The notes under the pieces are model-generated. The model searched no databases. It was given only the letters and a program-made list of their open reading frames with translations, and was not told the origin of the DNA. Source: a virus (taxonomy: Duplodnaviria > Caudoviricetes). From it: a stretch of DNA of 64,000 nucleotides. The stretch spans positions 11,485-75,484 of the IMG/VR virus record IMGVR_UViG_3300005719_000002. One strand, given 5' to 3'. Position numbers and translations under genes: made by a program. Of this stretch, positions 1 through 64,000 are shown one piece after another (position 1 is the stretch's first letter; every line of letters begins with the position of its first letter).

Positions 1-1
1 A

Positions 2-1768
2 GGGTCATCTGCGTTTCTTTCTCAAGCCGACCTCTCAGGCTACGTTACCAGCCATGGAGGATCGTCATCCGACACGATAGATATCGTTTCATGGTCAGGC
101 GGTGCGAACCAGTACAGTGTTTCTGATTACGGTTTGTTTGGTTCAACCGTCTTCGGGCAGTCGAATCCTATTCTGGGATTCGTTGATAATGCTTACAAAG
201 ACATTCCAATCAACCTCGTTACAGCGGCAGGTTACATTCAACTCAATGGTGTTACGAAGTTTGGTTGGCGCACGGATGGTGATGTAAACAGTGCGGCTCC
301 CACAACCGACCAAGATTTTTGTATTTTCTCCGCAGCGGAAGTTAGCGGCACCTCCCAAGACCCGAAGCTGGTCATTACCTACACGCTGTCCTCGCCCAGT
401 GCGTCCATTTCCCCTTCAGCGTCTCGTTCACCGTCTGCTTCGGCTTCCGCGTCAATTAGTCCGTCGGCTTCCACCAGTCCATCGGCTTCCGCGTCGCCGT
501 CACTAAGCCCATCGGCCAGTATCTCGCCCTCGGCTTCAGTAAGTGCGAGCACGTCGCCATCGTCTTCCCGCTCGCCCAGCGCCAGTATCAGTGCAAGTAC
601 TTCTCCGAGTCCGAGTATTTCGCCTTCGGCCAGCACCTCCCCGTCGGCGTCCGCTTCGGCATCAACGTCCCCCAGCGCGTCACGCAGCCCCTCGGCTTCG
701 GCTTCACCATCGCTCTCGCCATCAGGCAGCGTATCGCCCAGCGCCTCGGCAAGTGCATCAGTGTCGCCCAGCGCTTCGATCAGTTCATCGGCATCGCTTA
801 GCCCGTCCGCATCGGCAAGTTTGTCGGTAAGCCCAAGCGCGAGTTTATCGCCCAGTGCGTCACTGTCCCCGTCAGCTTCGATTAGTCTATCAACCAGCCC
901 GTCGCTCAGTCCCAGCGCGTCCTTAAGCCCGTCAGCCAGTGTCTCAGCCTCGGTGAGTCCCAGCGCGAGCATGTCGCCGTCTACTTCGTTGTCCCCAAGC
1001 GCTTCATTGTCACCGAGTGCGTCATCGTCTCCGTCGCTGTCGCCGTCGTCCAGCGTGAGTGCCAGTGTTAGTCCGTCAGGCTCACTGTCGCCCTCAGCAA
1101 GTGTGTCACTGTCTCTATCGCCCAGCGGATCGGTCAGTGCCAGTATTTCGCCGTCAGATAGCCAGTCACCTTCAGCTTCAGTTTCGCTGTCCGTTTCACC
1201 AAGCAGTTCGGTTAGCCTCTCGATTTCCGGCTCGGTATCGCCCAGCGCGAGTGTGAGTTCATCGCTAAGCCCCAGCGAGTCGGCGTCCGCCACTGCCAGT
1301 CCCAGTGCATCCAGTTCGCCATCAATGTCACCCTCAGCGAGCCGTTCGCCATCGGCCTCAGCATCGCCTTCCCCCGATCCGGGCGATCAGGGCGTGTCAA
1401 TTTCGAGCTTTAGAATTCCGTACTACCAGCGAGCAGGTGAGAAAGCCTACGTGGACATTTACTTCACCAAACCATTCAGAGACGTGGACAGCAACTATAT
1501 TCCGGGCGGTGGCGGAGCCAAGCGTTCTCCGTTCTACAAGCGACTAACGTGCGCAGTAAATAAGTTCACCCATATTATCACTGTGCCTCAGTTCAACATT
1601 CCCTGCACTACTACCGGATCGGACACGGCTGTCAGGGCAGTGTTTATTTTGAGAGATTCAACCTTCAGTTTTGTGCGATACTTAAACCACTCTAAAGGCG
1701 CGTATTGGGTCGTGCCTGATACGGTGACCAGCTGGCAAGGGCTGATGCAATACAATGACACCCACTAA
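2..1768 (+). CDS. Virion fibre/decoration protein, 5'-truncated; DNRLRE-like domain, 329-aa Ser-Pro-Ala repeat, folded C-terminal domain
   Basis: The frame is open from position 2, so the track start at 134 is not the true start. DPKLVITY resembles the end of DNRLRE-type domains. SPSAS repeat at 389-1375. Confidence 0.7.
389..1375 (+). repeat. Low-complexity SPSAS coding repeat
   Basis: Translation is almost only S/P/A/L/V/I/T/R; all six Ser codons are used. Confidence 0.95.
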
Positions 1769-1779
1769 GGAGAAATGAA

Positions 1780-2235
1780 ATGGGTAGAAAGTACGCTGTT
1801 ACAGGGGGTGACACCAATACCGCCAACACGACCATGCTTGGCATCAACGCCAAGTCGTCGTCACCAACGGTACGTGCTCACCTTTACGATTTCGTGTTCA
1901 GTTCCGTGGCGTCCCCGAACGATTACCCGTGGGAGCTTAACCTGCAACGCATTACGGATGCGGGTACGTCTACCGGCGTGACGCCGCAAGCTCTGGACTC
2001 CGCCGATGGCGCGGCTGAGTGTACGGCGGGCAAGGCGCATTCCGCTGAACCTACTTACACAGCCAGTGCCGTCCTGCTCGATCTGGCGATCAACCTGCGC
2101 AGTACGTTTCGCTTTGCGTGTGTGCCGGGATCGGAATTTATCATTCCCGCCACCGCATCGAATGGGCTGGCAGTCAGGTCGATCACAGCAGCAAATGCGT
2201 TTACGATTTTAGCCACGATTCTTTACGAAGAATAA
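1780..2235 (+). CDS. Putative virion structural protein (151 aa)
   Basis: SD AAGGAG upstream; T/A/G-rich beta-type composition; lies among fibre genes. Confidence 0.6.
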   Translation: MGRKYAVTGGDTNTANTTMLGINAKSSSPTVRAHLYDFVFSSVASPNDYPWELNLQRITDAGTSTGVTPQALDSADGAAECTAGKAHSAEPTYTASAVLLDLAINLRSTFRFACVPGSEFIIPATASNGLAVRSITAANAFTILATILYEE

Positions 2236-2252
2236 CTACTTGGAGGTAGGTA

Positions 2253-2525
2253 ATGCCGGAATACAATGGGCTACTACTACCATCCGAGCCTGCCTATGAA
2301 CGCAAACCCGCTGGTGTGATCATCGTTGACGGGCAGGACATAGCTTCTACGGTGCAGTGTTGCCACTGCAACTGCCACTTCATTTCAGTTAAAGGCTCAG
2401 GACAAACGCGCGGGTTCTGCACGTTGTGCATGGCGCGCACTTGCGGCAAGCCGGAGTGTGATGTCTGTACGCCCTTTGAGAAGAAGATTGCCGATTATGA
2501 ACGTGGAAAACGAGTAGGCTTGTAA
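2253..2525 (+). CDS. Cys-rich putative metal-binding protein (9 Cys)
   Basis: SD GGAGGT; CCHCNCH and CxxC-x4-C-x4-CxxC motifs. Confidence 0.65.
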   Translation: MPEYNGLLLPSEPAYERKPAGVIIVDGQDIASTVQCCHCNCHFISVKGSGQTRGFCTLCMARTCGKPECDVCTPFEKKIADYERGKRVGL

Positions 2526-3323
2526 ATGTTTCAACGTATCAGAGCGGGAGTATCGCAAACGGGAGAAGGTTTTGTCGTCCCCAGCCCCGGCTCGCCTTCG
2601 CTTTCACCCTCAGCGAGTCTCAGCCCTTCAGCCAGCGCCAGCGCGTCTCTTTCACCTTCAGCCAGCCGCTCACCTTCAGCCAGTGTGTCACCGTCAGGCG
2701 GGGCGTTGCGCGGCATTGTGTTCAACGGCACAAACCAGAATGCTTACCGCTCGCTCTCCGGCTCGCCGTGGAGTTCGATGGGTGCATTCAAAACCATCTT
2801 TCGGATGCGCAGCCTGACAACTTCAGGTGCGCGCATTTTCCAACTGGGACAGGAGAGTGCTGGTGACGGATTCAAGCTCTCTGAGAATAGCGGACGGTTG
2901 GACTTTGTGGAGACGCGCGAGTCTGCCCAGATTTTCCATACCCCCACCGACCTGACCAACATGGTCGTTAAGGTGCAGTTCGATCCGGCGAACACCCGGT
3001 GGACATACGAATCATGGAAATCGGATGGAACAGGTTACGTTTCCGGCACGGTGGCGATGACCGACGCGAGTAACTACAACATTGACAGCTTCTCGTGCGG
3101 CGCGAGCGTCTTTAACGCATTCAACGGGGACGCGCACTTTGACTGGGTGGGTATTCAGTCGGGTGTTGATGCGTTAGGGTCGGGCAATTTCCCCGGTGCT
3201 GAACCCCCGGCAGGCACCTATCTCGCCCTGTGGAAGTTTGACGCTGACGACGGCACCGACTCGTCAGGAAACAGTTTGACGCTTACGTTGCATAATTCAC
3301 CAACATTTGAGAACACACCATAA
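2526..3323 (+). CDS. LamG/concanavalin-like virion protein with short SPSAS linker
   Basis: Repeat at 2580-2696, then GIVFNGTNQ...ALWKFD...DSSGNSLTLTL, typical of LamG-like domains. Confidence 0.6.
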   Translation: MFQRIRAGVSQTGEGFVVPSPGSPSLSPSASLSPSASASASLSPSASRSPSASVSPSGGALRGIVFNGTNQNAYRSLSGSPWSSMGAFKTIFRMRSLTTSGARIFQLGQESAGDGFKLSENSGRLDFVETRESAQIFHTPTDLTNMVVKVQFDPANTRWTYESWKSDGTGYVSGTVAMTDASNYNIDSFSCGASVFNAFNGDAHFDWVGIQSGVDALGSGNFPGAEPPAGTYLALWKFDADDGTDSSGNSLTLTLHNSPTFENTP

Positions 3324-3326
3324 ATC

Positions 3327-5351
3327 ATGCCATCCCCAAACCCACCAACAAATCTGGTCTGCACCAACGGCGGCGCAAACGATATTGTTTTGGCATGGAC
3401 GGATAACTCGTCCGATGAAACAGGGTTCAGGATTGAGCGCAAGCTGGGTGTCAGTGGATCGTATTCGGAAATCGACACGGTAGGTGCAAACGTTACCGGC
3501 TACGTTGACACGTCTTCCAAGACAGCCAACCGTCCGTATATCTACCGCGTGCGCGCTTATAACGGTTCCGGCAATTCGGCCTACTCAAATGAAGACGACG
3601 CCACCACGCCCTATGCGGGTACGGTTCCCAACTACAAGACCGACACCGCGAACTACGTAGACGTTGAGAAGACCATCACCGATGCAACGAACGCGACCCC
3701 GATTGTCATCACCACCAGCACGACGCACGGCCTCTCCACAGGCGATCTGATTCGCATATCAAAGGTTCTGGGTAACGATGCGGCCAATGGGCTGTGGCGC
3801 GTTACGGTGCTGAGCACCACCACGTTTAGTCTCGACAACAGTGTCGGCACTGGCGCGTTCAGTTCCAGTCCGGCAGCGCGGGTATTTGCCAACTTCCCTG
3901 TGCCTCTACCGTTGGCTGGCGGGAAGTTCTACGACGAAATGTTCGGTACACAGGTAATGCGGTTTACGGACGAGTCGGACGGGGATTATTTCGGCACGGC
4001 TTACTCAGTATGGCCGACATTCAACTGCGACAACACGCGGGTCTATTTGCAATCAGGGGGTGGTTGGGCATTAGGTGAATTCAACCCAACGACCTTCCGC
4101 CGCTCTGGAGCGCTTCACTCAATCCCGAATGCACCGTTTACCAACTATGCCCACTACGAGTCAGCCTTCTGGAGTTTTACCGATCCCAATAAATTGTTCA
4201 TTCTGGTTGATGCCAAAATCTACTACTACAGCCCCTTAACCGACACCTACACGCTCGTCAAGGACTTGCAGAGCTACTTCGGAGCGGGGTGGTTTTTCAA
4301 TCAGCTTTATGTGAGCAGCAATGACAATCGTTTTGGGTTCAACACATGGAACGGGTCAGGTAATCAGGGCTTTGCGGTGTATGAACTGTCCACCGACACT
4401 CTGAAACTCGACGTGCGCAACACCGATGTCAACGGCATCACGATGGACAAGTCCGGCCAGTATGTGTTGTTTGTTACCGACTCTCTTGGTTATTACACCC
4501 AGTACATCTACTCCGTGGACGCTGGAACCTTTGAGACTCTTATCTCAGACGTGAACACCGGACTGCCGGATTTTGGCATAGGGCACAACGATGCCGGTCA
4601 GAGCGTGATTGTGGGAGCGGATCAATGGAATGGTGGGTTTAGTTTCCGTAACATGGGTACGCCACACACGGTGAGCCACCCATTCACCTACGCCCCCTAC
4701 TGGTTTAATTTTCACCTCTCAATGCGTGCTGATAACGATGAGTGGGTGCTGGTCGGCACCTACGGCGATACTGGCGTGTCCGCCGCACCGCCGAAGTATT
4801 ATCAGGAGCTTTTCCAGACAAACAACACAAACGGTTCCCTCAGGCGGCTGGTTCACGGTAATTCCAACTATCAAGCCAACGTGTTCCTTTGTCCCACCTG
4901 TCCGGTAACTGTGACGGGTGCGACCAACGCAACGCCTATAGTTATTGCTACCTCCGGCCCGCATCGGATGCTGACAGGGATGCGCCCGCAGATTTCCGGC
5001 ATTGGCGGGAACACAGCAGCGAATGGCACGTGGACAGCGACGGTCATTGATGCGACACACTTTAGTTTAGACGGCAGCACTGGCAACGGGGCTTACACAT
5101 CCGGTGGGCAGGTTTACGCGGAGATGTACTGGGACACGCCGCGTGCGAACATGAGCCGTGATGGTAAGTTTATCGCGTGGACTTCCAACTGGAACGGAGT
5201 TCCCGGTGGTGGGCGCAGGGACTTGTTCATCGCGCAGGTTGATCCGGTCAACCCGTCCGCGTCCCCTAGCCCATCGGCGTCGCTTAGTCCTTCAGCGTCC
5301 GCGTCACCGTCGGCAGGCAGTAGTTTGAAGTTGATTGCTTTGTGTGGCTAG
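3327..5351 (+). CDS. Tail fibre / receptor-binding protein: FN3, two FCCH-like beta modules, beta-propeller, SPSAS tail
   Basis: FN3 signature (PNPPTNL...LAWTDNSSDETGFRIER...YIYRVRAYN); two ITxATNATPIVI modules; SRDGKFIAWTSNW blade. Confidence 0.75.
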   Translation: MPSPNPPTNLVCTNGGANDIVLAWTDNSSDETGFRIERKLGVSGSYSEIDTVGANVTGYVDTSSKTANRPYIYRVRAYNGSGNSAYSNEDDATTPYAGTVPNYKTDTANYVDVEKTITDATNATPIVITTSTTHGLSTGDLIRISKVLGNDAANGLWRVTVLSTTTFSLDNSVGTGAFSSSPAARVFANFPVPLPLAGGKFYDEMFGTQVMRFTDESDGDYFGTAYSVWPTFNCDNTRVYLQSGGGWALGEFNPTTFRRSGALHSIPNAPFTNYAHYESAFWSFTDPNKLFILVDAKIYYYSPLTDTYTLVKDLQSYFGAGWFFNQLYVSSNDNRFGFNTWNGSGNQGFAVYELSTDTLKLDVRNTDVNGITMDKSGQYVLFVTDSLGYYTQYIYSVDAGTFETLISDVNTGLPDFGIGHNDAGQSVIVGADQWNGGFSFRNMGTPHTVSHPFTYAPYWFNFHLSMRADNDEWVLVGTYGDTGVSAAPPKYYQELFQTNNTNGSLRRLVHGNSNYQANVFLCPTCPVTVTGATNATPIVIATSGPHRMLTGMRPQISGIGGNTAANGTWTATVIDATHFSLDGSTGNGAYTSGGQVYAEMYWDTPRANMSRDGKFIAWTSNWNGVPGGGRRDLFIAQVDPVNPSASPSPSASLSPSASASPSAGSSLKLIALCG

Positions 5352-5353
5352 AA

Positions 5354-5596
5354 ATGCAACGCAAACCGCATGGAAGGTCGATAACGCTTATCGCAACCCT
5401 AACACCACCGAAGGTTGCCAGTCTAACCTTTACGCTGACCCGTCCAGATCGCAGCAAGTCGTCTCAGATGGCATCCACGGACGGGGCGGGGAAGGCCAGT
5501 GTGAGTTTTCAGTTGCGTCCTAAAGACCCGACGGCCACATATCAATGCAGCGTGGCAGGGGCAGGAGCAAGCGATTCGACTTCGATAATTTGCTGA
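5354..5596 (+). CDS. Small Ig-like structural protein
   Basis: ATG 3 nt after the upstream stop; STDGAGKASVSF...ATYQCSV Ig-like pattern. Confidence 0.55.
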   Translation: MQRKPHGRSITLIATLTPPKVASLTFTLTRPDRSKSSQMASTDGAGKASVSFQLRPKDPTATYQCSVAGAGASDSTSIIC

Positions 5597-5625
5597 CGCC
5601 GTAGCGTACTGAGATAGAGATGGTT

Positions 5626-5662
5626 AGCCGAGCCGGGACATACGAACTCGGCTCGGTTTTTT
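5626..5662 (+). terminator. Intrinsic terminator
   Basis: AGCCGAGCCGGG / CTCGGCTCGGTT stem (11-12 bp) followed by TTTTTT. Confidence 0.8.
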
Positions 5663-5668
5663 CATAAA

Positions 5669-8299
5669 TTGGCAACTAAACTTTACTTAGAATCGACCGC
5701 GTTCTCGCCCATCACGCCGACGCCTAACGCCGGTTGGACGGACACGACGCAGTTTGCCCGCTTCGCGGCTGGCACAACCAAGCTGAGTTCCACGATGACG
5801 ACGCGCAGTTGCACGTCAGCCATCTCCACTCAGGCCGACATTATTCTCTGCCAGTTTATTTCACACCCGCTGGATGCAGGCCAGACGATTACCGGCGGGC
5901 AAAACATTTCGATTGTAATGCGCGAGGCGGAGACTGCCGCCACTAACAACCTCTTTTTCACTTGGGCAGTCTACATTTTCAACGGCTCAACACTTCAGAA
6001 AACCCTCATTGCCAAGCGTCAGGATGGCACTGAGCAGACCTCCGCTACCTTAACCACCCGCAGCGCCACGGTTGCGAGTGTGGCGGGTAACTACACCACC
6101 GTTGCGGGGGATCGAATTGTTATTGAGGTTGGATTGAACGGCGACCCCGGCGGCACGAGCAACCACAATGGATCGGTTAGTCACGGATCGGATTCAGGTT
6201 CGGATTTGGCTATTTCAGATGGCGTTACGACCGCTAATAATCCCAACCTGAACCTCACCGACACGCTGACGTTTAATACGATTTCCCCTTCAGCTTCGCT
6301 CAGTCCAAGTGCATCGCTGAGTCCAAGTGCATCCTTGTCCCCCTCGGCAAGTCTCAGCCCCAGCGCCAGTGTTTCACCCTCACTCAGTCCATCAGCGAGT
6401 TTAAGCCCCTCTGCCAGTTCGTCACCTTCTCTGAGTCCATCAGCCAGCCTGTCACCGTCTGCGAGTCGTAGTCCCAGTGCCAGTATCTCGGCATCGGTCA
6501 GCCCCTCTGCGAGCTTGTCCCCATCCGCCAGCCTCAGCCCTTCGGCAAGCAGTTCGGCGTCGTTAAGTCCGTCAGCAAGTATCAGTCCAAGTTCCAGCGC
6601 AAGTCCCAGCGTGTCGGCAACGCCACCGATATTTATCGAAGGGCAGAATGTCGATCCATTCTTCATTGAACACTTTCTGTTCTATGAGACACAGCCCTTG
6701 CTGGGAATTCCGGGGTTGTCGCCAAGTGCTTCAGTCAGTCCATCAGCAAGTATTTCGGCTTCAATTAGTCCCAGCGCCAGTCTCAGCCCCTCGGCGTCTT
6801 TGAGTCCGAGCGCGAGTGTGTCAGCTTCAGTCTCCCCCAGTGCGAGCATTAGCCCATCAGCTTCAGCCTCACCAAGTCTCTCACCATCCGCGTCGCTGAG
6901 TCCTTCTGCGAGTGAGTCGCCTTCGATTTCTCCGTCCGCGTCTTTAAGCCCCAGCGCTTCCGTGTCGGCCAGCGTGTCGCCCAGTCCGTCGCTGTCGCCT
7001 TCAGCGTCGCTCTCGCCCTCTGCCAGTGTCTCCGCGTCGTTATCGCCTTCGGCGAGTCTAAGTCCGAGTGCTTCACAATCTGCGAGCCTATCCCCTAGCG
7101 CGTCATTGTCACCTTCGGCGTCCCTTTCACCGTCCGCGAGTGCATCAGCCTCAGTGTCCCCGTCGGCGAGTCTCAGTCCCAGCAGCAGCGCATCGCCGTC
7201 TTTGTCGCCATCTGCGTCTCTGTCACCAAGCGCATCGCCGTCACCATCGGCCAGTGTTAGCGCGAGCGTATCTCCCAGTGCTTCGTCCAGCGCCAGTTCG
7301 TCGCCGTCACTTTCTCCGAGTGCCAGCGCGTCACCATCGTCCAGCGCCAGTCCTAGTTCCGGTCTGACTCCGGCCATCTTCGTCTACGGCCAAAACGTCG
7401 ATCCGTTTTTCATTCAGCACTTCATTCCGCTGATTGTTAATTCGCTGTTCGTTGCTGAGCAGCCATCGCCATCCGCTTCGCTTAGCCCCAGTGCCAGTCA
7501 GTCACCCAGCGCCAGCGCCAGTCCCAGCCCTCCGGCTGCGCCGCCTGTGTTCGTCTATGGTCAGAATGTTGATCCGTTCTTCATCCAGAAGTTCATCCCG
7601 CTGATTGTCAACTCTCTATTCGCGATTGAAATCACGGCATTCTCACCGAGCGGTAGCCAGAGTCCATCCGCTTCCGCGTCAGCATCGCTGTCTCCGTCGC
7701 GGTCGTTGAGTCCCAGTGCATCGCTTAGTGCCAGCCTGTCTCCCAGTGCGAGTTTGTCACCTTCAGCCTCGCTCAGCCCAAGTGCCAGCGCTTCGCCGTC
7801 TCGTTCGCCGTCAGCTTCTCTAAGTCCCAGTGCAAGTGTCTCCGCATCGCGCTCACCCAGTGCCTCACGGAGCGCATCTCTTAGCCCTTCAGCATCCATC
7901 AGCCCATCAGCCAGCGGGTCGGTCAGTCCTTCCCCATCGGTCAGCCCGTCAGCATCAATCAGCGCTTCGGCGTCAATCTCGCCATCGCCAAGTGCCAGTG
8001 CGTCTCGTTCCCCTTCGGCATCTTTAAGCCCCTCTGCCTCCATTAGTCCCTCACTCAGCCCCAGTGCTTCTGCTTCAGCGTCTGCCAGCCCTTCGGGGTC
8101 ACTGTCGGCGTCGCTCTCACCAAGTACATCCATCTCTCCGTCCGCGTCAGCCAGCCGCAGTATCTCGCCAACCTTGCCGCCGCCATTGTGCGTGACCTTT
8201 GAATTCACGCTCACAACAAGCCAAGTGGTGTTCTCAGGAAAGACTTCTACAACAGAGTTCGATCTACACACTTCTGAAATTGACTTTGACCAATTGTAA
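5669..8299 (+). CDS. Virion protein: folded N-domain, ~630-aa SPSAS region interrupted by three GQNVDPFF motifs, short C-domain
   Basis: TTG start giving MATKLYL; repeat region 6284-8170. Confidence 0.75.
6284..8170 (+). repeat. Low-complexity SPSAS coding repeat
   Basis: Translation; synonymous codons are scrambled. Confidence 0.95.
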
Positions 8300-9249
8300 T
8301 GGCCGTATCCCCCTCAGCCAGTATCAGCCGCAGCCCCAGCCCGTCGGCATCGCGGTCGCCGTCAGCTTCACGCAGCCCTTCAGCCAGTAGATCGCCGTCT
8401 GCATCTGTTTCGGCGTCTCGCAGTCCGTCAGCCAGCCGTTCACCCAGTGCTTCAGTATCAGCAAGCATTTCGCCGTCGGGGAGCGCCAGCGGGTCACTCT
8501 CTCCGTCAGGGTCGGCCAGCACGAGCACTTCACCTTCAGCATCTATTAGCGCATCACAAAGCCCTTCGGGTTCAATATCAGCGTCGCTATCTCCATCCGG
8601 CTCGGTGAGCACGAGCGCGTCACCCTCGGCCTCGGTGAGTGCGTCACCCAGCCCGTCAAGCTCAGTATCCGCGTCACCATCCAGTTCAGCGAGCGCAAGT
8701 ATCAGCGCTTCGTTATCACCAAGCACGTCCAGTAGCGGGAGCGCATCACCATCAGCCTCGGTGTCCCTATCAGCCAGTGCTTCGTCATCTCAAAGCCTAT
8801 CTCCCAGCGCAAGCGCATCGGAAAGTCCGAGTCCCTCGGCTTCTGTAAGCCCATCGAGTAGCATGTCTCGCTCGCTCAGCCCTTCCAGTTCCGTCTCAGA
8901 GTCACCCAGCGCCAGTGAAAGCCCATCCGTATCCGCCAGCCCGTCAGCAGCACCAGTTTCCCCGTCGGTGTCGGTCTCACCTTCCGCCAGTGTTTCCGTT
9001 TCTCCATCTCCAAGTCCGTCGCCCTCTGAAAGCGGCAGCGTCAGTCCAAGTAACAGCCTTAGTAACTCACCGTCCCCGTCAAACGGGCCGTGGTCGCCTT
9101 CTTCGTCAATCAGTCCATCCAGTTCAAACAGTCCCAGCGTAAGCCCAAGCAGTTCAGTCAGTCCTTCACACGTACATCAGGATTCAGGTTCGTCCTCTAT
9201 AAGCCCGTCAAGTTCATGCAGCCCTTCGCCTAGTTCTTCTCCTGGGTGA
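8299..9249 (+). CDS. Stand-alone Ser/Pro-rich mucin-like disordered protein (316 aa)
   Basis: TAATG stop/start overlap with the upstream gene; the whole protein is low complexity. Confidence 0.7.
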
Positions 9250-9256
9250 AACTCTC

Positions 9257-9293
9257 TTGACAGCATCTACGCAGCAAGCGTATATATTGCTAC
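9257..9293 (+). promoter_or_regulatory. Sigma70-like promoter with overlapping inverted repeat
   Basis: TTGACA(9257-9262)-18 nt-TATATA(9281-9286); GCAGCAA / TTGCTAC inverted repeat (9271-9293). Confidence 0.65.
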
Positions 9294-9296
9294 TCA

Positions 9297-9440
9297 GTGA
9301 GTAAAAAACCCGTCACCATTCAAACCTTTAGATGCCAATGCGAACGCTGCGGGTATCGGTGGGTGGCAAAGGTCAGAGAACCCAAGCGTTGCCCTAACTG
9401 TCATAATCCCAACTGGAACAGGCGGAAGAAGACGAGATGA
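9297..9440 (+). CDS. Zn-ribbon mini-protein (47 aa), absent from the ORF track
   Basis: GTG start; MSKKPVTIQTFRCQCERCGYRWVAKVREPKRCPNCHNPNWNRRKKTR; ATGA overlap with the next gene. Confidence 0.75.
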   Translation: MSKKPVTIQTFRCQCERCGYRWVAKVREPKRCPNCHNPNWNRRKKTR

Positions 9441-10408
9441 TCAAAGGTCGTGTATCAGTACTCATCCCCAGCCGCAAGGAACGCTGGCTGAACCAGACCC
9501 TAGCCGATGTGTTCGGTAAAGCGGCTGGTGATGTCGAAGCGGTCGTGTGCCACGACGGAATTTGGCCGGACGAGTTACCGCCTGAAAACGCAAAGCTCAT
9601 CCAGTTTCATCCCGGCAGAAACGTCGGCATGAGAGCGGGAATCAACATGGCTGCGCGCATTGCTCAGGGTGAATACCTAATGAAACTTGACGGTCACTGT
9701 CAGTTGGGCGAAGGGTATGATGCGATTCTCAAGGCCGATTGTGCGCCGAATTGGGTGATGATTCCACGGCGGTATTCCATTGAGGTCGGCACACCTGAAG
9801 AACCGAAATGGGAACTGCGAACCGATAAGGTGGTTGATTATCACTACCTTTCCTACCCGTTTCTCCGCAAGAACGATATCGCCTGTGGGCTGCATGGGAA
9901 CATCTGGCATGAACGGCGCAAGAAGCGTCAGGATATTTTAGTGGATCGTGAAATGTCATCACAGGGGTCGTGCTACTTCGGCCACCGAGACTTCATGGAG
10001 AAGGCCATCTTTCCGCTGGATGACGAATCTTTCGGCACGTTTGCGAGCGAGATGCAGGAAGTTGGTTATCGGGCTTGTTCTAACGGCGGGCAGTTGATGG
10101 TCAATAAGAACACCTATTACGGCCATGTTCATAAGGGCAAAGCGTGGGGTACGGGGTATAAGTTCAACACGAAAGAATGGGAGAACTGGCAACGGCAGAA
10201 TAAGAAGGGTCACGACCACGCAATCATTCAGCTTCTCTCGAATCGACCGCTGGCCGAGAAGTTAATCAACGAGTTCTGGCCTGTACCCGAATGGCCGGAG
10301 AAAAACGGTGGGTGCAACTGGGGTAAAGTCTATGCAGACTTTGCCGAATGGAAAGCAGAAACCTACGGCAAGGAACCGCCGATGAGTTGGTTGGAAAAGG
10401 GGGCATGA
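9437..10408 (+). CDS. GT-A glycosyltransferase (GT2 clan), ppGalNAc-T-like
   Basis: SVLIPSRKE, GMRAGINMAARIAQGEYLMKLDGHC (DxH), GSCYF, GGQLMVNKNTYYGH. Confidence 0.85.
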   Translation: MIKGRVSVLIPSRKERWLNQTLADVFGKAAGDVEAVVCHDGIWPDELPPENAKLIQFHPGRNVGMRAGINMAARIAQGEYLMKLDGHCQLGEGYDAILKADCAPNWVMIPRRYSIEVGTPEEPKWELRTDKVVDYHYLSYPFLRKNDIACGLHGNIWHERRKKRQDILVDREMSSQGSCYFGHRDFMEKAIFPLDDESFGTFASEMQEVGYRACSNGGQLMVNKNTYYGHVHKGKAWGTGYKFNTKEWENWQRQNKKGHDHAIIQLLSNRPLAEKLINEFWPVPEWPEKNGGCNWGKVYADFAEWKAETYGKEPPMSWLEKGA

Positions 10409-10503
10409 TGATTATCTTCTGGATTTCCCTTGTAGTGGTGGCAATGGCAGTACTTATTTGGCTAGGCAGCAAAACAGCAAAGGAGCAAAATCGATGGCGT
10501 TAG
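10405..10503 (+). CDS. Small membrane peptide (32 aa)
   Basis: ATGA overlap; hydrophobic MMIIFWISLVVVAMAVLIWLG. Confidence 0.5.
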   Translation: MMIIFWISLVVVAMAVLIWLGSKTAKEQNRWR

Positions 10504-10766
10504 ACGAAGTAATCGACACAGAAGCAGTGGTGAAAAGTTTCTCACCGCGTCCGACAAAGCCGGTGACAATGGACTTTCCTGACGCGATGCGGGAGGTGAT
10601 CGCGGGGAAGAAGATCGCTAAGTTGGAGTGGGCGGAGAAGGGCGAGCCGGAGTGCTATGCATTGCTCAACGCCGGAATGCTGCAAATCTTTCGTGGGGCA
10701 AGTTTCCATGCGTGGAATGTCTCTGATGGGGATTTAGCGGGTGAGGATTACATTGTGGTCAAATGA
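10494..10766 (+). CDS. tad2: DUF2829 / Thoeris anti-defence Tad2-like protein
   Basis: MDFPDAMREVIAGKKIAKLEW...HAWNVSDGDLAGEDYIVV matches the DUF2829 pattern; SD AAGGAG supports the start at 10494. Confidence 0.7.
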   Translation: MALDEVIDTEAVVKSFSPRPTKPVTMDFPDAMREVIAGKKIAKLEWAEKGEPECYALLNAGMLQIFRGASFHAWNVSDGDLAGEDYIVVK

Positions 10767-11404
10767 ACCGCACCCTCCAATTCATCGCTGACAAGTTCGG
10801 CGTAGACCTGAACGCTCGGTGCCCTATCGCGCTGCCAATCAGCCGTCATGGGCTAGCCAAGTTGTTTGCTGACTTAGGATTCAAGCACATCGTGGAGATT
10901 GGTGTCGAGAAAGGACTGTACACAAAAGCCCTTGCCAAATTCAACCCGCAAGCAACCATCTACGCTATCGACGCTTGGCACCCGATCAAAGGCTATCGTG
11001 ACCACGTAAACCGAGACAAGCTCCAGAGGTTTTACGAGATCAGCAAGGAACGTCTCGCACCGTTTCCGAACGTGAAAATCATCCGGCAGCTTTCACTGGA
11101 TGCGGTGAGGGATTTTAACGACAAGTCACTGGATGCTGTTTATATCGATGCCGATCACTGTTTTCAGTCAGTTACAAATGACATCTGTGAGTGGGGTAAA
11201 AAAGTTAAAGCAGGTGGCATTGTTGCAGGTCACGACTTTGCCCACTTAAACAAAGGTAATGCCCTGATGCACGTTAAGTATGTCGTTGAGGGCTATACGC
11301 GCTGTTACGACATTTACCCGTGGTTTCTGACCAATACCGACGAGGAAGAACCGGAAGCGGACAGTCTTAAGACTAATCGAAGTTTCTTGTGGGTTAAGCA
11401 GTGA
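10763..11404 (+). CDS. Class I SAM-dependent methyltransferase (Methyltransf_24-like)
   Basis: IVEIGVEKG, AIDAW, LDAVYIDADH, GGIVAGHDF. Confidence 0.85.
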   Translation: MNRTLQFIADKFGVDLNARCPIALPISRHGLAKLFADLGFKHIVEIGVEKGLYTKALAKFNPQATIYAIDAWHPIKGYRDHVNRDKLQRFYEISKERLAPFPNVKIIRQLSLDAVRDFNDKSLDAVYIDADHCFQSVTNDICEWGKKVKAGGIVAGHDFAHLNKGNALMHVKYVVEGYTRCYDIYPWFLTNTDEEEPEADSLKTNRSFLWVKQ

Positions 11405-12036
11405 TTGTTGGAGTTCTTTACGTTACCTCGAACCGAGAGCGCCCTGAATTCGAGGAGAAGATAAAGGCCAGCCTGTTGACCGTTATTGGAGATCGACCCT
11501 TGGTGAGCGTATCACAACAACCGATAAATTTTGGTCGGAACATCTGCGTGGGTGACATTGGACACTCCTACTACAGCGCCTTCCGGCAAATGGTTGTTGG
11601 CGCAGAATCCATGACGGAGGACTATGTAGCCATTGCCGAGTCCGACCAGCTCTACCCACCCGACTATTTCACTTTTGAGCCAGCCGGAGAAGACCTGTAC
11701 CTGCATGACAGTGTGTATGTAATCAAATCCTTCAAACCCGACCAGTATCAGCAAAAGCGCTGGGGTGACTGGATTTCCGTGGTGAAGCGAGAGTATCTGA
11801 TTGCCTGCGCCAAAAGCTACCTTAGCAAAAAGAAGACGCGCGTGTCACTGTTTGGGCTTCATGGGTTGAAAGACGTGAAGCATTGGAAACACGGATTACC
11901 CGTGGTGAGCTTCAAGACGCGGCAGAATGTCAGTCTTAACACCGAGACATTAGTGGACACGGGCGAGGTAGAAGCGGTCGCAGAACTGCCTTACTGGGGT
12001 AAGGCTCGCGATCTGTTTAGGAAGTACGTGAAATGA
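11401..12036 (+). CDS. GT-A-like glycosyltransferase domain, paralog 1
   Basis: VSVSQQP...GRNICVG...DYVAIAESDQLYPPDYF; shared with 14125 and the C-half of 15104. Confidence 0.65.
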   Translation: MIVGVLYVTSNRERPEFEEKIKASLLTVIGDRPLVSVSQQPINFGRNICVGDIGHSYYSAFRQMVVGAESMTEDYVAIAESDQLYPPDYFTFEPAGEDLYLHDSVYVIKSFKPDQYQQKRWGDWISVVKREYLIACAKSYLSKKKTRVSLFGLHGLKDVKHWKHGLPVVSFKTRQNVSLNTETLVDTGEVEAVAELPYWGKARDLFRKYVK

Positions 12037-12707
12037 AGGTGTGCGTAATCAGCGCCTCGCTTGGTAACTACGATGTCGAACATCCGTGGGCAGAGCAAAT
12101 TGTTCCTGATGGCGTCGAAGTAGAAATCCACCGGCTCAACGATTCTAATTTCCCGCCACGCCATAAAGCCATGACGCCTGCGTTACAGTGCGGGATACCG
12201 AAATGGCACGGTTACGAAATGTTTCCTGGTTTCGACTGGTATCTCTGGATAGACGCGAGTTGCGCGCTCACCAGAGGCAACGAAGTGCATCTGTGGCTGT
12301 GTGAAGCCGATGCGTTCAACTTGGCAGGTTACTACGACATCGCACTGTTCAAACACCCTGAGCGGAAGACTATTCAGCAAGAGTATGAATTTATCAAGGA
12401 AAAGATGGCGACGGGCAACAAGTATCTCTGTTCGCGATATGAAGGTGAATGGCTAGACGAGCAATACGAGTACGTGGCTGATATCGCTTATTATCCAGCG
12501 TTCTATGCGTCTACTGCTTTCATCTACAACCCAACGCCGCTAATTCGCAACGCGTTCAAAGAGGTTGCGTGGCAAAAATACCGCTTCATGCTGCACGATC
12601 AACTTGCCCTTGCTTATGCACTTCGAGAACACGGGCATAGTATCAAGGTAATCAATCAGGATTATCAAAAGTCGGGGTTGATGGAGTTTGTGAGGAGTAA
12701 GAAGTAA
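12033..12707 (+). CDS. DUF616/MUCI70-TOD1-like glycosyltransferase
   Basis: SASLGNYD, YLWIDAS, FKHPERKTIQQE, DQLAL motifs. Confidence 0.65.
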   Translation: MKVCVISASLGNYDVEHPWAEQIVPDGVEVEIHRLNDSNFPPRHKAMTPALQCGIPKWHGYEMFPGFDWYLWIDASCALTRGNEVHLWLCEADAFNLAGYYDIALFKHPERKTIQQEYEFIKEKMATGNKYLCSRYEGEWLDEQYEYVADIAYYPAFYASTAFIYNPTPLIRNAFKEVAWQKYRFMLHDQLALAYALREHGHSIKVINQDYQKSGLMEFVRSKK

Positions 12708-12710
12708 CTC

Positions 12711-13913
12711 ATGCCCAATACCATCATCTTAGGAGCGGGCTTCAGTGGCCTTGCTACCGCGATCACGTCAGGTGGGACGGTCTATGAGGCAACGGATTCA
12801 CCGGGCGGTCTGGGTGCGTCCTACGAAATCAACGGTTTCCGCTTTGAGCGCGGCGGGGGGCACTGGTTGTTCGGCGGCGACCCGATGGTAACGGCGTTTA
12901 TCCAAGGACTCTGCGACATTAAGCGGTACGAGCGCAAGTCGTCCATTTATTTTCCCGATGAGGACAAGTTCTACCCCTACCCAATTCAGTCCACCCCTGA
13001 GTTCGCGAGCGTCATCAGTCAGGAGACAGGCGGTGAGTACGGTCAACCCATCGTGACCATAAAAGACGACTTGCGGCATCGGTTCGGCACGACCATGTGT
13101 GAGAAGTTTTTCTTTCCATTCAACGACCTCTATACCGCAGGACTCTACGACAAGGTTGCTCCGCAGGACGCTTACAAAAGTCCGCCGATTGGCAACAAGG
13201 GCTACAACGAGACGTTTATCTATCCGGTGCAGGGGTTGGGGCATTTGGCACGTCGCATGGCCGCACGGTGTGAGGTGAGGTTCAACAAGCGAGCAAAGTG
13301 GATTGATACCAGAGAGAAGATGGTTCATTTCGAGGATGATACCTGTCAAGGGTATGGCAAGTTAGTTTCCACGTTGCCGCTGAACCGCATGATGGTGATG
13401 ACAGGATTGCAACCAGACAATGACGCCAGCGATCCTGCTGTATCGGTTGCTGTGTATAACATCGCTGCTAAAAGAGGTAAAAACTGTCCTAGTGACCAAT
13501 GGGTTTACACGCCGAATAGTGATGCGGGTTTTCATCGAGTCGGGTTCTATAGCAACGTGGATAAGATACTTGCTCCGTTTGGCAAGCAAGACACCCATGT
13601 AAGTATGTACGTTGAATCTGCGCACAAATACGATCCGCACGCCAGCAATGGCTTAGTAAGTGAGTGGTCAAATGAAAGCGCCGTAATTTGGACGCTTCAG
13701 GAGTGGGGCTGGATAGAAGATACCGAGGTAGTAGATCGTACTGACGTAGAAATCGCCTACACCTACTGCCGACCGGAAAGCACATGGCGAGAGGATGCGA
13801 TTGCGTTGCTCAAGCAGCACGACATCACCTGTGTTGGGCGATTTGCCGAGTGGCGGTTTTGCGGAATCGTTGAGTCTATGCGGAGAGGGTTTGAAGCGGG
13901 GGTAAATTTATGA
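12711..13913 (+). CDS. FAD-dependent oxidoreductase, UDP-galactopyranose mutase/HemY-like
   Basis: IILGAGFSGL Rossmann motif, E...PGG, GGGHW, RVGFYSN, GRFAEW. Confidence 0.7.
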   Translation: MPNTIILGAGFSGLATAITSGGTVYEATDSPGGLGASYEINGFRFERGGGHWLFGGDPMVTAFIQGLCDIKRYERKSSIYFPDEDKFYPYPIQSTPEFASVISQETGGEYGQPIVTIKDDLRHRFGTTMCEKFFFPFNDLYTAGLYDKVAPQDAYKSPPIGNKGYNETFIYPVQGLGHLARRMAARCEVRFNKRAKWIDTREKMVHFEDDTCQGYGKLVSTLPLNRMMVMTGLQPDNDASDPAVSVAVYNIAAKRGKNCPSDQWVYTPNSDAGFHRVGFYSNVDKILAPFGKQDTHVSMYVESAHKYDPHASNGLVSEWSNESAVIWTLQEWGWIEDTEVVDRTDVEIAYTYCRPESTWREDAIALLKQHDITCVGRFAEWRFCGIVESMRRGFEAGVNL

Positions 13914-14134
13914 TTCCTATAATAGTACACATCAACGCTGGGCATGAATTTTGCGATGACGAAGAAAGGCGATGTCACTTTTACAAGTCTAGCGACATAT
14001 CGATGGCTTCTCAGTGTGATGCCCATTGCAAATTGTTCGCTGTGGACTTGCGAGAGGTGTTCAATGAGAGGGGTCAAATCCTGCACGCCAAACGCCACGA
14101 TTTGTGTGTCATCGCTGAAAAGTTATGTCCCTAG
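13910..14134 (+). CDS. Small hypothetical protein
   Basis: ATGA overlap with the upstream gene and overlap with the downstream start. Confidence 0.5.
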   Translation: MIPIIVHINAGHEFCDDEERRCHFYKSSDISMASQCDAHCKLFAVDLREVFNERGQILHAKRHDLCVIAEKLCP

Positions 14135-14820
14135 CTATCCTATTCTACAGTGCTAACCAAAAGCCCGAACCTTTCGCCTCCAAGGTGCGCGCATCTCTAC
14201 TCGACACAATAGGCGACCTGCCGCTCGTCTCCGTCACGCAAGGCGAATTAGACTTCGGCCAAAACATCAACGTCGGACAAATCGGTGCGTCCACCTACAA
14301 CTGCTACAAGCAAATTCTTATTGGGGCGCAAGCGGCCACCACGCGGTTCATCGCCTGTGCCGAGGACGACGTTCTCAGCCCTGTCGAACATTACCAGTTT
14401 CGCCCTCCCCGCGACGACACTTTCTACTACGATAAAAACCGCTGGTGGGTGGAGCTAAACGACCGGAAGCCTCGTTACCGCTGGCGCAACCGCACGGTAA
14501 TGTCCACCTGTGTCTGCAACCGTGAATTGTTCATCGAATGGGCAGAGAGGCTGTTTAAGAAGTTCCCCAAGGAACCGACTAGGGAGGGGATGACGGGCTG
14601 GGCGGAGCCGGGAAGGTACGAAACCTACCTCAAACTTCCGCAGGTAAAGATTAGCTTTTTCAGCAGTCAATACCCAATGCTGACGTTTAACACCAAGCCG
14701 TCTCTGGGTGGTGTTAGAAGGCCGCAGTCAACTGACACGACCTGTAACTACTTAGAACCTTGGGGATTCGCCAGTGACGTTTGGGAGAAATATATAGCCA
14801 GTGGGGCTGAAAGCGGCTAG
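14125..14820 (+). CDS. GT-A-like glycosyltransferase domain, paralog 2
   Basis: LVSVTQG...GQNINVG...FIACAEDDVLSPVEHYQFRPPRDD. Confidence 0.65.
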   Translation: MSLAILFYSANQKPEPFASKVRASLLDTIGDLPLVSVTQGELDFGQNINVGQIGASTYNCYKQILIGAQAATTRFIACAEDDVLSPVEHYQFRPPRDDTFYYDKNRWWVELNDRKPRYRWRNRTVMSTCVCNRELFIEWAERLFKKFPKEPTREGMTGWAEPGRYETYLKLPQVKISFFSSQYPMLTFNTKPSLGGVRRPQSTDTTCNYLEPWGFASDVWEKYIASGAESG

Positions 14821-14863
14821 AATGTCCTGACAACTGAATAGGCCACATCCCCAGAGGATCAAC

Positions 14864-14909
14864 CACCGTTTAGTTTCGAGTTATCGCAACTTGAAATTGG
14901 CGGTGTTTT
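14864..14909 (+). terminator. Long hairpin with U-tract, terminator-like
   Basis: CACCG/CGGTG outer stem, TTTCGAGTT/AACTTGAAA inner stem, then TTTT. Confidence 0.5.
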
Positions 14910-14925
14910 CATTTAGGAGGGGCTT

Positions 14926-15093
14926 ATGTTCATAACGCAATGTGTAGGCCGTCGCAAGCTGGAATGGCGGTTACAAGCCGACGGGAGTTACAGGGTAGAC
15001 ATTAAGCTGAAGGATACCCGATTAGCCACTCTGATCATCGACAAGGCCGAAGCGAGCAAACTGCGCGCTCGAATGGTGAAGCATTCGAAGTAG
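14926..15093 (+). CDS. Small basic protein (55 aa), absent from the ORF track
   Basis: SD AGGAGG; MFITQCVGRRKLEWRLQADG...KHSK. Confidence 0.55.
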   Translation: MFITQCVGRRKLEWRLQADGSYRVDIKLKDTRLATLIIDKAEASKLRARMVKHSK

Positions 15094-15103
15094 GAGGTAA
15101 CTT

Positions 15104-16810
15104 ATTCCTTACGACCTCTCGGTTTTGATCCCCGCTCGTAACGAGGAATTCCTCGCCCGTACCGTTGAAGGCGTTCTTGCTGCGCGGGAAGCAAAAACCC
15201 AAGTTTGCGTGATCGCGGACGGCGCTTGGCCTGACCCTCCGCTCCCTGTTCATCCTGACGTAACAATCATTCATCACTCGAAGTCTATTGGGCAACGGGC
15301 AGCTTGCAATGAAGGTGCGCGGCTGTCTGAAGCCAAGTACATAATGAAGCTGGATGCGCACTGCATCATGGATCAGGGATTTGACCGGAAGCTGATTGAG
15401 GACGCCCAGCCCGACTGGACGGTCATTCCCAGCCAGTACAACCTCTACGCCTTCGACCGTCTCTGCAAAGACTGTGGACACGAAGCCTACCAAGGCCCAA
15501 CGGTATGCGAGAAGTGCGGCTCGAAGAACGTGGAGAAAGTGATCGTGTGGCAACCGCGCGATGGGCGGGTAATTAACGGCAAGAACATGGGCAAGCGGCT
15601 TACCGAAGCGTGGGCGTTTGATCGCGAGTTGCACTTTCAGTATCACGGGGAAATAGCCGCAAGACAGCAAGGCGATCTAATTGAAACCATGTCGTTACTG
15701 GGAGCCTGCTGGTTTCTGGAACGAGAACGGTATTGGGAGTTGGGCGGCAGCGACGAGGAGCATGGCTCATGGGGACAGCAAGGCACGGAGATAGCCTGCA
15801 AGTCATGGCTGTCGGGTGGGAAGGTAATCGTTAACCGCAAGACATGGTTTGCCCATATGTTCCGCACTCAAGGCGGCGACTTCGGGTTTCCATACCCGAA
15901 CACTTCGGTTCACAAAGCGCGGGAACACTCCAAGTGGCTGTGGAAGGGCAACAACTGGCCGCTGGCTAAGTATCCCCTATCGTGGCTGGTGGAGAGGTTC
16001 ATGCCGCTGGGGTCGTGGTGGAGCCAGGAAGACCTTGACCAGCTTAAAGCGGTAGAGAAGGGTAAAGCGGTAGAGAAGGGCAAAGCGGTGGATGTCCGGC
16101 CTCCAACCAAGGGAATCGTCTACTACTCCCATAACCAGCTTGATCCGGTCGTCGCCCAGACCGCCAGAGACGTGCTCAAGCGCGCGGTTAACGGGCACAA
16201 GATTGTTTCAGTTACACTGGAGCCGGTAGACCTTGGGCTGAATGTCGTTCTCCGCGATAAGCAGAAGGGTTATCTAACCTATCTTGAGCAGATTCTCAAG
16301 GGACTACAGACATCGACAGCGGACTCCTGCTGGCTGGTTGAGCATGATTGCCTCTACCCACCTGAGCATTTTGCTTTCACCCCGCCACGAGATGATCGCT
16401 ATTACTACAACACCAATGTCGTGAAGGTGCGCTGTTCGGATGGTCACGTGCTGAAGTATTCCGGCTGCTTGCAGGTGTCGGGGATGTGTGCCAGCCGCCA
16501 ACTGCTCATCCAGCACTACGAGAAGCGCATTGCGCGGTTTCACGCAGACGGTGACAAGTATGATCGTCATATCGGGTACGAGCCGGGAATGCGCCCACCG
16601 CCACGAGGGATTGACGATTACGGATATGAGACGTGGACTTCCACAAAGCCGATTGTTGATTTGCGTGTCGAGGGAACAATGTCGAAGTCGAGGTGGACGA
16701 TTGACGAGTTTCGCAACAAGCCGAAAGAATGGTGGGAGGGTGATTATGTTGAGGGGTGGGGGCCGACCAAAGGCCGCGTATCGGAATTCCTTCAGGACTT
16801 GAGAGCATGA
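15104..16810 (+). CDS. Two-domain glycosyltransferase: ppGalNAc-T-like GT2 domain (Zn-ribbon insertion) plus GT-A-like paralog 3
   Basis: DLSVLIPARNE, KLDAHC, WELGGSDEEHGSWGQQGTE, GGKVIVNRKTWFAHMFR. Proposed start is the ATT 6 nt after GGAGG; the track start at 15125 truncates strand beta1. Confidence 0.85.
   Translation: MPYDLSVLIPARNEEFLARTVEGVLAAREAKTQVCVIADGAWPDPPLPVHPDVTIIHHSKSIGQRAACNEGARLSEAKYIMKLDAHCIMDQGFDRKLIEDAQPDWTVIPSQYNLYAFDRLCKDCGHEAYQGPTVCEKCGSKNVEKVIVWQPRDGRVINGKNMGKRLTEAWAFDRELHFQYHGEIAARQQGDLIETMSLLGACWFLERERYWELGGSDEEHGSWGQQGTEIACKSWLSGGKVIVNRKTWFAHMFRTQGGDFGFPYPNTSVHKAREHSKWLWKGNNWPLAKYPLSWLVERFMPLGSWWSQEDLDQLKAVEKGKAVEKGKAVDVRPPTKGIVYYSHNQLDPVVAQTARDVLKRAVNGHKIVSVTLEPVDLGLNVVLRDKQKGYLTYLEQILKGLQTSTADSCWLVEHDCLYPPEHFAFTPPRDDRYYYNTNVVKVRCSDGHVLKYSGCLQVSGMCASRQLLIQHYEKRIARFHADGDKYDRHIGYEPGMRPPPRGIDDYGYETWTSTKPIVDLRVEGTMSKSRWTIDEFRNKPKEWWEGDYVEGWGPTKGRVSEFLQDLRA
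16046..16089 (+). repeat. 18-nt tandem repeat (KAVEKG x2.4) at the GT domain junction
   Basis: AAAGCGGTAGAGAAGGG repeated. Confidence 0.9.
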
Positions 16811-17175
16811 ACGTCAACGAAAAAGCTGGTTGCACGATCAACGTGGTAATCAAGGATGAGAACAAGCAAGTGGTCATCCCTGATGCCTTTAACTACGCAT
16901 TGGCAGACAAGGACTCAGGAATAGTGCTCACTTCAGGTTCCAAGTCCCCGGCCAGTTCGGTAAATATCGCCATCACCCCCAATCAGAACCGTATTCTCGA
17001 TCAGGGCAAGCCAAGTGAAACCAGAGTCCTGACAGTGGTAGCGCCGTACGATGGAACCAACCAGGCAACCGGCGAGTACCAGTACAAAGTTGTTAATCTC
17101 AAAGGGGTAGATGCGAATACGTCCACTTCGCCGTCGGCTTCGGTGTCTCCTTCGGCAAGTCCGTCGGCTGGGTAG
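16807..17175 (+). CDS. Small beta-rich structural protein with C-terminal SPSAS tail
   Basis: ATGA overlap at 16807; ends [17 protein letters not shown]. Confidence 0.65.
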   Translation: MNVNEKAGCTINVVIKDENKQVVIPDAFNYALADKDSGIVLTSGSKSPASSVNIAITPNQNRILDQGKPSETRVLTVVAPYDGTNQATGEYQYKVVNLKGVDANTSTSPSASVSPSASPSAG

Positions 17176-17215
17176 CAATGCAATTACATCCTCAGACTGA
17201 AGGCGGACGATAACT

Positions 17216-18010
17216 ATGCGCCAAAGTGATGAAGACAGAGATAAGCGTCAAATTCCGCATGATGACGTTGCTTATGGCGATATAGTACCGCGTCCCGATC
17301 CGACAACGCTCACAACTCGCCAGCTTGAGCGCGAGATTGCCGCACTCTCTGAAATCTTTGAAGCCAAACTCAGGGCGCTTACTGAGCGGGTTAATACTTT
17401 TGAAACCGGCAGTAAGGAAGCCTTAGTTGCCGCCGCCCAAAACATTCAGACCGGATTAGATAAAGCCGAAAAGAGCATCGTTGTTTCGATTGACAAGGTT
17501 CAGAGCGAACAGCGTAATGCCCTCACCGATGCCGAGAAGCGGGTCAATGAGAAGTTTGAAGGGTTAATAAAATCTATAGATGAAAAGTTCTCACAGCATC
17601 GAGTGGTTGATGACGAAAAATTCCGCAGTATTGAGGTTCAGTTTGTAGAAAGGGACAGGCGCACCGAACAATTGTCGTTGGCGGACAAGACGGCCATCGC
17701 CGCAGCACTTCAAGCTCAGAAAGAAGCTGCGGGCGCAACGAACGAAAGTAATGCCGCAGCTATTTCTAAAAGCGAATCGGCATTCACAAAACAGATCGAT
17801 CAAATCTATACACTTGTGGCATCAACCACCAAGAGTACTGATGACAAAATCAACGATCTCAAATCGCGCTTAGATCGCGGCGAAGGGAAAACGGTTGGAA
17901 CACAGGAAACGAAAACCGAGCAACGGGATAACGGTAAATACCTGATTGCTGTTCTAGGACTACTACTCGCTATCCTTGCGTTTATTGTGGGCAAAGGTGG
18001 GCTTCACTAA
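17216..18010 (+). CDS. Coiled-coil protein with C-terminal TM anchor
   Basis: Heptad-rich; YLIAVLGLLLAILAFIVG at the C-terminus. Confidence 0.7.
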   Translation: MRQSDEDRDKRQIPHDDVAYGDIVPRPDPTTLTTRQLEREIAALSEIFEAKLRALTERVNTFETGSKEALVAAAQNIQTGLDKAEKSIVVSIDKVQSEQRNALTDAEKRVNEKFEGLIKSIDEKFSQHRVVDDEKFRSIEVQFVERDRRTEQLSLADKTAIAAALQAQKEAAGATNESNAAAISKSESAFTKQIDQIYTLVASTTKSTDDKINDLKSRLDRGEGKTVGTQETKTEQRDNGKYLIAVLGLLLAILAFIVGKGGLH

Positions 18011-18021
18011 GAGGGTGGCTG

Positions 18022-18225
18022 ATGGACAATCTTGACTGGAAACTCTGCTGGAAGTGCGGTGAGCGCAAGCCGTCAAGGGAGTTCCTGTCACCTTTAGATG
18101 GCGAGTGCCTCAACTGCCATATGAAAAAGACAGACAAAGCGGACACTTTCGATGTAGTATGTGGACGGGCAGCAAAATTGAGGGGCACGGAGTTTTTAAC
18201 ACATGAGAACCTTTCACGAAGTTGA
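18022..18225 (+). CDS. Small Cys-containing protein
   Basis: SD GAGGG; CWKC and CLNC motifs. Confidence 0.5.
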   Translation: MDNLDWKLCWKCGERKPSREFLSPLDGECLNCHMKKTDKADTFDVVCGRAAKLRGTEFLTHENLSRS

Positions 18226-18448
18226 GCGCGGCGGCAATCTTGATTTCTTGCTCCGTGGGTTTAATGGAGCCGTCAACAAGCTGGCAGACGCCATTGGCGG
18301 CGGATTAAAAGCAGTCGCCTTGGCGCTCTCGACGCCTCAAGACAATTCTGCTCAGGTGCAGGCAGAAATTGACAAGCAAGTGGCACTACTTAACGCCGGA
18401 ACCGCCGTGGTTCAGGACGCAATCAACCAGCAAACAAAGGAGAGTTAA
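18203..18448 (+). CDS. Small helical hypothetical protein
   Basis: Co-directional; tight packing with the next gene. Confidence 0.55.
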   Translation: MRTFHEVERGGNLDFLLRGFNGAVNKLADAIGGGLKAVALALSTPQDNSAQVQAEIDKQVALLNAGTAVVQDAINQQTKES

Positions 18449-18449
18449 A

Positions 18450-18680
18450 ATGGCAGTAGACCTAACAGGACTTCGCGCGTCGGTATCGAACGCAACCACA
18501 GTGGACGCTTCCGGTGCGGCGCTTATTCGCGGCATCTCGCAGATGATTAAGGACGCGATTGCCGCAGACGACTTACAGGACTCGGCAGCTATCAATGAAG
18601 TGGTCACGCTTCTGGATGGCGGGACGACCGATTTGGCAGCGGCGATTGCTGAGCATACGCCAGCAGCGCCACCGGCGTAA
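18450..18680 (+). CDS. Small Ala-rich helical protein
   Basis: SD AAGGAG; MAVDLTGLRASVSNATTVDASGAALIRG. Confidence 0.65.
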   Translation: MAVDLTGLRASVSNATTVDASGAALIRGISQMIKDAIAADDLQDSAAINEVVTLLDGGTTDLAAAIAEHTPAAPPA

Positions 18681-18860
18681 CCGAACCTTCGCAAACACAG
18701 AACCCGACTGTAACACTGTGCAGGAGTATTAAACTGCAAAATGTGATTCATGGCGACCGCTAACGTACTTCATGAACGAAACTGGGCAGCAACGGAGAAC
18801 GGGAGAAGTACAGCAACTCCGTTGCAATCCCAGTTGCAACACGGAACATGGAGAGCGTTC

Positions 18861-19295
18861 ATGACCAAACCAACGACCACACCACGTTGGATGCAGCTTG
18901 TTACTCATGGTGCGCTCATTGTTACGATTTTGGTCGGCGTCGTTTCTTATGGGCGGTCGGCGGGGCGGACAGAAGTTGCTCTGGCGAACTACAACAAGGT
19001 TCCGGGGATTCAGGCAAACGTGGACTCCCTCGCCACGCAACTGAACAAGATCGAAGGGTTGATTAGCACGCAGAATGAGAAAACCAATCAAACCCTGGAC
19101 AGCCAGAACCGGCGCATCGACGCTACTCAGCAACAGATTGCCGCGTTAACCCAGCAACTTAACGCCCTTAACAATTCCTTCGGTTCAGTATGGGCGCTCG
19201 CTCAGTCGGACAGTAACAAGATGTCCAAGCTGGAAGGTATGCTCACCGCAATGCAACTTCAGCAACAGCAGCAACAGCGCAAGGAGAAAAACTAA
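18861..19295 (+). CDS. N-terminally membrane-anchored coiled-coil protein (i-spanin-like topology)
   Basis: SD GGAGAG; TM ALIVTILVGVVSY, then a Gln/Asn coiled coil. Confidence 0.6.
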   Translation: MTKPTTTPRWMQLVTHGALIVTILVGVVSYGRSAGRTEVALANYNKVPGIQANVDSLATQLNKIEGLISTQNEKTNQTLDSQNRRIDATQQQIAALTQQLNALNNSFGSVWALAQSDSNKMSKLEGMLTAMQLQQQQQQRKEKN

Positions 19296-19727
19296 ATGTC
19301 GAATGGTCATCCCCCGCAGTGCGACCCAGCGTGTCAAAAGCTGATTCTGGATGGTGACTTGGCGGGAAGTGTGTACGCGCTCACAGGCGAGCGTATCGCA
19401 GTCCAGTCAGGGTTTGGCAATCCACCGAGTCTAATGAAAGCGCTGGACGCAGGCGAGGCAAGTTTTCTGGTTTTTGCGGAGGCTGTAGTTCTGAGCACGG
19501 GTGGTGAGGTTCCAGCGCTCGGCAAAGGAACAATCAGCAACCGCGTCACCGCGCTCGTAGCCGCCTTCACTAACGTCTGTGAGCAGATCGAGCATCACGG
19601 CTCGCTGGCTAATGCTGACGATGCGGTTGTTGCTTTGATTACTGCGGAGAACTGCGCGTTTAACTTCATGCGGGCGTTTCTTGAGGCCGTGGGCTATACG
19701 GGGCCGTGGCCGAAGTGCCTGTCTTAG
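19296..19727 (+). CDS. Hypothetical helical protein
   Basis: Starts directly after the upstream stop; SD AAGGAG. Confidence 0.6.
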   Translation: MSNGHPPQCDPACQKLILDGDLAGSVYALTGERIAVQSGFGNPPSLMKALDAGEASFLVFAEAVVLSTGGEVPALGKGTISNRVTALVAAFTNVCEQIEHHGSLANADDAVVALITAENCAFNFMRAFLEAVGYTGPWPKCLS

Positions 19728-19781
19728 CCGCCCACCTAAAACTTGTAGCTTTCCCTTGGCGTCAGGGGTAGAATGGCTGGC

Positions 19782-19946
19782 GTGAGAATCCTCGAAACCG
19801 ACGACGAAACGTTGATAATTCCAATCAACCGGCGCACTCATAAGGTCTCCATTCGCGACGAAACCGATACGCATCAGACTGTTTACATTGAACCGCTCAA
19901 CCCTGAGCCAACCAAACAGGAAGAAGCTAGAGCTTCAACACAGTAG
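19782..19946 (+). CDS. Small acidic protein (54 aa)
   Basis: Open frame MRILETDDETLIIPINRR...; TAGAAT 7 nt upstream; its stop abuts the next SD. Confidence 0.4.
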   Translation: MRILETDDETLIIPINRRTHKVSIRDETDTHQTVYIEPLNPEPTKQEEARASTQ

Positions 19947-19958
19947 GAGGAAACTACA

Positions 19959-20144
19959 ATGCCGCTTTCGATGCTATTCTGGGTCTTGTTCATCATCTGG
20001 GTTTTGTTCGGCGGGTGGAGCTACTACGAAGGCGGCGTATTGCGCTGGCGTCCGCTTGGTGGCCATCTATTGCTCGGCATTCTGATCTTCCTGCTTGGCT
20101 GGGGTGTCTATGGCTTCCTAGTCACGGGCGGTGGGCACAGATAA
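19959..20144 (+). CDS. Two-TM small membrane protein (holin-like)
   Basis: SD GGAGG; two hydrophobic segments. Confidence 0.6.
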   Translation: MPLSMLFWVLFIIWVLFGGWSYYEGGVLRWRPLGGHLLLGILIFLLGWGVYGFLVTGGGHR

Positions 20145-20153
20145 GGAGAACCT

Positions 20154-20465
20154 ATGAACGCATTTCTCAGCCACGTCCTTGGCATCAACTGGCGTACCAC
20201 CATCCTCGGTGTCGGCGTAATTGTCGGCGCCGTTGGGCGCATCGCGCTGGCCTTCCGCTCCAAGCACTACGACTTCACGGCGTTGGCTGAAGATGGGCAG
20301 TTGATTATGACGACGGCAGGGGCGCTGCTTGCAGGTCTGGGGTTGGTGATTGCGAAAGACTCAAGCGTAACCGGCGTGGGCAGCGCGGCCAAGGCCGTTG
20401 ACAGTTCAGGCGCGATAACGAATGTTGAAGGTGATAAGGTTGGTCAACAGCCGACTAAGGAGTAA
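20154..20465 (+). CDS. Holin-like two-TM membrane protein
   Basis: SD AAGGAG; NWRTTILGVG and GLGLVIAKDS resemble phage holin-type proteins. Confidence 0.55.
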   Translation: MNAFLSHVLGINWRTTILGVGVIVGAVGRIALAFRSKHYDFTALAEDGQLIMTTAGALLAGLGLVIAKDSSVTGVGSAAKAVDSSGAITNVEGDKVGQQPTKE

Positions 20466-20468
20466 TTC

Positions 20469-21008
20469 ATGAATACCGATCAAAGCAAACGCGATTTCCT
20501 GCGACTGGCTGGTACGGGTGCGGCCGGATTGGCTCTCGGCGGTGTCATCGCTCCGGTTAGCGCACCTAACACCCCAGAGCCGTCTTGCAGCAAAAAGAGC
20601 ATCGAGATAGAAGTCTCAACAGCAATTTCGTTTCTCAACAAAGTCTCATCGCTATTACCCGCCAAAGCGCAAATCATCGCCAAGGTGGTTGGCGCACTCA
20701 ACGATTTCAATGCCGCGTATCAGGCTGGGAAGTTCGACTCGGCCGGCGCGTTTCTGGCTAACGCATCAGTTCTGTTTGAGCAGTTGCTTGGCGACATTGG
20801 GGTCAATCTGAATCCCACGGTGAAGATTGCGCTGGCGATTGTGGATGCCGCTATTTCGGCCATCGCAGTTTTGATGAAATCCCAGTCGAACGCACCAGGA
20901 GTCGCAGCGGTCATAAGCGCGGCCACACCTGAGCAACAAAAGCAGATGGCAATTATTGAGAAGCGCGCGGCACATGCAGAGCAGTTGTTTGCGGCGATTC
21001 AACGCTGA
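20469..21008 (+). CDS. Exported helical protein with Tat-like signal (SKRDFLR)
   Basis: SKRDFLRLAG followed by a Gly/Ala hydrophobic region. Confidence 0.55.
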   Translation: MNTDQSKRDFLRLAGTGAAGLALGGVIAPVSAPNTPEPSCSKKSIEIEVSTAISFLNKVSSLLPAKAQIIAKVVGALNDFNAAYQAGKFDSAGAFLANASVLFEQLLGDIGVNLNPTVKIALAIVDAAISAIAVLMKSQSNAPGVAAVISAATPEQQKQMAIIEKRAAHAEQLFAAIQR

Positions 21009-21198
21009 GATTTGTGCTCCTCGTTTCAATGTTATCTGACGGTAGCCGCTCAATCCTGAGAATCGTTTCCCAAGCCTCTACTCGGCAAGCCTCACAGCGT
21101 CCTGAGACGTGGCCTTTTTGCAAACAGTCGATACAGAGATTTGTGGGGCTGACTGTTTCGCGGTCACAGTGATTGTAGCGGTTCATGGTTCGCCTCAA
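20953..21198 (-). CDS. Small Cys-motif protein
   Basis: ATGA overlap with the mom stop; CIDC and CEAC. Confidence 0.45.
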   Translation of the reverse strand: MRRTMNRYNHCDRETVSPTNLCIDCLQKGHVSGRCEACRVEAWETILRIERLPSDNIETRSTNLSVESPQTTALHVPRASQ

Positions 21199-21959
21199 AG
21201 TATTGGAGCGGCGTCGTGGAACTGCCCCACGCTCTCATTGACGGAATCAATGCGTGTCTCTCCTGACACTTCCACCGCCCGCTTGGGATAAGGCTCTAGC
21301 GGCCAAAGTAGCTGACCTCGTAATTCTTTTCGTTCTTTCTTAGAGCCGAGGAGGTAGACGTATCGCCCCTTACGCTTTCTAGGGGCTTTAGTCATCCAGG
21401 GCTTAATCACACCAACGCAACCAGTAATCCGCTTGCCATTGCCGTCAAAGTAATCAGGTCGAACCGCAGTCAGCCCGCAGTAAATCCAATTTGTTGCTTG
21501 GTACACCGTTCCGATTTCGCCAGCTTCAGGATCAGAAAAGGCGATAACTATTCTGTAACCGCGCTTCTCTATTTCTCTCAAGCCAAAGGCGATTAATTTA
21601 CTAGCCGAGTGCGGGTGTGCCCAATGAACACAAGCACCCCTGCCTAACTGAACAACCTTCGATGTGTTGGATTGGCCTGCGACTGAGGAACCTAAGCTTG
21701 GAGGCGTCGGAGCACCGAAAACTATAACGCCGCCAAGTTTGCCATCAAAGAAAATACCAAAACAACAAACAGCAGCAGGATACATTGTTCCCAACCATTC
21801 GTATTCCTCGATAATCCCGCGTGCTGTTATGAAATCCACTTCCCTACAAACGGCCTTCTCGATAGACGTGTCAATTTCTTCCCACCATGCGCCGAACAAA
21901 TTAGCAGACGCATCGGTTAAGGCTTTCTTTTCTCTTATCTGTCTTTGCCAAGCCTTCAC
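21195..21959 (-). CDS. mom: Mom-family adenine-modifying (GNAT-fold) enzyme
   Basis: GIFFDGKLGGVIVFG, QLGRGAC, SKLIAFGLR, IVIAFSDPEAGEIGTVYQATNWIYCG. Confidence 0.85.
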   Translation of the reverse strand: MKAWQRQIREKKALTDASANLFGAWWEEIDTSIEKAVCREVDFITARGIIEEYEWLGTMYPAAVCCFGIFFDGKLGGVIVFGAPTPPSLGSSVAGQSNTSKVVQLGRGACVHWAHPHSASKLIAFGLREIEKRGYRIVIAFSDPEAGEIGTVYQATNWIYCGLTAVRPDYFDGNGKRITGCVGVIKPWMTKAPRKRKGRYVYLLGSKKERKELRGQLLWPLEPYPKRAVEVSGETRIDSVNESVGQFHDAAPIL

Positions 21960-21963
21960 GCTT

Positions 21964-22113
21964 TCACCTCAAAGTAATCGAGAGCCATTGAGCCGCTTTC
22001 ATGGCGGCGCATAGGCAACGGGAGTATCCTGCAAACACTCCGTTATAATAAACTGCGTAAGTTATCAACCGTTCACCGTTCTTGGTGCGCCAAATCTGCG
22101 GAGTTATTTTCAT
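21964..22113 (-). CDS. Small hypothetical protein (49 aa)
   Basis: ATGA overlap with the MTase stop; fills the gap to mom. Confidence 0.5.
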   Translation of the reverse strand: MKITPQIWRTKNGERLITYAVYYNGVFAGYSRCLCAAMKAAQWLSITLR

Positions 22114-22643
22114 TTGAATTCCACCTTCACGACTCCGAATGATCGGTACTCTCGCGCAAAGGCTTCTACGTTCTCACCGTAGTAAGTAACCACGCTTCCT
22201 TTGGAAACGCCTTTCTTAATCGTCCCATCTGGTAGTCTGTAATTCGTGCGCGGGGTTAGATAACATTGCGGACGTTTAGCGAGCGGCTGAAACCACCTCT
22301 CGGACGTACAAGCGTAAGTAATACAACACGCCTCGGTTGTGCGAACTTCGCGATATTCGCGCTCCAGATAATTGATCCACTTTGGATTCTGAACGAGGCC
22401 GAACGGGTGATTCATCCAGACTCGACCGTGCCAAGGCTGCTTAAGACCGTCTTCCTTGATCGTGTAGACATGCGTGGCTTTTACGAATTGATTTGCGGCT
22501 TCACTACTTGCGGGATCAAGATCGATACCGCCCATGACACGACGCGCCGCCTCAACGATTTCGACAGGCGTGTAGTACTCAGCTTCACCCGAAGTCTGGT
22601 TGATCAACTGATGCGATTCCAATGTGCCTCCCTCAACACCCAA
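22110..22643 (-). CDS. Phage N6-adenine DNA methyltransferase (Dam-like), motif IV variant NHPF
   Basis: EYYTP...IDLDPAS...DGLKQPWHGRVWMNHPF; probable TTG start at 22622. Confidence 0.85.
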   Translation of the reverse strand: MGVEGGTLESHQLINQTSGEAEYYTPVEIVEAARRVMGGIDLDPASSEAANQFVKATHVYTIKEDGLKQPWHGRVWMNHPFGLVQNPKWINYLEREYREVRTTEACCITYACTSERWFQPLAKRPQCYLTPRTNYRLPDGTIKKGVSKGSVVTYYGENVEAFAREYRSFGVVKVEFK

Positions 22644-22652
22644 GCCGCCATG

Positions 22653-22877
22653 CTACTCTGCGACAGCAGCATTCGCCATAGAGGTCAGCTTTGGGTCAGT
22701 GACACCCCGCCTCTTCCCCGCATCAGACCGCTTAGCACGCGGCTTGGCAGGTTTGGTTGCAGCAAAGCGGGCATCCTTGATTGCCTTCAGCACCTGCATC
22801 ATAAAGTCCAGCTCAGACTCACTGGCGGTCTGCGCATAAGTTGTGAATCGCGTGATGTCGCTGATTCGTTTTGCCAT
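22653..22877 (-). CDS. Small basic protein (H-NS-like composition)
   Basis: SD GAAAGGA; helical N-half, basic KPRAKRSDAGKRRG tail. Confidence 0.55.
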   Translation of the reverse strand: MAKRISDITRFTTYAQTASESELDFMMQVLKAIKDARFAATKPAKPRAKRSDAGKRRGVTDPKLTSMANAAVAE

Positions 22878-23015
22878 ATCATCCTTTCAATCGGTCGGTT
22901 AAATCGCAGGGGAGCAGCCGTACCTTTGCTTTGATTGACAGCCACTCCCCCATTCCCACAGCAACCCAGGCGACGGTTGCGGCGTCGTCAGGCTGCGGTG
23001 TGAGAAACTAAACGA

Positions 23016-23615
23016 TCACTGCCCCAGCACCCACAACCGCACACAATTCCCACTGATCGTCCCCGTACTCAGCCGCGAGCGGTCGATACCACGCTGGTTG
23101 ACGAAGTAGTCGATGGCGGTCTGAACCTGCGCCGCCTCAACCAACCCTCGTGTCCACGGGTCGTGGTGAAGCTCAATGGCGAAGTTATCCAGACGGGCTT
23201 TCAGGTCGTCACTCTTGCACCCGCAACACGCATCAAACAGCTTCGGCGGTACGACTTCCGGTGCTTCCGGTTTGGGTGGTTCTGGTGTCGGGCACGGTGT
23301 TGGTGCTGGCGCAACCGGCGCAGGTGGAATCACAGGTGGTGTGTAAGTCACCGTCAATGTCGTCACGCACTTGGCTCGAATAGTCACAGTGCGAGTCACG
23401 AATGCGCCATCGCTGACAGCGGTGACGATAGTATGCACCCCAACCACCAACTCAAACGATTGACTCCCGTAATAGACTGGCACTGCTGCCCCACCATCAA
23501 TCGTCACCGTGAGCGGGGTATCGGTGGTGATGATCAGCGTACCCGACTTTGGTTTCGCCATTGCAGTTGAAGCGCAGAGTAAGATGATCGCGAATAAAAG
23601 AGTTTGGGTTTTCAT
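23016..23615 (-). CDS. Secreted PEGA-like, Pro-linker, OmpA-like (KARLDNFAIEL) protein
   Basis: Signal peptide MKTQTLLFAIILLCASTAMA; KARLDNFAIEL...YFVNQRGIDRSRL. Confidence 0.7.
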   Translation of the reverse strand: MKTQTLLFAIILLCASTAMAKPKSGTLIITTDTPLTVTIDGGAAVPVYYGSQSFELVVGVHTIVTAVSDGAFVTRTVTIRAKCVTTLTVTYTPPVIPPAPVAPAPTPCPTPEPPKPEAPEVVPPKLFDACCGCKSDDLKARLDNFAIELHHDPWTRGLVEAAQVQTAIDYFVNQRGIDRSRLSTGTISGNCVRLWVLGQ

Positions 23616-24052
23616 TGTGTTTCGTCTTCCTTTTTTGGTGGCTCGCCTGTGCCCTTGCACATCGCGCACGTTTCTCTGCGAAGCTGATTCGTTACTTTCG
23701 CTACACCTGCGGGTACGCCTTCCGGCCTAATAAGAAGAGTTCCAATGCCTCGACACTGCGGACAAACCAGCGGAGCAGGCAATTCGGTCTGTTCATCACC
23801 GTTGAGAAACCGGATAGCTTCGCGAGCAATGAGATTCCAGTATGAGCGTGTTGTTCCTTCTGCGACCCACGATGTCATAACGGAATCCTCCGATAGTTCC
23901 AGACCGTCGTTGACTCGCGTGTGTTCGATTCGTAATTGCTTGGAGCACATTCGTCGATACTCAACCTGATCGATCAAGTGCCGTCGATGTAGCGCTCGCG
24001 CCAAAGCGTTCGCTAGTTCAACCGTGCAATTTGCCAACCCTACTGAGGGCAT
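23612..24052 (-). CDS. Hypothetical protein with C-terminal DnaJ-type Zn motifs
   Basis: SD AAGGAG; CPQCRGIG and CAMCKGTG. Confidence 0.6.
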   Translation of the reverse strand: MPSVGLANCTVELANALARALHRRHLIDQVEYRRMCSKQLRIEHTRVNDGLELSEDSVMTSWVAEGTTRSYWNLIAREAIRFLNGDEQTELPAPLVCPQCRGIGTLLIRPEGVPAGVAKVTNQLRRETCAMCKGTGEPPKKEDETQ

Positions 24053-24399
24053 CGTCGTCTCCTTTGCCGAATTATCATCACCAGACAACCCGCACCGAAC
24101 AGTACCCACGTCGCCGGTTCCGGCACCGGAGTAGTCGGCTGCGGCGTCGGCGCAACCACCACAGTCGGCGGCGGTGTCTCAGCCCCACGATGGATGAACA
24201 GCAGCGGCACACCCGCAACCGGCAGCAGCCACGGCCACCAGACCGCTTTGTGCTCACAGTCGCAGTCAACCGAGTCAATGGACACCAGCAGGGAGCCTTG
24301 GGCGGGTGATTGGGGTTGCTGGGTCAGGTAATCGGCCACGGTCATCGGTGTCGCGGAGGCGACGGATGCCAGCAGTAGGATTGTTAGAATGATTTTCAT
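24040..24399 (-). CDS. PEP-CTERM (exosortase-sorted) surface protein
   Basis: Signal peptide; C-terminal VPEPATWVLFGAGCLVMII-RQRRRR. Confidence 0.85.
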   Translation of the reverse strand: MKIILTILLLASVASATPMTVADYLTQQPQSPAQGSLLVSIDSVDCDCEHKAVWWPWLLPVAGVPLLFIHRGAETPPPTVVVAPTPQPTTPVPEPATWVLFGAGCLVMIIRQRRRRCPQ

Positions 24400-24427
24400 A
24401 GTAATTCTCAGCCTTGAGTATTGAAGT

Positions 24428-24568
24428 TGCGCGGGGTCGGATTCGACAGCCGACTCCTTTTCCGGTTCCGTGTACTTTGGAACCATAGGGGCGTTACGGT
24501 TACTAGCTGACGTTGCCAGCCTTCGCTATCAACCCCGATCTGCGTGTGTCCTTCCACACCGCCCGCGC
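24428..24568 (-). ncRNA. tRNA-like RNA of 141 nt with an expanded central domain
   Basis: Perfect acceptor stem GCGCGGG/CCCGCGC+A, D-arm GTGT-GGAAGG-ACAC, T-stem GTCGG/CCGAC with loop CTGTCGAAT. Confidence 0.6.
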
Positions 24569-24624
24569 AACATCTGGTAGGCCGAAGCTGTCCTATTCGG
24601 TAGCGGGATCGGCATTCAGTTTGG

Positions 24625-24957
24625 TTAAGTGCGAATGAACGCGCCTCGATTTCCGTCTTTTGGTCGCGCTCTCCCACCTTCTTTACCGCGTCGTAACACT
24701 TCGCCAAAATGCGATTGCTTCGTCAATACTCGAATACCGCTGCCATCTGGCGATCTCAACTCGCGACTCCCGATAGGTTCATAGCCCTCGATATGGATTA
24801 AATAACGACGGTGGCATTTGAATGCAGCAGGGCTGTCAGTATGCATCTTGACCATGCGCTTATTGCCCAGCCACGCACTTGTACCAAAGAGCGTTCCTGA
24901 ACAGTGCTCAGGAGGCGTTCCGCATAATACCTTTCTCATTCTCATTCCCTCCCACAC
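24625..24957 (-). CDS. Hypothetical protein
   Basis: Operon position and strand. Confidence 0.5.
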   Translation of the reverse strand: MWEGMRMRKVLCGTPPEHCSGTLFGTSAWLGNKRMVKMHTDSPAAFKCHRRYLIHIEGYEPIGSRELRSPDGSGIRVLTKQSHFGEVLRRGKEGGRARPKDGNRGAFIRT

Positions 24958-24966
24958 GCTTGCGCG

Positions 24967-25155
24967 TCAGCTTCGACCAGAAACTTTCGAATACGTACCG
25001 CTCGGATAAGCGACCCACACAAAAACAACTGCTACTAATTGAACTGTCAGTGTGCGCCACAATCCGAACTCAGGACGCCCCATCGCAAGCCCCGAGAGCC
25101 ACGCGACAATCACCGCAATACTGAACCATTGGCGATTTAATTGAGAATCACTCAT
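24967..25155 (-). CDS. Small membrane protein
   Basis: Two hydrophobic segments. Confidence 0.5.
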   Translation of the reverse strand: MSDSQLNRQWFSIAVIVAWLSGLAMGRPEFGLWRTLTVQLVAVVFVWVAYPSGTYSKVSGRS

Positions 25156-25182
25156 CTCACCCCTCTCAGCTTCGACCAGAAG

Positions 25183-25401
25183 TCAGCCAACTTGCCATGA
25201 TTCGCCTGAGTTAATTTCTTTATAAACCACTAAGTAAGCCGCGATTTTGATCTGTTCTCGCTTCACTAATTCCGCACCGACTGCCCCGCTCATCTTTTCC
25301 ATTTGCTCAGCCATGCCTTTGCCCGAATCGATCTGAATCTGTAACCATTCAGAGAATCGGCGCTTCTCTTCGTCTGTTAATAAAGCACCGCCCATCACCA
25401 C
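25183..25401 (-). CDS. Small helical hypothetical protein
   Basis: SD GAAGGA; operon packing. Confidence 0.55.
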   Translation of the reverse strand: MVMGGALLTDEEKRRFSEWLQIQIDSGKGMAEQMEKMSGAVGAELVKREQIKIAAYLVVYKEINSGESWQVG

Positions 25402-25405
25402 TCCT

Positions 25406-25627
25406 TCACGCTGTCTCTCGGTTGGGTTTCTCGATGAAGTACCGTTTCACCCTCGCACCGCCTTCGGTTTTAACCCATTCGTCGGTAATCGGATGTCCCG
25501 CGTTCCTCAGTTCATGGATTCTCCCTTTCGCGTTCATGCAATGAAAGTCTCTCAGGATGTCGAGACAGGTCAGTTTACGCCCGTTCTCCATCGCCGCGAG
25601 TATCTGGGTTTCTTGAGATTCTTTCAT
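25406..25627 (-). CDS. Winged HTH protein (HTH_39-like)
   Basis: SQETQILAAMENGRKLT...GRIHELRNAGHPI. Confidence 0.75.
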   Translation of the reverse strand: MKESQETQILAAMENGRKLTCLDILRDFHCMNAKGRIHELRNAGHPITDEWVKTEGGARVKRYFIEKPNRETA

Positions 25628-25629
25628 GG

Positions 25630-26217
25630 CTAAAAGGGCACATCCAAGTCGTCGTCTGCCGGTTCTATTGGCGGCGGGGTTTCCTCTCCGTATTGTCCCG
25701 TTGATTGCTGTTCAGTGGCTTGCACTTCTGCCCAAGTTTGAGGTCGCTGGCCTAGTCTTTCCTGGAGTTTGGTTGCGAGCGGGAACAGTTTTCGCTCCTT
25801 GTCCCAAATTACCTTGATTCGCTCGCCGCTGGCGCGATGCAACCGTCCGAATACTACTTTCTCTCCGCCGTTTGCAACAACCAACGTGTACGGCAAAGAG
25901 AAATCATCAATGATTTCCATTGCCAATAGGATTCCTCGTGCAAAGGTTGTGTCTACGCCCGTGCGGATCACATACGGCTTGTCGGCCATTATGTTGATAT
26001 CAAGTTTGGTGTTCTGTTTTTCCTTGAATGTCTTGATTGACATTCGTAATCCTGTAATCGTTCCGGTTAAGGCTTTTTCCTTGACTGGAATTTGTTTCTT
26101 CTGGTCGTGGTCGTAGAGATGCCACGGGTACACGTTTCCTTGTTCGTCCACGCTTTCACCAACGAACAGAAAGACCGGATCGGGCGATTCGCCCAAACCT
26201 AATTTAACTTCGCTCAT
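25630..26217 (-). CDS. Putative ssDNA-binding protein
   Basis: Acidic SSB-type tail DDDLDVPF; beta-rich core; recombination context. Confidence 0.6.
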   Translation of the reverse strand: MSEVKLGLGESPDPVFLFVGESVDEQGNVYPWHLYDHDQKKQIPVKEKALTGTITGLRMSIKTFKEKQNTKLDINIMADKPYVIRTGVDTTFARGILLAMEIIDDFSLPYTLVVANGGEKVVFGRLHRASGERIKVIWDKERKLFPLATKLQERLGQRPQTWAEVQATEQQSTGQYGEETPPPIEPADDDLDVPF

Positions 26218-26644
26218 TTACGTTCGCTCCTTTTGCTAAAAAGACATCTGATGATACGACTACAATTCCACAAAACTCGGCCAACCACGCAGCACACTTC
26301 TCGATGTAATCCGTAAATTCTGCCGTATCGAGGTTGTGTGATGTTGGTGTAATGACTACTGCTTGGCCTCCGATTTCCTTGTACTTCACGCCGAGAATCT
26401 TTTGCTTCAGCATTTCGTGCGCTTGTTCAGGTTCGATGCTTTCGCCCCACTCATCGTGTAACCATTCAACGAACGGAGCCACGACAGCCACCCAGTAATA
26501 GGAATTCTGATTGAGACTTCGGTTGAATCTCCGGCGCGTGAGCGTCATTTCCCAAACACCCTGAAGAGTTCCGATCTTGGACATCACCTGACGTTTTATA
26601 GTCAAGTCATCCATGTTCAGAATGAGGGATTCTTTTCTACTCAC
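26204..26644 (-). CDS. ninB: NinB/Orf-like recombination protein
   Basis: RSLNQNSYYW...HEMLK...TSHNLDTAEFTDYIEKC. Confidence 0.75.
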   Translation of the reverse strand: MSRKESLILNMDDLTIKRQVMSKIGTLQGVWEMTLTRRRFNRSLNQNSYYWVAVVAPFVEWLHDEWGESIEPEQAHEMLKQKILGVKYKEIGGQAVVITPTSHNLDTAEFTDYIEKCAAWLAEFCGIVVVSSDVFLAKGANVNERS

Positions 26645-27426
26645 TGAATCTTAACCTCTCCTGCGCCTAACGTCTTACATCCTTGAAGGAAATTACAATA
26701 GCCACACGGGAACTTCACGGCATCGGGATTGACGATAATCTTCCCCTCGTACTCCCGATCTGGCATCACGCCATTGCGCACCATCTCAACGATGGTTCTA
26801 TGGCGCTGGAGTTCGTTCATTGTCGCGTCTGCGTGGTCGGCAGCATTAAACCGCCACTCCCAAGTTACAGGTTCATCCTTTGCCGCCGTCTTGCGAACGT
26901 AAACTATCGCCATGTAAGGCGCGTCAAACATCTGCGCGTAGATTCCTACCTGAAGTAAATGAGGGCGGCTTGGGCCTTCGGGCGGATCGGGATTTTTCTT
27001 TTTCCACCGTCCGTTGGATTTCAAGGGAATGCCCGTGGCTTTCTCAAATCCAAAGTCTGCTGTGGATTTAATCTCACACACGACTTTGTTTCCATCTTCG
27101 GCTGAGTAGCGAAGGTCTAAATGCCCTGTGATGTAATTCCCGATTTCACCTTCCAGTTCCTTCTCCGCATCAGGAAACTTTGACATCATAGCCGTCTGTA
27201 CGAGGTCGTGAATCTTATCTCCGATCCAGAAGTTCACCAGCGACTCGCCTGACGGGGGATTGGTTGCAGGGATGCCCGTAATCTTAAAGGCTATCTGTCT
27301 CGCACAGTTCCCCGCTGAAGATGCCCGTGAGCGCAAGACAGGCTCGGCGTCGGGTTTAGCCTCTCGCGGCTCCTGAGCGACCAGCAAGTGCTCGAATATA
27401 ACCTCTTGGACTTTAGGCAGCGGCAT
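26641..27426 (-). CDS. Cas4-like PD-(D/E)xK exonuclease with probable Fe-S cysteines
   Basis: RASSAGNCARQ, GHLD, EIKS, QVGIY, CGYCNFLQGC. Confidence 0.8.
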   Translation of the reverse strand: MPLPKVQEVIFEHLLVAQEPREAKPDAEPVLRSRASSAGNCARQIAFKITGIPATNPPSGESLVNFWIGDKIHDLVQTAMMSKFPDAEKELEGEIGNYITGHLDLRYSAEDGNKVVCEIKSTADFGFEKATGIPLKSNGRWKKKNPDPPEGPSRPHLLQVGIYAQMFDAPYMAIVYVRKTAAKDEPVTWEWRFNAADHADATMNELQRHRTIVEMVRNGVMPDREYEGKIIVNPDAVKFPCGYCNFLQGCKTLGAGEVKIQ

Positions 27427-27628
27427 TAGGTCTTACTCCGGCCAGCGGATTGACTTCAAAGTACCCCACGCCACACTTTGTACACTCAGGCTCGTCAGCC
27501 CAAACGTGGGAACACTCTGATTGATACCGTTCGGCAAACTTCCGCAGCGGTTCACCCGACCCTGCTACGATTAAATCCTGAGAGTCTGCCATTGCGCGTA
27601 GTGCGCCCCTTAATAAAGTCTCGCTCAT
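27413..27628 (-). CDS. Small hypothetical protein
   Basis: ATGA overlap; CTKC motif. Confidence 0.5.
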   Translation of the reverse strand: MSETLLRGALRAMADSQDLIVAGSGEPLRKFAERYQSECSHVWADEPECTKCGVGYFEVNPLAGVRPNAAA

Positions 27629-27780
27629 TTTTTAACCTTCTCCTCAGACTGCGCCAGAGCTTGCACGGCGCGATCCAGCACTCGCCCCTCTGTCAAGTCC
27701 ATCACCCGCGCCATCTCTCGCATTAGCTTCACCGTCTCTGGCAATACCGTCCGGTGAATTCTTACTCGCTTTTTTGGCAT
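27625..27780 (-). CDS. Ribbon-helix-helix regulator, leaderless
   Basis: MPKKRVRIHRTVLPETVKLMREMA...EGRVLDRAV; ATG 7 nt after the -10 element. Confidence 0.7.
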   Translation of the reverse strand: MPKKRVRIHRTVLPETVKLMREMARVMDLTEGRVLDRAVQALAQSEEKVKK

Positions 27781-27816
27781 GTGCAAGACAATACACCTAT
27801 TGTGTGCAAGTGTCAA
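27781..27816 (-). promoter_or_regulatory. Leftward sigma70 promoter with TGTGCAAG repeats
   Basis: TTGACA-17-TATTGT on the minus strand; TGTGCAAG at 27780-27787 and 27803-27810. Confidence 0.8.
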
Positions 27817-27869
27817 GCGAAATAATCATTGAACTTATCAGAATTTCTATGCTAATCTATGCTGACAAT

Positions 27870-27898
27870 TTGCGAAGCCGATGGCGACGGCTTATAAT
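27870..27898 (+). promoter_or_regulatory. Rightward sigma70 promoter of the replication operon
   Basis: TTGCGA-17-TATAAT; AAGCCG/CGGCTT inverted repeat in the spacer. Confidence 0.75.
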
Positions 27899-28004
27899 GA
27901 CTCAAGAGCGGCTTTTCACAGTCGCGTCCGTCAGTCTTGTTGACCTTCTTGAGTCGGCAACTAGACCGCCAGATGCGACGCGACGGTGAAAGGCCGTTTT
28001 CTTT
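27899..28004 (+). ncRNA. Structured leader / attenuator candidate
   Basis: 20-bp helix 27909-27928 / 27977-27996 then TTTTCTTT; 9-bp helix 27899-27907 / 27947-27955. Confidence 0.55.
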
Positions 28005-28010
28005 CCTCCG

Positions 28011-28751
28011 ATGAACCATGAAATAACTGACGACGGCGATCCTCGATACTACTGGGCGCAAATTCCAAACATTGTCTGCTTGCTCGGCCTTAGCCCTTTC
28101 GAACTGGCATTGTATGTACATCTTAAAAAAGCCGCCGGAGCGCGGCCTAACGGTAAGTGTACGAAATCCCGCGCAACTTTAGCCAAGGAATGCCGCATGG
28201 GGAGCGGGTCGGTTAGCCGCGCTCGTGCCGCGCTGGAAAAGCCAAGACCTGAACTAGCCGGAAAGCCTCTCATTCGGGTTCGTGAAATCCCTAACCCTAA
28301 AGGCGGAAAAGCCTACCTCGAAGTTACGATCACCGACATCTGGAAAGACAATATCAACCGCTTTACACCAACGTCCCCTGTGGACTTTGCCTCAACCCAA
28401 CGTCCAGAAGCACCTCAACCAACGTCCAGAGCAACGTCCCCTGTGGACATAAAGAAGAACAGTAAGAAGAACCCTAATAAAGAAGAAGAAGGCGCAACGC
28501 TTATTTCTGACCTTCAAAGCGATCCGGCTTACGAGCGTCTGGACGTGGCGCTTGAGTTCCGCAAGGCTGATCGCTGGTGCTCGGTGAACCATCGCCAGTT
28601 GACGCCCAGGTTCTTCGTGAACTGGCTTAACCGAATTGATCAGCCCTTCCGTCCAGCTGATGGCGGTAACGGCTACTCGATGTCCCGCAATGGGCGCAAC
28701 ATCGACGCCGGTCTCAGCTATATAAACTCTCTCTCAGAAAAAACTTCTTGA
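28011..28751 (+). CDS. Replication initiator (lambda O-like, N-terminal wHTH)
   Basis: LSPFELALYVHL...KSRATLAKECRMGSGSVSRARAALE; internal iterons. Confidence 0.75.
   Translation: MNHEITDDGDPRYYWAQIPNIVCLLGLSPFELALYVHLKKAAGARPNGKCTKSRATLAKECRMGSGSVSRARAALEKPRPELAGKPLIRVREIPNPKGGKAYLEVTITDIWKDNINRFTPTSPVDFASTQRPEAPQPTSRATSPVDIKKNSKKNPNKEEEGATLISDLQSDPAYERLDVALEFRKADRWCSVNHRQLTPRFFVNWLNRIDQPFRPADGGNGYSMSRNGRNIDAGLSYINSLSEKTS
28369..28492 (+). repeat. Putative replication origin: four CAACGTCC iterons plus A-rich tract
   Basis: CAACGTCC at 28369, 28398, 28420 and 28432, followed by AAAGAAGAACAGTAAGAAGAA... Confidence 0.75.
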
Positions 28752-28777
28752 CTTCTTACTTACCTGTAAGTTAGTAT
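28748..28777 (+). promoter_or_regulatory. Sigma70-like promoter with palindromic operator
   Basis: TTGACT-18-TAGTAT; ACTTAC-CT-GTAAGT palindrome at 28758-28771. Confidence 0.65.
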
Positions 28778-28786
28778 CCGCGCCTG

Positions 28787-28954
28787 ATGAAGATAACACT
28801 CCGTCAGTTGACCTGCAAGCGTTGCGGTCACAAATGGAATCCGCGCACGAAGTTTGTAACGATGTGCGCTAAATGCAAGTCGATTTATTGGAATCATGCG
28901 AAAACGAAACCGCCCCAATCCGTTACTAGGACAAAAGCTCAGTCAGGGCCATAA
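28787..28954 (+). CDS. Zn-ribbon mini-protein (55 aa), paralog of 9297, absent from the ORF track
   Basis: CKRCGHKW...CAKCKSIYWN. Confidence 0.75.
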   Translation: MKITLRQLTCKRCGHKWNPRTKFVTMCAKCKSIYWNHAKTKPPQSVTRTKAQSGP

Positions 28955-29132
28955 ACTGCGCGCTAAAGAGGGCCGCGACAGGGTAAGGCAGGAAGTTCAC
29001 GAGCAGTTTATGAAGCATTGTTTTGGAGACGATTTCTGGGAGCGGCCCGTTGAAGAGAGATTTGAAATGGCAATACAACGCGCGCTCCGTGTTCCGGTCA
29101 CAGCGTTGGGCGAGGGTAAGCCGAAAAAGTGA
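28896..29132 (+). CDS. Small hypothetical protein
   Basis: GTGA overlap with the next gene. Confidence 0.45.
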   Translation: MRKRNRPNPLLGQKLSQGHKLRAKEGRDRVRQEVHEQFMKHCFGDDFWERPVEERFEMAIQRALRVPVTALGEGKPKK

Positions 29133-29944
29133 GAGCGGTTAATCCAACATTGGGACATCGCAAGAGCGCGGGCACGGTGGCACGTAGCGTTGCGGGAATC
29201 CGAGCGCGGCAAGCGAGAGGGTTAAGGTTCGGACGCAGCCCAACGTCTATCATTCTCGCGGCGATTTGTGAAACATGCGGCAAGGATTTTCTTTGGACGA
29301 CGGGAGGAGCAAGAGAGGGGGCTAAATCACAAACAACTGGACGGTTCTGCTCGCATCCATGTTTGGTGAAATGGCTACATAAACATCGACAAATTCTTCC
29401 TGATATTGAAGTGATAAAAAAGATGTACTGGGAAGATGGGATGTCGCTTTGGGAAATTGCTCGCAAGTGTGGCGCGAAAACCCACAAGGCAGTGGAGCAC
29501 GCCATGAAGAAAGCTGGCATACGTCGCAGGCCGCGACGCAATACGGGCAAGCATGTGTGCGTTGTTGAAGGGTGTAAAAACCCGACGTTTAAGATCGTCC
29601 ACAGTAACAACAAGTCGCCTTATGGTCGTCGCTGTGAAAAACACTGGGTAGAACATAGAAAAGCGTTGCAACTCGATTATCAACGCCGGAAACACAACAG
29701 TCCGATGTGCGAGATCGCGCAGGCAATGGTTGAGGGTTGCAGTACGTCGCACGAAATCGCCGCAGTGCTCAACGAACCGGTGAGGCGAATTTCTTGCACG
29801 ATGGGCCACATGAAGGGAATAGGCATGGTGCGGATCGCTGGGCGCGCTCGTTCTGAATGTCCGAGCGGCCAAAGCGAAGCCAAGATTTATGAATTGGCAA
29901 AGGAATGGAAGTCGAAGATACCGATGTACCTGAGAACGAGTTAG
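29129..29944 (+). CDS. Zn-finger/HTH DNA-binding protein
   Basis: CETCGKDF...FCSHPC; YWEDGMSLWEIARKCG HTH; CVVEGC; C-terminal wHTH-like region. Confidence 0.6.
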   Translation: MRAVNPTLGHRKSAGTVARSVAGIRARQARGLRFGRSPTSIILAAICETCGKDFLWTTGGAREGAKSQTTGRFCSHPCLVKWLHKHRQILPDIEVIKKMYWEDGMSLWEIARKCGAKTHKAVEHAMKKAGIRRRPRRNTGKHVCVVEGCKNPTFKIVHSNNKSPYGRRCEKHWVEHRKALQLDYQRRKHNSPMCEIAQAMVEGCSTSHEIAAVLNEPVRRISCTMGHMKGIGMVRIAGRARSECPSGQSEAKIYELAKEWKSKIPMYLRTS

Positions 29945-31113
29945 ACCGTGAAATTTCTGTTACGGGCCTGATGTCGGAGTCTCGAATGTTGCGGGCTGCA
30001 AGCCCGCCGAGAAACAAAATGAATCAAGAATGGTCAATCGACAAAGTTCAATTTAACGAAGGCAACCCCCGCCGTCGATTGCGGGACTCTGCCTTCGATG
30101 AGCTTGTCGCGTCAATCAAGGCGCAGGGTATTCTCTCTCCGTTGTTGATTACGCCGGAAGGCGTTGTGTTGGCGGGCAATCGGCGGTTGGCGGCGGCGCA
30201 TCAACTCAAGTTGCAAACGGTGCCTGTGCGCGTCCTTCCGCAAACAGGGAAAGACCGCGATCTAATTCCGCTGATTGAAAACTTGATTCGCACCGATCTA
30301 ACCCCGCTGGACGCGATGGATTACATGGTGACGCTGCGTAAACGGTGGAACCTCAACATCACCGGCATCTCAAATCTCACGGGTATCTCTACTGGAACGG
30401 TTGGTCAGTATCTTCGTATCGCGGACGGCCCGAAAGCTATCCGTCAAATGATTGCGGAAGATCGGATTGGCCTGTCAGCGGCGTGTGCGCTTCTGCGTCA
30501 CGCGGATTCAGAACTCATCACTCTGCTGTCAAAGAAAGAACAGGTTAGTTACAAAGAGGCTCGTCAGCTAATCGCAGCAATCAAAAACGAGAAGCGCAAA
30601 GAACCGATTGTTGAACCGCCGAGTCCCAAGCGAGCAGACACGATCACCTCAAGTGGCTTCATGTTCTACAGCAACATGACCATGAAGTTTATTGAGAGTG
30701 ATTTGTGTGACGTTACCCACGAGCAGATATTTACTCGACTGAAAGAGTTGGCTGACTTAATCAATCCGGTTATCGCTAACGCTAACCGTCCGCGACTACC
30801 GACGAAAATTCCAGACAATCGAATGGCGCATCCGGCCATCGTTGCGTTCAAAGCCGCTACCGGATCATATCCGAAACGAATGCTCATGGATCAGGTTATC
30901 GAGACGCTGGGTGAGAATCCAGACGTGACGCGACTCAATCAGGTGTTCGTGGCATGGACAGCCAAGGGCTACAACCCGCTGAATCTGAATTTTCTTGAAT
31001 GGTACATCAAGGGAATTCCGGCAAATGGAAATGGGAAGTCAAAGTATGAAACCGCTTCAACGCGCAATGCCCGAAATATCAACGACGCCCTCGACCACAT
31101 CGCTAAACTATAG
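29905..31113 (+). CDS. ParB-like N-domain and HTH fused to a replication-initiator-like C-domain
   Basis: NPRRRL...ELVASIKAQGILSPLLI...LAGNRRLAA...LIENLIRTDLTPLD. Confidence 0.75.
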   Translation: MEVEDTDVPENELDREISVTGLMSESRMLRAASPPRNKMNQEWSIDKVQFNEGNPRRRLRDSAFDELVASIKAQGILSPLLITPEGVVLAGNRRLAAAHQLKLQTVPVRVLPQTGKDRDLIPLIENLIRTDLTPLDAMDYMVTLRKRWNLNITGISNLTGISTGTVGQYLRIADGPKAIRQMIAEDRIGLSAACALLRHADSELITLLSKKEQVSYKEARQLIAAIKNEKRKEPIVEPPSPKRADTITSSGFMFYSNMTMKFIESDLCDVTHEQIFTRLKELADLINPVIANANRPRLPTKIPDNRMAHPAIVAFKAATGSYPKRMLMDQVIETLGENPDVTRLNQVFVAWTAKGYNPLNLNFLEWYIKGIPANGNGKSKYETASTRNARNINDALDHIAKL

Positions 31114-31504
31114 CCAGGCAGTGGGGCTGTTGCTGATGGCGATGAGGATGGCTTTTTCATTGCCGCCACTGGAGACGGTTGGCAGAGACGGCGGTGAAGG
31201 TGAATTCCCCCGCATGGTGAAGGTTTGGACGCGCACCCTTCAGCCGATAGTGCCTCTTGATTGGCTGCAACGGGCTTACGACGAAGCGATGCGTCTGCAT
31301 AAATCATCCTTCCCGCTTACGGCCCCGGAAATCACGGCGGCGTATCAAGACTTGATGGCCGTGCGCGGGCCGCATCCGAACATCTCACCTAATCGAATGT
31401 TGAAAGGAGAGGTCTGTCCGAATTGTCATGGCACGGGTATGGCACAATACGAAGAGAGCGGCTATACGCTTTCACGAAGATGCGAGCACCCGGAATCTAT
31501 TTGA
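31025..31504 (+). CDS. Putative helicase loader (lambda P/G39P-like position) with C-terminal Zn motif
   Basis: Overlaps the initiator C-terminus; WTRTL...LQRAY...FPLTAPEI; CPNCHGTG. Start uncertain. Confidence 0.5.
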   Translation: MEMGSQSMKPLQRAMPEISTTPSTTSLNYSQAVGLLLMAMRMAFSLPPLETVGRDGGEGEFPRMVKVWTRTLQPIVPLDWLQRAYDEAMRLHKSSFPLTAPEITAAYQDLMAVRGPHPNISPNRMLKGEVCPNCHGTGMAQYEESGYTLSRRCEHPESI

Positions 31505-31826
31505 TTCTGTAATTGATCGTGAACGAGTCCGCGAGGTTAATCAGAAACCTTACGGTCGCGCTCCCGCTTTCGATGGCGCGACGTTCGACGCGCAGAAAGA
31601 TTACGTCCGCCTCAAAGGACAACTCGCTGCCGTCTATGAAGTGATGTCAGACGGATGCTGGCGCACCCTCAGCGAAATCAAGAATCTAGTTGGCGGAAGC
31701 GAGGCGGGCATCTCAGCAAGGCTGCGCGATCTTCGCAAGCAGAAGTTTGGATCGCATCGCGTCAATCGACGGCGGCGCGAACACGCAAATGGGTTGTGGG
31801 AATATCAACTCATAGCCAACAAGTGA
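31428..31826 (+). CDS. Winged HTH protein
   Basis: WRTLSEI...SEAGISARLRDLRK...GLWEYQL. Confidence 0.65.
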   Translation: MARVWHNTKRAAIRFHEDASTRNLFDSVIDRERVREVNQKPYGRAPAFDGATFDAQKDYVRLKGQLAAVYEVMSDGCWRTLSEIKNLVGGSEAGISARLRDLRKQKFGSHRVNRRRREHANGLWEYQLIANK

Positions 31827-31830
31827 TCCA

Positions 31831-32031
31831 ATGTACGTTAAGACAGATTGGAATTCTCGCTTTCGGATTTGTCCGGGCTGTCCCGCCAGAGGCCCACAAC
31901 CCTTGTCTAACTTCTGGCGATGTTCTACCAGACCGAATCAACACACGTCGCGGTGTAAACGATGCCATCAGAAGTCAGTAAAAGAATATCGTAATAGAGT
32001 AAGAGCCTTAGGACTAAGCCGGAGATGGTAA
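31831..32031 (+). CDS. Small Zn-binding protein
   Basis: CPGC...CKRC. Confidence 0.5.
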   Translation: MYVKTDWNSRFRICPGCPARGPQPLSNFWRCSTRPNQHTSRCKRCHQKSVKEYRNRVRALGLSRRW

Positions 32032-32032
32032 C

Positions 32033-32617
32033 TTGAGCCTGAAACCAGCCACATTCGAGGAAGGGAAAGCGAGAGCCGCCCGCTACGCAGAGAAGCGGAA
32101 GGGCAAAATACTGCAATTTGGTCATAGACGCGCCAGAATCGCCCCAGAAACGATTCAGGGTGTCGAAGGCGGCAATGGTATTCCTGACGCCCCAAACGCC
32201 AGCCGCACAAAGCAGGGCAAGAAGCGAAAGGGCTTCAGGTCGGTCACAAGAGACCAAGCCGATCATTTCTTCAGTTTGTTCATCCGGTATCGGGACAACT
32301 GGACGTGTCAACGCTGCGGAAGTAAGTACGAACCTGTCACCGCGTCCCTTCAGTGCAGTCACTTCTACGGTCGGGCAAGAGAGAACACAAGATTTGATCC
32401 GATCAATGCTGATGCTCAATGCGCAGGGTGTCACAATTTCCTAGGGGCTAATCCTGAACTACACAGAGAGTGGAAACTTCAAAGGATCGGGGAAGATGCT
32501 TACATGAAACTCAGGGTTAGGGCAGAGTCAAGATGTAAGAAGGATCGAAAGCTGATGGCGATGATCTGTAAAAAGCTCTTTGAAGATGAAAAGAAACGAT
32601 TCGAGTCATCCTCATAG
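32033..32617 (+). CDS. ninG: NinG/Rap-like HNH junction endonuclease
   Basis: ADHFFSLFIRYRD...CQRCG...QCSHF...TRFDPINADAQCAGCHNF. Confidence 0.85.
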   Translation: MSLKPATFEEGKARAARYAEKRKGKILQFGHRRARIAPETIQGVEGGNGIPDAPNASRTKQGKKRKGFRSVTRDQADHFFSLFIRYRDNWTCQRCGSKYEPVTASLQCSHFYGRARENTRFDPINADAQCAGCHNFLGANPELHREWKLQRIGEDAYMKLRVRAESRCKKDRKLMAMICKKLFEDEKKRFESSS

Positions 32618-32683
32618 ACCACCATCAGTCATCTCCTCCAAGGCTTCAGTGGGCGGCGCGGGTAGTGACTATCGGCTTCCTCG

Positions 32684-32887
32684 TTAATCGAAAAAAGTTA
32701 CGCACGCCCAAAACAGTAGCGCCATTAAACCTGACCCAGCCAGAAATCCTGAAAACCACAGTTGCCAGAGCTTACGCCGCCCTTCAGTCGCTGCGGAGAA
32801 CGCGACGTATGTCAAGGCGCTAATAAGACAGTTACTCGTAGCTATCATTAACAGCGGTAGAAGCAGGTATTTATCTTCGCTCATCAC
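32684..32887 (-). CDS. Small membrane protein
   Basis: Two hydrophobic segments; overlap with the upstream stop. Confidence 0.5.
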   Translation of the reverse strand: MMSEDKYLLLPLLMIATSNCLISALTYVAFSAATEGRRKLWQLWFSGFLAGSGLMALLFWACVTFFD

Positions 32888-33927
32888 TTCTCCTTCCCGC
32901 TCGGCGGCTCAGGTAGTGGCGTGTAAACCGTTCCACCCGCCGACTGAATCTTTTCAATAAAGTCTCTCATCGTTGTTCCAGCCTTAATTACCGTTTTGTG
33001 GTTAGCCCACTCATCAGCAGTTAGCCACGCAACCGCTCCTGCGTTAATTTGCTCGACGGAATAATGACTATTGCTGTTTGCTCGCTCAGCAGGTGTTTCT
33101 ACGTCGCATTCGTATACGAGCTTGAAGATTTGCCAAGTGCGCCCATCCTTCTCATTTAACGGGCCGTAAGGCTCACCTGCGTTATGCTCATAAGGCGCAT
33201 CGTTCCAATCATCGCCCCATTGCATATTGATTGGCTGAGTAGTGAAATATGCAAACCCATGCTTCACGTAGCAAAGTTGAGCGTCCATCCCGTTCACGCA
33301 CGGCGGCTGTGGTGACGCGGCCCTAAGAATCGCATCCAGTGTGTCGCGGTTTAGAGTGATATTCACAAGCGCATAGTGCTCTGGTCGAAGCTCAGGCAGA
33401 CAAAGGAACGCATCGCAAGTAGCTTCCCTGTGGAGTATCTCGCCCTTACAGTTGCCGTGAAGAATCGCCTTAACCAGATGACATTCTTCCTCGGCTGACA
33501 ACCCCTGCACGGCCTGTGGTGATGCGGACTGGAGAGCGGCGGCGCATCCTGCTTCGAATGCGCGGTACATCAAATTCTGTATATCTCGCTCACCTGCTGG
33601 CCGAAATTCCGTACAAGGTTCATCGTTCGAATAGCAATGTTCACACTCCCAATGATCGCGATGCCAACTATGCTGAGATTGCAATCCACCACAAATACAT
33701 TTCGCATCTCGCTCACTTGGTACGGCGGGGAACTCGATCCGCGCACCGCAACTGTGGCAGTTCACCGCTTGCGACCGCTCACTTGGTACGGCTTCGACGA
33801 TGGCGGCGATGCCGTCAAGTACTGCGGACTCATCGGCGGCGGGATGTTCAAGCAACCCTTCATCGAAGTATCCCTTCGCTCTGATTGCGGCGACGATTCG
33901 TTCTGCTGTCTGCTGGTTAGGTGTCAT
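32884..33927 (-). CDS. Mosaic accessory protein
   Basis: SD AAGGAG; modules joined by repeated AVPSER and (S/A)ASPQ linkers. Confidence 0.7.
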   Translation of the reverse strand: MTPNQQTAERIVAAIRAKGYFDEGLLEHPAADESAVLDGIAAIVEAVPSERSQAVNCHSCGARIEFPAVPSERDAKCICGGLQSQHSWHRDHWECEHCYSNDEPCTEFRPAGERDIQNLMYRAFEAGCAAALQSASPQAVQGLSAEEECHLVKAILHGNCKGEILHREATCDAFLCLPELRPEHYALVNITLNRDTLDAILRAASPQPPCVNGMDAQLCYVKHGFAYFTTQPINMQWGDDWNDAPYEHNAGEPYGPLNEKDGRTWQIFKLVYECDVETPAERANSNSHYSVEQINAGAVAWLTADEWANHKTVIKAGTTMRDFIEKIQSAGGTVYTPLPEPPSGKEK

Positions 33928-34058
33928 AAAATCTCCTTAGGACTTGGATGAACAATAATCTTTGCAGCGGACTGCACGCCCACCACAAACATAGCAATCG
34001 GCAGCAACAAAACAATTCCAATCAGCAGCAACCAGTCAGTTCCAGTTGGGCGGTTCAT
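33924..34058 (-). CDS. Small membrane peptide (44 aa)
   Basis: ATGA overlaps at both ends. Confidence 0.55.
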   Translation of the reverse strand: MNRPTGTDWLLLIGIVLLLPIAMFVVGVQSAAKIIVHPSPKEIL

Positions 34059-34489
34059 TTGGGTTCTCGCTTCTTGTCTAATCCAAGCTCGTACTCGTAA
34101 AGCGACTGGGCCTCTTTTTCTGCCTCAGCCAGTTGCGCCCGAAGTGATTCAACTTCAGCGGCGGACTCAGAAGATTTCATTGTGAGCAATTTAATCTCTT
34201 CGACGTATCCGCCAATTACGTGTTCGGAATGGCGTAGATATGCTGATTGCTCCTGTTTCAGTTGCTCAAGCTGCGCTGCAAGAGTCTCGATACGGCGACC
34301 CCATCCCTCGTTCGTGCGGGTCAGTTCCGCAATCCGCTCTCGCTGCTGATGGTAGAGGGTGATGACAGCCTCAGCCTTCTTTTGCGCGTCTTTAACCGCC
34401 GCCCACGGTCGGGCTGCAAAGAGAGCAGTTATCGCATTGCGCAAATCCGCAATCTCGGCGACTTCGATGGATTGGTCGTCAGTTGGCAT
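34055..34489 (-). CDS. Coiled-coil accessory protein
   Basis: SD AGGTGAGG; heptads. Confidence 0.6.
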   Translation of the reverse strand: MPTDDQSIEVAEIADLRNAITALFAARPWAAVKDAQKKAEAVITLYHQQRERIAELTRTNEGWGRRIETLAAQLEQLKQEQSAYLRHSEHVIGGYVEEIKLLTMKSSESAAEVESLRAQLAEAEKEAQSLYEYELGLDKKREPK

Positions 34490-34679
34490 TGCTCGCCTCA
34501 CCTTCAGTTGGTTCATCAAAGACGCCTTCAATCGCGGCCATCACAGCATCATCGTTATCCATTTCCGCTCCGCAGATAGGGCGACATTCCCAAATACCCT
34601 TAACGCCCTTCTCGTTGACGCGATGCAAGACACCTCTACATTGAGTCGGTGTTCGCCCGCAAAGCCTACATTGAATCAT
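34479..34679 (-). CDS. Small Cys-containing protein
   Basis: SD GGTGGAG; CRLC motif. Confidence 0.55.
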   Translation of the reverse strand: MIQCRLCGRTPTQCRGVLHRVNEKGVKGIWECRPICGAEMDNDDAVMAAIEGVFDEPTEGEASNAN

Positions 34680-34796
34680 CTACTCCACCTCTTTCAGTGC
34701 GGTGAGAATTTTCACAAGTTGGCATCTGTGTTTACGCCATTGTTCATGAGTTTCAAATCGAGTGTCACACCTTGCGCAATACCAACAGCCGCTCAT
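34680..34796 (-). CDS. Zn-finger mini-protein (38 aa)
   Basis: ATGA overlap; CARC...H...HRC. Confidence 0.5.
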   Translation of the reverse strand: MSGCWYCARCDTRFETHEQWRKHRCQLVKILTALKEVE

Positions 34797-35452
34797 ACCG
34801 CTTCTCCGATTATCAGGCCGCGAATCGCTCGCAACCGCTCATCAGCATCGCCAAACTCTTGTGCGCTACCCTCATCGCAGATTTCAACGATCTTAGCTAG
34901 AAGCGGAGTTGTTGGACTTTTCCTGAGAATTCTCAAGGTTTCACCTACCGTCAATAAATCCTTCGACCCTGCGGCTGCGGCATCACGAGCGGCTTCGAGC
35001 GCGGCAACGGCGTGGTTGATTGCTAAGTCGTAAGCCACGTCGTCCTCTGACCCTGTAGGTTCTTCAAGGTGCTCGCCTTTCACAACCTCGATAGCGGCAT
35101 CCCACACCGCCCTCGGTGCGGCAGCGTCCTCGAAGTAGCTGAAAGCTTGCGTGATTTCTGCTTTTGTGAAATCAAGCGGATCGCCACTATCACACCCTGC
35201 GCCATCAATGCGACTATCTGGTACTCCCAGCGAAATCAAATGATCACGAACGCCATCTTGAAAGCGGCGAATCTCGTCATCGTCACTCGGTGCGGCAAGA
35301 TCGGCGCGCACGTAAACATAAACAGGCTTCCCGTTATCGTGGACTTCACGCGGATCAAGTTTGTAGGCGTGTACGGTTACATCGTCAGGGCTTTTGGGAA
35401 TCTGCACCCAAATCCTCTCCGGTGCTGCCTGTGCTGGTTGTTCGTCGCTCAT
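34793..35452 (-). CDS. Ea22-like mosaic accessory protein
   Basis: APERIW...YVRADL module common in phage accessory proteins. Confidence 0.6.
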   Translation of the reverse strand: MSDEQPAQAAPERIWVQIPKSPDDVTVHAYKLDPREVHDNGKPVYVYVRADLAAPSDDDEIRRFQDGVRDHLISLGVPDSRIDGAGCDSGDPLDFTKAEITQAFSYFEDAAAPRAVWDAAIEVVKGEHLEEPTGSEDDVAYDLAINHAVAALEAARDAAAAGSKDLLTVGETLRILRKSPTTPLLAKIVEICDEGSAQEFGDADERLRAIRGLIIGEAV

Positions 35453-35643
35453 TTGGGTTCCACCTCGCGCGCCACGAGCTTACGCATCAACGGCGCATTG
35501 TTTACTTTGCCTCGATACTTGGACTGATGCTCGTGCTTTCTCCACTCGCATCGCTGCGGACAGGTATAGGTATCACGGATTATGTGACCGCAGCCGTCAA
35601 CGCCATCGCAGATTTGAATTTTATACGTCTTAGTGCTGCTCAT
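35449..35643 (-). CDS. Small Cys-containing protein
   Basis: ATGA overlaps. Confidence 0.5.
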   Translation of the reverse strand: MSSTKTYKIQICDGVDGCGHIIRDTYTCPQRCEWRKHEHQSKYRGKVNNAPLMRKLVAREVEPK

Positions 35644-36284
35644 TTGTTCTCCAATTCCGCCGCGATAATGCCCTCCAGTTCGTCAAGCGGAATGCTGCCA
35701 GTAAAGCGATGTCGCCACTTGTCGATAATCTTTTCCGCAGCACGACGCACTGGTTCAGGTGGAGCGGCGGCTGTGCAGATTTTGCATTCGTCTCTTTCTG
35801 CTCCATGCACACAGCCGTCATCGAAATAATCGTCCGCCGCTGGCTCAACTGAGTGAACCGCTGCGTCCGGCTTAAAGCCAGTTCCGTTACATCCTTTGCA
35901 GTCCTTCTTGCCGCCGACAGTCCAACCCTGTAATCGACCATCTGGCAGACGGCGAAGAATCGGAGGTCCATATCGCGAGATCGCACCACCCAGCCCGCCA
36001 CACTCAGGACATACTTGCTGCTGCCGTACTTCTGGGCGTGGCGGCTCGACAAACTCATGGCTTGGATACCGCTCTGCATGGTGTCGCCTCACGCCGTCAC
36101 AGAACATGTTCGCTGAGAGGCGATAGACACATTTGTCGTCTGGGCCTGGCGCTACTTCGCGCTCTGAGTCGAGTACGGGTGATGATTTCTGGTCGCGGAA
36201 GTTGATATTCAAGAGACAGCTAATCTTGTGAATGTTTACGCTCCTGCACTCTCGGCATGGGCGTGGCGTGGTGTCGTTGGTCAT
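35640..36284 (-). CDS. Mosaic multi-Zn-motif accessory protein
   Basis: CRECR, CPECGG, CKGCNGTG, CKIC. Confidence 0.6.
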   Translation of the reverse strand: MTNDTTPRPCRECRSVNIHKISCLLNINFRDQKSSPVLDSEREVAPGPDDKCVYRLSANMFCDGVRRHHAERYPSHEFVEPPRPEVRQQQVCPECGGLGGAISRYGPPILRRLPDGRLQGWTVGGKKDCKGCNGTGFKPDAAVHSVEPAADDYFDDGCVHGAERDECKICTAAAPPEPVRRAAEKIIDKWRHRFTGSIPLDELEGIIAAELENK

Positions 36285-36502
36285 CACTTTTTCTCCAGTG
36301 GTTTCGCGCACTCCGGGCAAACAATTTCACCGTCAAGATTGCGCCAGCCCTTTCTGCTGAATTCTTTCAAGGCGGTAGGTTTCTGCGCTGCCAGCGATTC
36401 TTGGGAAGCCTCGCACAGTAGACACTGAATGATGTAGTGAATGCCGTCGATAATGTCGCTGCTTAGGGGCTCGGTGTCGTTGGCTGAGTTGTGCGTGGTC
36501 AT
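36284..36502 (-). CDS. Small Zn-ribbon protein
   Basis: CLLC...GW...CPEC; overlaps at both ends. Confidence 0.55.
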   Translation of the reverse strand: MTTHNSANDTEPLSSDIIDGIHYIIQCLLCEASQESLAAQKPTALKEFSRKGWRNLDGEIVCPECAKPLEKK

Positions 36503-36702
36503 CGTGGTATGTCTACCTTTCCGCATCGGCAGCGAGTTCCGGCTACGTCTGCGTTGTAATCGGCCCACTTTAGTTCGGCGCGATGATTCGTCAGTCGAGC
36601 ACAAAGACGTTCAGGGTAATTCGCCAACGTGCGACTTGGCACCGTGCCAAAGGTGTATTGATAACTAAACCACCAATCAAGAATCAAAATAAGTAGCTTC
36701 AT
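36499..36702 (-). CDS. Small hypothetical protein
   Basis: ATGA overlaps. Confidence 0.45.
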   Translation of the reverse strand: MKLLILILDWWFSYQYTFGTVPSRTLANYPERLCARLTNHRAELKWADYNADVAGTRCRCGKVDIPR

Positions 36703-37004
36703 CGCTTCTCCTGCTGCTGCTCGTTACGTTCCCACTGAGGACAATTAGACTGAAGCCGCTCGCTTAAATCGATTTCCTTTTCGCAGTAACGTACTTTGTG
36801 CGGTTGCCCAAATACCGCATCTCCAAATTGATGCCCCATGTATTCCTCTTCGTAGTCAGTTGTGAGGTGTTTGCACGTTGCGCAAGCCTTTTGGTTGGGG
36901 TTATGAAAGCAGCGAGTCTCGTGCTTCTCCATACTTTTGCGCGAGGTCGTCACGTTCCGATGACAACCAAACTCACAAGCAAAAGCTCTTACGACTCGCG
37001 GCAT
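36699..37004 (-). CDS. Cys/His-rich accessory protein
   Basis: CEFGC...HETRC...CATCKH...CPQW. Confidence 0.6.
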   Translation of the reverse strand: MPRVVRAFACEFGCHRNVTTSRKSMEKHETRCFHNPNQKACATCKHLTTDYEEEYMGHQFGDAVFGQPHKVRYCEKEIDLSERLQSNCPQWERNEQQQEKR

Positions 37005-37619
37005 TCAACCCTCCTCACCTTCTGCCTCAGTTCCCTTGGCTGGAAGCGCGAAATAACTATCAATGAACTTCAGAGCAATCGGATGTGCGCAGCCAACTTC
37101 GCGTATTCCGCTGATTACCTGACCGGCTATGTATCGTCCCATTCGTTCGCGGGTATTGAACCATTCTGGCTGTTGACCGACATGCTCATTCTCTTTGTAG
37201 CCGCCGTCCTCAAGTGTTATCGCAACGGTTTGCCTGTCCCAAACAACGGCTACATCGTCAGCGGCAGGAATAAATTCTTGAAGCCATTTCATCAGCGCAT
37301 TTAGGTGGTTGTCTGTGCGCAAAATCTTAGGCAGGGCTTCTATACAAGCGTTCACGTCTGATTGACGTTTCACAATCTCCCGATCTCGCGCAGCCTTGGC
37401 TTGCCTTCCTTCGGGCGACTCGCGGTAAGCACGTTGCTGTTCTTCGAGAATTGCGCGCCACCGATTTACGATGACTTGAGGATCGTCCGCTGGTAACGCT
37501 TGCAAGGCGATGCCGTTAAACGAAAAGCGCACGGCGTCGTTAGCCTGAGACGCTAAAGCAACGGCGTCGGCACACGCCTTGTCGATGCAAGTTCCTGCCG
37601 ATGGTTCAAATGTTGCCAT
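37005..37619 (-). CDS. Hypothetical accessory protein
   Basis: SD GAGG; operon packing. Confidence 0.65.
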   Translation of the reverse strand: MATFEPSAGTCIDKACADAVALASQANDAVRFSFNGIALQALPADDPQVIVNRWRAILEEQQRAYRESPEGRQAKAARDREIVKRQSDVNACIEALPKILRTDNHLNALMKWLQEFIPAADDVAVVWDRQTVAITLEDGGYKENEHVGQQPEWFNTRERMGRYIAGQVISGIREVGCAHPIALKFIDSYFALPAKGTEAEGEEG

Positions 37620-37629
37620 CTTCTCAACC

Positions 37630-37776
37630 TCATCTCCCTCCAGCACAGCGAGACTCTATGCGCTGCACGAGCTTGGCAGTTATAAAAGCCGATGCAGCAA
37701 AATAAATTGACATTGCCGTCCAAAGGGCAAGCGTCAAAATAATTACAGTTGACCATGTTGCTGGTTTCTCACCCAT
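37630..37776 (-). CDS. Membrane peptide (48 aa)
   Basis: MGEKPATWSTVIILTLALWTAMSIYFAASAF. Confidence 0.5.
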   Translation of the reverse strand: MGEKPATWSTVIILTLALWTAMSIYFAASAFITAKLVQRIESRCAGGR

Positions 37777-37786
37777 GATTCATGCC

Positions 37787-37990
37787 TCACCTCTCGACTT
37801 GTTTGAGAATTGCTTGCGCCAACCGCCGCAACGTAGTTACGCCCGATAGCGTAGCGAAGCAAAACTTGTCATCTTCGGCGTCGTTGCCAATCCACAAATA
37901 ACTGCGCTCGCCATCTTCGACCAAATGAATCTTTGGGTTGTTTGGTAGGCGACTCAGGTGCTCGCCTTCTTGAAGTTTGAAATTAGCCAT
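37787..37990 (-). CDS. Small hypothetical protein
   Basis: SD GAGGT. Confidence 0.55.
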   Translation of the reverse strand: MANFKLQEGEHLSRLPNNPKIHLVEDGERSYLWIGNDAEDDKFCFATLSGVTTLRRLAQAILKQVER

Positions 37991-37999
37991 CGTTTAACC

Positions 38000-38095
38000 T
38001 CACTTCTCGCCTCGAAACTTCCCGCAAATACGGCAAACGTAACGACCGATGGAATTCATCACGCCGCAAGAACACTTCCACTGCTTCTCACCCAT
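38000..38095 (-). CDS. RanBP2-type Zn-finger mini-protein (31 aa)
   Basis: MGEKQWKCSCGVMNSIGRYVCRICG. Confidence 0.55.
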   Translation of the reverse strand: MGEKQWKCSCGVMNSIGRYVCRICGKFRGEK

Positions 38096-38306
38096 GATTA
38101 GCCTCACCTTCGATGCGCTCAATTTCGACAATCACATTGTTTAGTTCGTTCTGTAGTTTCCACTTCTCATCAAGTTCGCTGTCGGTGTAACTAGCGCGGC
38201 GACCGTGGCGCTCAATCTTTGCTAGCGCGCGTTCAATCTCATCGTTGCGGCAATACAAATCTTCTAATCGCTCTATGCGCTCTTGGTCTGTCAGTTTCTT
38301 AGCCAT
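38088..38306 (-). CDS. Small coiled-coil protein
   Basis: SD AGGTGAGG. Confidence 0.55.
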   Translation of the reverse strand: MAKKLTDQERIERLEDLYCRNDEIERALAKIERHGRRASYTDSELDEKWKLQNELNNVIVEIERIEGEANHG

Positions 38307-38375
38307 TACCAGCCCTCACCTTCTGCCCGAATTGCGGCTGCGATGGCCGATGCGATGACATCCGCAACGGCGGCC

Positions 38376-38609
38376 TTAGACCATCCGCCCAGATAACGAG
38401 CGGGCTGAGTTTGCGGAGACGCGGGTGTTCCACGCCGTGATCGCTTCCTCCCAACTATGGCCTTCACGTCCGACGACACAGGCAGGACAACCGATCATGT
38501 AGCGAGCGGCGTCGCCGTAGCCGAGTTCTCGAATGTCGCGCCGGAACGCTGCCCCGCCACAAAACGGACACGGCAAAAGACTCGGTGTTGCTTCTGCTTC
38601 TCTACTCAC
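38376..38609 (-). CDS. lar: Lar-family restriction alleviation protein
   Basis: LLPCPFCGG...CPAC...EEAITAWNTR. Confidence 0.75.
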   Translation of the reverse strand: MSREAEATPSLLPCPFCGGAAFRRDIRELGYGDAARYMIGCPACVVGREGHSWEEAITAWNTRVSANSARSLSGRMV

Positions 38610-38806
38610 GAATCCTCCTCTGCGATCATCGCTTCGCTTGGTGTGTCCTGACCGAAGTTGGCATTGCGTACTAACTTACGAGCCTCTGCGAATGAATAGC
38701 GTCCCGCATCGCGACGCTTCGACACGTACCCCTCGCGATCCGCGTCCCACCACGCCTCATGTTCAATACTCCAAATCAGCCAATTGTCTACTTCTCTACT
38801 GGACAT
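38606..38806 (-). CDS. Small accessory protein
   Basis: WLIWSIEHEAWW...GY...AGRY; GTGA overlap. Confidence 0.6.
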   Translation of the reverse strand: MSSREVDNWLIWSIEHEAWWDADREGYVSKRRDAGRYSFAEARKLVRNANFGQDTPSEAMIAEEDS

Positions 38807-38837
38807 TACCTATGCCACCTTTCGTGCTGCTTCAGGG

Positions 38838-39158
38838 CTAGTTCTCAGTTAAGTTAATTTTCGGTTGCTGCGGAAGTATTAGTGGATTGGGCGCAGGATG
38901 CCGCAGTTGTCGTGCGGCTTCACGAGACTCCTGCTCCAGCTCTTTTAATTCATCATAACGACGAGCGCTTATCTCGAGCGGCCCGTTGCGGTATTCTTGA
39001 ATTTCATCGGCACAATTAACCAGTAAACTAGCAATTTCTTCATTACTGAATCTTAGCGGTTCGCTACTCATACTCCTCCTATACCAAGGACTCAGTACCC
39101 CAACCAGACGAAATCGCCTGTCCTCAGGGTCTTGTTTGAAATCAAATAATCTACTCAT
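38838..39158 (-). CDS. Hypothetical accessory protein
   Basis: ATGA overlap at 39158. Confidence 0.5.
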   Translation of the reverse strand: MSRLFDFKQDPEDRRFRLVGVLSPWYRRSMSSEPLRFSNEEIASLLVNCADEIQEYRNGPLEISARRYDELKELEQESREAARQLRHPAPNPLILPQQPKINLTEN

Positions 39159-39370
39159 GCGACTTTCCTTGCTGCTTCGTCGGTGATACGCCGCTGGATT
39201 TCGTCGCAGAAGTCGAGCCGCTGCGCATTGGCCTTGTCCCGGTCGATGAAGTCTGACTGGTACAGCTCCCACGGCACGTTGGCGCACTCAGGGTCGCCAT
39301 CATCGATCACCGTCAGGATGATGCGCCGCAAGGCTGCCAGGTCGGTTGTGGTTAGATTAGAGAGCGCCAT
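39155..39370 (-). CDS. Small acidic helical protein
   Basis: Tight packing. Confidence 0.55.
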   Translation of the reverse strand: MALSNLTTTDLAALRRIILTVIDDGDPECANVPWELYQSDFIDRDKANAQRLDFCDEIQRRITDEAARKVA

Positions 39371-39624
39371 TAGTGATTAACCCCTCTGCAAACAGGATCG
39401 TCAAGTTCGATTTCCGCTTTACCGCAATTGGCGCACACCGCCAACCCACCATCGCACACCGGACACTGGCGATCTTCGTAATGCGTGAAGGTGCAAGTCT
39501 CGCGTGTAAGCAGAACGTGCTTGCGTGGCGATTCATCTACCGTTGTCGTTGCCATCAGTCGTAGCCCCCATCGCGCCCACCAGCGGTCAACCGCGTCGGC
39601 TTGGTGGGTGGTTAACAGTATCAC
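39370..39624 (-). CDS. Small Cys/His protein
   Basis: CPVCDGGLAVCANCG. Confidence 0.5.
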   Translation of the reverse strand: MILLTTHQADAVDRWWARWGLRLMATTTVDESPRKHVLLTRETCTFTHYEDRQCPVCDGGLAVCANCGKAEIELDDPVCRGVNH

Positions 39625-40007
39625 TCACCCTCCAGAATCTTTCCATCTGTGCGGAGGATTGCCTTGAGAAGATCGACAGCTACTGCGGCTTGCTTTCGCC
39701 GTGTTGTAGCTTTTCGGTATTGAGTTCTGAAAGGTTCAGGCCACCTGCTTCCTTGAACGTTAAAAATGGCGTAGCGAGAATCAATGCCCATTAACTCGAA
39801 CGGATCGTAGTGACGGCCAAGGGCGAACTTGATGCCCTCCGCCTCGGTTCGCTTGGAGCAGATCGCAGCCTCTCCCGCCAGACACGCAACCGTGCCACAA
39901 GGCGCGGAGTCGCTTTCCTCTGCGTACATGGCGCCTTGGTCGTAACTTAAAGGCTTTGTCTCGATCCGCTTGATCATTTTTCTAATGAGCGGTTTGTTCA
40001 GCTTCAT
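39621..40007 (-). CDS. Hypothetical accessory protein
   Basis: SD GGAGG; CGTVACLAG motif; first gene after the promoter. Confidence 0.65.
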   Translation of the reverse strand: MKLNKPLIRKMIKRIETKPLSYDQGAMYAEESDSAPCGTVACLAGEAAICSKRTEAEGIKFALGRHYDPFELMGIDSRYAIFNVQGSRWPEPFRTQYRKATTRRKQAAVAVDLLKAILRTDGKILEGE

Positions 40008-40035
40008 CGTGTTATCCTCCCAGCATTGCAAGGGG

Positions 40036-40129
40036 AGAGTAGCAAAGTGGAAAATGGATGTCAAGGGAAAAGTGTAATCCATTCCAAATTATTTTAACTG
40101 TTGACTTGGAACTGATTTTACTTTAGGAT
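40036..40129. promoter_or_regulatory. Divergent sigma70 promoter pair
   Basis: Minus: TTGACA(40064-40059)-17-TACTCT. Plus: TTGACT(40101-40106)-17-TAGGAT(40124-40129). Confidence 0.8.
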
Positions 40130-40137
40130 TCGCCATT

Positions 40138-40335
40138 ATGGGTGATTTCCTGACAGTTCCACAGTTTGCTGAGAAGATGGGATTGGGGCAGACGGCGGTT
40201 TACAAAGCCATCGAACAGAACCGCGTTCAGCACGCTAAAATCCTTGGCCGCATTGGCATTCCCAGAACAGAGTTGCGGCGATTTAAGAAGCGCAAAAACG
40301 GCGATCTATCCAAAGTCTTAAAAGCAACAGCTTGA
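40138..40335 (+). CDS. Excisionase-like (HTH_17/MerR-like) DNA-binding protein, leaderless
   Basis: FLTVPQFAEKMGLGQTAVYKAI...RIGIPRTEL. Confidence 0.75.
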   Translation: MGDFLTVPQFAEKMGLGQTAVYKAIEQNRVQHAKILGRIGIPRTELRRFKKRKNGDLSKVLKATA

Positions 40336-40366
40336 GCTATTTCAAGGGGTTCTCTCGCTTGACCCG

Positions 40367-42853
40367 CTATCGCTTCCCGGCAGCCACCGATTTCGCCGCT
40401 CGACTGACTGCCTTCACTCCCTGGTTCCTCGCATCAAGTACTCGTGCAAGGTGGTCGCGGTCGAGATACTCCGCTCGTGTCGCATGATGGACGGCCAGCC
40501 GCGCCAGGGAACTCAGCGGTTTCCAGCACCAGATAACCTTGGAACGGATAACGCAGCTCCGGTGGGTTGCGACGCCTTTGGGGAGACGGAGTGGTTCGAC
40601 GAGTTGGATTTTGGGTGATGGGTTCATGGCTTCTCTTTCTTGGCGTTCAGTATTCATCAGGGTTACGGCTTCAACCCGCTATCGCTTGGGTTTCAATCGC
40701 CTACCGTCTCACTTTCAACCCAAATCCTGTCGCGCCTGCCATTACAATGCCGCCAAGAACATCCATGAAGAATCCACGCCACGGGTGCTCTCGATGGATT
40801 CGCGCCCACGCCATCGCAGCGGTTAGTTCGCTTAAGTTGCGAGCATTGCGGAAGCCCTCAAGTTCCCGCTCATTAATCTCTTCTCTGGTTAGTAAAAGTT
40901 TCATTACTATCTCCGTTTCAATCGCCCTGCCGCATTTGGGTGCATCGCTGAGCTTCCCTATCTGCGCTGGTTAGCTCACCCAAACACCGAGGGCAGAGCG
41001 ACCGCTCAGGTATCGATTCTCGGCGTTTGCGCGCCCTGTGGCTGGCGAGACGGCCTAAATTGGGCTTGGACACAGCATCAATCTTCATAAGCCATGTCCT
41101 CGGCGTCGTCATCTCGCTGCTCGGCTGCCGCGCTGGCTTGGCATCGCGGGCAGTCTCCGTTCTCATCGAGGAGCATACCGTCAACGTCGCAGTATTCGGA
41201 TGGTCGCGCCTCAAGGATTAGATTTTCATCAGGTCGATGGTAAATGTAACCCTGCGTGTCGTATTCATCGGGTCGCGTAATGCTCGCATAGTTACTGCTG
41301 TCGCTATCCCACAGGCATTTCTCGCAAACACCATCAGACTGAACGCGACGACGGCCACAGTTCGGGCAATCGACAGGGCGATAGCCTGGCTGCGAGTAAT
41401 GCTCATCAGCGAACGCTCGGTAATGCCGCCCACTCCCCGGCACAAGGCGATCCGAGGCGTCACCGGCGGCATAAAGCGCGTCTCTCAAGATATCGTTAGT
41501 GCCCATGGTTGTCTCCTCCCTAATTCAAGATATGTTCGATTCTCAATTCACTGTCAGCTTCTACAGACAGGCTGGCATTATCGAACGTGAGAATGATCAG
41601 TCCTTCGTCAGCCCAGCATTCAACTTTTTGCAACCGCTGGCCGACCATTGAGCCAAGCGAATCTTTCAGGGCTTGAACCTTCGCCTGAGTCGCTTCTTGA
41701 TGTTGAATGCGTAATTCTTCCAGTGTCATCGCACCGCCCCTGAGCCGCTATCGCCTTTCGTCTGCTGGTCTGAATCTTCCGCGCCGCCGTCATTGTTGCG
41801 TGACGGTCGGGCGCAAGGTTCAGGCTGCTGTCAGTGCTTCCGGTTTCAAGCGAAAATAACAGACACAACCCACGCCAACACGTTTCCGTGTATCGGTATA
41901 GTAATCGTATCGGGTAACATAATTCTTTGGCTCTTTCCGTGCTTCGGCCAATCCCCAAAATGCCAGAGTCTCAGCTACCCAAAACAAGTCAGGATCGCCA
42001 CGATCAACATTGGCGCTTACGTTGAGCCAGTCCGTTGACAGTTTCGCAGCGTGTCCGAGAATCCATTCTGCGTTTTCTTGCGCCGCGCTTCGGCTGGTTT
42101 GCGGGTAATGGTTTGGGTCAGCGGTAATTTCCCGCACTCGTTGCTCTAGCTGTGTCATTTCAGTTTTCACCTTTCAGGCTGCCACTTGTTGCGCTCGTCG
42201 CGTCCGTTCTCGCTGTTGCTTTCTTAGTTCCAGCTCTTTGGCTGTCGCGTCTAATTCACCCTGCATCGCGGCTTTCCGCGCTTGATAATCGGCAGTTGCC
42301 TGATTAGCGCGAATGGCGCGTGTCAGTGCGTCGATTATTTTCGGCTCGTCAGTGTCGATATTGAACACGTGCGAGATGCCGCGGAAGTTACCAAAGAAGC
42401 TAACCGTTCCGGCTGGATATAGCGGCTTGAGCGTGTCCCATGCCACAGGATCGGGCGTGATAAAATTCCCGTAATTCTCGAAAGACGGATCAAGCGTGTA
42501 CTCTGCCAACACTTCAAGTAATTTCTCGATTGAATCGGGCGCTTGCCCTGCCCATTTACTACCGTTGGATTGAATGTTGATCATGGCGCTTCTCCTGTTA
42601 GTTTCCCGATCCCTGTCGAGAATCAGTTGGGCTGGGATTAGCCGTGAGTATCTAATTGATCAACAGCCTGCACAACCGAGCCAAGTTGTCGAGATGAAAG
42701 TCCGAACGTGGCACGCAGAGATGGTAGATAGATTGAAAAGACCTCATTGCGCGGTGTCTGCGCTCTTTGCTCAATCCAATACCAAAAAGCCGCTCGCTCT
42801 AAGATTCCTAACTTGCGAGCTATTTTATGGGCGCGTGGTGGTATTCTGCGCAT
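40367..42853 (-). CDS. Run of small leftward hypothetical genes (40367-40657, 40701-40904, 40918-41088, 41078-41506, 41520-41729, 41820-42170, 42174-42584, 42638-42853)
   Basis: Co-directional, mostly with SD motifs; 41078-41506 has CPNCG/CEKC/CPRC Zn motifs. No family recognised. Confidence 0.55.
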
Positions 42854-42888
42854 TGTTCATTGCTCCCTTCTCGTGCTTGGCACGCTGG

Positions 42889-43907
42889 TTAATTGATTGC
42901 TGGTCTCAAGTGCGCTTCCCAATACGGATCGAAAGCAAAAGGAATATCGATCCATCGGCCACCCTCAACTTGATTCGTGAAAAACGAGCACATGCCCCAG
43001 CCGGTTAGTTGTTTTTCTTGCTTCCATTCAGCAATCACGGCGGCAGCTTCCGGCGTGTAGCGGACATATAAATCGCTATAATGCGATGAAATATCCCCTG
43101 GGCGCATCGCGCTCTGTAATCGTTGGTATAGGCTTTGTTCGCTCATGGTCTGTTCATCCTTTCATTCGCTGCTTAGTACGTGGCGCAATCCTCAGCGAAG
43201 ATCGCGCCTGCCTACCAAGCGGCTCCGTCTAATTCAACGGCAACCCGCTAACGCGATAGCATCGCTCGCCATCGAGGGTTTCAACGTCAACGGTGCCCAT
43301 TCCGTGAATGCGATATACGCGGCACTTCTGACCGTAAACTGTGATAATGTCTCCGATTTTCATGTTATCTATTCTCCTTTGCCTGCTGTGGTTGAGTAGT
43401 TGCTTAGTCGTACATGCCGAAATAATGAATCTTTGACTCTGCGGCGCGTTTTGCTTCATCGGCTATCGCTGCTTCTTTTCGCGCCTCGCGCACGAATTCT
43501 GCGGTATAATCAGACCGATATGCGGGCGCATCGTACAAACCAGTCAGAACGCCATTTTGCAAGTGGCCGATGTAAAGTGTCGCCTCTGCATAGCTGGCAA
43601 CCTGGTAATCATTTTGCGGCGTCCAATTCTTGCCTCTCGTGCATTTGCTGGTTTTGACATTCAGCACGACGTTGTAGCCGTGGCCGGTTGAGTACCACGA
43701 ATGAGCATCGCCGTTTGATTGCTGAATTGACGGCGGCAAAGCCTCTTGAACCTTTTTCAATAGTGAGCCGTCAGCCTTGCAAACCTTTTGCCCAACAAAC
43801 GGGCGCAAGGCATCTGCCGCGGCCTGATAACTTTCATTAGCGAGCGCGTTGACTTCATTGCGCGCTGCGATCTTAGCGTCTAGCTCGTTGTCGTAGATTT
43901 TCATCAT
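42889..43907 (-). CDS. Three leftward hypothetical genes (42889-43146, 43229-43363, 43404-43907)
   Basis: SD AAGGA/AGGAG upstream of each. Confidence 0.6.
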
Positions 43908-43935
43908 TGTCCCTCTCCTGTTGGTTGATATTGAC

Positions 43936-44097
43936 TGCTGTGATAACTCAGAACCGCACCTTGCGCCTTACGTGCTTATCTTGCGCTTTCGGCAATAAGC
44001 TGCGCATTCACCTATTGAGTACTAACTCAAGCATTAACTTATCGGCTTCCCTCAGGGTAAACCCTAGAAGTCAAGATGCGGGTTTCAGTTATCAGCA
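43936..44097 (-). ncRNA. Structured intergenic RNA candidate (~160 nt)
   Basis: ~23-bp imperfect closing stem enclosing three hairpins, one with a C-GAAA-G loop. Confidence 0.55.
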
Positions 44098-44119
44098 CAA
44101 TTAGAGACTCGCGGTTGAA

Positions 44120-44323
44120 TCATTGTTTGACGACATAATCGCCGCTGGCGTATTCGTCTTTGAATCGAGATACGTCCGCACTGCTTATCAGGCCGTTGCG
44201 TTCCATAACGTCAAGCGCCTTGTAAACCTTCTCCTGTTCGGTCCCTTGTGTTTGATCGGCCACGAGGGTATTGACAAAATCACCAATAGTGCCCGTGACT
44301 TTTGTGCGAGATTGTTTCAGCAT
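44120..44323 (-). CDS. Small hypothetical protein
   Basis: SD AAAGGA. Confidence 0.55.
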   Translation of the reverse strand: MLKQSRTKVTGTIGDFVNTLVADQTQGTEQEKVYKALDVMERNGLISSADVSRFKDEYASGDYVVKQ

Positions 44324-44482
44324 AACCGTTTCCTTTCTGCGAGTCCCTAACTGTACTGATAATCTATCTATCCTTGACCACGCACAGAACACTTGCTGTA
44401 ACTACGTGGCTGCAATGTCAAATATCGGAGTCTTTCCCACGCCTAAGCCTACTCACTCCGAATAGGCAAAGGGATGGGAAAG

Positions 44483-44725
44483 TTAGAGCGCGGCCAATAG
44501 TTCAGCAGGCTTATCCCAGCCGTAAGTTACCAGCTCCCAAGATAGCCACTCAGGATTCTCGCCATATTCAGCAACAAGGCTTTGCAACCGTGGTCGCAAT
44601 GGCGTTTTGAAAACCAATTCATAGGCTGACTCATAATCCATTCCACCCATGATGCGCGCTCCGGCTGGAGTCATTCGCAGGGTTTGTTTCGCAATGCGCA
44701 TCTGATGTTTTTGAGGTATGTCCAT
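44483..44725 (-). CDS. Small hypothetical protein, first gene of the leftward operon
   Basis: SD AAGGAG just downstream of the promoter. Confidence 0.6.
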   Translation of the reverse strand: MDIPQKHQMRIAKQTLRMTPAGARIMGGMDYESAYELVFKTPLRPRLQSLVAEYGENPEWLSWELVTYGWDKPAELLAAL

Positions 44726-44749
44726 TTTTGCTTCTCCTTTACAAACCGC

Positions 44750-44820
44750 ATCCTATACCTATTATTTGTCGCTGTCAAGGATTATTTGCGCTTGACAAGA
44801 AAATAATTTTCAGGTAATAT
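44750..44820. promoter_or_regulatory. Divergent sigma70 promoter pair with ATTATTT repeats
   Basis: Minus: TTGACA(44778-44773)-17-TAGGAT. Plus: TTGACA(44792-44797)-17-TAATAT(44815-44820). Confidence 0.85.
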
Positions 44821-44827
44821 AAAAGCT

Positions 44828-45061
44828 GTGAGTTTGCTAACGATTAGTGAGGTTGCGGAGCTAAAAGGCGTGTCGCGGCAGGCTATTTGGGCGGCAATCG
44901 AGGCCGGACGCCTTGAAACCGTGACCGTGGACGTGCCCAGCGTCCGCGTGTCGTTAAAGGCAGCAAAGGAGTTTACACCCAACCCAAAGCGGCAAGCGGC
45001 TGGGAAACGAAGCGCCCAAGCTCGAAACGGTCAAACCGGCAAATCCCAACTTTCCCCTTGA
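44828..45061 (+). CDS. Excisionase-like (HTH_17) DNA-binding protein, leaderless
   Basis: LLTISEVAELKGVSRQAIWAAIEAGRL; GTG 7 nt after the -10 element. Confidence 0.75.
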   Translation: MSLLTISEVAELKGVSRQAIWAAIEAGRLETVTVDVPSVRVSLKAAKEFTPNPKRQAAGKRSAQARNGQTGKSQLSP

Positions 45062-45101
45062 TTCTCTCCGGTGATTCAGGCTAGAGTTTGACGCAGGGTG
45101 A

Positions 45102-45614
45102 ATGAGTCAACGGTTACACTATCGGCATCGGCAATTCCTGGCGAACTATATTCTGCTGGCCGGGAACGGCGTCCAAGCCGTCTACGCCGCCGGATACAAA
45201 CAAGGCTATGACTCGGCTTGCGTGACCGCATCTCGCCTGCTAAGGAACGCTAAGGTGGCTTCTGAACTGGAAAAACACGCCAATAAAGCTGCGATGAGCG
45301 CCGATAGCGTTATCAGTGAACTGTCTGGCATCGCCCAAGTTGATACTCCAATTGACGGTAATCAACGATTAAAAGCCTTAGAATTGCTTGGTAAATTCCA
45401 TAAACTATTCGTTGATCGCTCTGAATCATCCGTTGTGACCGCATCGGCTGGCGATTTCACCGCAGCTCGCACTAAATTCGCCGATGCCTGGTTGCAGCGA
45501 ACTAACTGCTCCCCAGCCGAAGCCGAAGCCAAAGCGCTCGAAGCCTTTCCCGACCTAACTCCAATAAAATCAACGGTTTCCGAAGTCCAGCCGGAAACGG
45601 ATGCGGTATCGTGA
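45102..45614 (+). CDS. terS: Terminase small subunit
   Basis: RQFLANYILLAGNGVQAVYAAGY...ASRLLRNAKV...LKALELLGK. Confidence 0.85.
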   Translation: MSQRLHYRHRQFLANYILLAGNGVQAVYAAGYKQGYDSACVTASRLLRNAKVASELEKHANKAAMSADSVISELSGIAQVDTPIDGNQRLKALELLGKFHKLFVDRSESSVVTASAGDFTAARTKFADAWLQRTNCSPAEAEAKALEAFPDLTPIKSTVSEVQPETDAVS

Positions 45615-45946
45615 CACCTACTCACCAGTACGGTCTAAGTCTAGCTCTATCAACTAGATAGACAGCCAATCAGCCTACTATCTAACATAATGGACATTAT
45701 CAGACGCATCAAGGGTTAACCTATTGGTGTGTATAGGGTTAGAGTATAGCACAGAGCTGCGCACAGGCGCGCTATGGCGCATGAGCACGCGATGACTATG
45801 GCTCGCTACGCCTCGCCAGCACCAAGCGGCTAATACCCTGCAACCAATAGAGCGCAAAGGGGTTAGGGGTGTCAGATGGAACGATGCGTGTTAACCGGTG
45901 AGCGGTGACGGATGACACCACGTGAAAGACTGTGCAAATTCTCCAA

Positions 45947-45995
45947 GAGACTCCTTGTTTGGGACTCCGGTGTGGGACTCCTGAAAAGGAACTCT
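45947..45995 (+). repeat. Four GRRACTCY direct repeats at 13-14 bp spacing
   Basis: GAGACTCC 45947, GGGACTCC 45961, GGGACTCC 45974, GGAACTCT 45988. Confidence 0.75.
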
Positions 45996-46052
45996 AAATA
46001 AGTATTACAAAGTGCTATACAAGTAGCATACGTTTGTGATACAGTTGTATTC

Positions 46053-46412
46053 ATGGCGAAATTAGCGAAGGAGTTGATTGCGTTACGATTGAAGCCTGAG
46101 ACGGTTAGGTGGATTAAGGATGAAGCTAATCGGCAGGGAAAGACTCAAGCTGATGTGGTGAGTGACGCAATCGAGGTTGTTAGGAACCCTATTGGAGAGC
46201 CGCCTGAGAGTGTCTATAAGGCTATTGGTGGGGTTGTGGTACGAGAAGATGCTCCGCGTGGTTTCCCGATCATCTGTCGGCACTGTGGAGAAGTTGGAGC
46301 GCACGGCTCGACGAAGATTGCGACAATTTGTTTCGACTGTAAAGCTGGTGGGCATTCAAATGAGCCGCGAGACTGTCCGGTGTGTACGGAGCAGGGGACG
46401 GGGGCGTTGTGA
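46053..46412 (+). CDS. RHH/CopG-like N-domain plus Zn motifs, leaderless
   Basis: LIALRLKPETVRWIKDEANRQGKTQADVVSDAIE; extended -10 TGATACAGT 7 nt upstream. Confidence 0.65.
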   Translation: MAKLAKELIALRLKPETVRWIKDEANRQGKTQADVVSDAIEVVRNPIGEPPESVYKAIGGVVVREDAPRGFPIICRHCGEVGAHGSTKIATICFDCKAGGHSNEPRDCPVCTEQGTGAL

Positions 46413-48689
46413 AAGAAAAGAAGCCTGACACACGGACGCTGGAGCAAAGGATGGCTGACTGGCGCGCGAAGCGGAAACCGATAGACACCCCTAAAGGAAA
46501 ATACGGATGGGCGACCAAGAAACCAGCCAAGAAAGACCGCGACGAAAGTTAAGTCGCCGTCAGCAGGAAATTGAGGCACGGAAGGCGGCTGACCCGATTG
46601 CTCAGTTGATGGAGCGTGACGACATTGATTACGGTTCCGACGAGCTACCGGTTGCGCCACGAATTCAAAGACCTGACTAATTCTACCACGGCGGACGATT
46701 GAAATGAGCGACGAATATCCAAACGCGCCTCCGTGGATTGAGGAAATGCTGGCAGAGAGTTCCCTGATAACCGCAGCGCGGAAGATGCGATGGAAAGAGC
46801 GCGTTGAGGAGTTGATGAAAGAGGCGGTAGAACATGACGCGCCTTCTACCACGCAGCCGGAGGAGAAATCGAAGAAATGAGTGAATCTAAACAAAAAGCA
46901 GATTGGTTGGTATTTCAGAACTTCTTGGAGGCTACGGGCGGCGTTCAGGGGTTCCTTATGTTGCGTCAGCAAGAGCCTGAGTTTTGTAACGCAATGCTCG
47001 ATGCTTACGGTATCGTTTTACCGCCACCGAGCAACGAGATGAAACCGGAAAGCTACAGCCTGTGGGCGTCAAAGAGGCCGATTGCAACGCAGCACGTCGT
47101 AAAGATGTTTCCATTGACGAATGGTACTCATGCCTTCGCAAAAGGGCGATGCTGCAATCTGAGGCTGTGGGATTAGCGCGTCGGCTGAGTCGGGCGACTA
47201 CGCCTCCGCAATTTAACGCATACTCATGTTTTTACTGTGGACGGTATCACGTAGGTCGAATGAAACATCGAAAGCGGAAATTGGAGAGCATGGCAAGGGA
47301 AGCGATGGCTATAGCGATTGAGCGGTATTTCAATCTGTAAGCAGCCATCGGAGAGAGGAAAGAAATCGTGAGCGAGTTCAGGATAGGCAGCGACGTGTTA
47401 ATTGGCAACGACATCCGCGCAAGGATTCGGGCGATTGAAATTCGCGGCCCTGAACAGCTTGTGACTTATCAATGCGCTTGGTGGGACGAACGCACCTTGA
47501 AAAGCGAGTGGGTTTACTCCGACGAAATCACGCCGTTAACCAAAAAGAAAACCATGCGAGGTTTTCACAGCGGCGCGGCTTCTACTTCAGAAGGGGGAGG
47601 GGAATGAAGGGCGCGGTGCGTAGACTTTTGGACTGGATTAACGCTCAACGTGTTTTGAACTGCTTGGGCCATCATCATTCAGTTAATATTCGCGGCTCGC
47701 ATAAGCGTGTGAAATGGGCGTCCTGTGCTGATTGCAAATACTACTGGCAGCCATACTACGGACGTGCAGCCTTCGACCGTGTTTGTGAGAAGCCAAAATG
47801 AGCGAGGCTGTTGATTTACGAGCAACCTGCGCGAGACTTGGACTAACTTCCGCCGTCGTGACGCGGCATGGGAAACAAGTGCATTTATGGAATCCCTCAG
47901 CGAAGCAGCGGTGCAAGACTTTTTGTGGATTAGCAATCGTTGATTTCGCGTCCGATATGGACTCGCGGACGGTGACTTGTGCGCGATGTTCGGAGAAGCA
48001 AGCCGCCGTGTCAGAAGGGGGAGCAGAGTGAGCGAGCCGAAACGTCAGAACGTATCACCAAAAGCCATTGAAATCATTCGCCGCATTTACGCGAAATCGT
48101 GCGTTGGCTGTTGTTGGCACGTCGTCTTAGACGATGAGAATTGGGACTCTATCGAGTTTTGTCGCCAGTGGGCTGCTGAACACCGCCAACCGGACGCTGA
48201 GTACCCTTGCATTACCGAAGGTGCATGTCAGGAACTTGCCGCGCTGGATGTAACTGCGAGCATTCTTAAGCGTGCGATGGATGTCGTTGACAGTGAACTT
48301 CGCAACGCCGCAACCGCGTCAGAAGAGGTCTAAGAGATGAGTGCGAAACCACCCACCGACAAACTCCCCTGCGCCCCACCCAAGCACCGCTTCGACGTGG
48401 AGAATGGAAAGATCGTTGGCGATAAATGCAGATGCGGCGCGCGACCAGTCAAGCGGATGAAGTGATGGCCGATTCTGACGACCAGTATATTCATCGTTTA
48501 CCTGACGGGAATCTGTATGCCGAAGTACCCGACGACCAATCCTGTCCTGCGTGCGGCGAGACGTATCCAACCACGAAAGAAGGAGTAGACGATCACGCCA
48601 CGCATCATCTTGCTGAGTACGAGAGACTGTTCGTGTGGCCTGAGTTCGTTTTGGAAGACCTGCTTGACGCTGAATACCTGAGTGAGTAG
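46409..48689 (+). CDS. Run of small rightward hypothetical genes (46409-46552, 46507-46680, 46704-46880, 46877-47176, 47062-47340, 47368-47607, 47798-48031, 48028-48333, 48337-48465, 48465-48689)
   Basis: Start/stop overlaps; several Cys/His motifs (e.g. AYSCFYCGRYHVG). No confident family. Confidence 0.5.
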
Positions 48690-48749
48690 CAGCGGGGCTT
48701 TAACATTCGCTATTTCCAAACCCGCCAAATTGATTTATCCTGCTGAGCG

Positions 48750-49997
48750 ATGGCAGTACAGCTTCCCCGTATCTTCCGGCGCACGCCGTTTCCGTTGACG
48801 CCTCCGTTTGTCGAAGGCGACCACCCGCTCGGCAACATCCTGATTCCCGGCGCGCGAAGTTTCGCTGAAGATGTACCACCGCCTGCGCAAATCGCCGCGC
48901 CCAACCTGACAAACATCGCTACCGCACTGCCGCAGCCTGTAGACAACCCTAATGTAGATGTTGATGCGCCGCCTTTACTCGGCTTGCAACCACCACCGCC
49001 CGCAATGATCCAAGGCGACAAGTATTCCCGTCCGCAGAACGTCATCGGCGCAACCTCTCCCGAAGAAGCGGCGATGATGAGAAACCAAGCCCTCCACGCC
49101 TACGAACCACAAAAGTCCAAAGGCTTCTGGGACAGGTTTCTCAAGCCCGCGCTGCTGGGTGGTGGGTTGGGATTTATCGCCGGTGGGCCGGGAGGCGCAA
49201 TCGGTGGTGCGGCTACGAACGCTATCCGCTCGGCCTTTAACCCCAAAGCCCCCAACGAAGACTGGAAACGCCGCGAGACGGCCCAGAGCGACCGCGAAGT
49301 TACCGGAATGCTGCAACGGCAGAAGATGTCCGATGAGGATGTGCAACGCCAAGCGACGCTTCAGAGAACTATTGCTGATACGCAACTCAGTCGTCGCCGA
49401 GCAGCGGAGCTAGGTAAATCAAAACCACGCAACGTGCAAACCGGCACCGCCGTGCTACCTGACGGACGTTCCGTTCAGGTCGAGCGTGACGACAAAGGTA
49501 CATGGCAACTGTCCAAGGGCGCAGATGGTGACGTAGTGGTTAAGAAAGCCGCTCCCAATGCCAAGAGCAAAGTTACCGTGGACGTTCCCGGTGTGGGGCC
49601 GCTGGAAGTGACCCCTGAATCCGCCTTGGGCTACTACTCCACCGCTGAGAACCGCCAACAGACCAGCGAAAACAAAGCAGGTGAAGCGGAATTCTCCAAC
49701 ACGCAACTTCAGTCCAATATTAGTGATGCTGCTGGCGAGCAGGCCAAGGTCGAGCAGGCGTTGAAAGACACCGCGCCGACAGTTACTACGACCGACGAGA
49801 CAACCGGCACCCAAAAGACCGTGCGCAATCCAATCTACACCGATCTGGAAAACCGTCGGGATAAACTAATCGATGACCAACGCCGCTGGAAGGGTGAGTT
49901 GAAAGCGGTTCCGAAAACAAACGTCACGCGAGGTAGGGCTAAAATACAACCGAAGGTGAGCGCAGGCCGTCTCAAAAGTGAATTTGGAATAAAGTGA
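48750..49997 (+). CDS. Putative internal virion (ejection) protein
   Basis: Gly-rich amphipathic segment GGGLGFIAGGPGGAIGGAA; helical; precedes the SLT-containing large protein. Confidence 0.55.
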   Translation: MAVQLPRIFRRTPFPLTPPFVEGDHPLGNILIPGARSFAEDVPPPAQIAAPNLTNIATALPQPVDNPNVDVDAPPLLGLQPPPPAMIQGDKYSRPQNVIGATSPEEAAMMRNQALHAYEPQKSKGFWDRFLKPALLGGGLGFIAGGPGGAIGGAATNAIRSAFNPKAPNEDWKRRETAQSDREVTGMLQRQKMSDEDVQRQATLQRTIADTQLSRRRAAELGKSKPRNVQTGTAVLPDGRSVQVERDDKGTWQLSKGADGDVVVKKAAPNAKSKVTVDVPGVGPLEVTPESALGYYSTAENRQQTSENKAGEAEFSNTQLQSNISDAAGEQAKVEQALKDTAPTVTTTDETTGTQKTVRNPIYTDLENRRDKLIDDQRRWKGELKAVPKTNVTRGRAKIQPKVSAGRLKSEFGIK

Positions 49998-49998
49998 C

Positions 49999-52900
49999 TT
50001 GCCGCAAAAGAAACCTCAAGAAGACCTTTCTCTCGATGATGCGATAGATCGAATCGCAGACAATCTTTCTGTCCCGCGCGAACTCTGGCGGGCGATGACA
50101 AATCAGGAATCCGGTGGTAAGACTTCCGCGCAGTCTCCGAAAGGGGCGCACGGAATGTTTCAGATCATGCCCGCAACTGCGGCGGGAATCAAGAAGCCCA
50201 ACGGACAGGTCATCGACATAAACGATCCACTGGACAACGCCTACGGTGGATTAAAACTTCTCTCTGATAACTACAAGCAGTTTCGCCCCCTGGCTCAGAA
50301 CGACCGTCATGCGTGGGCAATGGCTATTGCTGGCTACCACGGCAACCCGAAAAACGTAATTCGAGATGTCAAGCGTGGCGGAATCGGCATTCCCGATCAG
50401 GACGATGGGGCAATCAACACGCAGGATCATGTTTACAAGATCATGCACAATGTCCCCGGTATTGGACGCTTAGGGCCAGATGCGTCCACTACCCCGCCTT
50501 TGGTTCAATCAGGGCAAGCGCCGAAGGCGGGGGCACTTCCAGCCACGCCAATCGACTACTCAGGCCGTATCCCTAAAGTCGCCGTTCCGGTAAACCAACC
50601 ACCATCGCCCACCGATGCCGTGAGCGCGTTAGCAACCAAGTTCGCTCAACAAGCTCCTGAAAACGCTCGCCGTCGGCGGATGCAGCAACGGGTGCAGCAA
50701 GCCAGAGCGAGTATTGGAACAAATGACGCGGCATGGCACTTCGGCATGACGCCGGATGAAGCAAAGCGACTATCGCCACAAGCCCAACAAGTTCTCGTGC
50801 AGGCCGTCACGGAAGATCGTCGCAAGAAAGCCGCCGGGCAGGAGATCGCCCCGCCGTCTCTCACTTATCAGAATGAGATGAGGGCTAAGGCGGGACTAAA
50901 ACCGCTGGCTTTCAACGTCGCCACGGCACCCAACGCAACAGCGCCTTACTACCGTCCTGAATCCGCGAATCTCAACTTAGACATGGAGGATCGCAGCGGG
51001 TTTGCGGTTCCACGTCAAACTCCCGCTGGGAACGTGGTCGAACGTCGTAATCAGGCGTTCAATCGCCCTTTAGCTGAGCAAGTAGGCGCAGCAGCAACCA
51101 GCGCTCCCGTGCTGTCCGATGAAACAAAAACTCGCAACCTGATCCAGGAAACTGCACCGCCGGGATTCGAGTACCTGCCGAAAGGGTTGCAGGACTGGAT
51201 TGGTGGTGCGGTGGCGAAGAACGCTGTCGGCCTTGCGAAACAAGTAGGCGCATTAGGGCATGATGTAGCAGTGATTTCTCCGGCAACTCAGATTGCTGCT
51301 GCCATCGCGAGTAAGGCCACGGATCGCGATTTACCAAAGGAGCTTCTTAACACCGCTGACGAACTCAGTCGCGGCGCTGCGATTGCTGATGCTAAGGCTG
51401 GTCGTAGTACTCTATCCCAGGGCGCACAGGACGTTCTCGGTTCTACGGTATCAAGCGCTCCAGCGTTGGCTCTAAGCGCATTGGGCGTGCCTGCTCCTAT
51501 TGCTTTCGGGCTTCAATCCTATCTCGATGCTCAAGGCAATCGTGCTGGCTTAATGGAAACCATGAAGGCCACAGGTGAAGGTGCACTGATTGGTGAACTG
51601 TTCGAACTGCCCTTACCTGCAAAACTTCAAGTCCTCAGTCGCATTGGAGCGAGGTTGGGCAAGACTGGTGAGATTGCCGGTCGTGCCGCGGAGCGAGCGA
51701 TCCCCGTTGGCGCAGGCACCGCAGCGATAACCGGATCGCCCCAAGCCGCAGCAGTGAATGCACTGTTCGCCGCCTCTGGAGCAATCGGAAAGGGAGAACA
51801 TGCAACTACTGAAACTCCTGAAGTGCTGGGAAGCGTACCTAAGCCAGCCACCGAACCACCTCGCGTACCGGAGCGTCCTGCGGATGTGGGCACATCTGCA
51901 CCGCAATTGAGTGAGGCTGTCCAAGCGAAACCCCGGCCGAAGCTACCCGTTACTGAACCCGATTGGACAGACGTGCCACCGGAAGATCGCACTAAGATTC
52001 AACAGCAGTTGGTTGATGAAATGGGCGCACCCACACACGATGAAGGTCAACCGAAACTACCAATAACAGAACAACCAATCCCACCAACGCAACCACCCAC
52101 GCGGCCTGATACACCGCCAAAAGTCTCACCGGAGACTCCCGCTGAACCTCCAACCGCTGTAAAGTCAGCCGAACCTCCGCCAGCCGAGGTCGCAACTACG
52201 TCGCCCAAGGGCGCAACTACGGCCTCAACATCTTCGGCACGCAAGGCCCAATTTGCCGAAGACCGTGCCGCGCTGGATTTACCCGAACTCCCCGTCGCCG
52301 AGCGCAAGTCATGGCAGCGGTCACTGGCCGAAGCCCAACCGGAGCACGCCAACGCTTTTGCCGACGAAGTGCTGAACAAACCCCGCGCTCTAACCGATTC
52401 CGAAACAGCCAGCATCGTCGTGCGCGCTCAGCAGATCAAAAACCGTCACGCTGACGTAATGAAAGAGATTGGCGACTCCAACGACACCCAATCCATCATC
52501 GGCAAACGCGCTGAAGTTGATGCGCTGGAATCTGAATTCGACAAGCTAACCACCGCTGCAAAGAAATCCGGCACGGAAAAAGGCCGTGCGCTCGCTGCCC
52601 AGAAGCTCACCATCAACCAAGACTACGATCTCGTTTCCGTGGTGCAACGTGCCAAAGCCGCCAAAGGCCGCGAGTTGACCACCGACGAACGCGCTCAGTT
52701 TGAGGAACAAACCAACCGCATCAAGGAACTGGAAACCAAACTGACCGAGGCCGAGTCGCAAGCTAAGACACGGGCGATCCAAAAAGACATTGATAATGTG
52801 ATTAAACGGTCGAAGGGTGTGCGTGCTGAGAAGAAGCAATCTCTGGACGATGAATTCGCTTTCCTGAAAACCGAACTTGCCCAAGCCAAGATGGAAACTC

Positions 52901-54978
52901 GCGGCGTACAAGCCTCTGGATTAGCCGGACTCGACCCTGAGGGGAAACTCACTCCAATCATCCTAAAGATGGCTCGCAATCGAGCAAAGGCTGGGATTCT
53001 CAAAGCCGAAGAAATCATCGATCAAATCCACGCGGCCATTAAAGAGCACCTTGACGTGTCCAAAGACGACATACGTGACGTGCTGGCAGGGTTCGATCTC
53101 CGCCATGACCCCCTGCCTGCGATTAAGACTCGTCTAAAGAATCGAGAAGCAGCCTTAACCGAACAGCTAAAAACCGGCGAGTTTCCCCGACGGGAAGTTC
53201 GTCGCCGAACCCCTTACGACCGTGAAGCCTCAGACCTGAAAGCCCGCGTGGACTCTCTCAAGCGGCAGGTTGACGCCAAGGTTCGTGGTCGTGACCGCAT
53301 CGAGCGAACCATTCTCAACCTGCGCAACGCCGGGTTGCTGACTGGTCTGCGTACTCACGCGCGCAATATTGGCGGTACAGCGACCTTTCAAGGGTTTGAG
53401 GAAGCGGCGCGTATCCCCGGAGCAATTACCGACCTCGTAACATCGCATTTCACCAAACAGCGCGCACTGGGAGCGCCCGATCCCGTTGCGGTTGCCAAGT
53501 CGTCCTATGAAGCGGCGACCAAGGGCGTCCGTGAGGCTGTCCAGATCGTGAGACATGGCGCGTCCGCAACCGACTTAGAGAAAATAGATGTTCACCACGA
53601 ATCAAACAGTGGCTCCAAAGTTCTCGACACCTACATCAACACGGTATTCCGAACACTGGGTGCTGAGGACAAGGTTTTTCGCACTTATGCTTACCGGCGC
53701 TCCATCGAAGAACAGGCCAAACTGAGAAGTAAAGCCGAAGGCCGACCTACCAAAGACCTCAGCGCCAACCCAACCGCCGACATGGTGTCGCAAGCGATCC
53801 TCGACGCCGAGGTGTCCACCTTCAACAACCAAAACATCGTTGCCAAAGGTCTTGAAAGTCTGAAGACCCACGCAGGCCCGGCGGGTGAAGCGGTAATCGA
53901 TCTGATTATTCCCTTCAAGCGCACCCCGGCGAACATTGCTGCTCGATTGCTGGAGTCAACACCTCTCGGTGTTCCCAAGGCCGCGTACGACCTCGCCAAA
54001 GCCTACCGCCAGTCGGTCAACAAGAAAATTTCCTTTGAAGCACAGCGAAAGTTTTCGCAAACTATCGGCAGGTCTGTTACCGGGTCAGGGTTGATCACCT
54101 TGGGCTATATGTTGGCTAAAGCAGGACTGGCAACTGGCCTTTACTCCGAAGACAAGGGCGAGCGAAATGTACAGGAAGCCGCTGGGCGCTCTCCGATGTC
54201 GGTACGAGTCGGCGACACATGGCATCAGATTGGCGCGTTCTCTCCGCTGGGCAACCTGATCGCCGTCGGTGCAGCAATGTACAAACCCGACGCTGAGGAA
54301 GCCCTCGCTACCAGACTTCCTGGCATTGTCGGCAAGGTGCTGCTCGACCAGCCCTTCCTGCGTGGGCCAAGTCAGGTGGTTGACGTTGTGGAAGACCCTA
54401 ACCGCGCAGGTGCGGCGTTCTTTGGCGGCATGGCCGGAAGTTTCGTACCCACGCTGGCAAGTGACGTAGGCGCACTGAGGGATAACACCCGCCGTGAATC
54501 CAAAGGCGTCCTGCAACGAGTCCAGAGCCGCGTTCCGATTTGGCGTGAGAGTCTGCCGGAACGCAGAGACGTGTTCGGTGATCAATTAGAATCGCGGCGC
54601 TCGGCAATAGCTGACCCAACACTTACCACGACAGCCAAAGACCAACCCTTCCTTCAGGAAATCCTGCGGCTGGATATTTCCATCCCTGACAGCCCGAAGC
54701 TAAAAGACCAGAAAACGGGCAAACCACTCGAAACCGATGATCAGTACCGCAATCGCTTGATCAAGCAGGGGCAGGAAATGAAACAGGTGCTCATCAAGAC
54801 AGTGGAAAGTCCGGTTTACCAAAAGAAGTCTGACGACCAGAAGAAAGAGCACCTGAAGGATGTGATTGAATTCGCGCGGCGGAAGATTAATGTTCAGGAA
54901 AAAATAAAATACCGGCAAGCAAAATCCCAAGGGCGAGCAGGAAGTAACCGGCAAGAATCTTCAGCGTCCGCACCGTAG
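49999..54978 (+). CDS. Large internal virion/ejection protein with N-terminal lytic transglycosylase (1659 aa)
   Basis: QESGG (catalytic Glu), GMFQIMPATA, DPLDNAYGG, AIAGYHG; long helical body. Confidence 0.75.
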   Translation: MPQKKPQEDLSLDDAIDRIADNLSVPRELWRAMTNQESGGKTSAQSPKGAHGMFQIMPATAAGIKKPNGQVIDINDPLDNAYGGLKLLSDNYKQFRPLAQNDRHAWAMAIAGYHGNPKNVIRDVKRGGIGIPDQDDGAINTQDHVYKIMHNVPGIGRLGPDASTTPPLVQSGQAPKAGALPATPIDYSGRIPKVAVPVNQPPSPTDAVSALATKFAQQAPENARRRRMQQRVQQARASIGTNDAAWHFGMTPDEAKRLSPQAQQVLVQAVTEDRRKKAAGQEIAPPSLTYQNEMRAKAGLKPLAFNVATAPNATAPYYRPESANLNLDMEDRSGFAVPRQTPAGNVVERRNQAFNRPLAEQVGAAATSAPVLSDETKTRNLIQETAPPGFEYLPKGLQDWIGGAVAKNAVGLAKQVGALGHDVAVISPATQIAAAIASKATDRDLPKELLNTADELSRGAAIADAKAGRSTLSQGAQDVLGSTVSSAPALALSALGVPAPIAFGLQSYLDAQGNRAGLMETMKATGEGALIGELFELPLPAKLQVLSRIGARLGKTGEIAGRAAERAIPVGAGTAAITGSPQAAAVNALFAASGAIGKGEHATTETPEVLGSVPKPATEPPRVPERPADVGTSAPQLSEAVQAKPRPKLPVTEPDWTDVPPEDRTKIQQQLVDEMGAPTHDEGQPKLPITEQPIPPTQPPTRPDTPPKVSPETPAEPPTAVKSAEPPPAEVATTSPKGATTASTSSARKAQFAEDRAALDLPELPVAERKSWQRSLAEAQPEHANAFADEVLNKPRALTDSETASIVVRAQQIKNRHADVMKEIGDSNDTQSIIGKRAEVDALESEFDKLTTAAKKSGTEKGRALAAQKLTINQDYDLVSVVQRAKAAKGRELTTDERAQFEEQTNRIKELETKLTEAESQAKTRAIQKDIDNVIKRSKGVRAEKKQSLDDEFAFLKTELAQAKMETRGVQASGLAGLDPEGKLTPIILKMARNRAKAGILKAEEIIDQIHAAIKEHLDVSKDDIRDVLAGFDLRHDPLPAIKTRLKNREAALTEQLKTGEFPRREVRRRTPYDREASDLKARVDSLKRQVDAKVRGRDRIERTILNLRNAGLLTGLRTHARNIGGTATFQGFEEAARIPGAITDLVTSHFTKQRALGAPDPVAVAKSSYEAATKGVREAVQIVRHGASATDLEKIDVHHESNSGSKVLDTYINTVFRTLGAEDKVFRTYAYRRSIEEQAKLRSKAEGRPTKDLSANPTADMVSQAILDAEVSTFNNQNIVAKGLESLKTHAGPAGEAVIDLIIPFKRTPANIAARLLESTPLGVPKAAYDLAKAYRQSVNKKISFEAQRKFSQTIGRSVTGSGLITLGYMLAKAGLATGLYSEDKGERNVQEAAGRSPMSVRVGDTWHQIGAFSPLGNLIAVGAAMYKPDAEEALATRLPGIVGKVLLDQPFLRGPSQVVDVVEDPNRAGAAFFGGMAGSFVPTLASDVGALRDNTRRESKGVLQRVQSRVPIWRESLPERRDVFGDQLESRRSAIADPTLTTTAKDQPFLQEILRLDISIPDSPKLKDQKTGKPLETDDQYRNRLIKQGQEMKQVLIKTVESPVYQKKSDDQKKEHLKDVIEFARRKINVQEKIKYRQAKSQGRAGSNRQESSASAP

Positions 54979-54990
54979 TAATATACCACC

Positions 54991-56952
54991 GTGACCCCTG
55001 AACAGGAACTAAAAGAACAAATCCTGATGGAAGAGATGGTCAGGCAGCAGTGGCCGTCTCTGCCGGTGGACTATCGCCAGCGATACGTCGAGAAAGATGG
55101 CTGGGAACCGTGGCTGCGGCGATACTTCCCGACCGCCTTCAATCGCCCATTCGCCCGCTACCAGAAAACCTTTTGGGATTGGGGCTGGCAACTGGAACCA
55201 AATGTCTACTACCGCCCCCGCGTTGAATGCGAGCCGCGTGGTGTGGGCAAATCGACCAGCGCGGAAACCCTTGTCGTCCAGCTTCTCGCCCGCAAGCGGA
55301 AGAAAGCCATCGGCTACGTCTCCGGCACGGACGTTAAGGCCACCAAGCACTTCAATTCCATTCGTCGTAAACTGGAGAATGCCGACCTGCTTATCGACTA
55401 CCCCCACCTGAAACCGCAAGTCCAGAAGTATCGCAACGCTTTCAACTCATGGTCACAGGATCGTCTTGTCACCGATGGTCGTCAGATGCTTATTCCGATC
55501 ACCCTCCAAGGTTCTAACCGAGGATTCAAATCAGACGATGACACTCGGTTCGACATGATTGTACTGGACGATATTGACTCACTGGGTGAGAGTCCTGATG
55601 TAATCGCCAAGAACCTTGAACTGCTGAAATCAGAAATCATCTTTGCTGGTTACGCTTACACGACCATTCTCTTCGCGCAGAACCTCATCCATCGCGACTC
55701 CATCTGTTCAATGGTGATGGACTACCGCGCAGACATGCTCTCAGATCGCGACTTCAAAGGCCCCTATCCGCTGATGAAGTGGTACGACGCCGAGCGAATC
55801 GAACTGCCCGATGGTGGCAGGCCGTGGAAGATCACCGCAGGTGAACCATTTGACGATGCTATCAGCCAGGAGTACGCCGAGGTGATTCTCAACCAGATTG
55901 GTCGCGACCTATTTGACCGTGAAGCCCAGCAGGACGTAACGAAGGTTGGCGAGGACAAAGACTTCCGCGAGTGGGACGAGGTTTACCATATCGTTACACG
56001 ATCTGAAATAATCAAAGGCTTTGAGCGCGTGTCGATGAGCGATGCAAATGGGTTCTTTATCCCGCCACGGTGGAAGGTGGGGCAGGGTTTTGATTGGGGA
56101 ACCACCCGTGATCATCCTGCGTCTATCACGTTTGTAGCTCGTCCTGACAAAACCTGCCCACACGACGACTGCCACTTCGTGTTTTCCGAAGTAGTCATGC
56201 CGTGCTTCCCTTACGATCCCAGCATCGCTGCGGAGCTGGTCAGCCCTGGTCGCATCGCCGCCAAGATACGAGAAACCGAACACCAATTCAGACTTCAGAA
56301 AGGCCAAGTGGCCGAGCGCAAGATGTCGCACGAAGCCTCAGCCGCGCGTAACACGCTAATCGTTGACCTCCCTGAAGACCTGAAGACCTTCTTCAACAAG
56401 TGGCGCGCACAACGCGGTTCAGGTGTACCGCAGATTCAAAACCTTCTGGAAATAGACAAGACCAAACCGCATCCATTCCGCAGATACCCCAAAGGACACC
56501 CCGATGCAGGCAAGCCCTTAATAGGCAGACCACGCATTTATTTCATCGTCGCTGACGGGCAAGGCGAATTGTACGTTGACGACAACGGAAAGCTGAGAGT
56601 CACCGGCGCAACCAGTTCAGAAGGATTAGCACGTTGCCGGTACGAGATGCCGATTTACTCTCATCGAAATACTGGACAGAAGAAGATTGATGATGACTTT
56701 GTTGACAGCTTCCGTGGTCTAATGTCCACCTTTGGCGTCCCCGCAGGCCAACTCACCGTAGATGAGAAAATAGAAAACGCTTTACCTGCAACACTGAGAC
56801 GCAATACAATCGACAGCGAAACCGACCCGAACAAAAAGTACGGATTGGTTCAGGCGCGTCTAATGAAAGAGCGAGCGGTGAGACAAAAGATAACCAAACA
56901 TCCCACCAAGAGTCCTTTGCGCAGGTTTCGTGATATTTTTGGAGGGTTCTAA
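54991..56952 (+). CDS. terL: Terminase large subunit
   Basis: Walker A PRGVGKS, Walker B IVLDDID, nuclease GFDWG and DDFVDS. Confidence 0.9.
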   Translation: MTPEQELKEQILMEEMVRQQWPSLPVDYRQRYVEKDGWEPWLRRYFPTAFNRPFARYQKTFWDWGWQLEPNVYYRPRVECEPRGVGKSTSAETLVVQLLARKRKKAIGYVSGTDVKATKHFNSIRRKLENADLLIDYPHLKPQVQKYRNAFNSWSQDRLVTDGRQMLIPITLQGSNRGFKSDDDTRFDMIVLDDIDSLGESPDVIAKNLELLKSEIIFAGYAYTTILFAQNLIHRDSICSMVMDYRADMLSDRDFKGPYPLMKWYDAERIELPDGGRPWKITAGEPFDDAISQEYAEVILNQIGRDLFDREAQQDVTKVGEDKDFREWDEVYHIVTRSEIIKGFERVSMSDANGFFIPPRWKVGQGFDWGTTRDHPASITFVARPDKTCPHDDCHFVFSEVVMPCFPYDPSIAAELVSPGRIAAKIRETEHQFRLQKGQVAERKMSHEASAARNTLIVDLPEDLKTFFNKWRAQRGSGVPQIQNLLEIDKTKPHPFRRYPKGHPDAGKPLIGRPRIYFIVADGQGELYVDDNGKLRVTGATSSEGLARCRYEMPIYSHRNTGQKKIDDDFVDSFRGLMSTFGVPAGQLTVDEKIENALPATLRRNTIDSETDPNKKYGLVQARLMKERAVRQKITKHPTKSPLRRFRDIFGGF

Positions 56953-56954
56953 TC

Positions 56955-57125
56955 GTGCCGTTCAAATCGGAAAGTCAACGCAGGTATATGTGGATGGCCC
57001 ACCCAAAGATTGCAAAACGATGGGCGCACGAATACCCCGAAAGCAATAAAGGACTACCCAAGCACGTCAGGGATTCTGCTGCCAATGCCATCGCCAAAGG
57101 CTATCGCAAGAAGAAAACCAAGTGA
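56955..57125 (+). CDS. Small basic protein (56 aa), absent from the ORF track
   Basis: MPFKSESQRRYMWMAHPKIAKRWAHE; SD GGAGG; GTGA overlap. Confidence 0.65.
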   Translation: MPFKSESQRRYMWMAHPKIAKRWAHEYPESNKGLPKHVRDSAANAIAKGYRKKKTK

Positions 57126-57439
57126 ACCCAATCATCCCCTTACTTCTCCTGACCGCCGTGTTCAGCGTAGCCACATGGCTGATCGATCGCTCCCGCCAGC
57201 AAACCATTGAATATCTTCGTGCGGACAACAAAGACCTGCGTGATAGATTGTTCATCAAGCACCAGCTACCACCTTCCAACATCGACCTGACCCAGCGACA
57301 CGAAGAACGGCAGGAGCAAATGAAGATTGAGCGCGGTGACTCGAACGGGAAAAACCAGCACCCTGTTAATCCATTGAAGACGTGGACGCAGGAGATGACA
57401 CAAAAGGATTTGAAGGAACAGGCAGCATCGCGACGATGA
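57122..57439 (+). CDS. N-terminal TM/coiled-coil protein
   Basis: Hydrophobic N-terminus; overlaps at both ends. Confidence 0.6.
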   Translation: MNPIIPLLLLTAVFSVATWLIDRSRQQTIEYLRADNKDLRDRLFIKHQLPPSNIDLTQRHEERQEQMKIERGDSNGKNQHPVNPLKTWTQEMTQKDLKEQAASRR

Positions 57440-58038
57440 CCGACCACATCGCATGGCACAGGAATGGAGGAGCGACGATAGCCGGACTGGAATCTCACGT
57501 CACCCACGATTCCTACTGTGAAAAGCACAGCACGATTATCGACTCCACGGTTCATGCCTGTTCGGTGTTAGGAGGTTCGCGGATTGAAAAATCGACCCTC
57601 ACTAAGACTACCGTCGATACTTCGCACATTTACCAGTCCTTCGTCGCTGAGGCGCAAATTAGTCGTTGCGTGCTTGAGAAGTGTGTTATTAACAGTCTGG
57701 GTGGTCAAAGCCCGTCTCTGGCCCGCGTTTCTCTGGTGGACGCCGTAGTGGAGGGGGATGCGGTATTACGAGGGCCATGGCGACTCGATGGCGGCAGAAT
57801 CCCTACCGGAGTCTGGTACAGACCACCACGCACCTTGAGAATCACCGGCGATGAACTGGACGTGACGTTAACTGAGTCCACTGACGACCATGCGCTGATT
57901 GCCTGTCGCCGCAAGCCGACGATGAAGTGGCTGGCATTTGGGCCGAGGCTTGGCCGGATGCTTGGCTGGACGCCCGCGCAGGTTAAGACCGCCGCTGATT
58001 TCTTTACTTGTTTAATGGATGAACCGTTGACTCAATGA
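57436..58038 (+). CDS. Beta-helix-like hypothetical protein
   Basis: ATGA overlap at 57436; approximately 5-residue S/T-x-I/V periodicity. Confidence 0.55.
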   Translation: MTDHIAWHRNGGATIAGLESHVTHDSYCEKHSTIIDSTVHACSVLGGSRIEKSTLTKTTVDTSHIYQSFVAEAQISRCVLEKCVINSLGGQSPSLARVSLVDAVVEGDAVLRGPWRLDGGRIPTGVWYRPPRTLRITGDELDVTLTESTDDHALIACRRKPTMKWLAFGPRLGRMLGWTPAQVKTAADFFTCLMDEPLTQ

Positions 58039-60638
58039 AGGAAGCACTGAGATTCGACAAATGGCTCCTCGATTTTGCTAAACAGCGATACGAAGCCAAT
58101 CGTCGCGGTGAAACCACGCGGACACAGATCGCCGTATCGCTGCACCGTCGCTTCCGTGGTTCTACCCTCTCAGACCGCATTGGCCGCTTCATTCCCGGTG
58201 GCACGGGATTGTGGAAAGGTGACGGCGCAGAAGACCTCGACGGCGTAGACATCAAGTGCATCAACATTACCAAGCGCGCGATTCAGATGAATCAAGCCGC
58301 CCTCGGCTCAGCCACGGTCGCCATTCAGAACGAACCTGCCAACAAAGACCCTGACCTGCGGGGTGCGGCCAATGTCGCCAATGGAATCACCGAATGGTTG
58401 GAAGCTAACGATCACCACTGGTCAATGAACCTGATCAACCGGATGACCCAAATCATCCAAACGGGCTATGGATGCTTCCTTCACTCCTACCACGATGAGA
58501 ATAAGTCAAACTACGTGGAAACCCAGCCGTGGGAAGACAAAGAAGAACGCATTCCCGGTGAGTATGTCTGCAAGTGCGGCTCCGGCGGCACCTACGATTC
58601 TGATGACGACGAAACCACTAAATGTCCCCAGTGCGGCGGTGTAGCGGAAGTAACCAAGTCGTCTAAGCTGGCACTCGTGCCTCGTCCGGGTGAAAAGAAA
58701 CAGGTCAACTTTGGCGATAACTGCTCATCTATCTCGTCGTGTTTAGAGCACCGCGTAGACGAGAAGAACACTCAGGGCGGCAATCTGCTTCTCGGCCAAT
58801 GGTTCGAGCATCACTACTTGGTCAGTGAGGGTGAACTCAATGTCTTGTTTCCTAAATGGGAGCTTCCGAAATCTACCGAATGGACTTATCCCTTACGATG
58901 GAAGTACGCCCTTGAAACTGGAAACGACGTGTTCAACTCGCTTTCTTCAAGCAATGAATTCACCAAGCGCCGTGAGCTACAGGACTGGTACGTGCTGCCT
59001 GAAGAAGTAGCGGATCGGATTGAACCAGAAGACTTTGATCTGAAAGACGGCCAAGGCAACATCGTTTTCTCCATTAAGCGTGGTGAGAAAATCTCTGAGA
59101 AGTGTCCGAATGGGTTTATGTTCACGGTCTGCGGCGAGCAGGTAGCTCCGCGCTGGAAAGAAGTGGACTTTAGAAACGAGTGGTCGTACTGCTGTTTCAT
59201 TCCCGATGCCCACTCGTTTTGGGGACAGCCCTTGGTTGAATTGCTTCAAATCCAGGACGACTGGAACACCCTCTACACCATTGACATCCAACACCGTGAG
59301 CGCAACTCGTTAAACCAGATTATCTACAACTCGCAGATGTTTGATGCGGACTCGTGGGAACGGGACTTAGTGCCAACCTCGGATACTTTCAGTCAAGGCG
59401 AATACCCAATCCGCCACTACTACGACCAACTCCAAGCCGCCCCAATGGAAGGTGCGGTCAACGGGCTGAAGTTCCTGTTTGAGATTCTGCCCTATGTCGG
59501 CGGCGCACCACCCGAAGCTATTGGTGTCGATCCGCCGGGTGAGGACAATTACTCCGCCCAGCTTCTTCGCAAGCAGTCCATGTTGGGACAGCTCAAACCC
59601 CCAGCCAATTCCATTGCCCACGCCAAAGTCCGGTACATCAGAAACCACCTGAAGATTGCCCAAGCAACATGGCCGGAAGAACGGTTCCAGTATATCCTGA
59701 CCCGTTTTGGCGAAGAGTGGAAAGACGACGACGTGGAAGCGTTTCTCGGTTGCGACATCGACCGCGACATCGTAACCAACTACATCGCAGGCACCGAGAT
59801 ACCCACTGACTTCATTCAGCGCCGCATGGACATTGAGAATGCGCTCAACAAGTTCATTGAAGCGCAGACGCCACCACCGAAGGAATTGCTGGCCGAATAC
59901 TTTGAACTGCTCAATCTGGACTATGACTTAGGACATATGGAAGCCGACCAGAGACTTGCCGAATCGCGCTACCGGAAGATTAAGGAAGGTCTGCGAGCCT
60001 TGACTGGTAAAGTACCCGACCAACCTATCATCGACGGTGCAACCGGCCAGCCTCTACCTTCCCCGCTGGTGCAATCTGTTCTGTCCCACCCGTCGCTACA
60101 GGTGAAACCCAAAGAGGAGCACCAAATTCACATTGAATTCTACGTGGACAAGGAAAAGGGTCTGATGGCGGAAGACATGCCTGACCTGAACCTAATTGCC
60201 TGTGTGGACGAGATGATTGCGCGCCACGAAAGCGGCGGGGTGCAGGAGATGCAGTCTCAATCTGCCCAGCAGGTCGCGGGTGCTGCGCCGGTGATGGCTG
60301 CTCAACAAGCCATGGAACCTCAACCACCCGACAACTCAGCCCAAGCTCAACTTCAAGCCCAACAGGATGCTCAGCAACGGGATCAGGATGCGCAGGAAGC
60401 CGAGCACCAGCGAAACTTCGAAGCCCTGGAACACAAGAGCGACCAGCAACACGAAATCGGAAAGATGCAAATGCAATTCGCTCAGGACGCGCAATTAAAG
60501 CAAATAGACGCTGCCACCCAAGAACGCATGAAGAGTGCTGAACTGGGCGCGCAGGAGCGAATGAACGCGGTCAAGGTCAAAGAGCAGGCCAAACTCGCCA
60601 AGCAAAGGAGTGCTCAAAAGAGCAAGAAAGCCGCATGA
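58035..60638 (+). CDS. Portal protein (867 aa) with Zn-ribbon insertion and Gln-rich C-terminal coiled coil
   Basis: Position terL-portal-scaffold-MCP; HSFWGQPLVELLQIQDDWNTL; long helical C-terminus. Confidence 0.8.
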   Translation: MKEALRFDKWLLDFAKQRYEANRRGETTRTQIAVSLHRRFRGSTLSDRIGRFIPGGTGLWKGDGAEDLDGVDIKCINITKRAIQMNQAALGSATVAIQNEPANKDPDLRGAANVANGITEWLEANDHHWSMNLINRMTQIIQTGYGCFLHSYHDENKSNYVETQPWEDKEERIPGEYVCKCGSGGTYDSDDDETTKCPQCGGVAEVTKSSKLALVPRPGEKKQVNFGDNCSSISSCLEHRVDEKNTQGGNLLLGQWFEHHYLVSEGELNVLFPKWELPKSTEWTYPLRWKYALETGNDVFNSLSSSNEFTKRRELQDWYVLPEEVADRIEPEDFDLKDGQGNIVFSIKRGEKISEKCPNGFMFTVCGEQVAPRWKEVDFRNEWSYCCFIPDAHSFWGQPLVELLQIQDDWNTLYTIDIQHRERNSLNQIIYNSQMFDADSWERDLVPTSDTFSQGEYPIRHYYDQLQAAPMEGAVNGLKFLFEILPYVGGAPPEAIGVDPPGEDNYSAQLLRKQSMLGQLKPPANSIAHAKVRYIRNHLKIAQATWPEERFQYILTRFGEEWKDDDVEAFLGCDIDRDIVTNYIAGTEIPTDFIQRRMDIENALNKFIEAQTPPPKELLAEYFELLNLDYDLGHMEADQRLAESRYRKIKEGLRALTGKVPDQPIIDGATGQPLPSPLVQSVLSHPSLQVKPKEEHQIHIEFYVDKEKGLMAEDMPDLNLIACVDEMIARHESGGVQEMQSQSAQQVAGAAPVMAAQQAMEPQPPDNSAQAQLQAQQDAQQRDQDAQEAEHQRNFEALEHKSDQQHEIGKMQMQFAQDAQLKQIDAATQERMKSAELGAQERMNAVKVKEQAKLAKQRSAQKSKKAA

Positions 60639-60802
60639 GCGAGCCGCCTCCTGAAAAGAAACCTGTTCGCGTGATAAAGAAAGGTGCTAGACTCACACCT
60701 GCGAAGGCTGATGTGCGGGAAGAGATCAAACGTATCTCCGACTTGCTATTGACCCTTTCGCGCCGAGTCGGTCAGTTGAAAGACTCGCTGACAACAGAAT
60801 AG
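60635..60802 (+). CDS. Small protein (55 aa)
   Basis: ATGA overlap with the portal stop. Confidence 0.5.
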   Translation: MSEPPPEKKPVRVIKKGARLTPAKADVREEIKRISDLLLTLSRRVGQLKDSLTTE

Positions 60803-60841
60803 ACTGAAACCAAGTTCCCGCAAGGGGCATCTTGGTTAAGT

Positions 60842-60893
60842 AGCCCGTTATCAGGTGACACCGCACAGTTAGCCTGATGGCGGGTTTTCTTTT
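60842..60893 (+). terminator. Terminator-like hairpin before the scaffold gene
   Basis: CCCGTTATCAGG / CCTGATGGCGGG then TTTTCTTTT. Confidence 0.6.
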
Positions 60894-60935
60894 ATGCCGC
60901 CGTCCAAAAGACCGCCGCTAACAAGGAAGGACACA

Positions 60936-62339
60936 ATGCCGGAGTTAACAGAAAGTACGCAAACCGATTCGTCAATCATAGCCGCCTCGATGCCGGAAGA
61001 CACTGCCGCATCCTCTGCCGCCCAAGCCGCCGAGGAATCCGCCGCGTCTCAAGACACGACCGCCGCATCGCCTGACGATGAGATAGCTCGCCTGAAGTCG
61101 GATCACAAGGACGCCATGAAAAACATCCTTGCTCCGAAAGAGGACGAGCAGGCCGAAGCCGAAACTGAACAACCTGAACAAATCGCCCAAGAGGAAACCG
61201 AGGAACCTGAAGCAGTTGAAGCAGATTCTCTCGCTCCTGAAGGCCCGCGCACGCTGGAAGCTCTCAAGGCCCAGTTCCCGCGCGCCCAAACTGTCGCTCT
61301 GGAAGAAATTGCCAGAGTGGACAAGTTGGCGTGGGACACCCAGGAGAAGCTGAACGCGCTGGGTGGGGAAATCGGGATAGGAATAGCCAATGAAGTGATG
61401 CCCTTGATCCTCAAGGCTGACATTACTCCCGAAGACGGCGACAAGTTCGCGGAAAGCGTCTTTATCACCAACCCCATGTTGGGAATAGAGATGTCCAAGA
61501 TTCTCCTCGACAAAGCGTTTGCCGAAGATGAGATCGACACCGAAAGCGGATTGCCGATTCGCGTCGCCACGGCCAACGCGATGATCCAGAAGCACCTCGA
61601 CCCTGATTACACGCTCGACAAGATCGAGGCGCTAATCAAGTTTGACAAGGCTGGATTGATCGACCACGAGGAGTTGCAAAAAGACCTTGAGATGGAAGGC
61701 GAAAGTGAAACCGTCAAAGCCCTCAAGAGTCAGATTGCCGAACTAAAAGGGGTTCAGGACAAGGACAAGGCCGACAAGGAGCGCGCAGCTCAGATAGAGA
61801 CTCAGAAACATTACCGGAAGGCAACGGACTCCGTTTCCCAAAAGGCAATGGACTCTCTGATTCCTATCGCCGAGCAATATGGTTGGACTGCGACGAAAGA
61901 AGAACTCGCGTCGGATAAACCGGACGTTAAGGAGCTGGCCGAGGCCAAGGTGAAGATGGGTGAACTGCTCACTGCGTGGATGGAGCAACGCAAGACGCAA
62001 TATCCTGAGTGGGCGTCCATTGATCACTTAGCCAAGAACCAGAACGCCTTCAATGACGACGGCAACCCGACCAGCATCTTCACGGTGAACTCCACCACCC
62101 TGTGCAATCGCATAGTGGCGGATTTCAAGGAAATGCTGAGAGTTCTGAACAAGACGTTCGCCAAGTCCCTTGGCTCGTCTCGCGCCGCAGTTAAGGCGAA
62201 AACGGTTCAGAAGCGGCCAGTAGAGGAAATCCCTCAGACGAAGAAGGTTGAGGAAAAGGCATCTGACGACGACACTATCGCGACGCTGCGCAGGCAGTAC
62301 CGCGAGGAGATGAGTCAGGTGCGCGCCCAAGCTGGCTAG
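60936..62339 (+). CDS. Capsid scaffolding protein
   Basis: SD AAGGAAGG; acidic disordered N-terminus, helical body, directly upstream of MCP. Confidence 0.75.
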   Translation: MPELTESTQTDSSIIAASMPEDTAASSAAQAAEESAASQDTTAASPDDEIARLKSDHKDAMKNILAPKEDEQAEAETEQPEQIAQEETEEPEAVEADSLAPEGPRTLEALKAQFPRAQTVALEEIARVDKLAWDTQEKLNALGGEIGIGIANEVMPLILKADITPEDGDKFAESVFITNPMLGIEMSKILLDKAFAEDEIDTESGLPIRVATANAMIQKHLDPDYTLDKIEALIKFDKAGLIDHEELQKDLEMEGESETVKALKSQIAELKGVQDKDKADKERAAQIETQKHYRKATDSVSQKAMDSLIPIAEQYGWTATKEELASDKPDVKELAEAKVKMGELLTAWMEQRKTQYPEWASIDHLAKNQNAFNDDGNPTSIFTVNSTTLCNRIVADFKEMLRVLNKTFAKSLGSSRAAVKAKTVQKRPVEEIPQTKKVEEKASDDDTIATLRRQYREEMSQVRAQAG

Positions 62340-62356
62340 CACAAGGAGATTAAATT

Positions 62357-63640
62357 ATGGCTTGGGATGTAGCAAATCAGGTATCGAAAGCCCAGCGAGT
62401 GTTCCTCGAAGGTATTTTCGAAGCCTACCAAAAGAAAGCCGATTTCTATCGGTATTTCACGCATGAAGTCGAGGACGTGCCAACCTCTTACACGGGGCGT
62501 CAGGTCGTCATCGAAACGAAAGCCAACCCGTCACTCTCGTCCGGCAATCTGGACGGCGGCGATCTGGCAACTCCGGGCAACCCGACGCTGGATAACTTTC
62601 TGGTCACGTACCAGTGGATCAATTCCGGCTTCCGGCAAACCTATGGAGCAATTCTCAACAACAACAAGGAAACAGTGGACGATCCGTTCATGCAGGCTGC
62701 GGAGTCAAGTGCAAAGCAGTTCACACAGTGGATCAACTACTACCTCTCGGATGGCAACGGTACGACCCGGCTGGCGACGGCCTCGTCCAACTACTCCGGC
62801 GGTACGCCGACTGTCTTTACGGCTAACGGCTCGACCGATTCACTCGGCGCGACCCGGATTGTCGATGGGATGCGTGGGTTCATCTACGACTCCACCGGCA
62901 CGACCCAGCGCACCGGCACGGTTGGTTCGGGGGTGCTCACGGTTTCGTCACACACGAAGACCGCGATCACCTTCACATCCAATATCCCCTCGGATACTGT
63001 CATCGGTGACATCTTCGTTCCCGAAGGTGGCAACACCACCGGTATCAAGGGTCTGCCGTATCTGGTGAACGACACGGGCAATTACTTTAACAAGTCCCGT
63101 TCCGCCGTTACCCAGCTCCAGTCGCAGGTTCTCGCGGCCTCAGGCGCTTTGACCGCGACGCTTTTGCTTCGTCTCCACGCTCAGTGCGCGCAGGCCAGCG
63201 GCGACGCGATTGAAGACCAGCCGGGAACTTTCTGCATGGCCTATGCCCAGTGGATCAACTACATGGGGCTGATTACTCCCGTGAGCTATCAGTACCGTGG
63301 CGATGATCGTCCGGGCGCAGACCTTGGGTTCAAGAGCCTCGGAGTGACGTGGTTTGGTGCTCCGATGAAATGCTTCCTGCAAATCAACGGCAACGCAATC
63401 TACCGTCTGCGGTTGGACGGCTTTAAGATGGCTACCTTGAAAAAGGTTGGTCAGCTCGATCCTCGTCTCCCCGCCGGTGGTGGTGAGTGGATGCAGCAAC
63501 TCTCGACTACGGCAGGTAACTATGCCGCTGGCCGTGAGCGCTGGATGGACTTCGCTGGAGACGCCTACGCTCGTGAACCATTCAAACAGGGTGTGCTGAA
63601 TGCCTTGACGATGACCCTTGGCAAGCAGAAGGGCGATTAG
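62357..63640 (+). CDS. Major capsid protein (427 aa)
   Basis: SD AAGGAG; size and position after the scaffold; followed by a terminator. Confidence 0.8.
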   Translation: MAWDVANQVSKAQRVFLEGIFEAYQKKADFYRYFTHEVEDVPTSYTGRQVVIETKANPSLSSGNLDGGDLATPGNPTLDNFLVTYQWINSGFRQTYGAILNNNKETVDDPFMQAAESSAKQFTQWINYYLSDGNGTTRLATASSNYSGGTPTVFTANGSTDSLGATRIVDGMRGFIYDSTGTTQRTGTVGSGVLTVSSHTKTAITFTSNIPSDTVIGDIFVPEGGNTTGIKGLPYLVNDTGNYFNKSRSAVTQLQSQVLAASGALTATLLLRLHAQCAQASGDAIEDQPGTFCMAYAQWINYMGLITPVSYQYRGDDRPGADLGFKSLGVTWFGAPMKCFLQINGNAIYRLRLDGFKMATLKKVGQLDPRLPAGGGEWMQQLSTTAGNYAAGRERWMDFAGDAYAREPFKQGVLNALTMTLGKQKGD

Positions 63641-63681
63641 TCCTTTAGATGCAACACTTGACTGATTCTTAGTTGCCTAAC

Positions 63682-63711
63682 GGGAGGTGGGCCGTCCCGC
63701 CTCCCACTTTT
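63682..63711 (+). terminator. Intrinsic terminator after MCP
   Basis: GGGAGGTGGG-CCGT-CCCGCCTCCC-ACTTTT. Confidence 0.75.
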
Positions 63712-63717
63712 AACCAA

Positions 63718-64000
63718 ATGGCTGAATCCAGAACATACGTGGAAGCTCCGGCGAAACCGGAGGGGTTTGACGAGCGCGTTACCGACCTTTGCGGTCGCAC
63801 GCTAACTGGTGAGCCGAAAGTCCGTGTCGTGTGGGGCTGGGACGCCAAGTGTTTCCGTAACGGCAACCCTGAGGCATTGAAGTATCCGAATCCGGTGTTT
63901 CTCAATCGCTGGATTGTGGAGCAGTGGGTGCCCGCATCGTTTTATGGCCTACCTGAAGATTGGGAGAAATTGCGCTGGGGCGTGACCGCAGAAGGCAAGA
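63718..64000 (+). CDS. Head-associated hypothetical protein, 3'-truncated
   Basis: ATG at 63718; the frame is open to the window end. Confidence 0.6.
   Translation, partial: MAESRTYVEAPAKPEGFDERVTDLCGRTLTGEPKVRVVWGWDAKCFRNGNPEALKYPNPVFLNRWIVEQWVPASFYGLPEDWEKLRWGVTAEGK

Follow-up and report, generated by a model that had tools for sequence, protein, structure and literature searches.

The polypeptide GalNAc-transferases (ppGalNAc-Ts) of animals and apicomplexans, which constitute glycosyltransferase (GT) family GT27, initiate mucin-type O-glycosylation on serine or threonine residues of unfolded tracts. We describe here an uncultivated phage of 75 kb which possesses tracts of the hexapeptide SPSASx on fibre-type proteins, and which was analyzed over a window (the whole stretch of DNA under study) of 64,000 nucleotides. 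As in the GT27 systems, its two principal GTs have a GT-A domain with a DxH motif and a later histidine ligand; a WGG-E-like segment is diverged. The putative acceptors resemble mucins in consisting of long tandem repeats of Ser, Pro and Ala. The identity to GT27 enzymes is only 16-22% however, a four-cysteine zinc ribbon is inserted in the phage catalytic domain, and the larger enzyme has a sugar-nucleotide-fold domain in place of the ricin-type lectin domain. Whereas GT27 enzymes are type II membrane proteins of the secretory pathway, those of the phage lack a membrane anchor and are predicted to be cytoplasmic.

In Gram-positive bacteria, serine-rich repeat glycoproteins such as GspB, Fap1 and SraP contain long (Ser-X)n arrays, where X is small or aliphatic. 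A dedicated set of several GTs, among them GtfA/GtfB, glycosylates these proteins in the cytoplasm, and they form stalks which hold a binding domain off the surface. The phage likewise combines long Ser-X arrays with a multi-GT cassette, but its carriers are phage proteins and its cassette lacks the initiating GT-B pair (GT4) and accessory Sec export of these systems; no PF00534-type or Sec-type domain was found among the ten proteins of 9437-18007. Mycobacteriophages reportedly encode GTs near their structural genes and carry O-glycans on terminal extensions of virion proteins, the acceptors being, it is said, short C-terminal extensions of the capsid and tail-tube subunits. Our phage resembles them in having GTs beside structural genes and C-terminal tags on g5, g15 and a 187-aa protein, and differs in that its predicted acceptors are extensive arrays of a hexapeptide, spread over many carriers of fibre type. 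The Pro/Thr-rich TPTATP-type linkers of phages and bacteria are also low-complexity extended spacers with a six-residue period, located between domains. Giant viruses and chloroviruses glycosylate capsid or fibril proteins with their own cytoplasmic enzymes, using methylated and unusual sugars (PMC9614988). They differ in being eukaryotic viruses with other GT families and without a hexapeptide tag. In the literature no paper was found describing such a phage pairing of SPSAS tags and GT27-like enzymes.

Repeat tracts and their carriers

Tracts were defined as windows in which Ser+Pro+Ala reached at least 75%. The original prediction had put roughly 1,250 residues of Ser-Pro-Ala repeats in six co-directional proteins flanking a GT cluster; the tracts add up to 1,286 aa and include 108 exact SPSAS units, and the cassette is indeed preceded by the fibre block and followed by g15, so that SPSAS tracts are present on either side (Table 1). 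A seventh carrier is found outside the window. Over the whole genome the three plus frames together contain 145 occurrences of SPS[AGS]S, and the minus frames two. Since all 108 SPSAS units differ in their 15-nt coding, the motif is maintained at the protein level. TRF revealed almost no tandem repeats in the DNA, and the longest exact repeat in 1-9300 is 16 nt, the value for random codon choice being 16-21 nt. The sixth residue is V, L or I in about two thirds (~68%) of units, which could indicate a structural repeat. In AF2 models the tracts have a pLDDT of ~35 and no secondary structure, as would be expected of an extended acceptor region.

Table 1. Features of the tract-bearing region and the enzyme cassette (window positions unless stated otherwise)
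Feature	Position	Strand	Remarks
Carrier g1	2..1768	+	5' end cut by window edge; full gene 800 aa, start 635 nt upstream
Two small genes, 151 and 90 aa	1780..2525	+	Repeat-free, within fibre block
Carrier g4	2526..3323	+	N-terminal SPSAS tract of 43 aa, then 205-aa domain
Carrier g5	3327..5351	+	C-terminal SPSAS tag of 30 aa
Carrier g6, 876 aa	5669..8299	+	N-terminal domain of 203 aa, four SPSAS tracts (553 aa)
Carrier g7, 316 aa	8299..9249	+	Ser-X repeat nearly throughout; tract 312 aa
GT-A glycosyltransferase, 323 aa	9437..10408	+	GT2, PF00535, E 2.9e-6; D-G-H motif
Small Tad2-like (DUF2829) protein	10458..10766	+	
SAM methyltransferase	10763..11404	+	Methyltransf_24, E 1.1e-14
211-aa protein	11401..12036	+	Paralogue of large-GT C-terminal domain; ESD at DxD position
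TOD1/MUCI70-like putative glycosyltransferase	12033..12707	+	Weak: Pfam E 0.031, under cut-off
FAD-type flavoprotein, UGM-like	12711..13913	+	Resembles eukaryote-type UDP-galactopyranose mutase
231-aa protein	14125..14820	+	Paralogue of large-GT C-terminal domain; EDD motif
Large two-domain GT	15104..16810	+	GT2, E 2.2e-11; GT27-like N-terminal domain
Carrier g15, 122 aa	16807..17175	+	Small beta-rich domain; C-terminal SPSAS tag of 18 aa
Seventh carrier, 187 aa	genome 1690-2253, outside window		Tail of 90 aa

In g1 an N-terminal domain precedes a 330-aa SPSASx tract and a C-terminal domain of 125 aa. Ahead of its tag, g5 has fibronectin type III, FCCH-like and probable beta-propeller domains, the second of which also matches a phage tail-protein PHROG. 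The tracts of g6 are split by a hydrophobic island of ~30 aa present in three copies (QNVDPFFI motif), and its stop overlaps the start of g7 (TAATG). No family matches at the cut-off were obtained for the two small repeat-free genes, and none to capsid, tail or fibre families for the tract carriers, whose presence in the virion is predicted from gene order, position and domain types. The last carrier, g15, is translationally coupled to the large GT through an ATGA overlap, as originally proposed. A member of its family lies directly 3' of the large GT in seven of nine related loci, and the tag is carried by five of the eight aligned members, including g15 itself.

The enzyme cassette

Six GT-type domains, a methyltransferase and a UGM-like flavoprotein had been claimed for the cluster. 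The last two were recovered; of the six domains the GT assignment is firm for two and weak for the TOD1-like protein, while three have only a GT-A-like fold.

The large GT begins at TTG 15125 in the ORF list. The rare start ATT at 15104 is likely because conserved DLSV residues lie upstream of the TTG and AGGAGG is situated 6 nt ahead of the ATT. Its N-terminal domain contains a DAH motif as well as the zinc ribbon. Mouse GalNAc-T1 (8v9q) is the best structural match of the AF2 model (pLDDT 89), with Z 24.6 and an rmsd of 2.4 over 255 aa; Toxoplasma GalNAc-T3 (8uhv) follows at Z 22.3, and the next family scores Z 17.3. The top ~50 Foldseek matches listed are ppGalNAc-Ts without exception. With phmmer both GTs found ppGalNAc-Ts (E 6.6e-5 and 2.9e-3), in alignments which cover the WGG-E-like and G/A-H-x-F-R segments. 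D77-A-H79 and H244, corresponding to the DxH metal motif and the later His ligand, are invariant among 26 homologues, and W216, G217, G220 and E222 are invariant as well. HGSWGQQGTE aligns with IWGGEQYE of GalNAc-T10, the Gal/GalNAc-T (WGGEN-type) motif being diverged. The 323-aa GT possesses KLDGHC and GHVH motifs, and only one solved relative, a ppGalNAc-T of Toxoplasma, was found for it at E <0.1. Both GT-A transferases are specifically GT27-like, ppGalNAc-Ts being their closest solved structures.

Residues 325-558 of the large GT adopt, in the model, a nucleotide-diphospho-sugar transferase fold nearest to IspD/GlmU (Z ~12.5); neither structure matches nor Pfam revealed a ricin B-type lectin domain. 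Together with the 211- and 231-aa proteins this makes three paralogous sugar-nucleotide-fold domains, which are as close to nucleotidyltransferases as to GTs. The flavoprotein has as its best solved relatives the UDP-galactopyranose mutases of T. cruzi (4dsg; E 5e-11, residues 2-316) and A. fumigatus (E 5.6e-7, residues 159-383), and begins with an FAD Rossmann region (NAD_binding_8, E 6.3e-6). At E<=0.1 Pfam lists Amino_oxidase and NAD_binding_8 only, and not the GLF domain; the substrate could be another UDP-sugar. This gene is limited to the source phage and its closest relative, while the TOD1-like gene occurs in 30 of 161 related loci and Methyltransf_24, which probably methylates sugars, in 116. 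The Tad2-like protein is inside the cassette in relatives too. No transmembrane segment or signal peptide was found in any cassette enzyme; the maximum 19-residue hydropathy of the two GT27-like GTs is 0.74 and 1.03, and they are therefore without a transmembrane segment.

Co-occurrence of tracts and enzymes

The pairing of tracts with a GT27-like enzyme was found in hundreds of other phages, and no match to the GT in cultured phage records. Many loci may share ancestry, so that the following counts are not independent events: SPSxS lies on the GT strand in 68 of the 81 viral or metagenome loci with the large GT (80 from IMG/VR and one Logan contig) and in 52/80 MAG loci, and among the loci with full 10-kb flanks SPSAS tracts are on the GT strand in 39/41 and on the opposite strand in one. 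Conversely, the GT is encoded by 26 of the 44 IMG/VR records picked solely by four consecutive SPSASx units, and by 10 of the 11 phage genomes among them that are at least 90% complete. Control contigs with the same DNA pattern contained no GT27-like enzyme (0/30); about 18 of these have TPTATP-type Thr/Pro linkers, which differ from the SPSAS tracts in this respect, and the others non-coding or out-of-frame matches. The co-occurrence of SPSAS proteins and GTs across phage genomes, which the original prediction had anticipated, is thus borne out.

Within the structural lineage of the source phage the cassette and tags are present together or absent together, the clean contrast being three genomes versus one. 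Two relatives, with a probable capsid protein 67-69% identical, have both, and their orthologous 187-aa carrier keeps its tail. A third relative, which is syntenic (58% identity in the capsid protein, 30-60% in 11 structural proteins), has neither over the inspected 95% of its 70-kb contig; there an ordinary domain of 105 aa replaces the tail of the orthologous carrier, and the entire fibre block differs, beyond the tags.

This last difference would also be expected if the tracts were unmodified fibre spacers or shafts, whether flexible linkers like the bacterial Pro/Thr ones or a regular extended repeat. The cassette would then act on another glycoconjugate, for example a glycan of the host envelope or a protein of the host surface, as a means of preventing superinfection or helping release, and would be linked to the tracts only through one exchangeable late-gene module. 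We consider this unlikely. The cassette does adjoin the fibre genes and could travel with them as a block, but the tag is gained or lost on the same orthologous protein along with the cassette, and elsewhere it is found on at least 69 unrelated carrier families (143 tagged ORFs) in varied places relative to the cassette. A spacer would suit the preference for V, L or I at the sixth position, and phages without GT27-like GTs have TPTATP-type linkers; against this, the exact SPSAS peptide is kept from 32% to 68% G+C. Moreover, the enzymes are all soluble and involve neither a lipid carrier nor a membrane step, and the closest relatives of both GTs in structure and sequence, far above polysaccharide synthases, modify peptides.

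The complete 44.5-kb phage genome G031 is an exception which fits the spacer explanation: it has 108 SPSxS motifs, but hmmsearch at E<=1 revealed no GT27-like gene in it. A different GT cluster lies directly upstream of its SPSAS genes and includes, among GT2-type genes, one for a GT2-TPR-GT1 protein; of the solved proteins the closest to it is GmaR, the flagellin O-GlcNAc transferase (E 6.1e-5). Tracts might accordingly be glycosylated by host enzymes or by other members of the cassettes, with the GT27-like pair directed at some other phage or host protein. This is improbable, since the equally widespread, unrelated GmaR-like family is unlinked to SPSAS (3/77 loci, one of which also has a GT27-like gene, and 2/31 of those fully flanked), compared with 39/41 for the GT27-like family. 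That the GTs glycosylate phage DNA bases against restriction, the repeats being unrelated, is very improbable: glycosylated phage DNA is common and the cassette holds, besides a methyltransferase, a Tad2-like protein of anti-defence type, but it has no hydroxymethylase or other base-modification gene, its folds are those of peptide GalNAc-transferases and not of known DNA glucosyltransferases, and the co-occurrence with SPSAS is left unexplained.

A predicted virion glycosylation system

The tracts are most likely O-glycosylation tags on virion appendages, and we think it probable that the phage encodes a cytoplasmic protein O-glycosylation system for which SPSASx tracts are the predicted portable acceptor tags. 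The mucin-type reading of the original prediction is supported, at the level of sequence and models, by the GT27-like fold, the two-way co-occurrence and the lineage contrast. The observations are the repeats, the folds and motifs of the enzymes and the two-way co-occurrence; from these we infer sugar transfer, the sugars, the location in the virion and the biological role as follows. Late in infection the 323-aa GT, along with the large GT through its N-terminal domain, would move the first sugar from a UDP-sugar to the serine hydroxyls of tracts on head-proximal and fibre-type proteins. Further sugars may be added by the TOD1-like protein, the 211- and 231-aa proteins and the large GT through its C-terminal domain. 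In the source phage the UGM-like flavoprotein would provide a furanose donor, and the Methyltransf_24 enzyme would O-methylate the sugars. The product would be stiff, hydrated, protease-resistant "bottle-brush" stalks and tails on virion appendages. As the original prediction proposed, such structures might shield, hydrate or adhere the virion, or mimic glycans of the host surface.

The presence of the cassette-tract pairing in hundreds of phages suggests an undescribed sugar-coating of viral particles. More tentatively, and with the balance leaning slightly against it, SPSASx may be a genuine portable "sequon" for a branch of the GT27-like mucin-type machinery that exists in viruses and prokaryotes. 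Its predicted users are uncultivated phages in their hundreds, many of which apparently belong to Patescibacteria as hosts, together with some ultra-small bacteria, and they would build densely glycosylated, methylated bottle-brush appendages with it. If so, mucin-type initiation would not have been invented by eukaryotes, and a short encodable tag together with soluble enzymes could glycosylate arbitrary proteins in the bacterial cytoplasm.

Setting and composition of the SPSASx tracts

The source record is a 75,484 bp IMG/VR phage genome with 70-bp terminal repeats, rated complete, and the window spans its positions 11,485-75,484. No match to its large glycosyltransferase (GT) or to its terminase was found in cultured-phage records, and the phage is without a cultured relative. 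The tract-bearing region is the end of a co-directional late structural block, with probable portal, capsid and tail genes lying upstream, partly beyond the window edge. ParB-like and Cas4-like genes are also encoded in the window, within which Rfam and ARAGORN gave no RNA match. Since Pfam and PHROGs returned no family for the capsid/tail-region proteins and most domains of the tract-bearing proteins (carriers), the label "virion protein" for the latter rests on gene position. Directly after g15, the last carrier gene, are two coiled-coil proteins, possibly lysis or membrane-associated; the first has a strongly hydrophobic terminal segment (hydropathy 2.52), and by eye the second seems hydrophobic over a stretch near the N-terminal third. 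Outside the window a 707-aa tail-region protein appears from its sequence to have a Hint-like segment at its end (Cys after a Gly/Pro linker … VLSHN), followed by hardly any C-extein.

Coordinates of features discussed in the text (window positions unless marked otherwise)
Feature	Coordinates	Remark
End of late structural block	2-17,175	co-directional
Minus-strand ORFs over tracts	379-1293, 6181-8726	rejected as genes
g6 hydrophobic islands	6632-7672	residues 322-668
Cassette	9437-16810	between g7 and g15
323-aa GT	9437-10408	
Tad2-like (DUF2829) protein	10458-10766	inside cassette
AGGAGG	15092-15097	
Large GT	15104-16810	probable ATT start at 15104; TTG at 15125
KAVEKG repeat	16045-16089	18-nt unit, 2.5 copies
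Coiled-coil proteins	17216-18010, 18750-19295	
1,659-aa internal virion protein	49999-54978	transglycosylase domain
Terminase	54991-56952	
Seventh carrier (187 aa)	1690-2253	genome coordinates
707-aa tail-region protein	8240-10363	L283, genome coordinates
GT cluster and SPSAS genes of phage G031	15157-39244	coordinates of that record

The original prediction of about 1,250 residues of Ser-Pro-Ala repeats in six co-directional proteins was borne out: S-P-S-A-S-x hexapeptide tracts in six plus-strand genes of the window amount to 1,286 residues and include 108 exact SPSAS units. Their position varies: g4 has its tract at the N terminus and g5 and g15 at the C terminus, the tracts of g1 and g6 lie internally, and g7 is repeat over nearly its whole length. 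The seventh carrier, beyond the window and two genes after the capsid-region genes, consists of a 95-aa domain and a 90-aa tail. Motifs number 145 on the coding strand versus 2 on the other, and the overlapping minus-strand ORFs were dismissed as frame shadows of the repeat. TRF detects almost no tandem repeat in the tract DNA; codon use is even across all six Ser, all four Pro and all four Ala codons, the 15-nt coding is distinct for each of the 108 SPSAS units, and the longest exact DNA repeat is 16 nt within 9.3 kb. Non-repetitive DNA with distinct codings argues that the SPSAS peptide is kept by selection on the protein and not by recent duplication.

Single-sequence AF2 models of the tracts have a pLDDT of ~35 and are devoid of secondary structure, which argues against SPSAS[VLI] adopting a left-handed beta-helix or another regular fold; the predicted disorder would fit an extended acceptor. 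Between the SPSAS tracts of g6 lie three hydrophobic islands of ~30 aa, each modelled as a weak strand-helix (pLDDT 50–62); these are possibly assembly or attachment elements.

Enzymes of the cassette

Eight genes lie between g7 and g15, and a membrane segment or signal peptide is encoded by none. Two specify GT2-type GT-A enzymes, both of which match polypeptide GalNAc-transferases (ppGalNAc-Ts, GT27), the initiators of mucin-type O-glycosylation, in a plain sequence search. The C-terminal domain of the large GT and its free-standing 211-aa and 231-aa paralogues adopt a nucleotide-diphospho-sugar transferase fold and carry an E/D-x-D motif; cytidylyl- and uridylyl-transferases are their closest solved structures, and all three domains are GT-A-like on the predicted fold. 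Four further members complete the cassette: a Methyltransf_24 enzyme, a protein weakly matching TOD1/MUCI70, a flavoprotein related among solved structures to UDP-galactopyranose mutases of the eukaryote type (E 5e-11), and a small Tad2-like protein (E 3.2e-4, below the Pfam cut-off). The last of these also lies within the cassette in relatives (L002, L322 and a JGI contig). A close-relative scan with single-protein queries returned none for the 323-aa GT or for the probable capsid protein.

An alignment of 26 homologues of the large GT revealed an invariant DAH motif, H244 and a W-G-x-x-G-x-E segment, together with an inserted four-Cys ribbon. In the structure model (pLDDT 89) the predicted N-terminal domain superimposes on mouse GalNAc-T1 with Z 24.6 and an rmsd of 2.4 over 255 aa, and on Toxoplasma GalNAc-T3 with Z 22.3, the next family scoring Z 17.3; Foldseek placed ~50 ppGalNAc-T chains at the top of its list. 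No ATG, GTG or TTG is present upstream of the conserved first strand (YDLSVLIPARNE). The gene probably starts at a rare ATT rather than at the TTG, because an AGGAGG lies 6 nt ahead of the former and the conserved first strand is thereby kept. The linker between the two domains contains a tandem repeat (KAVEKG) coinciding with low-confidence residues 315–324 of the model.

Association of tag and enzymes

That SPSAS proteins and these GTs co-occur across IMG/VR, as the original prediction would have it, was seen whichever of the two was taken as the starting point. The large-GT family comprises more than 4,000 protein homologues at ~50% identity, at least 459 IMG/VR contigs and, in metagenome-assembled genomes (MAGs), 119 contigs, many labelled Patescibacteria. 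SPSxS motifs occur on the GT strand in 68 of 81 viral/metagenome loci (80 from IMG/VR and one Logan contig), with up to 204 per locus, and in 52/80 MAG loci; where full 10-kb flanks were available the figure is 39/41, versus 1/41 for the opposite strand. The loci range in G+C from 0.32 to 0.68. About two thirds of the repeat units have V, L or I as their sixth residue. Clustered by their non-repeat parts, 143 complete tagged ORFs fell into 69 clusters, none of them containing cassette enzymes. MAG contigs binned as Patescibacteria (L203–L282, some of 240–455 kb) carry both the large-GT family and SPSAS tracts, and are either prophages or cellular copies.

Starting from the repeat, IMG/VR was searched at the DNA level with a degenerate pattern covering four units in a row, and 80 loci were read among the matches listed. 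Some 50 of these hold true SPSASx arrays, the remainder being TPTATP-type linkers or non-coding repeats. Among the matches listed, the GT is encoded in 26 of the 44 searchable true-array records and in 10 of the 11 that are ≥90% complete, versus 0/30 control records with the same DNA pattern and no true array. The exception is G031 (IMGVR_UViG_3300017963_000104), an unrelated 44.5-kb phage whose 108 SPSxS motifs lie in two proteins (63 and 45) and in which hmmsearch at E≤1 found no GT27-like gene. Its SPSAS genes directly follow a GT cluster of another kind, with four GT2-type domains, a GT2-TPR-GT1 protein resembling the flagellin O-GlcNAc transferase GmaR, and methyltransferase-like and epimerase-like ORFs. 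We rejected this GmaR-like protein as a second independent partner of SPSAS: the tracts are present in 3/77 loci of the GmaR-like family, one of the three also having a GT27-like gene; this family is a specificity control for the GT27-like/SPSAS link.

Three related contigs were reached via homologues of the probable capsid protein; one capsid homologue, labelled Pyrinomonadaceae (Acidobacteriota), is a lead to the host of the lineage. Two relatives (capsid 67% and 69% identical) possess both cassette and tags: one has a positional orthologue of the 187-aa carrier with a 115-aa SPSAS tail; in the other, the cassette sits elsewhere in the structural block, and one small ORF ends ITYGP... The third, a 70.4-kb soil contig (95% read, as overlapping pieces), shares 11 structural proteins, likewise ordered, at 30–60% identity; the part read yielded neither a cassette gene (tblastn E≤1e-3; hmmsearch E≤1) nor an SPSAS tract, and in its orthologue of the 187-aa carrier an ordinary domain of 105 aa follows the same YGPDGQATY junction. 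So tag and enzymes come and go together on the same scaffold, in a small sample of three genomes versus one. The genome is mosaic: its terminase is 60–71% identical to that of five IMG/VR phages of 51–75 kb (four of 71–75 kb rated complete, one of 51.6 kb rated 72% complete), and only 23–26% identical to that of the structural relatives (capsid 58–69%). The four complete terminase relatives lack both GT and SPSAS; they are a weak control, because the terminase relatives otherwise have only the internal virion protein in common with this phage.

Interpretation and significance

The simplest reading is a putative cytoplasmic O-glycosylation system in which SPSASx serves as a portable acceptor tag. 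ppGalNAc-Ts favour Pro at positions -1, +1 and +3, and all three serines of the SPSASx unit presumably have Pro at a favoured position. The main rival treats the tracts as spacers that carry no modification and were inherited along with an enzyme module aimed at another target; it is weakened by a GT fold of the peptide-modifying type, the solubility of the cassette GTs, the variety of the carriers, and the way in which tag and cassette are gained or lost together on one orthologous protein. In their alternating Ser-X with aliphatic X the phage tracts resemble the serine-rich repeat glycoproteins of Gram-positive bacteria.

To our knowledge, some mycobacteriophages are the only phages whose particles have been shown to be glycosylated, and mucin glycosylation of the GT27 type is, as far as we know, regarded as a trait of eukaryotes. 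The nearest precedent for a putative O-glycosylation system of this kind is mycobacteriophage virion glycosylation, as cited in PMC12582341; our literature search found no published description of a GT27-like/SPSAS phage system. If the reading is correct, the phages that sugar-coat their appendages would form a large set of global distribution, using a simple hexapeptide tag and enzymes structurally nearest to the animal mucin initiators. This would bear on the adhesion of phages to glycan-rich surfaces or their passage through them, on their resistance to proteases or recognition, and on how mucin-type glycosylation arose in evolution, and the tag and enzymes might find biotechnological use in the cytoplasmic O-glycosylation of recombinant proteins.

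Follow-up and report, generated by a model that had tools for sequence, protein, structure and literature searches.

GT27-like glycosyltransferases encoded beside serine-repeat virion-module proteins of an uncultivated phage most likely sugar-coat its own fibres

Introduction

Why would a phage encode two glycosyltransferases directly beside virion-module proteins that have a serine at every second position? This question is raised by the window analysed here, a stretch of 64,000 nucleotides (positions 11,485 to 75,484 of IMG/VR record IMGVR_UViG_3300005719_000002) from a complete, uncultivated 75-kb phage with terminal repeats. The original prediction, made from the DNA letters alone, held that both enzymes resemble eukaryotic polypeptide GalNAc-transferases and start O-HexNAc glycans on SPSAS-type tracts. 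As the enzymes adjoin serine-repeat proteins of the virion module, the phage most likely glycosylates its own fibres.

Results

The phage has at least five virion-module proteins with alternating-serine (S-P-S-x-S-x)n tracts, which are placed on four mutually unrelated scaffolds and in one tract-only protein. The first candidate acceptor (5669..8299, + strand like all features described below; 876 aa) begins with a globular domain of 204 aa and continues with four tracts, 584 residues in all. All six serine codons are used in these tracts, which are therefore selected at the protein level. The second candidate (8299..9249, 316 aa) is nearly all tract and contains 51% serine. The third (2..1768) covers the C-terminal portion of a protein of 800 aa (record positions 10850-13252) with a 340-residue internal tract, and gives weak NCBIfam matches to the ClfA, Sdr and 'ser_rich_anae_1' repeat models. 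The fourth (2526..3323, 265 aa) bears a 48-residue tract close to the N-terminal end. Tract genes and enzyme cassette run in the same direction, overlap or are separated by short gaps, and occupy the final part of the virion module.

Enzyme 1 (P0001; 9437..10408, 323 aa) is predicted to be a single, soluble GT-A domain that opens with strand beta-1 of the Rossmann-like fold. The profile of its family (alignment A2) matched GalNAc-T9 over positions 5-259 with an E-value of 1.4e-11, and the best PDB match of the single sequence was also a GT27 enzyme (E 3e-3). Its predicted structure (pLDDT 93.9, pTM 0.91), compared by VIA-align, gave Z-scores of 25.3 to GalNAc-T1 (8v9q) and 24.6 to TgGalNAc-T3, against 18.2 for the best non-GT27 chain. 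The DxH motif, K-L-D-G-H-C, lies where it had been predicted (9689..9697), with Asp85 at 9689-9691 and His87 at 9695-9697 aligned with the GT27 DxH; these two residues and the distal His230 are invariant in all 59 family members. The counterpart of the Gal/GalNAc-T motif (10040..10126) runs from F202-x-x-E205-x-x-E208 to His230 (10124-10126), the putative distal Mn ligand, in Y-G-H-V-H-K, and aligns with W-G-G-E-N-L-E and G-H-I-F-R of PGANT9. F202, E205 and E208 are conserved in 54, 58 and 57 of the 59 members, respectively; the match to WGGENLE is thus partial and not strict, with both glutamates kept and the tryptophan replaced by phenylalanine. Since this enzyme has H-x-H-K where GT27 has H-x-F-R, and since profile alignment to GT27 enzymes gave no clear equivalents of the peptide-groove residues, it may act later, in a follow-up or elongating step. 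Its structural neighbours in BFVD include phage proteins labelled 'Glycosyltransferase, GlcNAc' (E about 1e-10).

Enzyme 2 (P0002; 15104-16810) probably starts at ATT 15104, because this codon lies 6 nt after AGGAGG (15092-15097), homologues begin with M-DLSVLIPARNE, and only CTT and ATT are available in frame upstream, after the TAA at 15098-15100. Its residues are numbered here from TTG 15125. The GT27-like catalytic domain (15104..16054, residues 1-310) was matched to GalNAc-T1 by the family profile (alignment A1) with an E-value of 5.4e-13, and to a GT27 enzyme as best PDB match by the single sequence (E 7e-5). In a Foldseek search of the PDB, the top 46 or so matches were all GT27 enzymes (E 5e-13). 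The predicted structure (pLDDT 90.6) gave a VIA-align Z-score of 24.9 to GalNAc-T1 8v9q (rmsd 2.3 Å over 253 residues) and 22.8 to TgGalNAc-T3, while the next family reached 17.3.

In GalNAc-T2, Asp224, His226 and His359 are Mn ligands and Phe280, Trp282 and Phe361 have a role in peptide recognition; the roles of W331 and R362 are given in the same work (PMC4432651). The DxH motif of enzyme 2, K-L-D-A-H-C, was located as predicted at 15353..15361, and its Asp77 (15353-15355) and His79 (15359-15361) align with Asp224 and His226 of the human enzyme. Both residues and the distal H244 are invariant in the 47 family members; the Mn site of one Asp and two His is thus invariant in both families. Phe171-x-Tyr173 (15635..15643), also invariant in 47/47, provides putative counterparts of groove residues Phe280 and Trp282 (or Tyr284), Y173 pairing with Trp282 when aligned to T1 and with Tyr284 when aligned to T2. 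The peptide originally quoted, from ETMSLLGACWF to WFAHMFR, is present in this enzyme. Within 15770..15865, W216-G-Q-Q-G-T-E222 to H244-M-F246-R247 aligns with W331, E337, H359, F361 and R362 of GalNAc-T2, comprising the putative catalytic Trp, an altered sugar-contact motif, the distal Mn ligand and the groove Phe; W216, G217, G220, E222, H244, F246 and R247 do not vary among the 47 members. The WGQ[MQ]G[TV]E of the family again matches WGGENLE in part, not strictly, since the Trp and last Glu are kept while positions 334/335, the Glu-Asn pair contacting GalNAc in GT27, are Q/M and G. A HexNAc donor, as originally proposed, is therefore not supported. As for the GalNAc-transferase motifs claimed for the two enzymes, DxH stands in both and H-x-F-R in the second, but strict WGGENLE occurs in neither; the suggestion that both initiate on peptides may hold only for the second, which alone keeps putative Phe280/Trp282/Phe361 counterparts.

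Enzyme 2 also has two elements of its own. A CxxC...CxxC zinc-ribbon-like insertion (15464..15517; Cys114, 117, 128 and 131), with C114, C128 and C131 invariant and C117 at least 90% conserved in alignment A1, weakly matches Zn-ribbon proteins and has no equivalent in enzyme 1. The C-terminal second domain (16100..16810) is predicted to have a small GT-A/nucleotidyltransferase-like fold in which E406-H407-D408, an invariant motif, takes the place of the GT-A DxD; the model of residues 325-561 resembles the IspD and GlmU folds (Z 11-12), and the ESM Atlas clusters closest to it consist of viral hypothetical proteins without a Pfam family.

Judged by profiles and predicted models, the GT27 resemblance of both enzymes is well beyond chance, and their nearest solved relatives are the GT27 polypeptide GalNAc-transferases, by which mucin glycosylation is started in animals. 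Both family profiles matched GT27 along the whole catalytic domain but other GT2 enzymes only up to the DxD region. In structure searches GT27 stood 7 Z-units above every other family for both enzymes, so that polysaccharide- or lipid-acceptor GT2 enzymes, whose appearance as best match had been named as the outcome against the prediction, were not the best matches. Given an identity of just 18-22%, the formal CAZy placement would be either GT27 or a new sister family. PF00535 (Glycos_transf_2) was matched above its gathering threshold of 23.3 bits by both proteins (27.8 and 44.6 bits), in the N-terminal half only, and by all 59 and 47 aligned members of the two families. Neither the two proteins nor any of the 106 aligned members matched PF11397 (GT60) at E 0.01, and no Ricin_B_lectin Pfam match was obtained for the same set. 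Neither enzyme has a membrane anchor or stem, the second also starting at strand beta-1. A tblastn search of both proteins against 50,697 GenBank phage records gave no match at E 1e-5; no cultured relative was found, nor any description of such a phage system in the literature searched.

Further cassette genes lie between the two enzymes. A methyltransferase (10763..11404; Methyltransf_24, Pfam E 1.1e-14), overlapping its neighbours by 4 nt, has a homologue no more than 10 kb from the enzyme in 58 of the 81 related viral loci. Two stand-alone paralogues of the C-terminal domain of enzyme 2 were identified: one with an E-S-D motif (11401..12036; BLASTP E 1e-16; profile A1 positions 320-425, E 2.9e-19), the other with an E-D-D motif (14125..14820; profile A1 positions 319-534, E 7.4e-27). 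The protein at 12033..12707 has no Pfam match of its own and is assigned as a putative DUF616/TOD1_MUCI70-like glycosyltransferase from its syntenic counterpart in a related locus (L001), which weakly matches PF04765 and has short motifs in common with it; homologues occur in 14/81 viral loci. Finally, 12711..13913 encodes a putative flavoenzyme resembling eukaryote-type UDP-galactopyranose mutase (UGM), with best PDB matches to the UGMs of T. cruzi (E 5e-11) and Aspergillus and NAD_binding_8 and Amino_oxidase Pfam matches at its N-terminus.

The association of the enzymes with SPSAS-type tract proteins proved far above chance: of 81 related viral loci, 70 have ORFs with alternating-serine tracts no farther than 10 kb from the enzyme, against 1 of 80 random IMG/VR loci with such ORFs. 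The ORFs were counted stop to stop and not as called genes, and the random loci had a GC content of 60% versus 47% and half the total length. Such ORFs were also found in 38/59 MAG loci, and both paralogue types are present in 75 of the 81 viral loci. The co-occurrence is partly inherited, as many of these loci may fall within a single broad lineage of phages. Seven close relatives of the N-terminal domain of the 5669-8299 protein have tracts; in the four of these loci that extend beyond the tract both enzymes are present, and a fifth holds just a fragment of the P0002-type enzyme, at the locus end. In five distant relatives of this domain tracts are absent, and no enzymes are encoded in the surrounding 10 kb, a contrast that amounts to about one evolutionary event.

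Discussion

This analysis established the homology and fold of the enzymes, their conserved catalytic residues, the gene order and the co-occurrence; support for a peptide acceptor comes from the genomic association with serine tracts. We consider it fairly probable that the two soluble, cytoplasmic, Mn-dependent GT27-related GT-A enzymes are the core of a late-operon cassette responsible for O-glycosylation of the (S-P-S-x-S-x)n tracts. The acceptor, donor, order of steps and biological role that we infer are as follows. The N-terminal domain of enzyme 2 would bind a Pro-containing tract in a GT27-type aromatic groove and transfer the first sugar from a UDP-sugar to serine. Enzyme 1, with its diverged acceptor site, would then fill neighbouring serines or attach the following sugar. 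Extension of the glycan would fall to the three E-x-D modules and the DUF616-like protein, the UGM-like enzyme would supply UDP-galactofuranose, and the methyltransferase would cap the product, giving a hydrophilic glycan brush on the fibres.

The same genes could be read differently. Both GT27-like enzymes might only elongate, the first sugar on serine being added by one of the E-x-D modules, by the DUF616-like protein or by an enzyme of the host. The H-x-H-K of enzyme 1 and its lack of clear groove counterparts would fit such a role, as would the loss of the Glu334/Asn335 positions in enzyme 2 and the presence of at least four further putative transferase modules in the cassette. However, F171, Y173 and F246, the putative counterparts of the GalNAc-T2 residues that recognize Pro-containing peptides, are kept throughout the P0002 family, and the P0002-type enzyme is present in every related locus (by construction) whereas the accessory modules vary. 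We therefore regard elongation by both enzymes as unlikely, and initiation by enzyme 2 as the preferred reading.

The target itself might also lie elsewhere. Most phage GT2-type enzymes are annotated as acting on a host envelope polysaccharide or lipid-linked glycan, in the style of lysogenic conversion, or on a free glycan, which would leave the tracts as flexible linkers; JGI names the homologues 'glycosyltransferase involved in cell wall biosynthesis', and UGM is typical of O-antigen and EPS pathways. Against such a target, the proteins are no longer than the catalytic domain and start directly at strand beta-1, which leaves no room for an N-terminal membrane anchor. The 7 Z-unit deficit of the polysaccharide GT2 enzymes, the tight link of the enzymes with tract proteins and the position of the cassette within the late virion operon also make this explanation quite improbable. 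DNA glycosylation is known in phages, yet a role on phage DNA bases or a small molecule seems very improbable: the fold and motifs are of GT27 type, unlike those of known DNA glucosyltransferases, no base-hypermodification genes adjoin the cassette, and the tract co-occurrence would be left unexplained.

Glycosylation of the tracts of the phage's own proteins thus remains our preferred explanation. More tentatively, and with slightly less than even confidence, we propose that a cytoplasmic pathway of mucin-type O-glycosylation operates in hundreds of uncultivated phages and in some ultra-small bacteria or the prophages of these. Among prokaryotic or viral proteins, its initiating enzymes would be those most closely related to eukaryotic GT27, and (S-P-S-x-S-x)n would be a portable acceptor tag, insertable into any virion protein, that receives dense glycans. 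If true, this would represent a new kind of virion surface chemistry and bear on the origin of the GT27 family.

The enzymes may be compared with four known systems. With GT27 (GalNAc-T1, T2, T4, T7, T10 and T12, Drosophila PGANT9 and Toxoplasma GalNAc-T3), they have in common a GT-A domain alignable over about 255-270 residues (Z about 25), the DxH and distal His as predicted Mn ligands in both, a counterpart of the mobile Trp and, in enzyme 2, the putative aromatic peptide-groove residues and H-x-F-R; the likely acceptors are in both cases dense Ser/Pro tracts in disordered regions. They differ in being encoded by phages and MAG contigs and in lacking the ricin-type lectin domain, in place of which enzyme 2 has its second small GT-A-like domain and enzyme 1 nothing; enzyme 2 differs further by its zinc-ribbon insertion and by WGQ[MQ]G[TV]E for WGGENLE. 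The animal enzymes have a type-II membrane anchor and a stem and face the Golgi lumen, whereas the phage enzymes, having neither signal anchor nor stem, should therefore be cytoplasmic. The GT60 polypeptide alpha-GlcNAc-transferases of Dictyostelium and trypanosomes are likewise DxH-type GT-A enzymes related to GT27 that start O-glycans on Ser/Thr, and the phage enzymes may be distantly related to them; a point of likeness is the GlcNAc label of the BFVD neighbours of enzyme 1. No solved GT60 structure was among the structure-search matches.

For mycobacteriophage Che8 and its relatives (Freeman et al. 2023, as cited in PMC11256854 and PMC12582341), phage glycosyltransferases are described that decorate the phage's own virion proteins, and PMC11256854 reports glycans on Che8 major capsid proteins. 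The likeness lies in phage-encoded enzymes acting on own virion proteins in the bacterial cytoplasm to form a glycan shield, here proposed from genes. In contrast, there is no detectable enzyme homology in the tblastn search described above, and the phage studied here has dedicated long alternating-serine tracts inside several proteins rather than modified major capsid proteins.

In Gram-positive bacteria, the serine-rich repeat proteins (SRRPs; GspB, Fap1) and the SD-repeat adhesins (Clf/Sdr) carry long (Ser-x)n repeats, to which dedicated enzymes encoded alongside, GtfA/GtfB or SdgA/SdgB, add O-glycans in the cytoplasm. In these systems initiation is by GT-B (GT4) enzymes, and export is by accessory Sec or sortase. 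By Pfam, a GT4 (Glycos_transf_1) domain is absent from every ORF of the phage cassette, the products of which would be phage virion-module proteins. The likeness, long (Ser-x)n repeats beside dedicated enzymes, is thus an analogy of function and not of membership.

Results

Both glycosyltransferase genes lie on the plus strand: P0001 (9437-10408) encodes a single GT-A domain of 323 aa, and P0002 (ending at 16810, residues numbered from TTG 15125) encodes an N-domain followed by a C-domain. The DxH motifs that the original prediction had read in the two enzymes were found at their places, as Asp85-Gly-His87 in P0001 (9689-9697) and Asp77-Ala-His79 in P0002 (15353-15361), and the peptide that it had quoted is found in P0002. 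P0001 and P0002 are paralogous to each other, with 25% identity across 306 residues (E 3e-29), and P0002 has a CxxC...CxxC insertion as an extra element. The homologues of P0002 start with M-DLSVLIPARNE, and the only in-frame start candidates after TAA 15098 are CTT and ATT. ATT 15104 is located 6 nt downstream of a perfect AGGAGG, and initiation at the first ATG/GTG/TTG codon (15125) would strip strand beta-1 of its conserved DLSV segment. From the homologue N-termini, the two available codons and the AGGAGG spacing, ATT 15104 is the likely translation start. Immediately upstream, an ORF of 62 codons (14907-15093) has a ribosome-binding site to itself.

To Pfam, P0001 and P0002 match the generic GT2 model alone, over their N-terminal halves only, and all 106 aligned relatives of both enzymes gave nothing beyond generic GT2 models. 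PHROGs returned no match for either enzyme or for most neighbours, and NCBIfam only sub-threshold noise. The best PDB matches of the single sequences were polypeptide GalNAc-transferases (E 3e-3 and 7e-5). With profiles, P0001 (59 relatives) matched GalNAc-T9 at E 1.4e-11 over profile positions 5-259 and P0002 (47 relatives) matched GalNAc-T1 at E 5.4e-13; ordinary GT2 enzymes align with both profiles only as far as the DxD region. The AlphaFold models were confident (pLDDT 90.6 for P0002; pLDDT 93.9 and pTM 0.91 for P0001), and the approximately 46 top Foldseek matches of P0002 in the PDB all belong to GT27, the CAZy family of eukaryotic polypeptide GalNAc-transferases. Compared exhaustively by VIA-align with 48,161 representative chains, P0002 residues 1-305 came closest to mouse GalNAc-T1 (Z 24.9, rmsd 2.3 Å over 253 residues) and Toxoplasma GalNAc-T3 (Z 22.8), the next family reaching 17.3, and P0001 closest to the same two proteins (Z 25.3 and 24.6; next family 18.2). 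The predicted resemblance to GT27, for which Foldseek and AlphaFold had been proposed as the check, was thus confirmed for both enzymes, with GT27 as the top match by profile and by fold.

Some relatives of P0001 (P0195-P0201) are embedded in polypeptides as long as 1,352 aa that show 2-4 matched stretches, so fused, multi-domain forms of the GT27-like module occur in metagenomes. Among the structural neighbours of the P0001 model in BFVD are several uncultured tailed-phage proteins labelled 'Glycosyltransferase, GlcNAc' (E about 1e-10), and the other DxH polypeptide glycosyltransferase family may be present in phages too.

Residues were matched by alignment to full-length human GalNAc-T2, with roles taken from PMC4432651. 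Asp77, His79 and His244 of P0002 are the counterparts of Asp224, His226 and His359, the Mn ligands of GalNAc-T2 (PMC4432651), and Trp216 is that of Trp331, its mobile catalytic tryptophan (PMC4432651). Phe280, Trp282 and Phe361, which are key to the recognition of proline-containing acceptor peptides (PMC4432651), have counterparts in Phe171 and Phe246 for the two phenylalanines, and in Tyr173 for either Trp282 or Tyr284, depending on the alignment chosen. Arg247 corresponds to Arg362, and all eight residues are invariant in 47/47 P0002 relatives. The W-G-G-E-N-L-E motif is replaced in P0002 by W-G-Q-[MQ]-G-[TV]-E, with loss of the Glu334 and Asn335 positions; GalNAc, or HexNAc generally, is therefore unsupported as the donor, and the original designation of the enzymes as HexNAc transferases is unsupported on this point. 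In P0001, Asp85, His87 and His230 are invariant (59/59 relatives), the motif takes the form F-x-x-E-x-x-E, H-x-H-K stands where GT27 has H-x-F-R, and the peptide groove has no clear counterparts. Lectin domain and N-terminal anchor are absent from both enzymes.

The C-domain of P0002 (residues 325-561) is a second small domain, GT-A/nucleotidyltransferase-like (Z 11-12 to IspD and GlmU), with an invariant E-H-D at the position of the GT-A DxD; its closest protein-atlas clusters consist of hypothetical viral proteins that belong to no Pfam family. Two stand-alone paralogues of this domain are encoded at 11401-12036 (E-S-D) and 14125-14820 (E-D-D). Interspersed in the cassette are genes for a Methyltransf_24 methyltransferase, a DUF616/TOD1_MUCI70-like protein and a flavoenzyme (12711-13913) that comes closest in the PDB to the eukaryote-type UDP-galactopyranose mutases of T. 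cruzi (E 5e-11) and Aspergillus and that, among 81 related viral loci, is present only in L001, the closest related contig. A small ORF of the cassette (10458-10766) gave a sub-threshold Pfam match to a Thoeris anti-defence Tad2-like domain (E 3.2e-4, 21.6 bits for a cut-off of 25), with homologues near the enzyme in 9/81 viral loci.

The IMG/VR virus record (75,484 bp), of which bases 11485-75484 make up the window, has direct terminal repeats, of 70 bp by our own measurement, and is rated 100% complete. The large terminase is encoded at 54991-56952, and the middle of the window harbors ParB-like, replication-initiation and Cas4-type exonuclease genes. The virion module runs across the record ends into the first 9 kb of the window, with the enzyme cassette directly behind it. 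Every gene from 5669 to 16810 is co-directional, with 4-nt overlaps or short gaps. A promoter and terminator scan of 5000-19000 found sites no more numerous than in shuffled sequence and is thus uninformative on operon structure.

The candidate acceptors are five virion-module ORFs whose tracts have Ser or Thr at every second residue, mainly as S-P-S-A-S-x hexamers, and amount together to about 1,390 residues. The tract is C-terminal in the ORF at record positions 1690-2253, internal and 340 residues long in that at record positions 10850-13252 (ending at window position 1768), close to the N-terminus at window positions 2526-3323, split into four tracts of 584 residues at 5669-8299, and constitutes nearly the whole of the ORF at 8299-9249. 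The non-tract parts share no mutual similarity, and the tract behaves like a portable tag. All six serine codons are used, about 40% of them AGY, so selection acts on the pattern at the level of the protein. Because of this codon usage, and because the frame is continuous with the globular domains, we rejected the idea that the tracts are an artefact of a DNA repeat translated out of frame. Within the hexamer, proline falls at +3, +1 and -1 relative to different serines, the positions preferred by GT27 enzymes. The serine tracts of the 876-aa protein (5669-8299) are broken up at 6616-7641 by a hydrophobic motif, GQNVDPFFI-x-x-F, which is present in three copies and for which no family was recognised. 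The gene at 3327-5351, between tract-bearing genes, encodes a 674-aa protein with fn3 and E1_FCCH-like domains; its PHROG match, to 'major tail protein', is weak.

The P0002 family has at least 4,599 matches at about 50% identity and occurs on 457 IMG/VR contigs; for the P0001 family, 1.84 billion representatives yielded 446 clusters (50% identity) with E values of 1e-30 or lower. No match to either enzyme was found in 50,697 GenBank phages. Tract ORFs were defined, stop to stop, by Ser/Thr at 17 or more of 20 alternate positions and a distance of at most 10 kb from the enzyme. Such an ORF is present at 70/81 viral loci, where the tracts are of the SPSxS type as in this phage, versus 1/80 random IMG/VR loci, these controls being GC-richer and shorter in total; the loci share ancestry and do not count as independent events. 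Both paralogue types occur at 75/81 viral loci and the methyltransferase at 58/81. L001, with both enzymes (47% and 64% identity), showed no tract ORF in the 21.7 kb examined of a contig that extends for a further 17 kb.

With the N-domain of the 5669-8299 protein as query, seven close relatives (72-92% identity) were retrieved, all with tracts. Four loci extend beyond the tract, and both enzymes are present at each of them; a fifth, truncated at its 5′ end, retains only a fragment that scores best as a P0002-type enzyme, and the remaining two end within the tract ORF. In five distant relatives (34-41% identity), ordinary sequence replaces the tracts and no enzyme lies within 10 kb. At L272-L275 and L277, distant relatives of this N-domain carry non-serine repeats (e.g. 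GSFTLTG-type) at the position of the serine tract.

The 59 GTDB matches, 38 of them with a tract ORF nearby, are all on MAG contigs from unrelated phyla, many of them Patescibacteria, a scatter compatible both with true prophages and with phage contigs that were binned into MAGs. On 455-744 kb contigs of Patescibacteria MAGs (L227, L243, L256), the enzyme adjoins a tract ORF, and the module is there either a chromosomal or a prophage part.

Discussion

The most economical reading, which we regard as probable, is that the phage encodes a cytoplasmic mucin-like O-glycosylation of its own virion-module proteins, with the N-domain of P0002 as the best candidate initiator. Its main rival is that another enzyme begins the glycans and the GT27-like pair only extends them. 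The fold of the enzymes, their lack of a membrane anchor and their co-occurrence with the tracts make DNA or the glycans of the host envelope less likely targets.

Mucin-type O-glycosylation begun by DxH GT-A enzymes is regarded as eukaryotic and Golgi-based. To our knowledge, experimental cases of phage-particle glycosylation are limited to a few mycobacteriophages, with unrelated enzymes, and neither GT27-like phage enzymes nor SPSAS-type phage proteins were described in the literature that we searched, full text included. If the cassette works as proposed, mucin-like glycoprotein fibres are made by a group of phages that is both large and widespread in the environment, and the short repeat would amount to an acceptor tag that is genetically portable. 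In that case, the enzymes would be soluble relatives of GalNAc-transferases that can be expressed in bacteria, with possible use in glyco-engineering, and their family a concrete outgroup for the question of GT27 origin. Heavy glycosylation would also have to be taken into account in the virion proteomics of these phages and in predicting their host range.

By ancestry, the closest known system is GT27. Unlike its members, the phage enzymes lack the lectin domain, the membrane anchor and the strict motifs, and we therefore name them GT27-like rather than assigning them to the family. By function, the closest precedents are the Gram-positive bacterial glycoproteins with serine-rich or SD repeats and the virion glycosylation of mycobacteriophages (Freeman et al. 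2023, as cited in PMC11256854 and PMC12582341).
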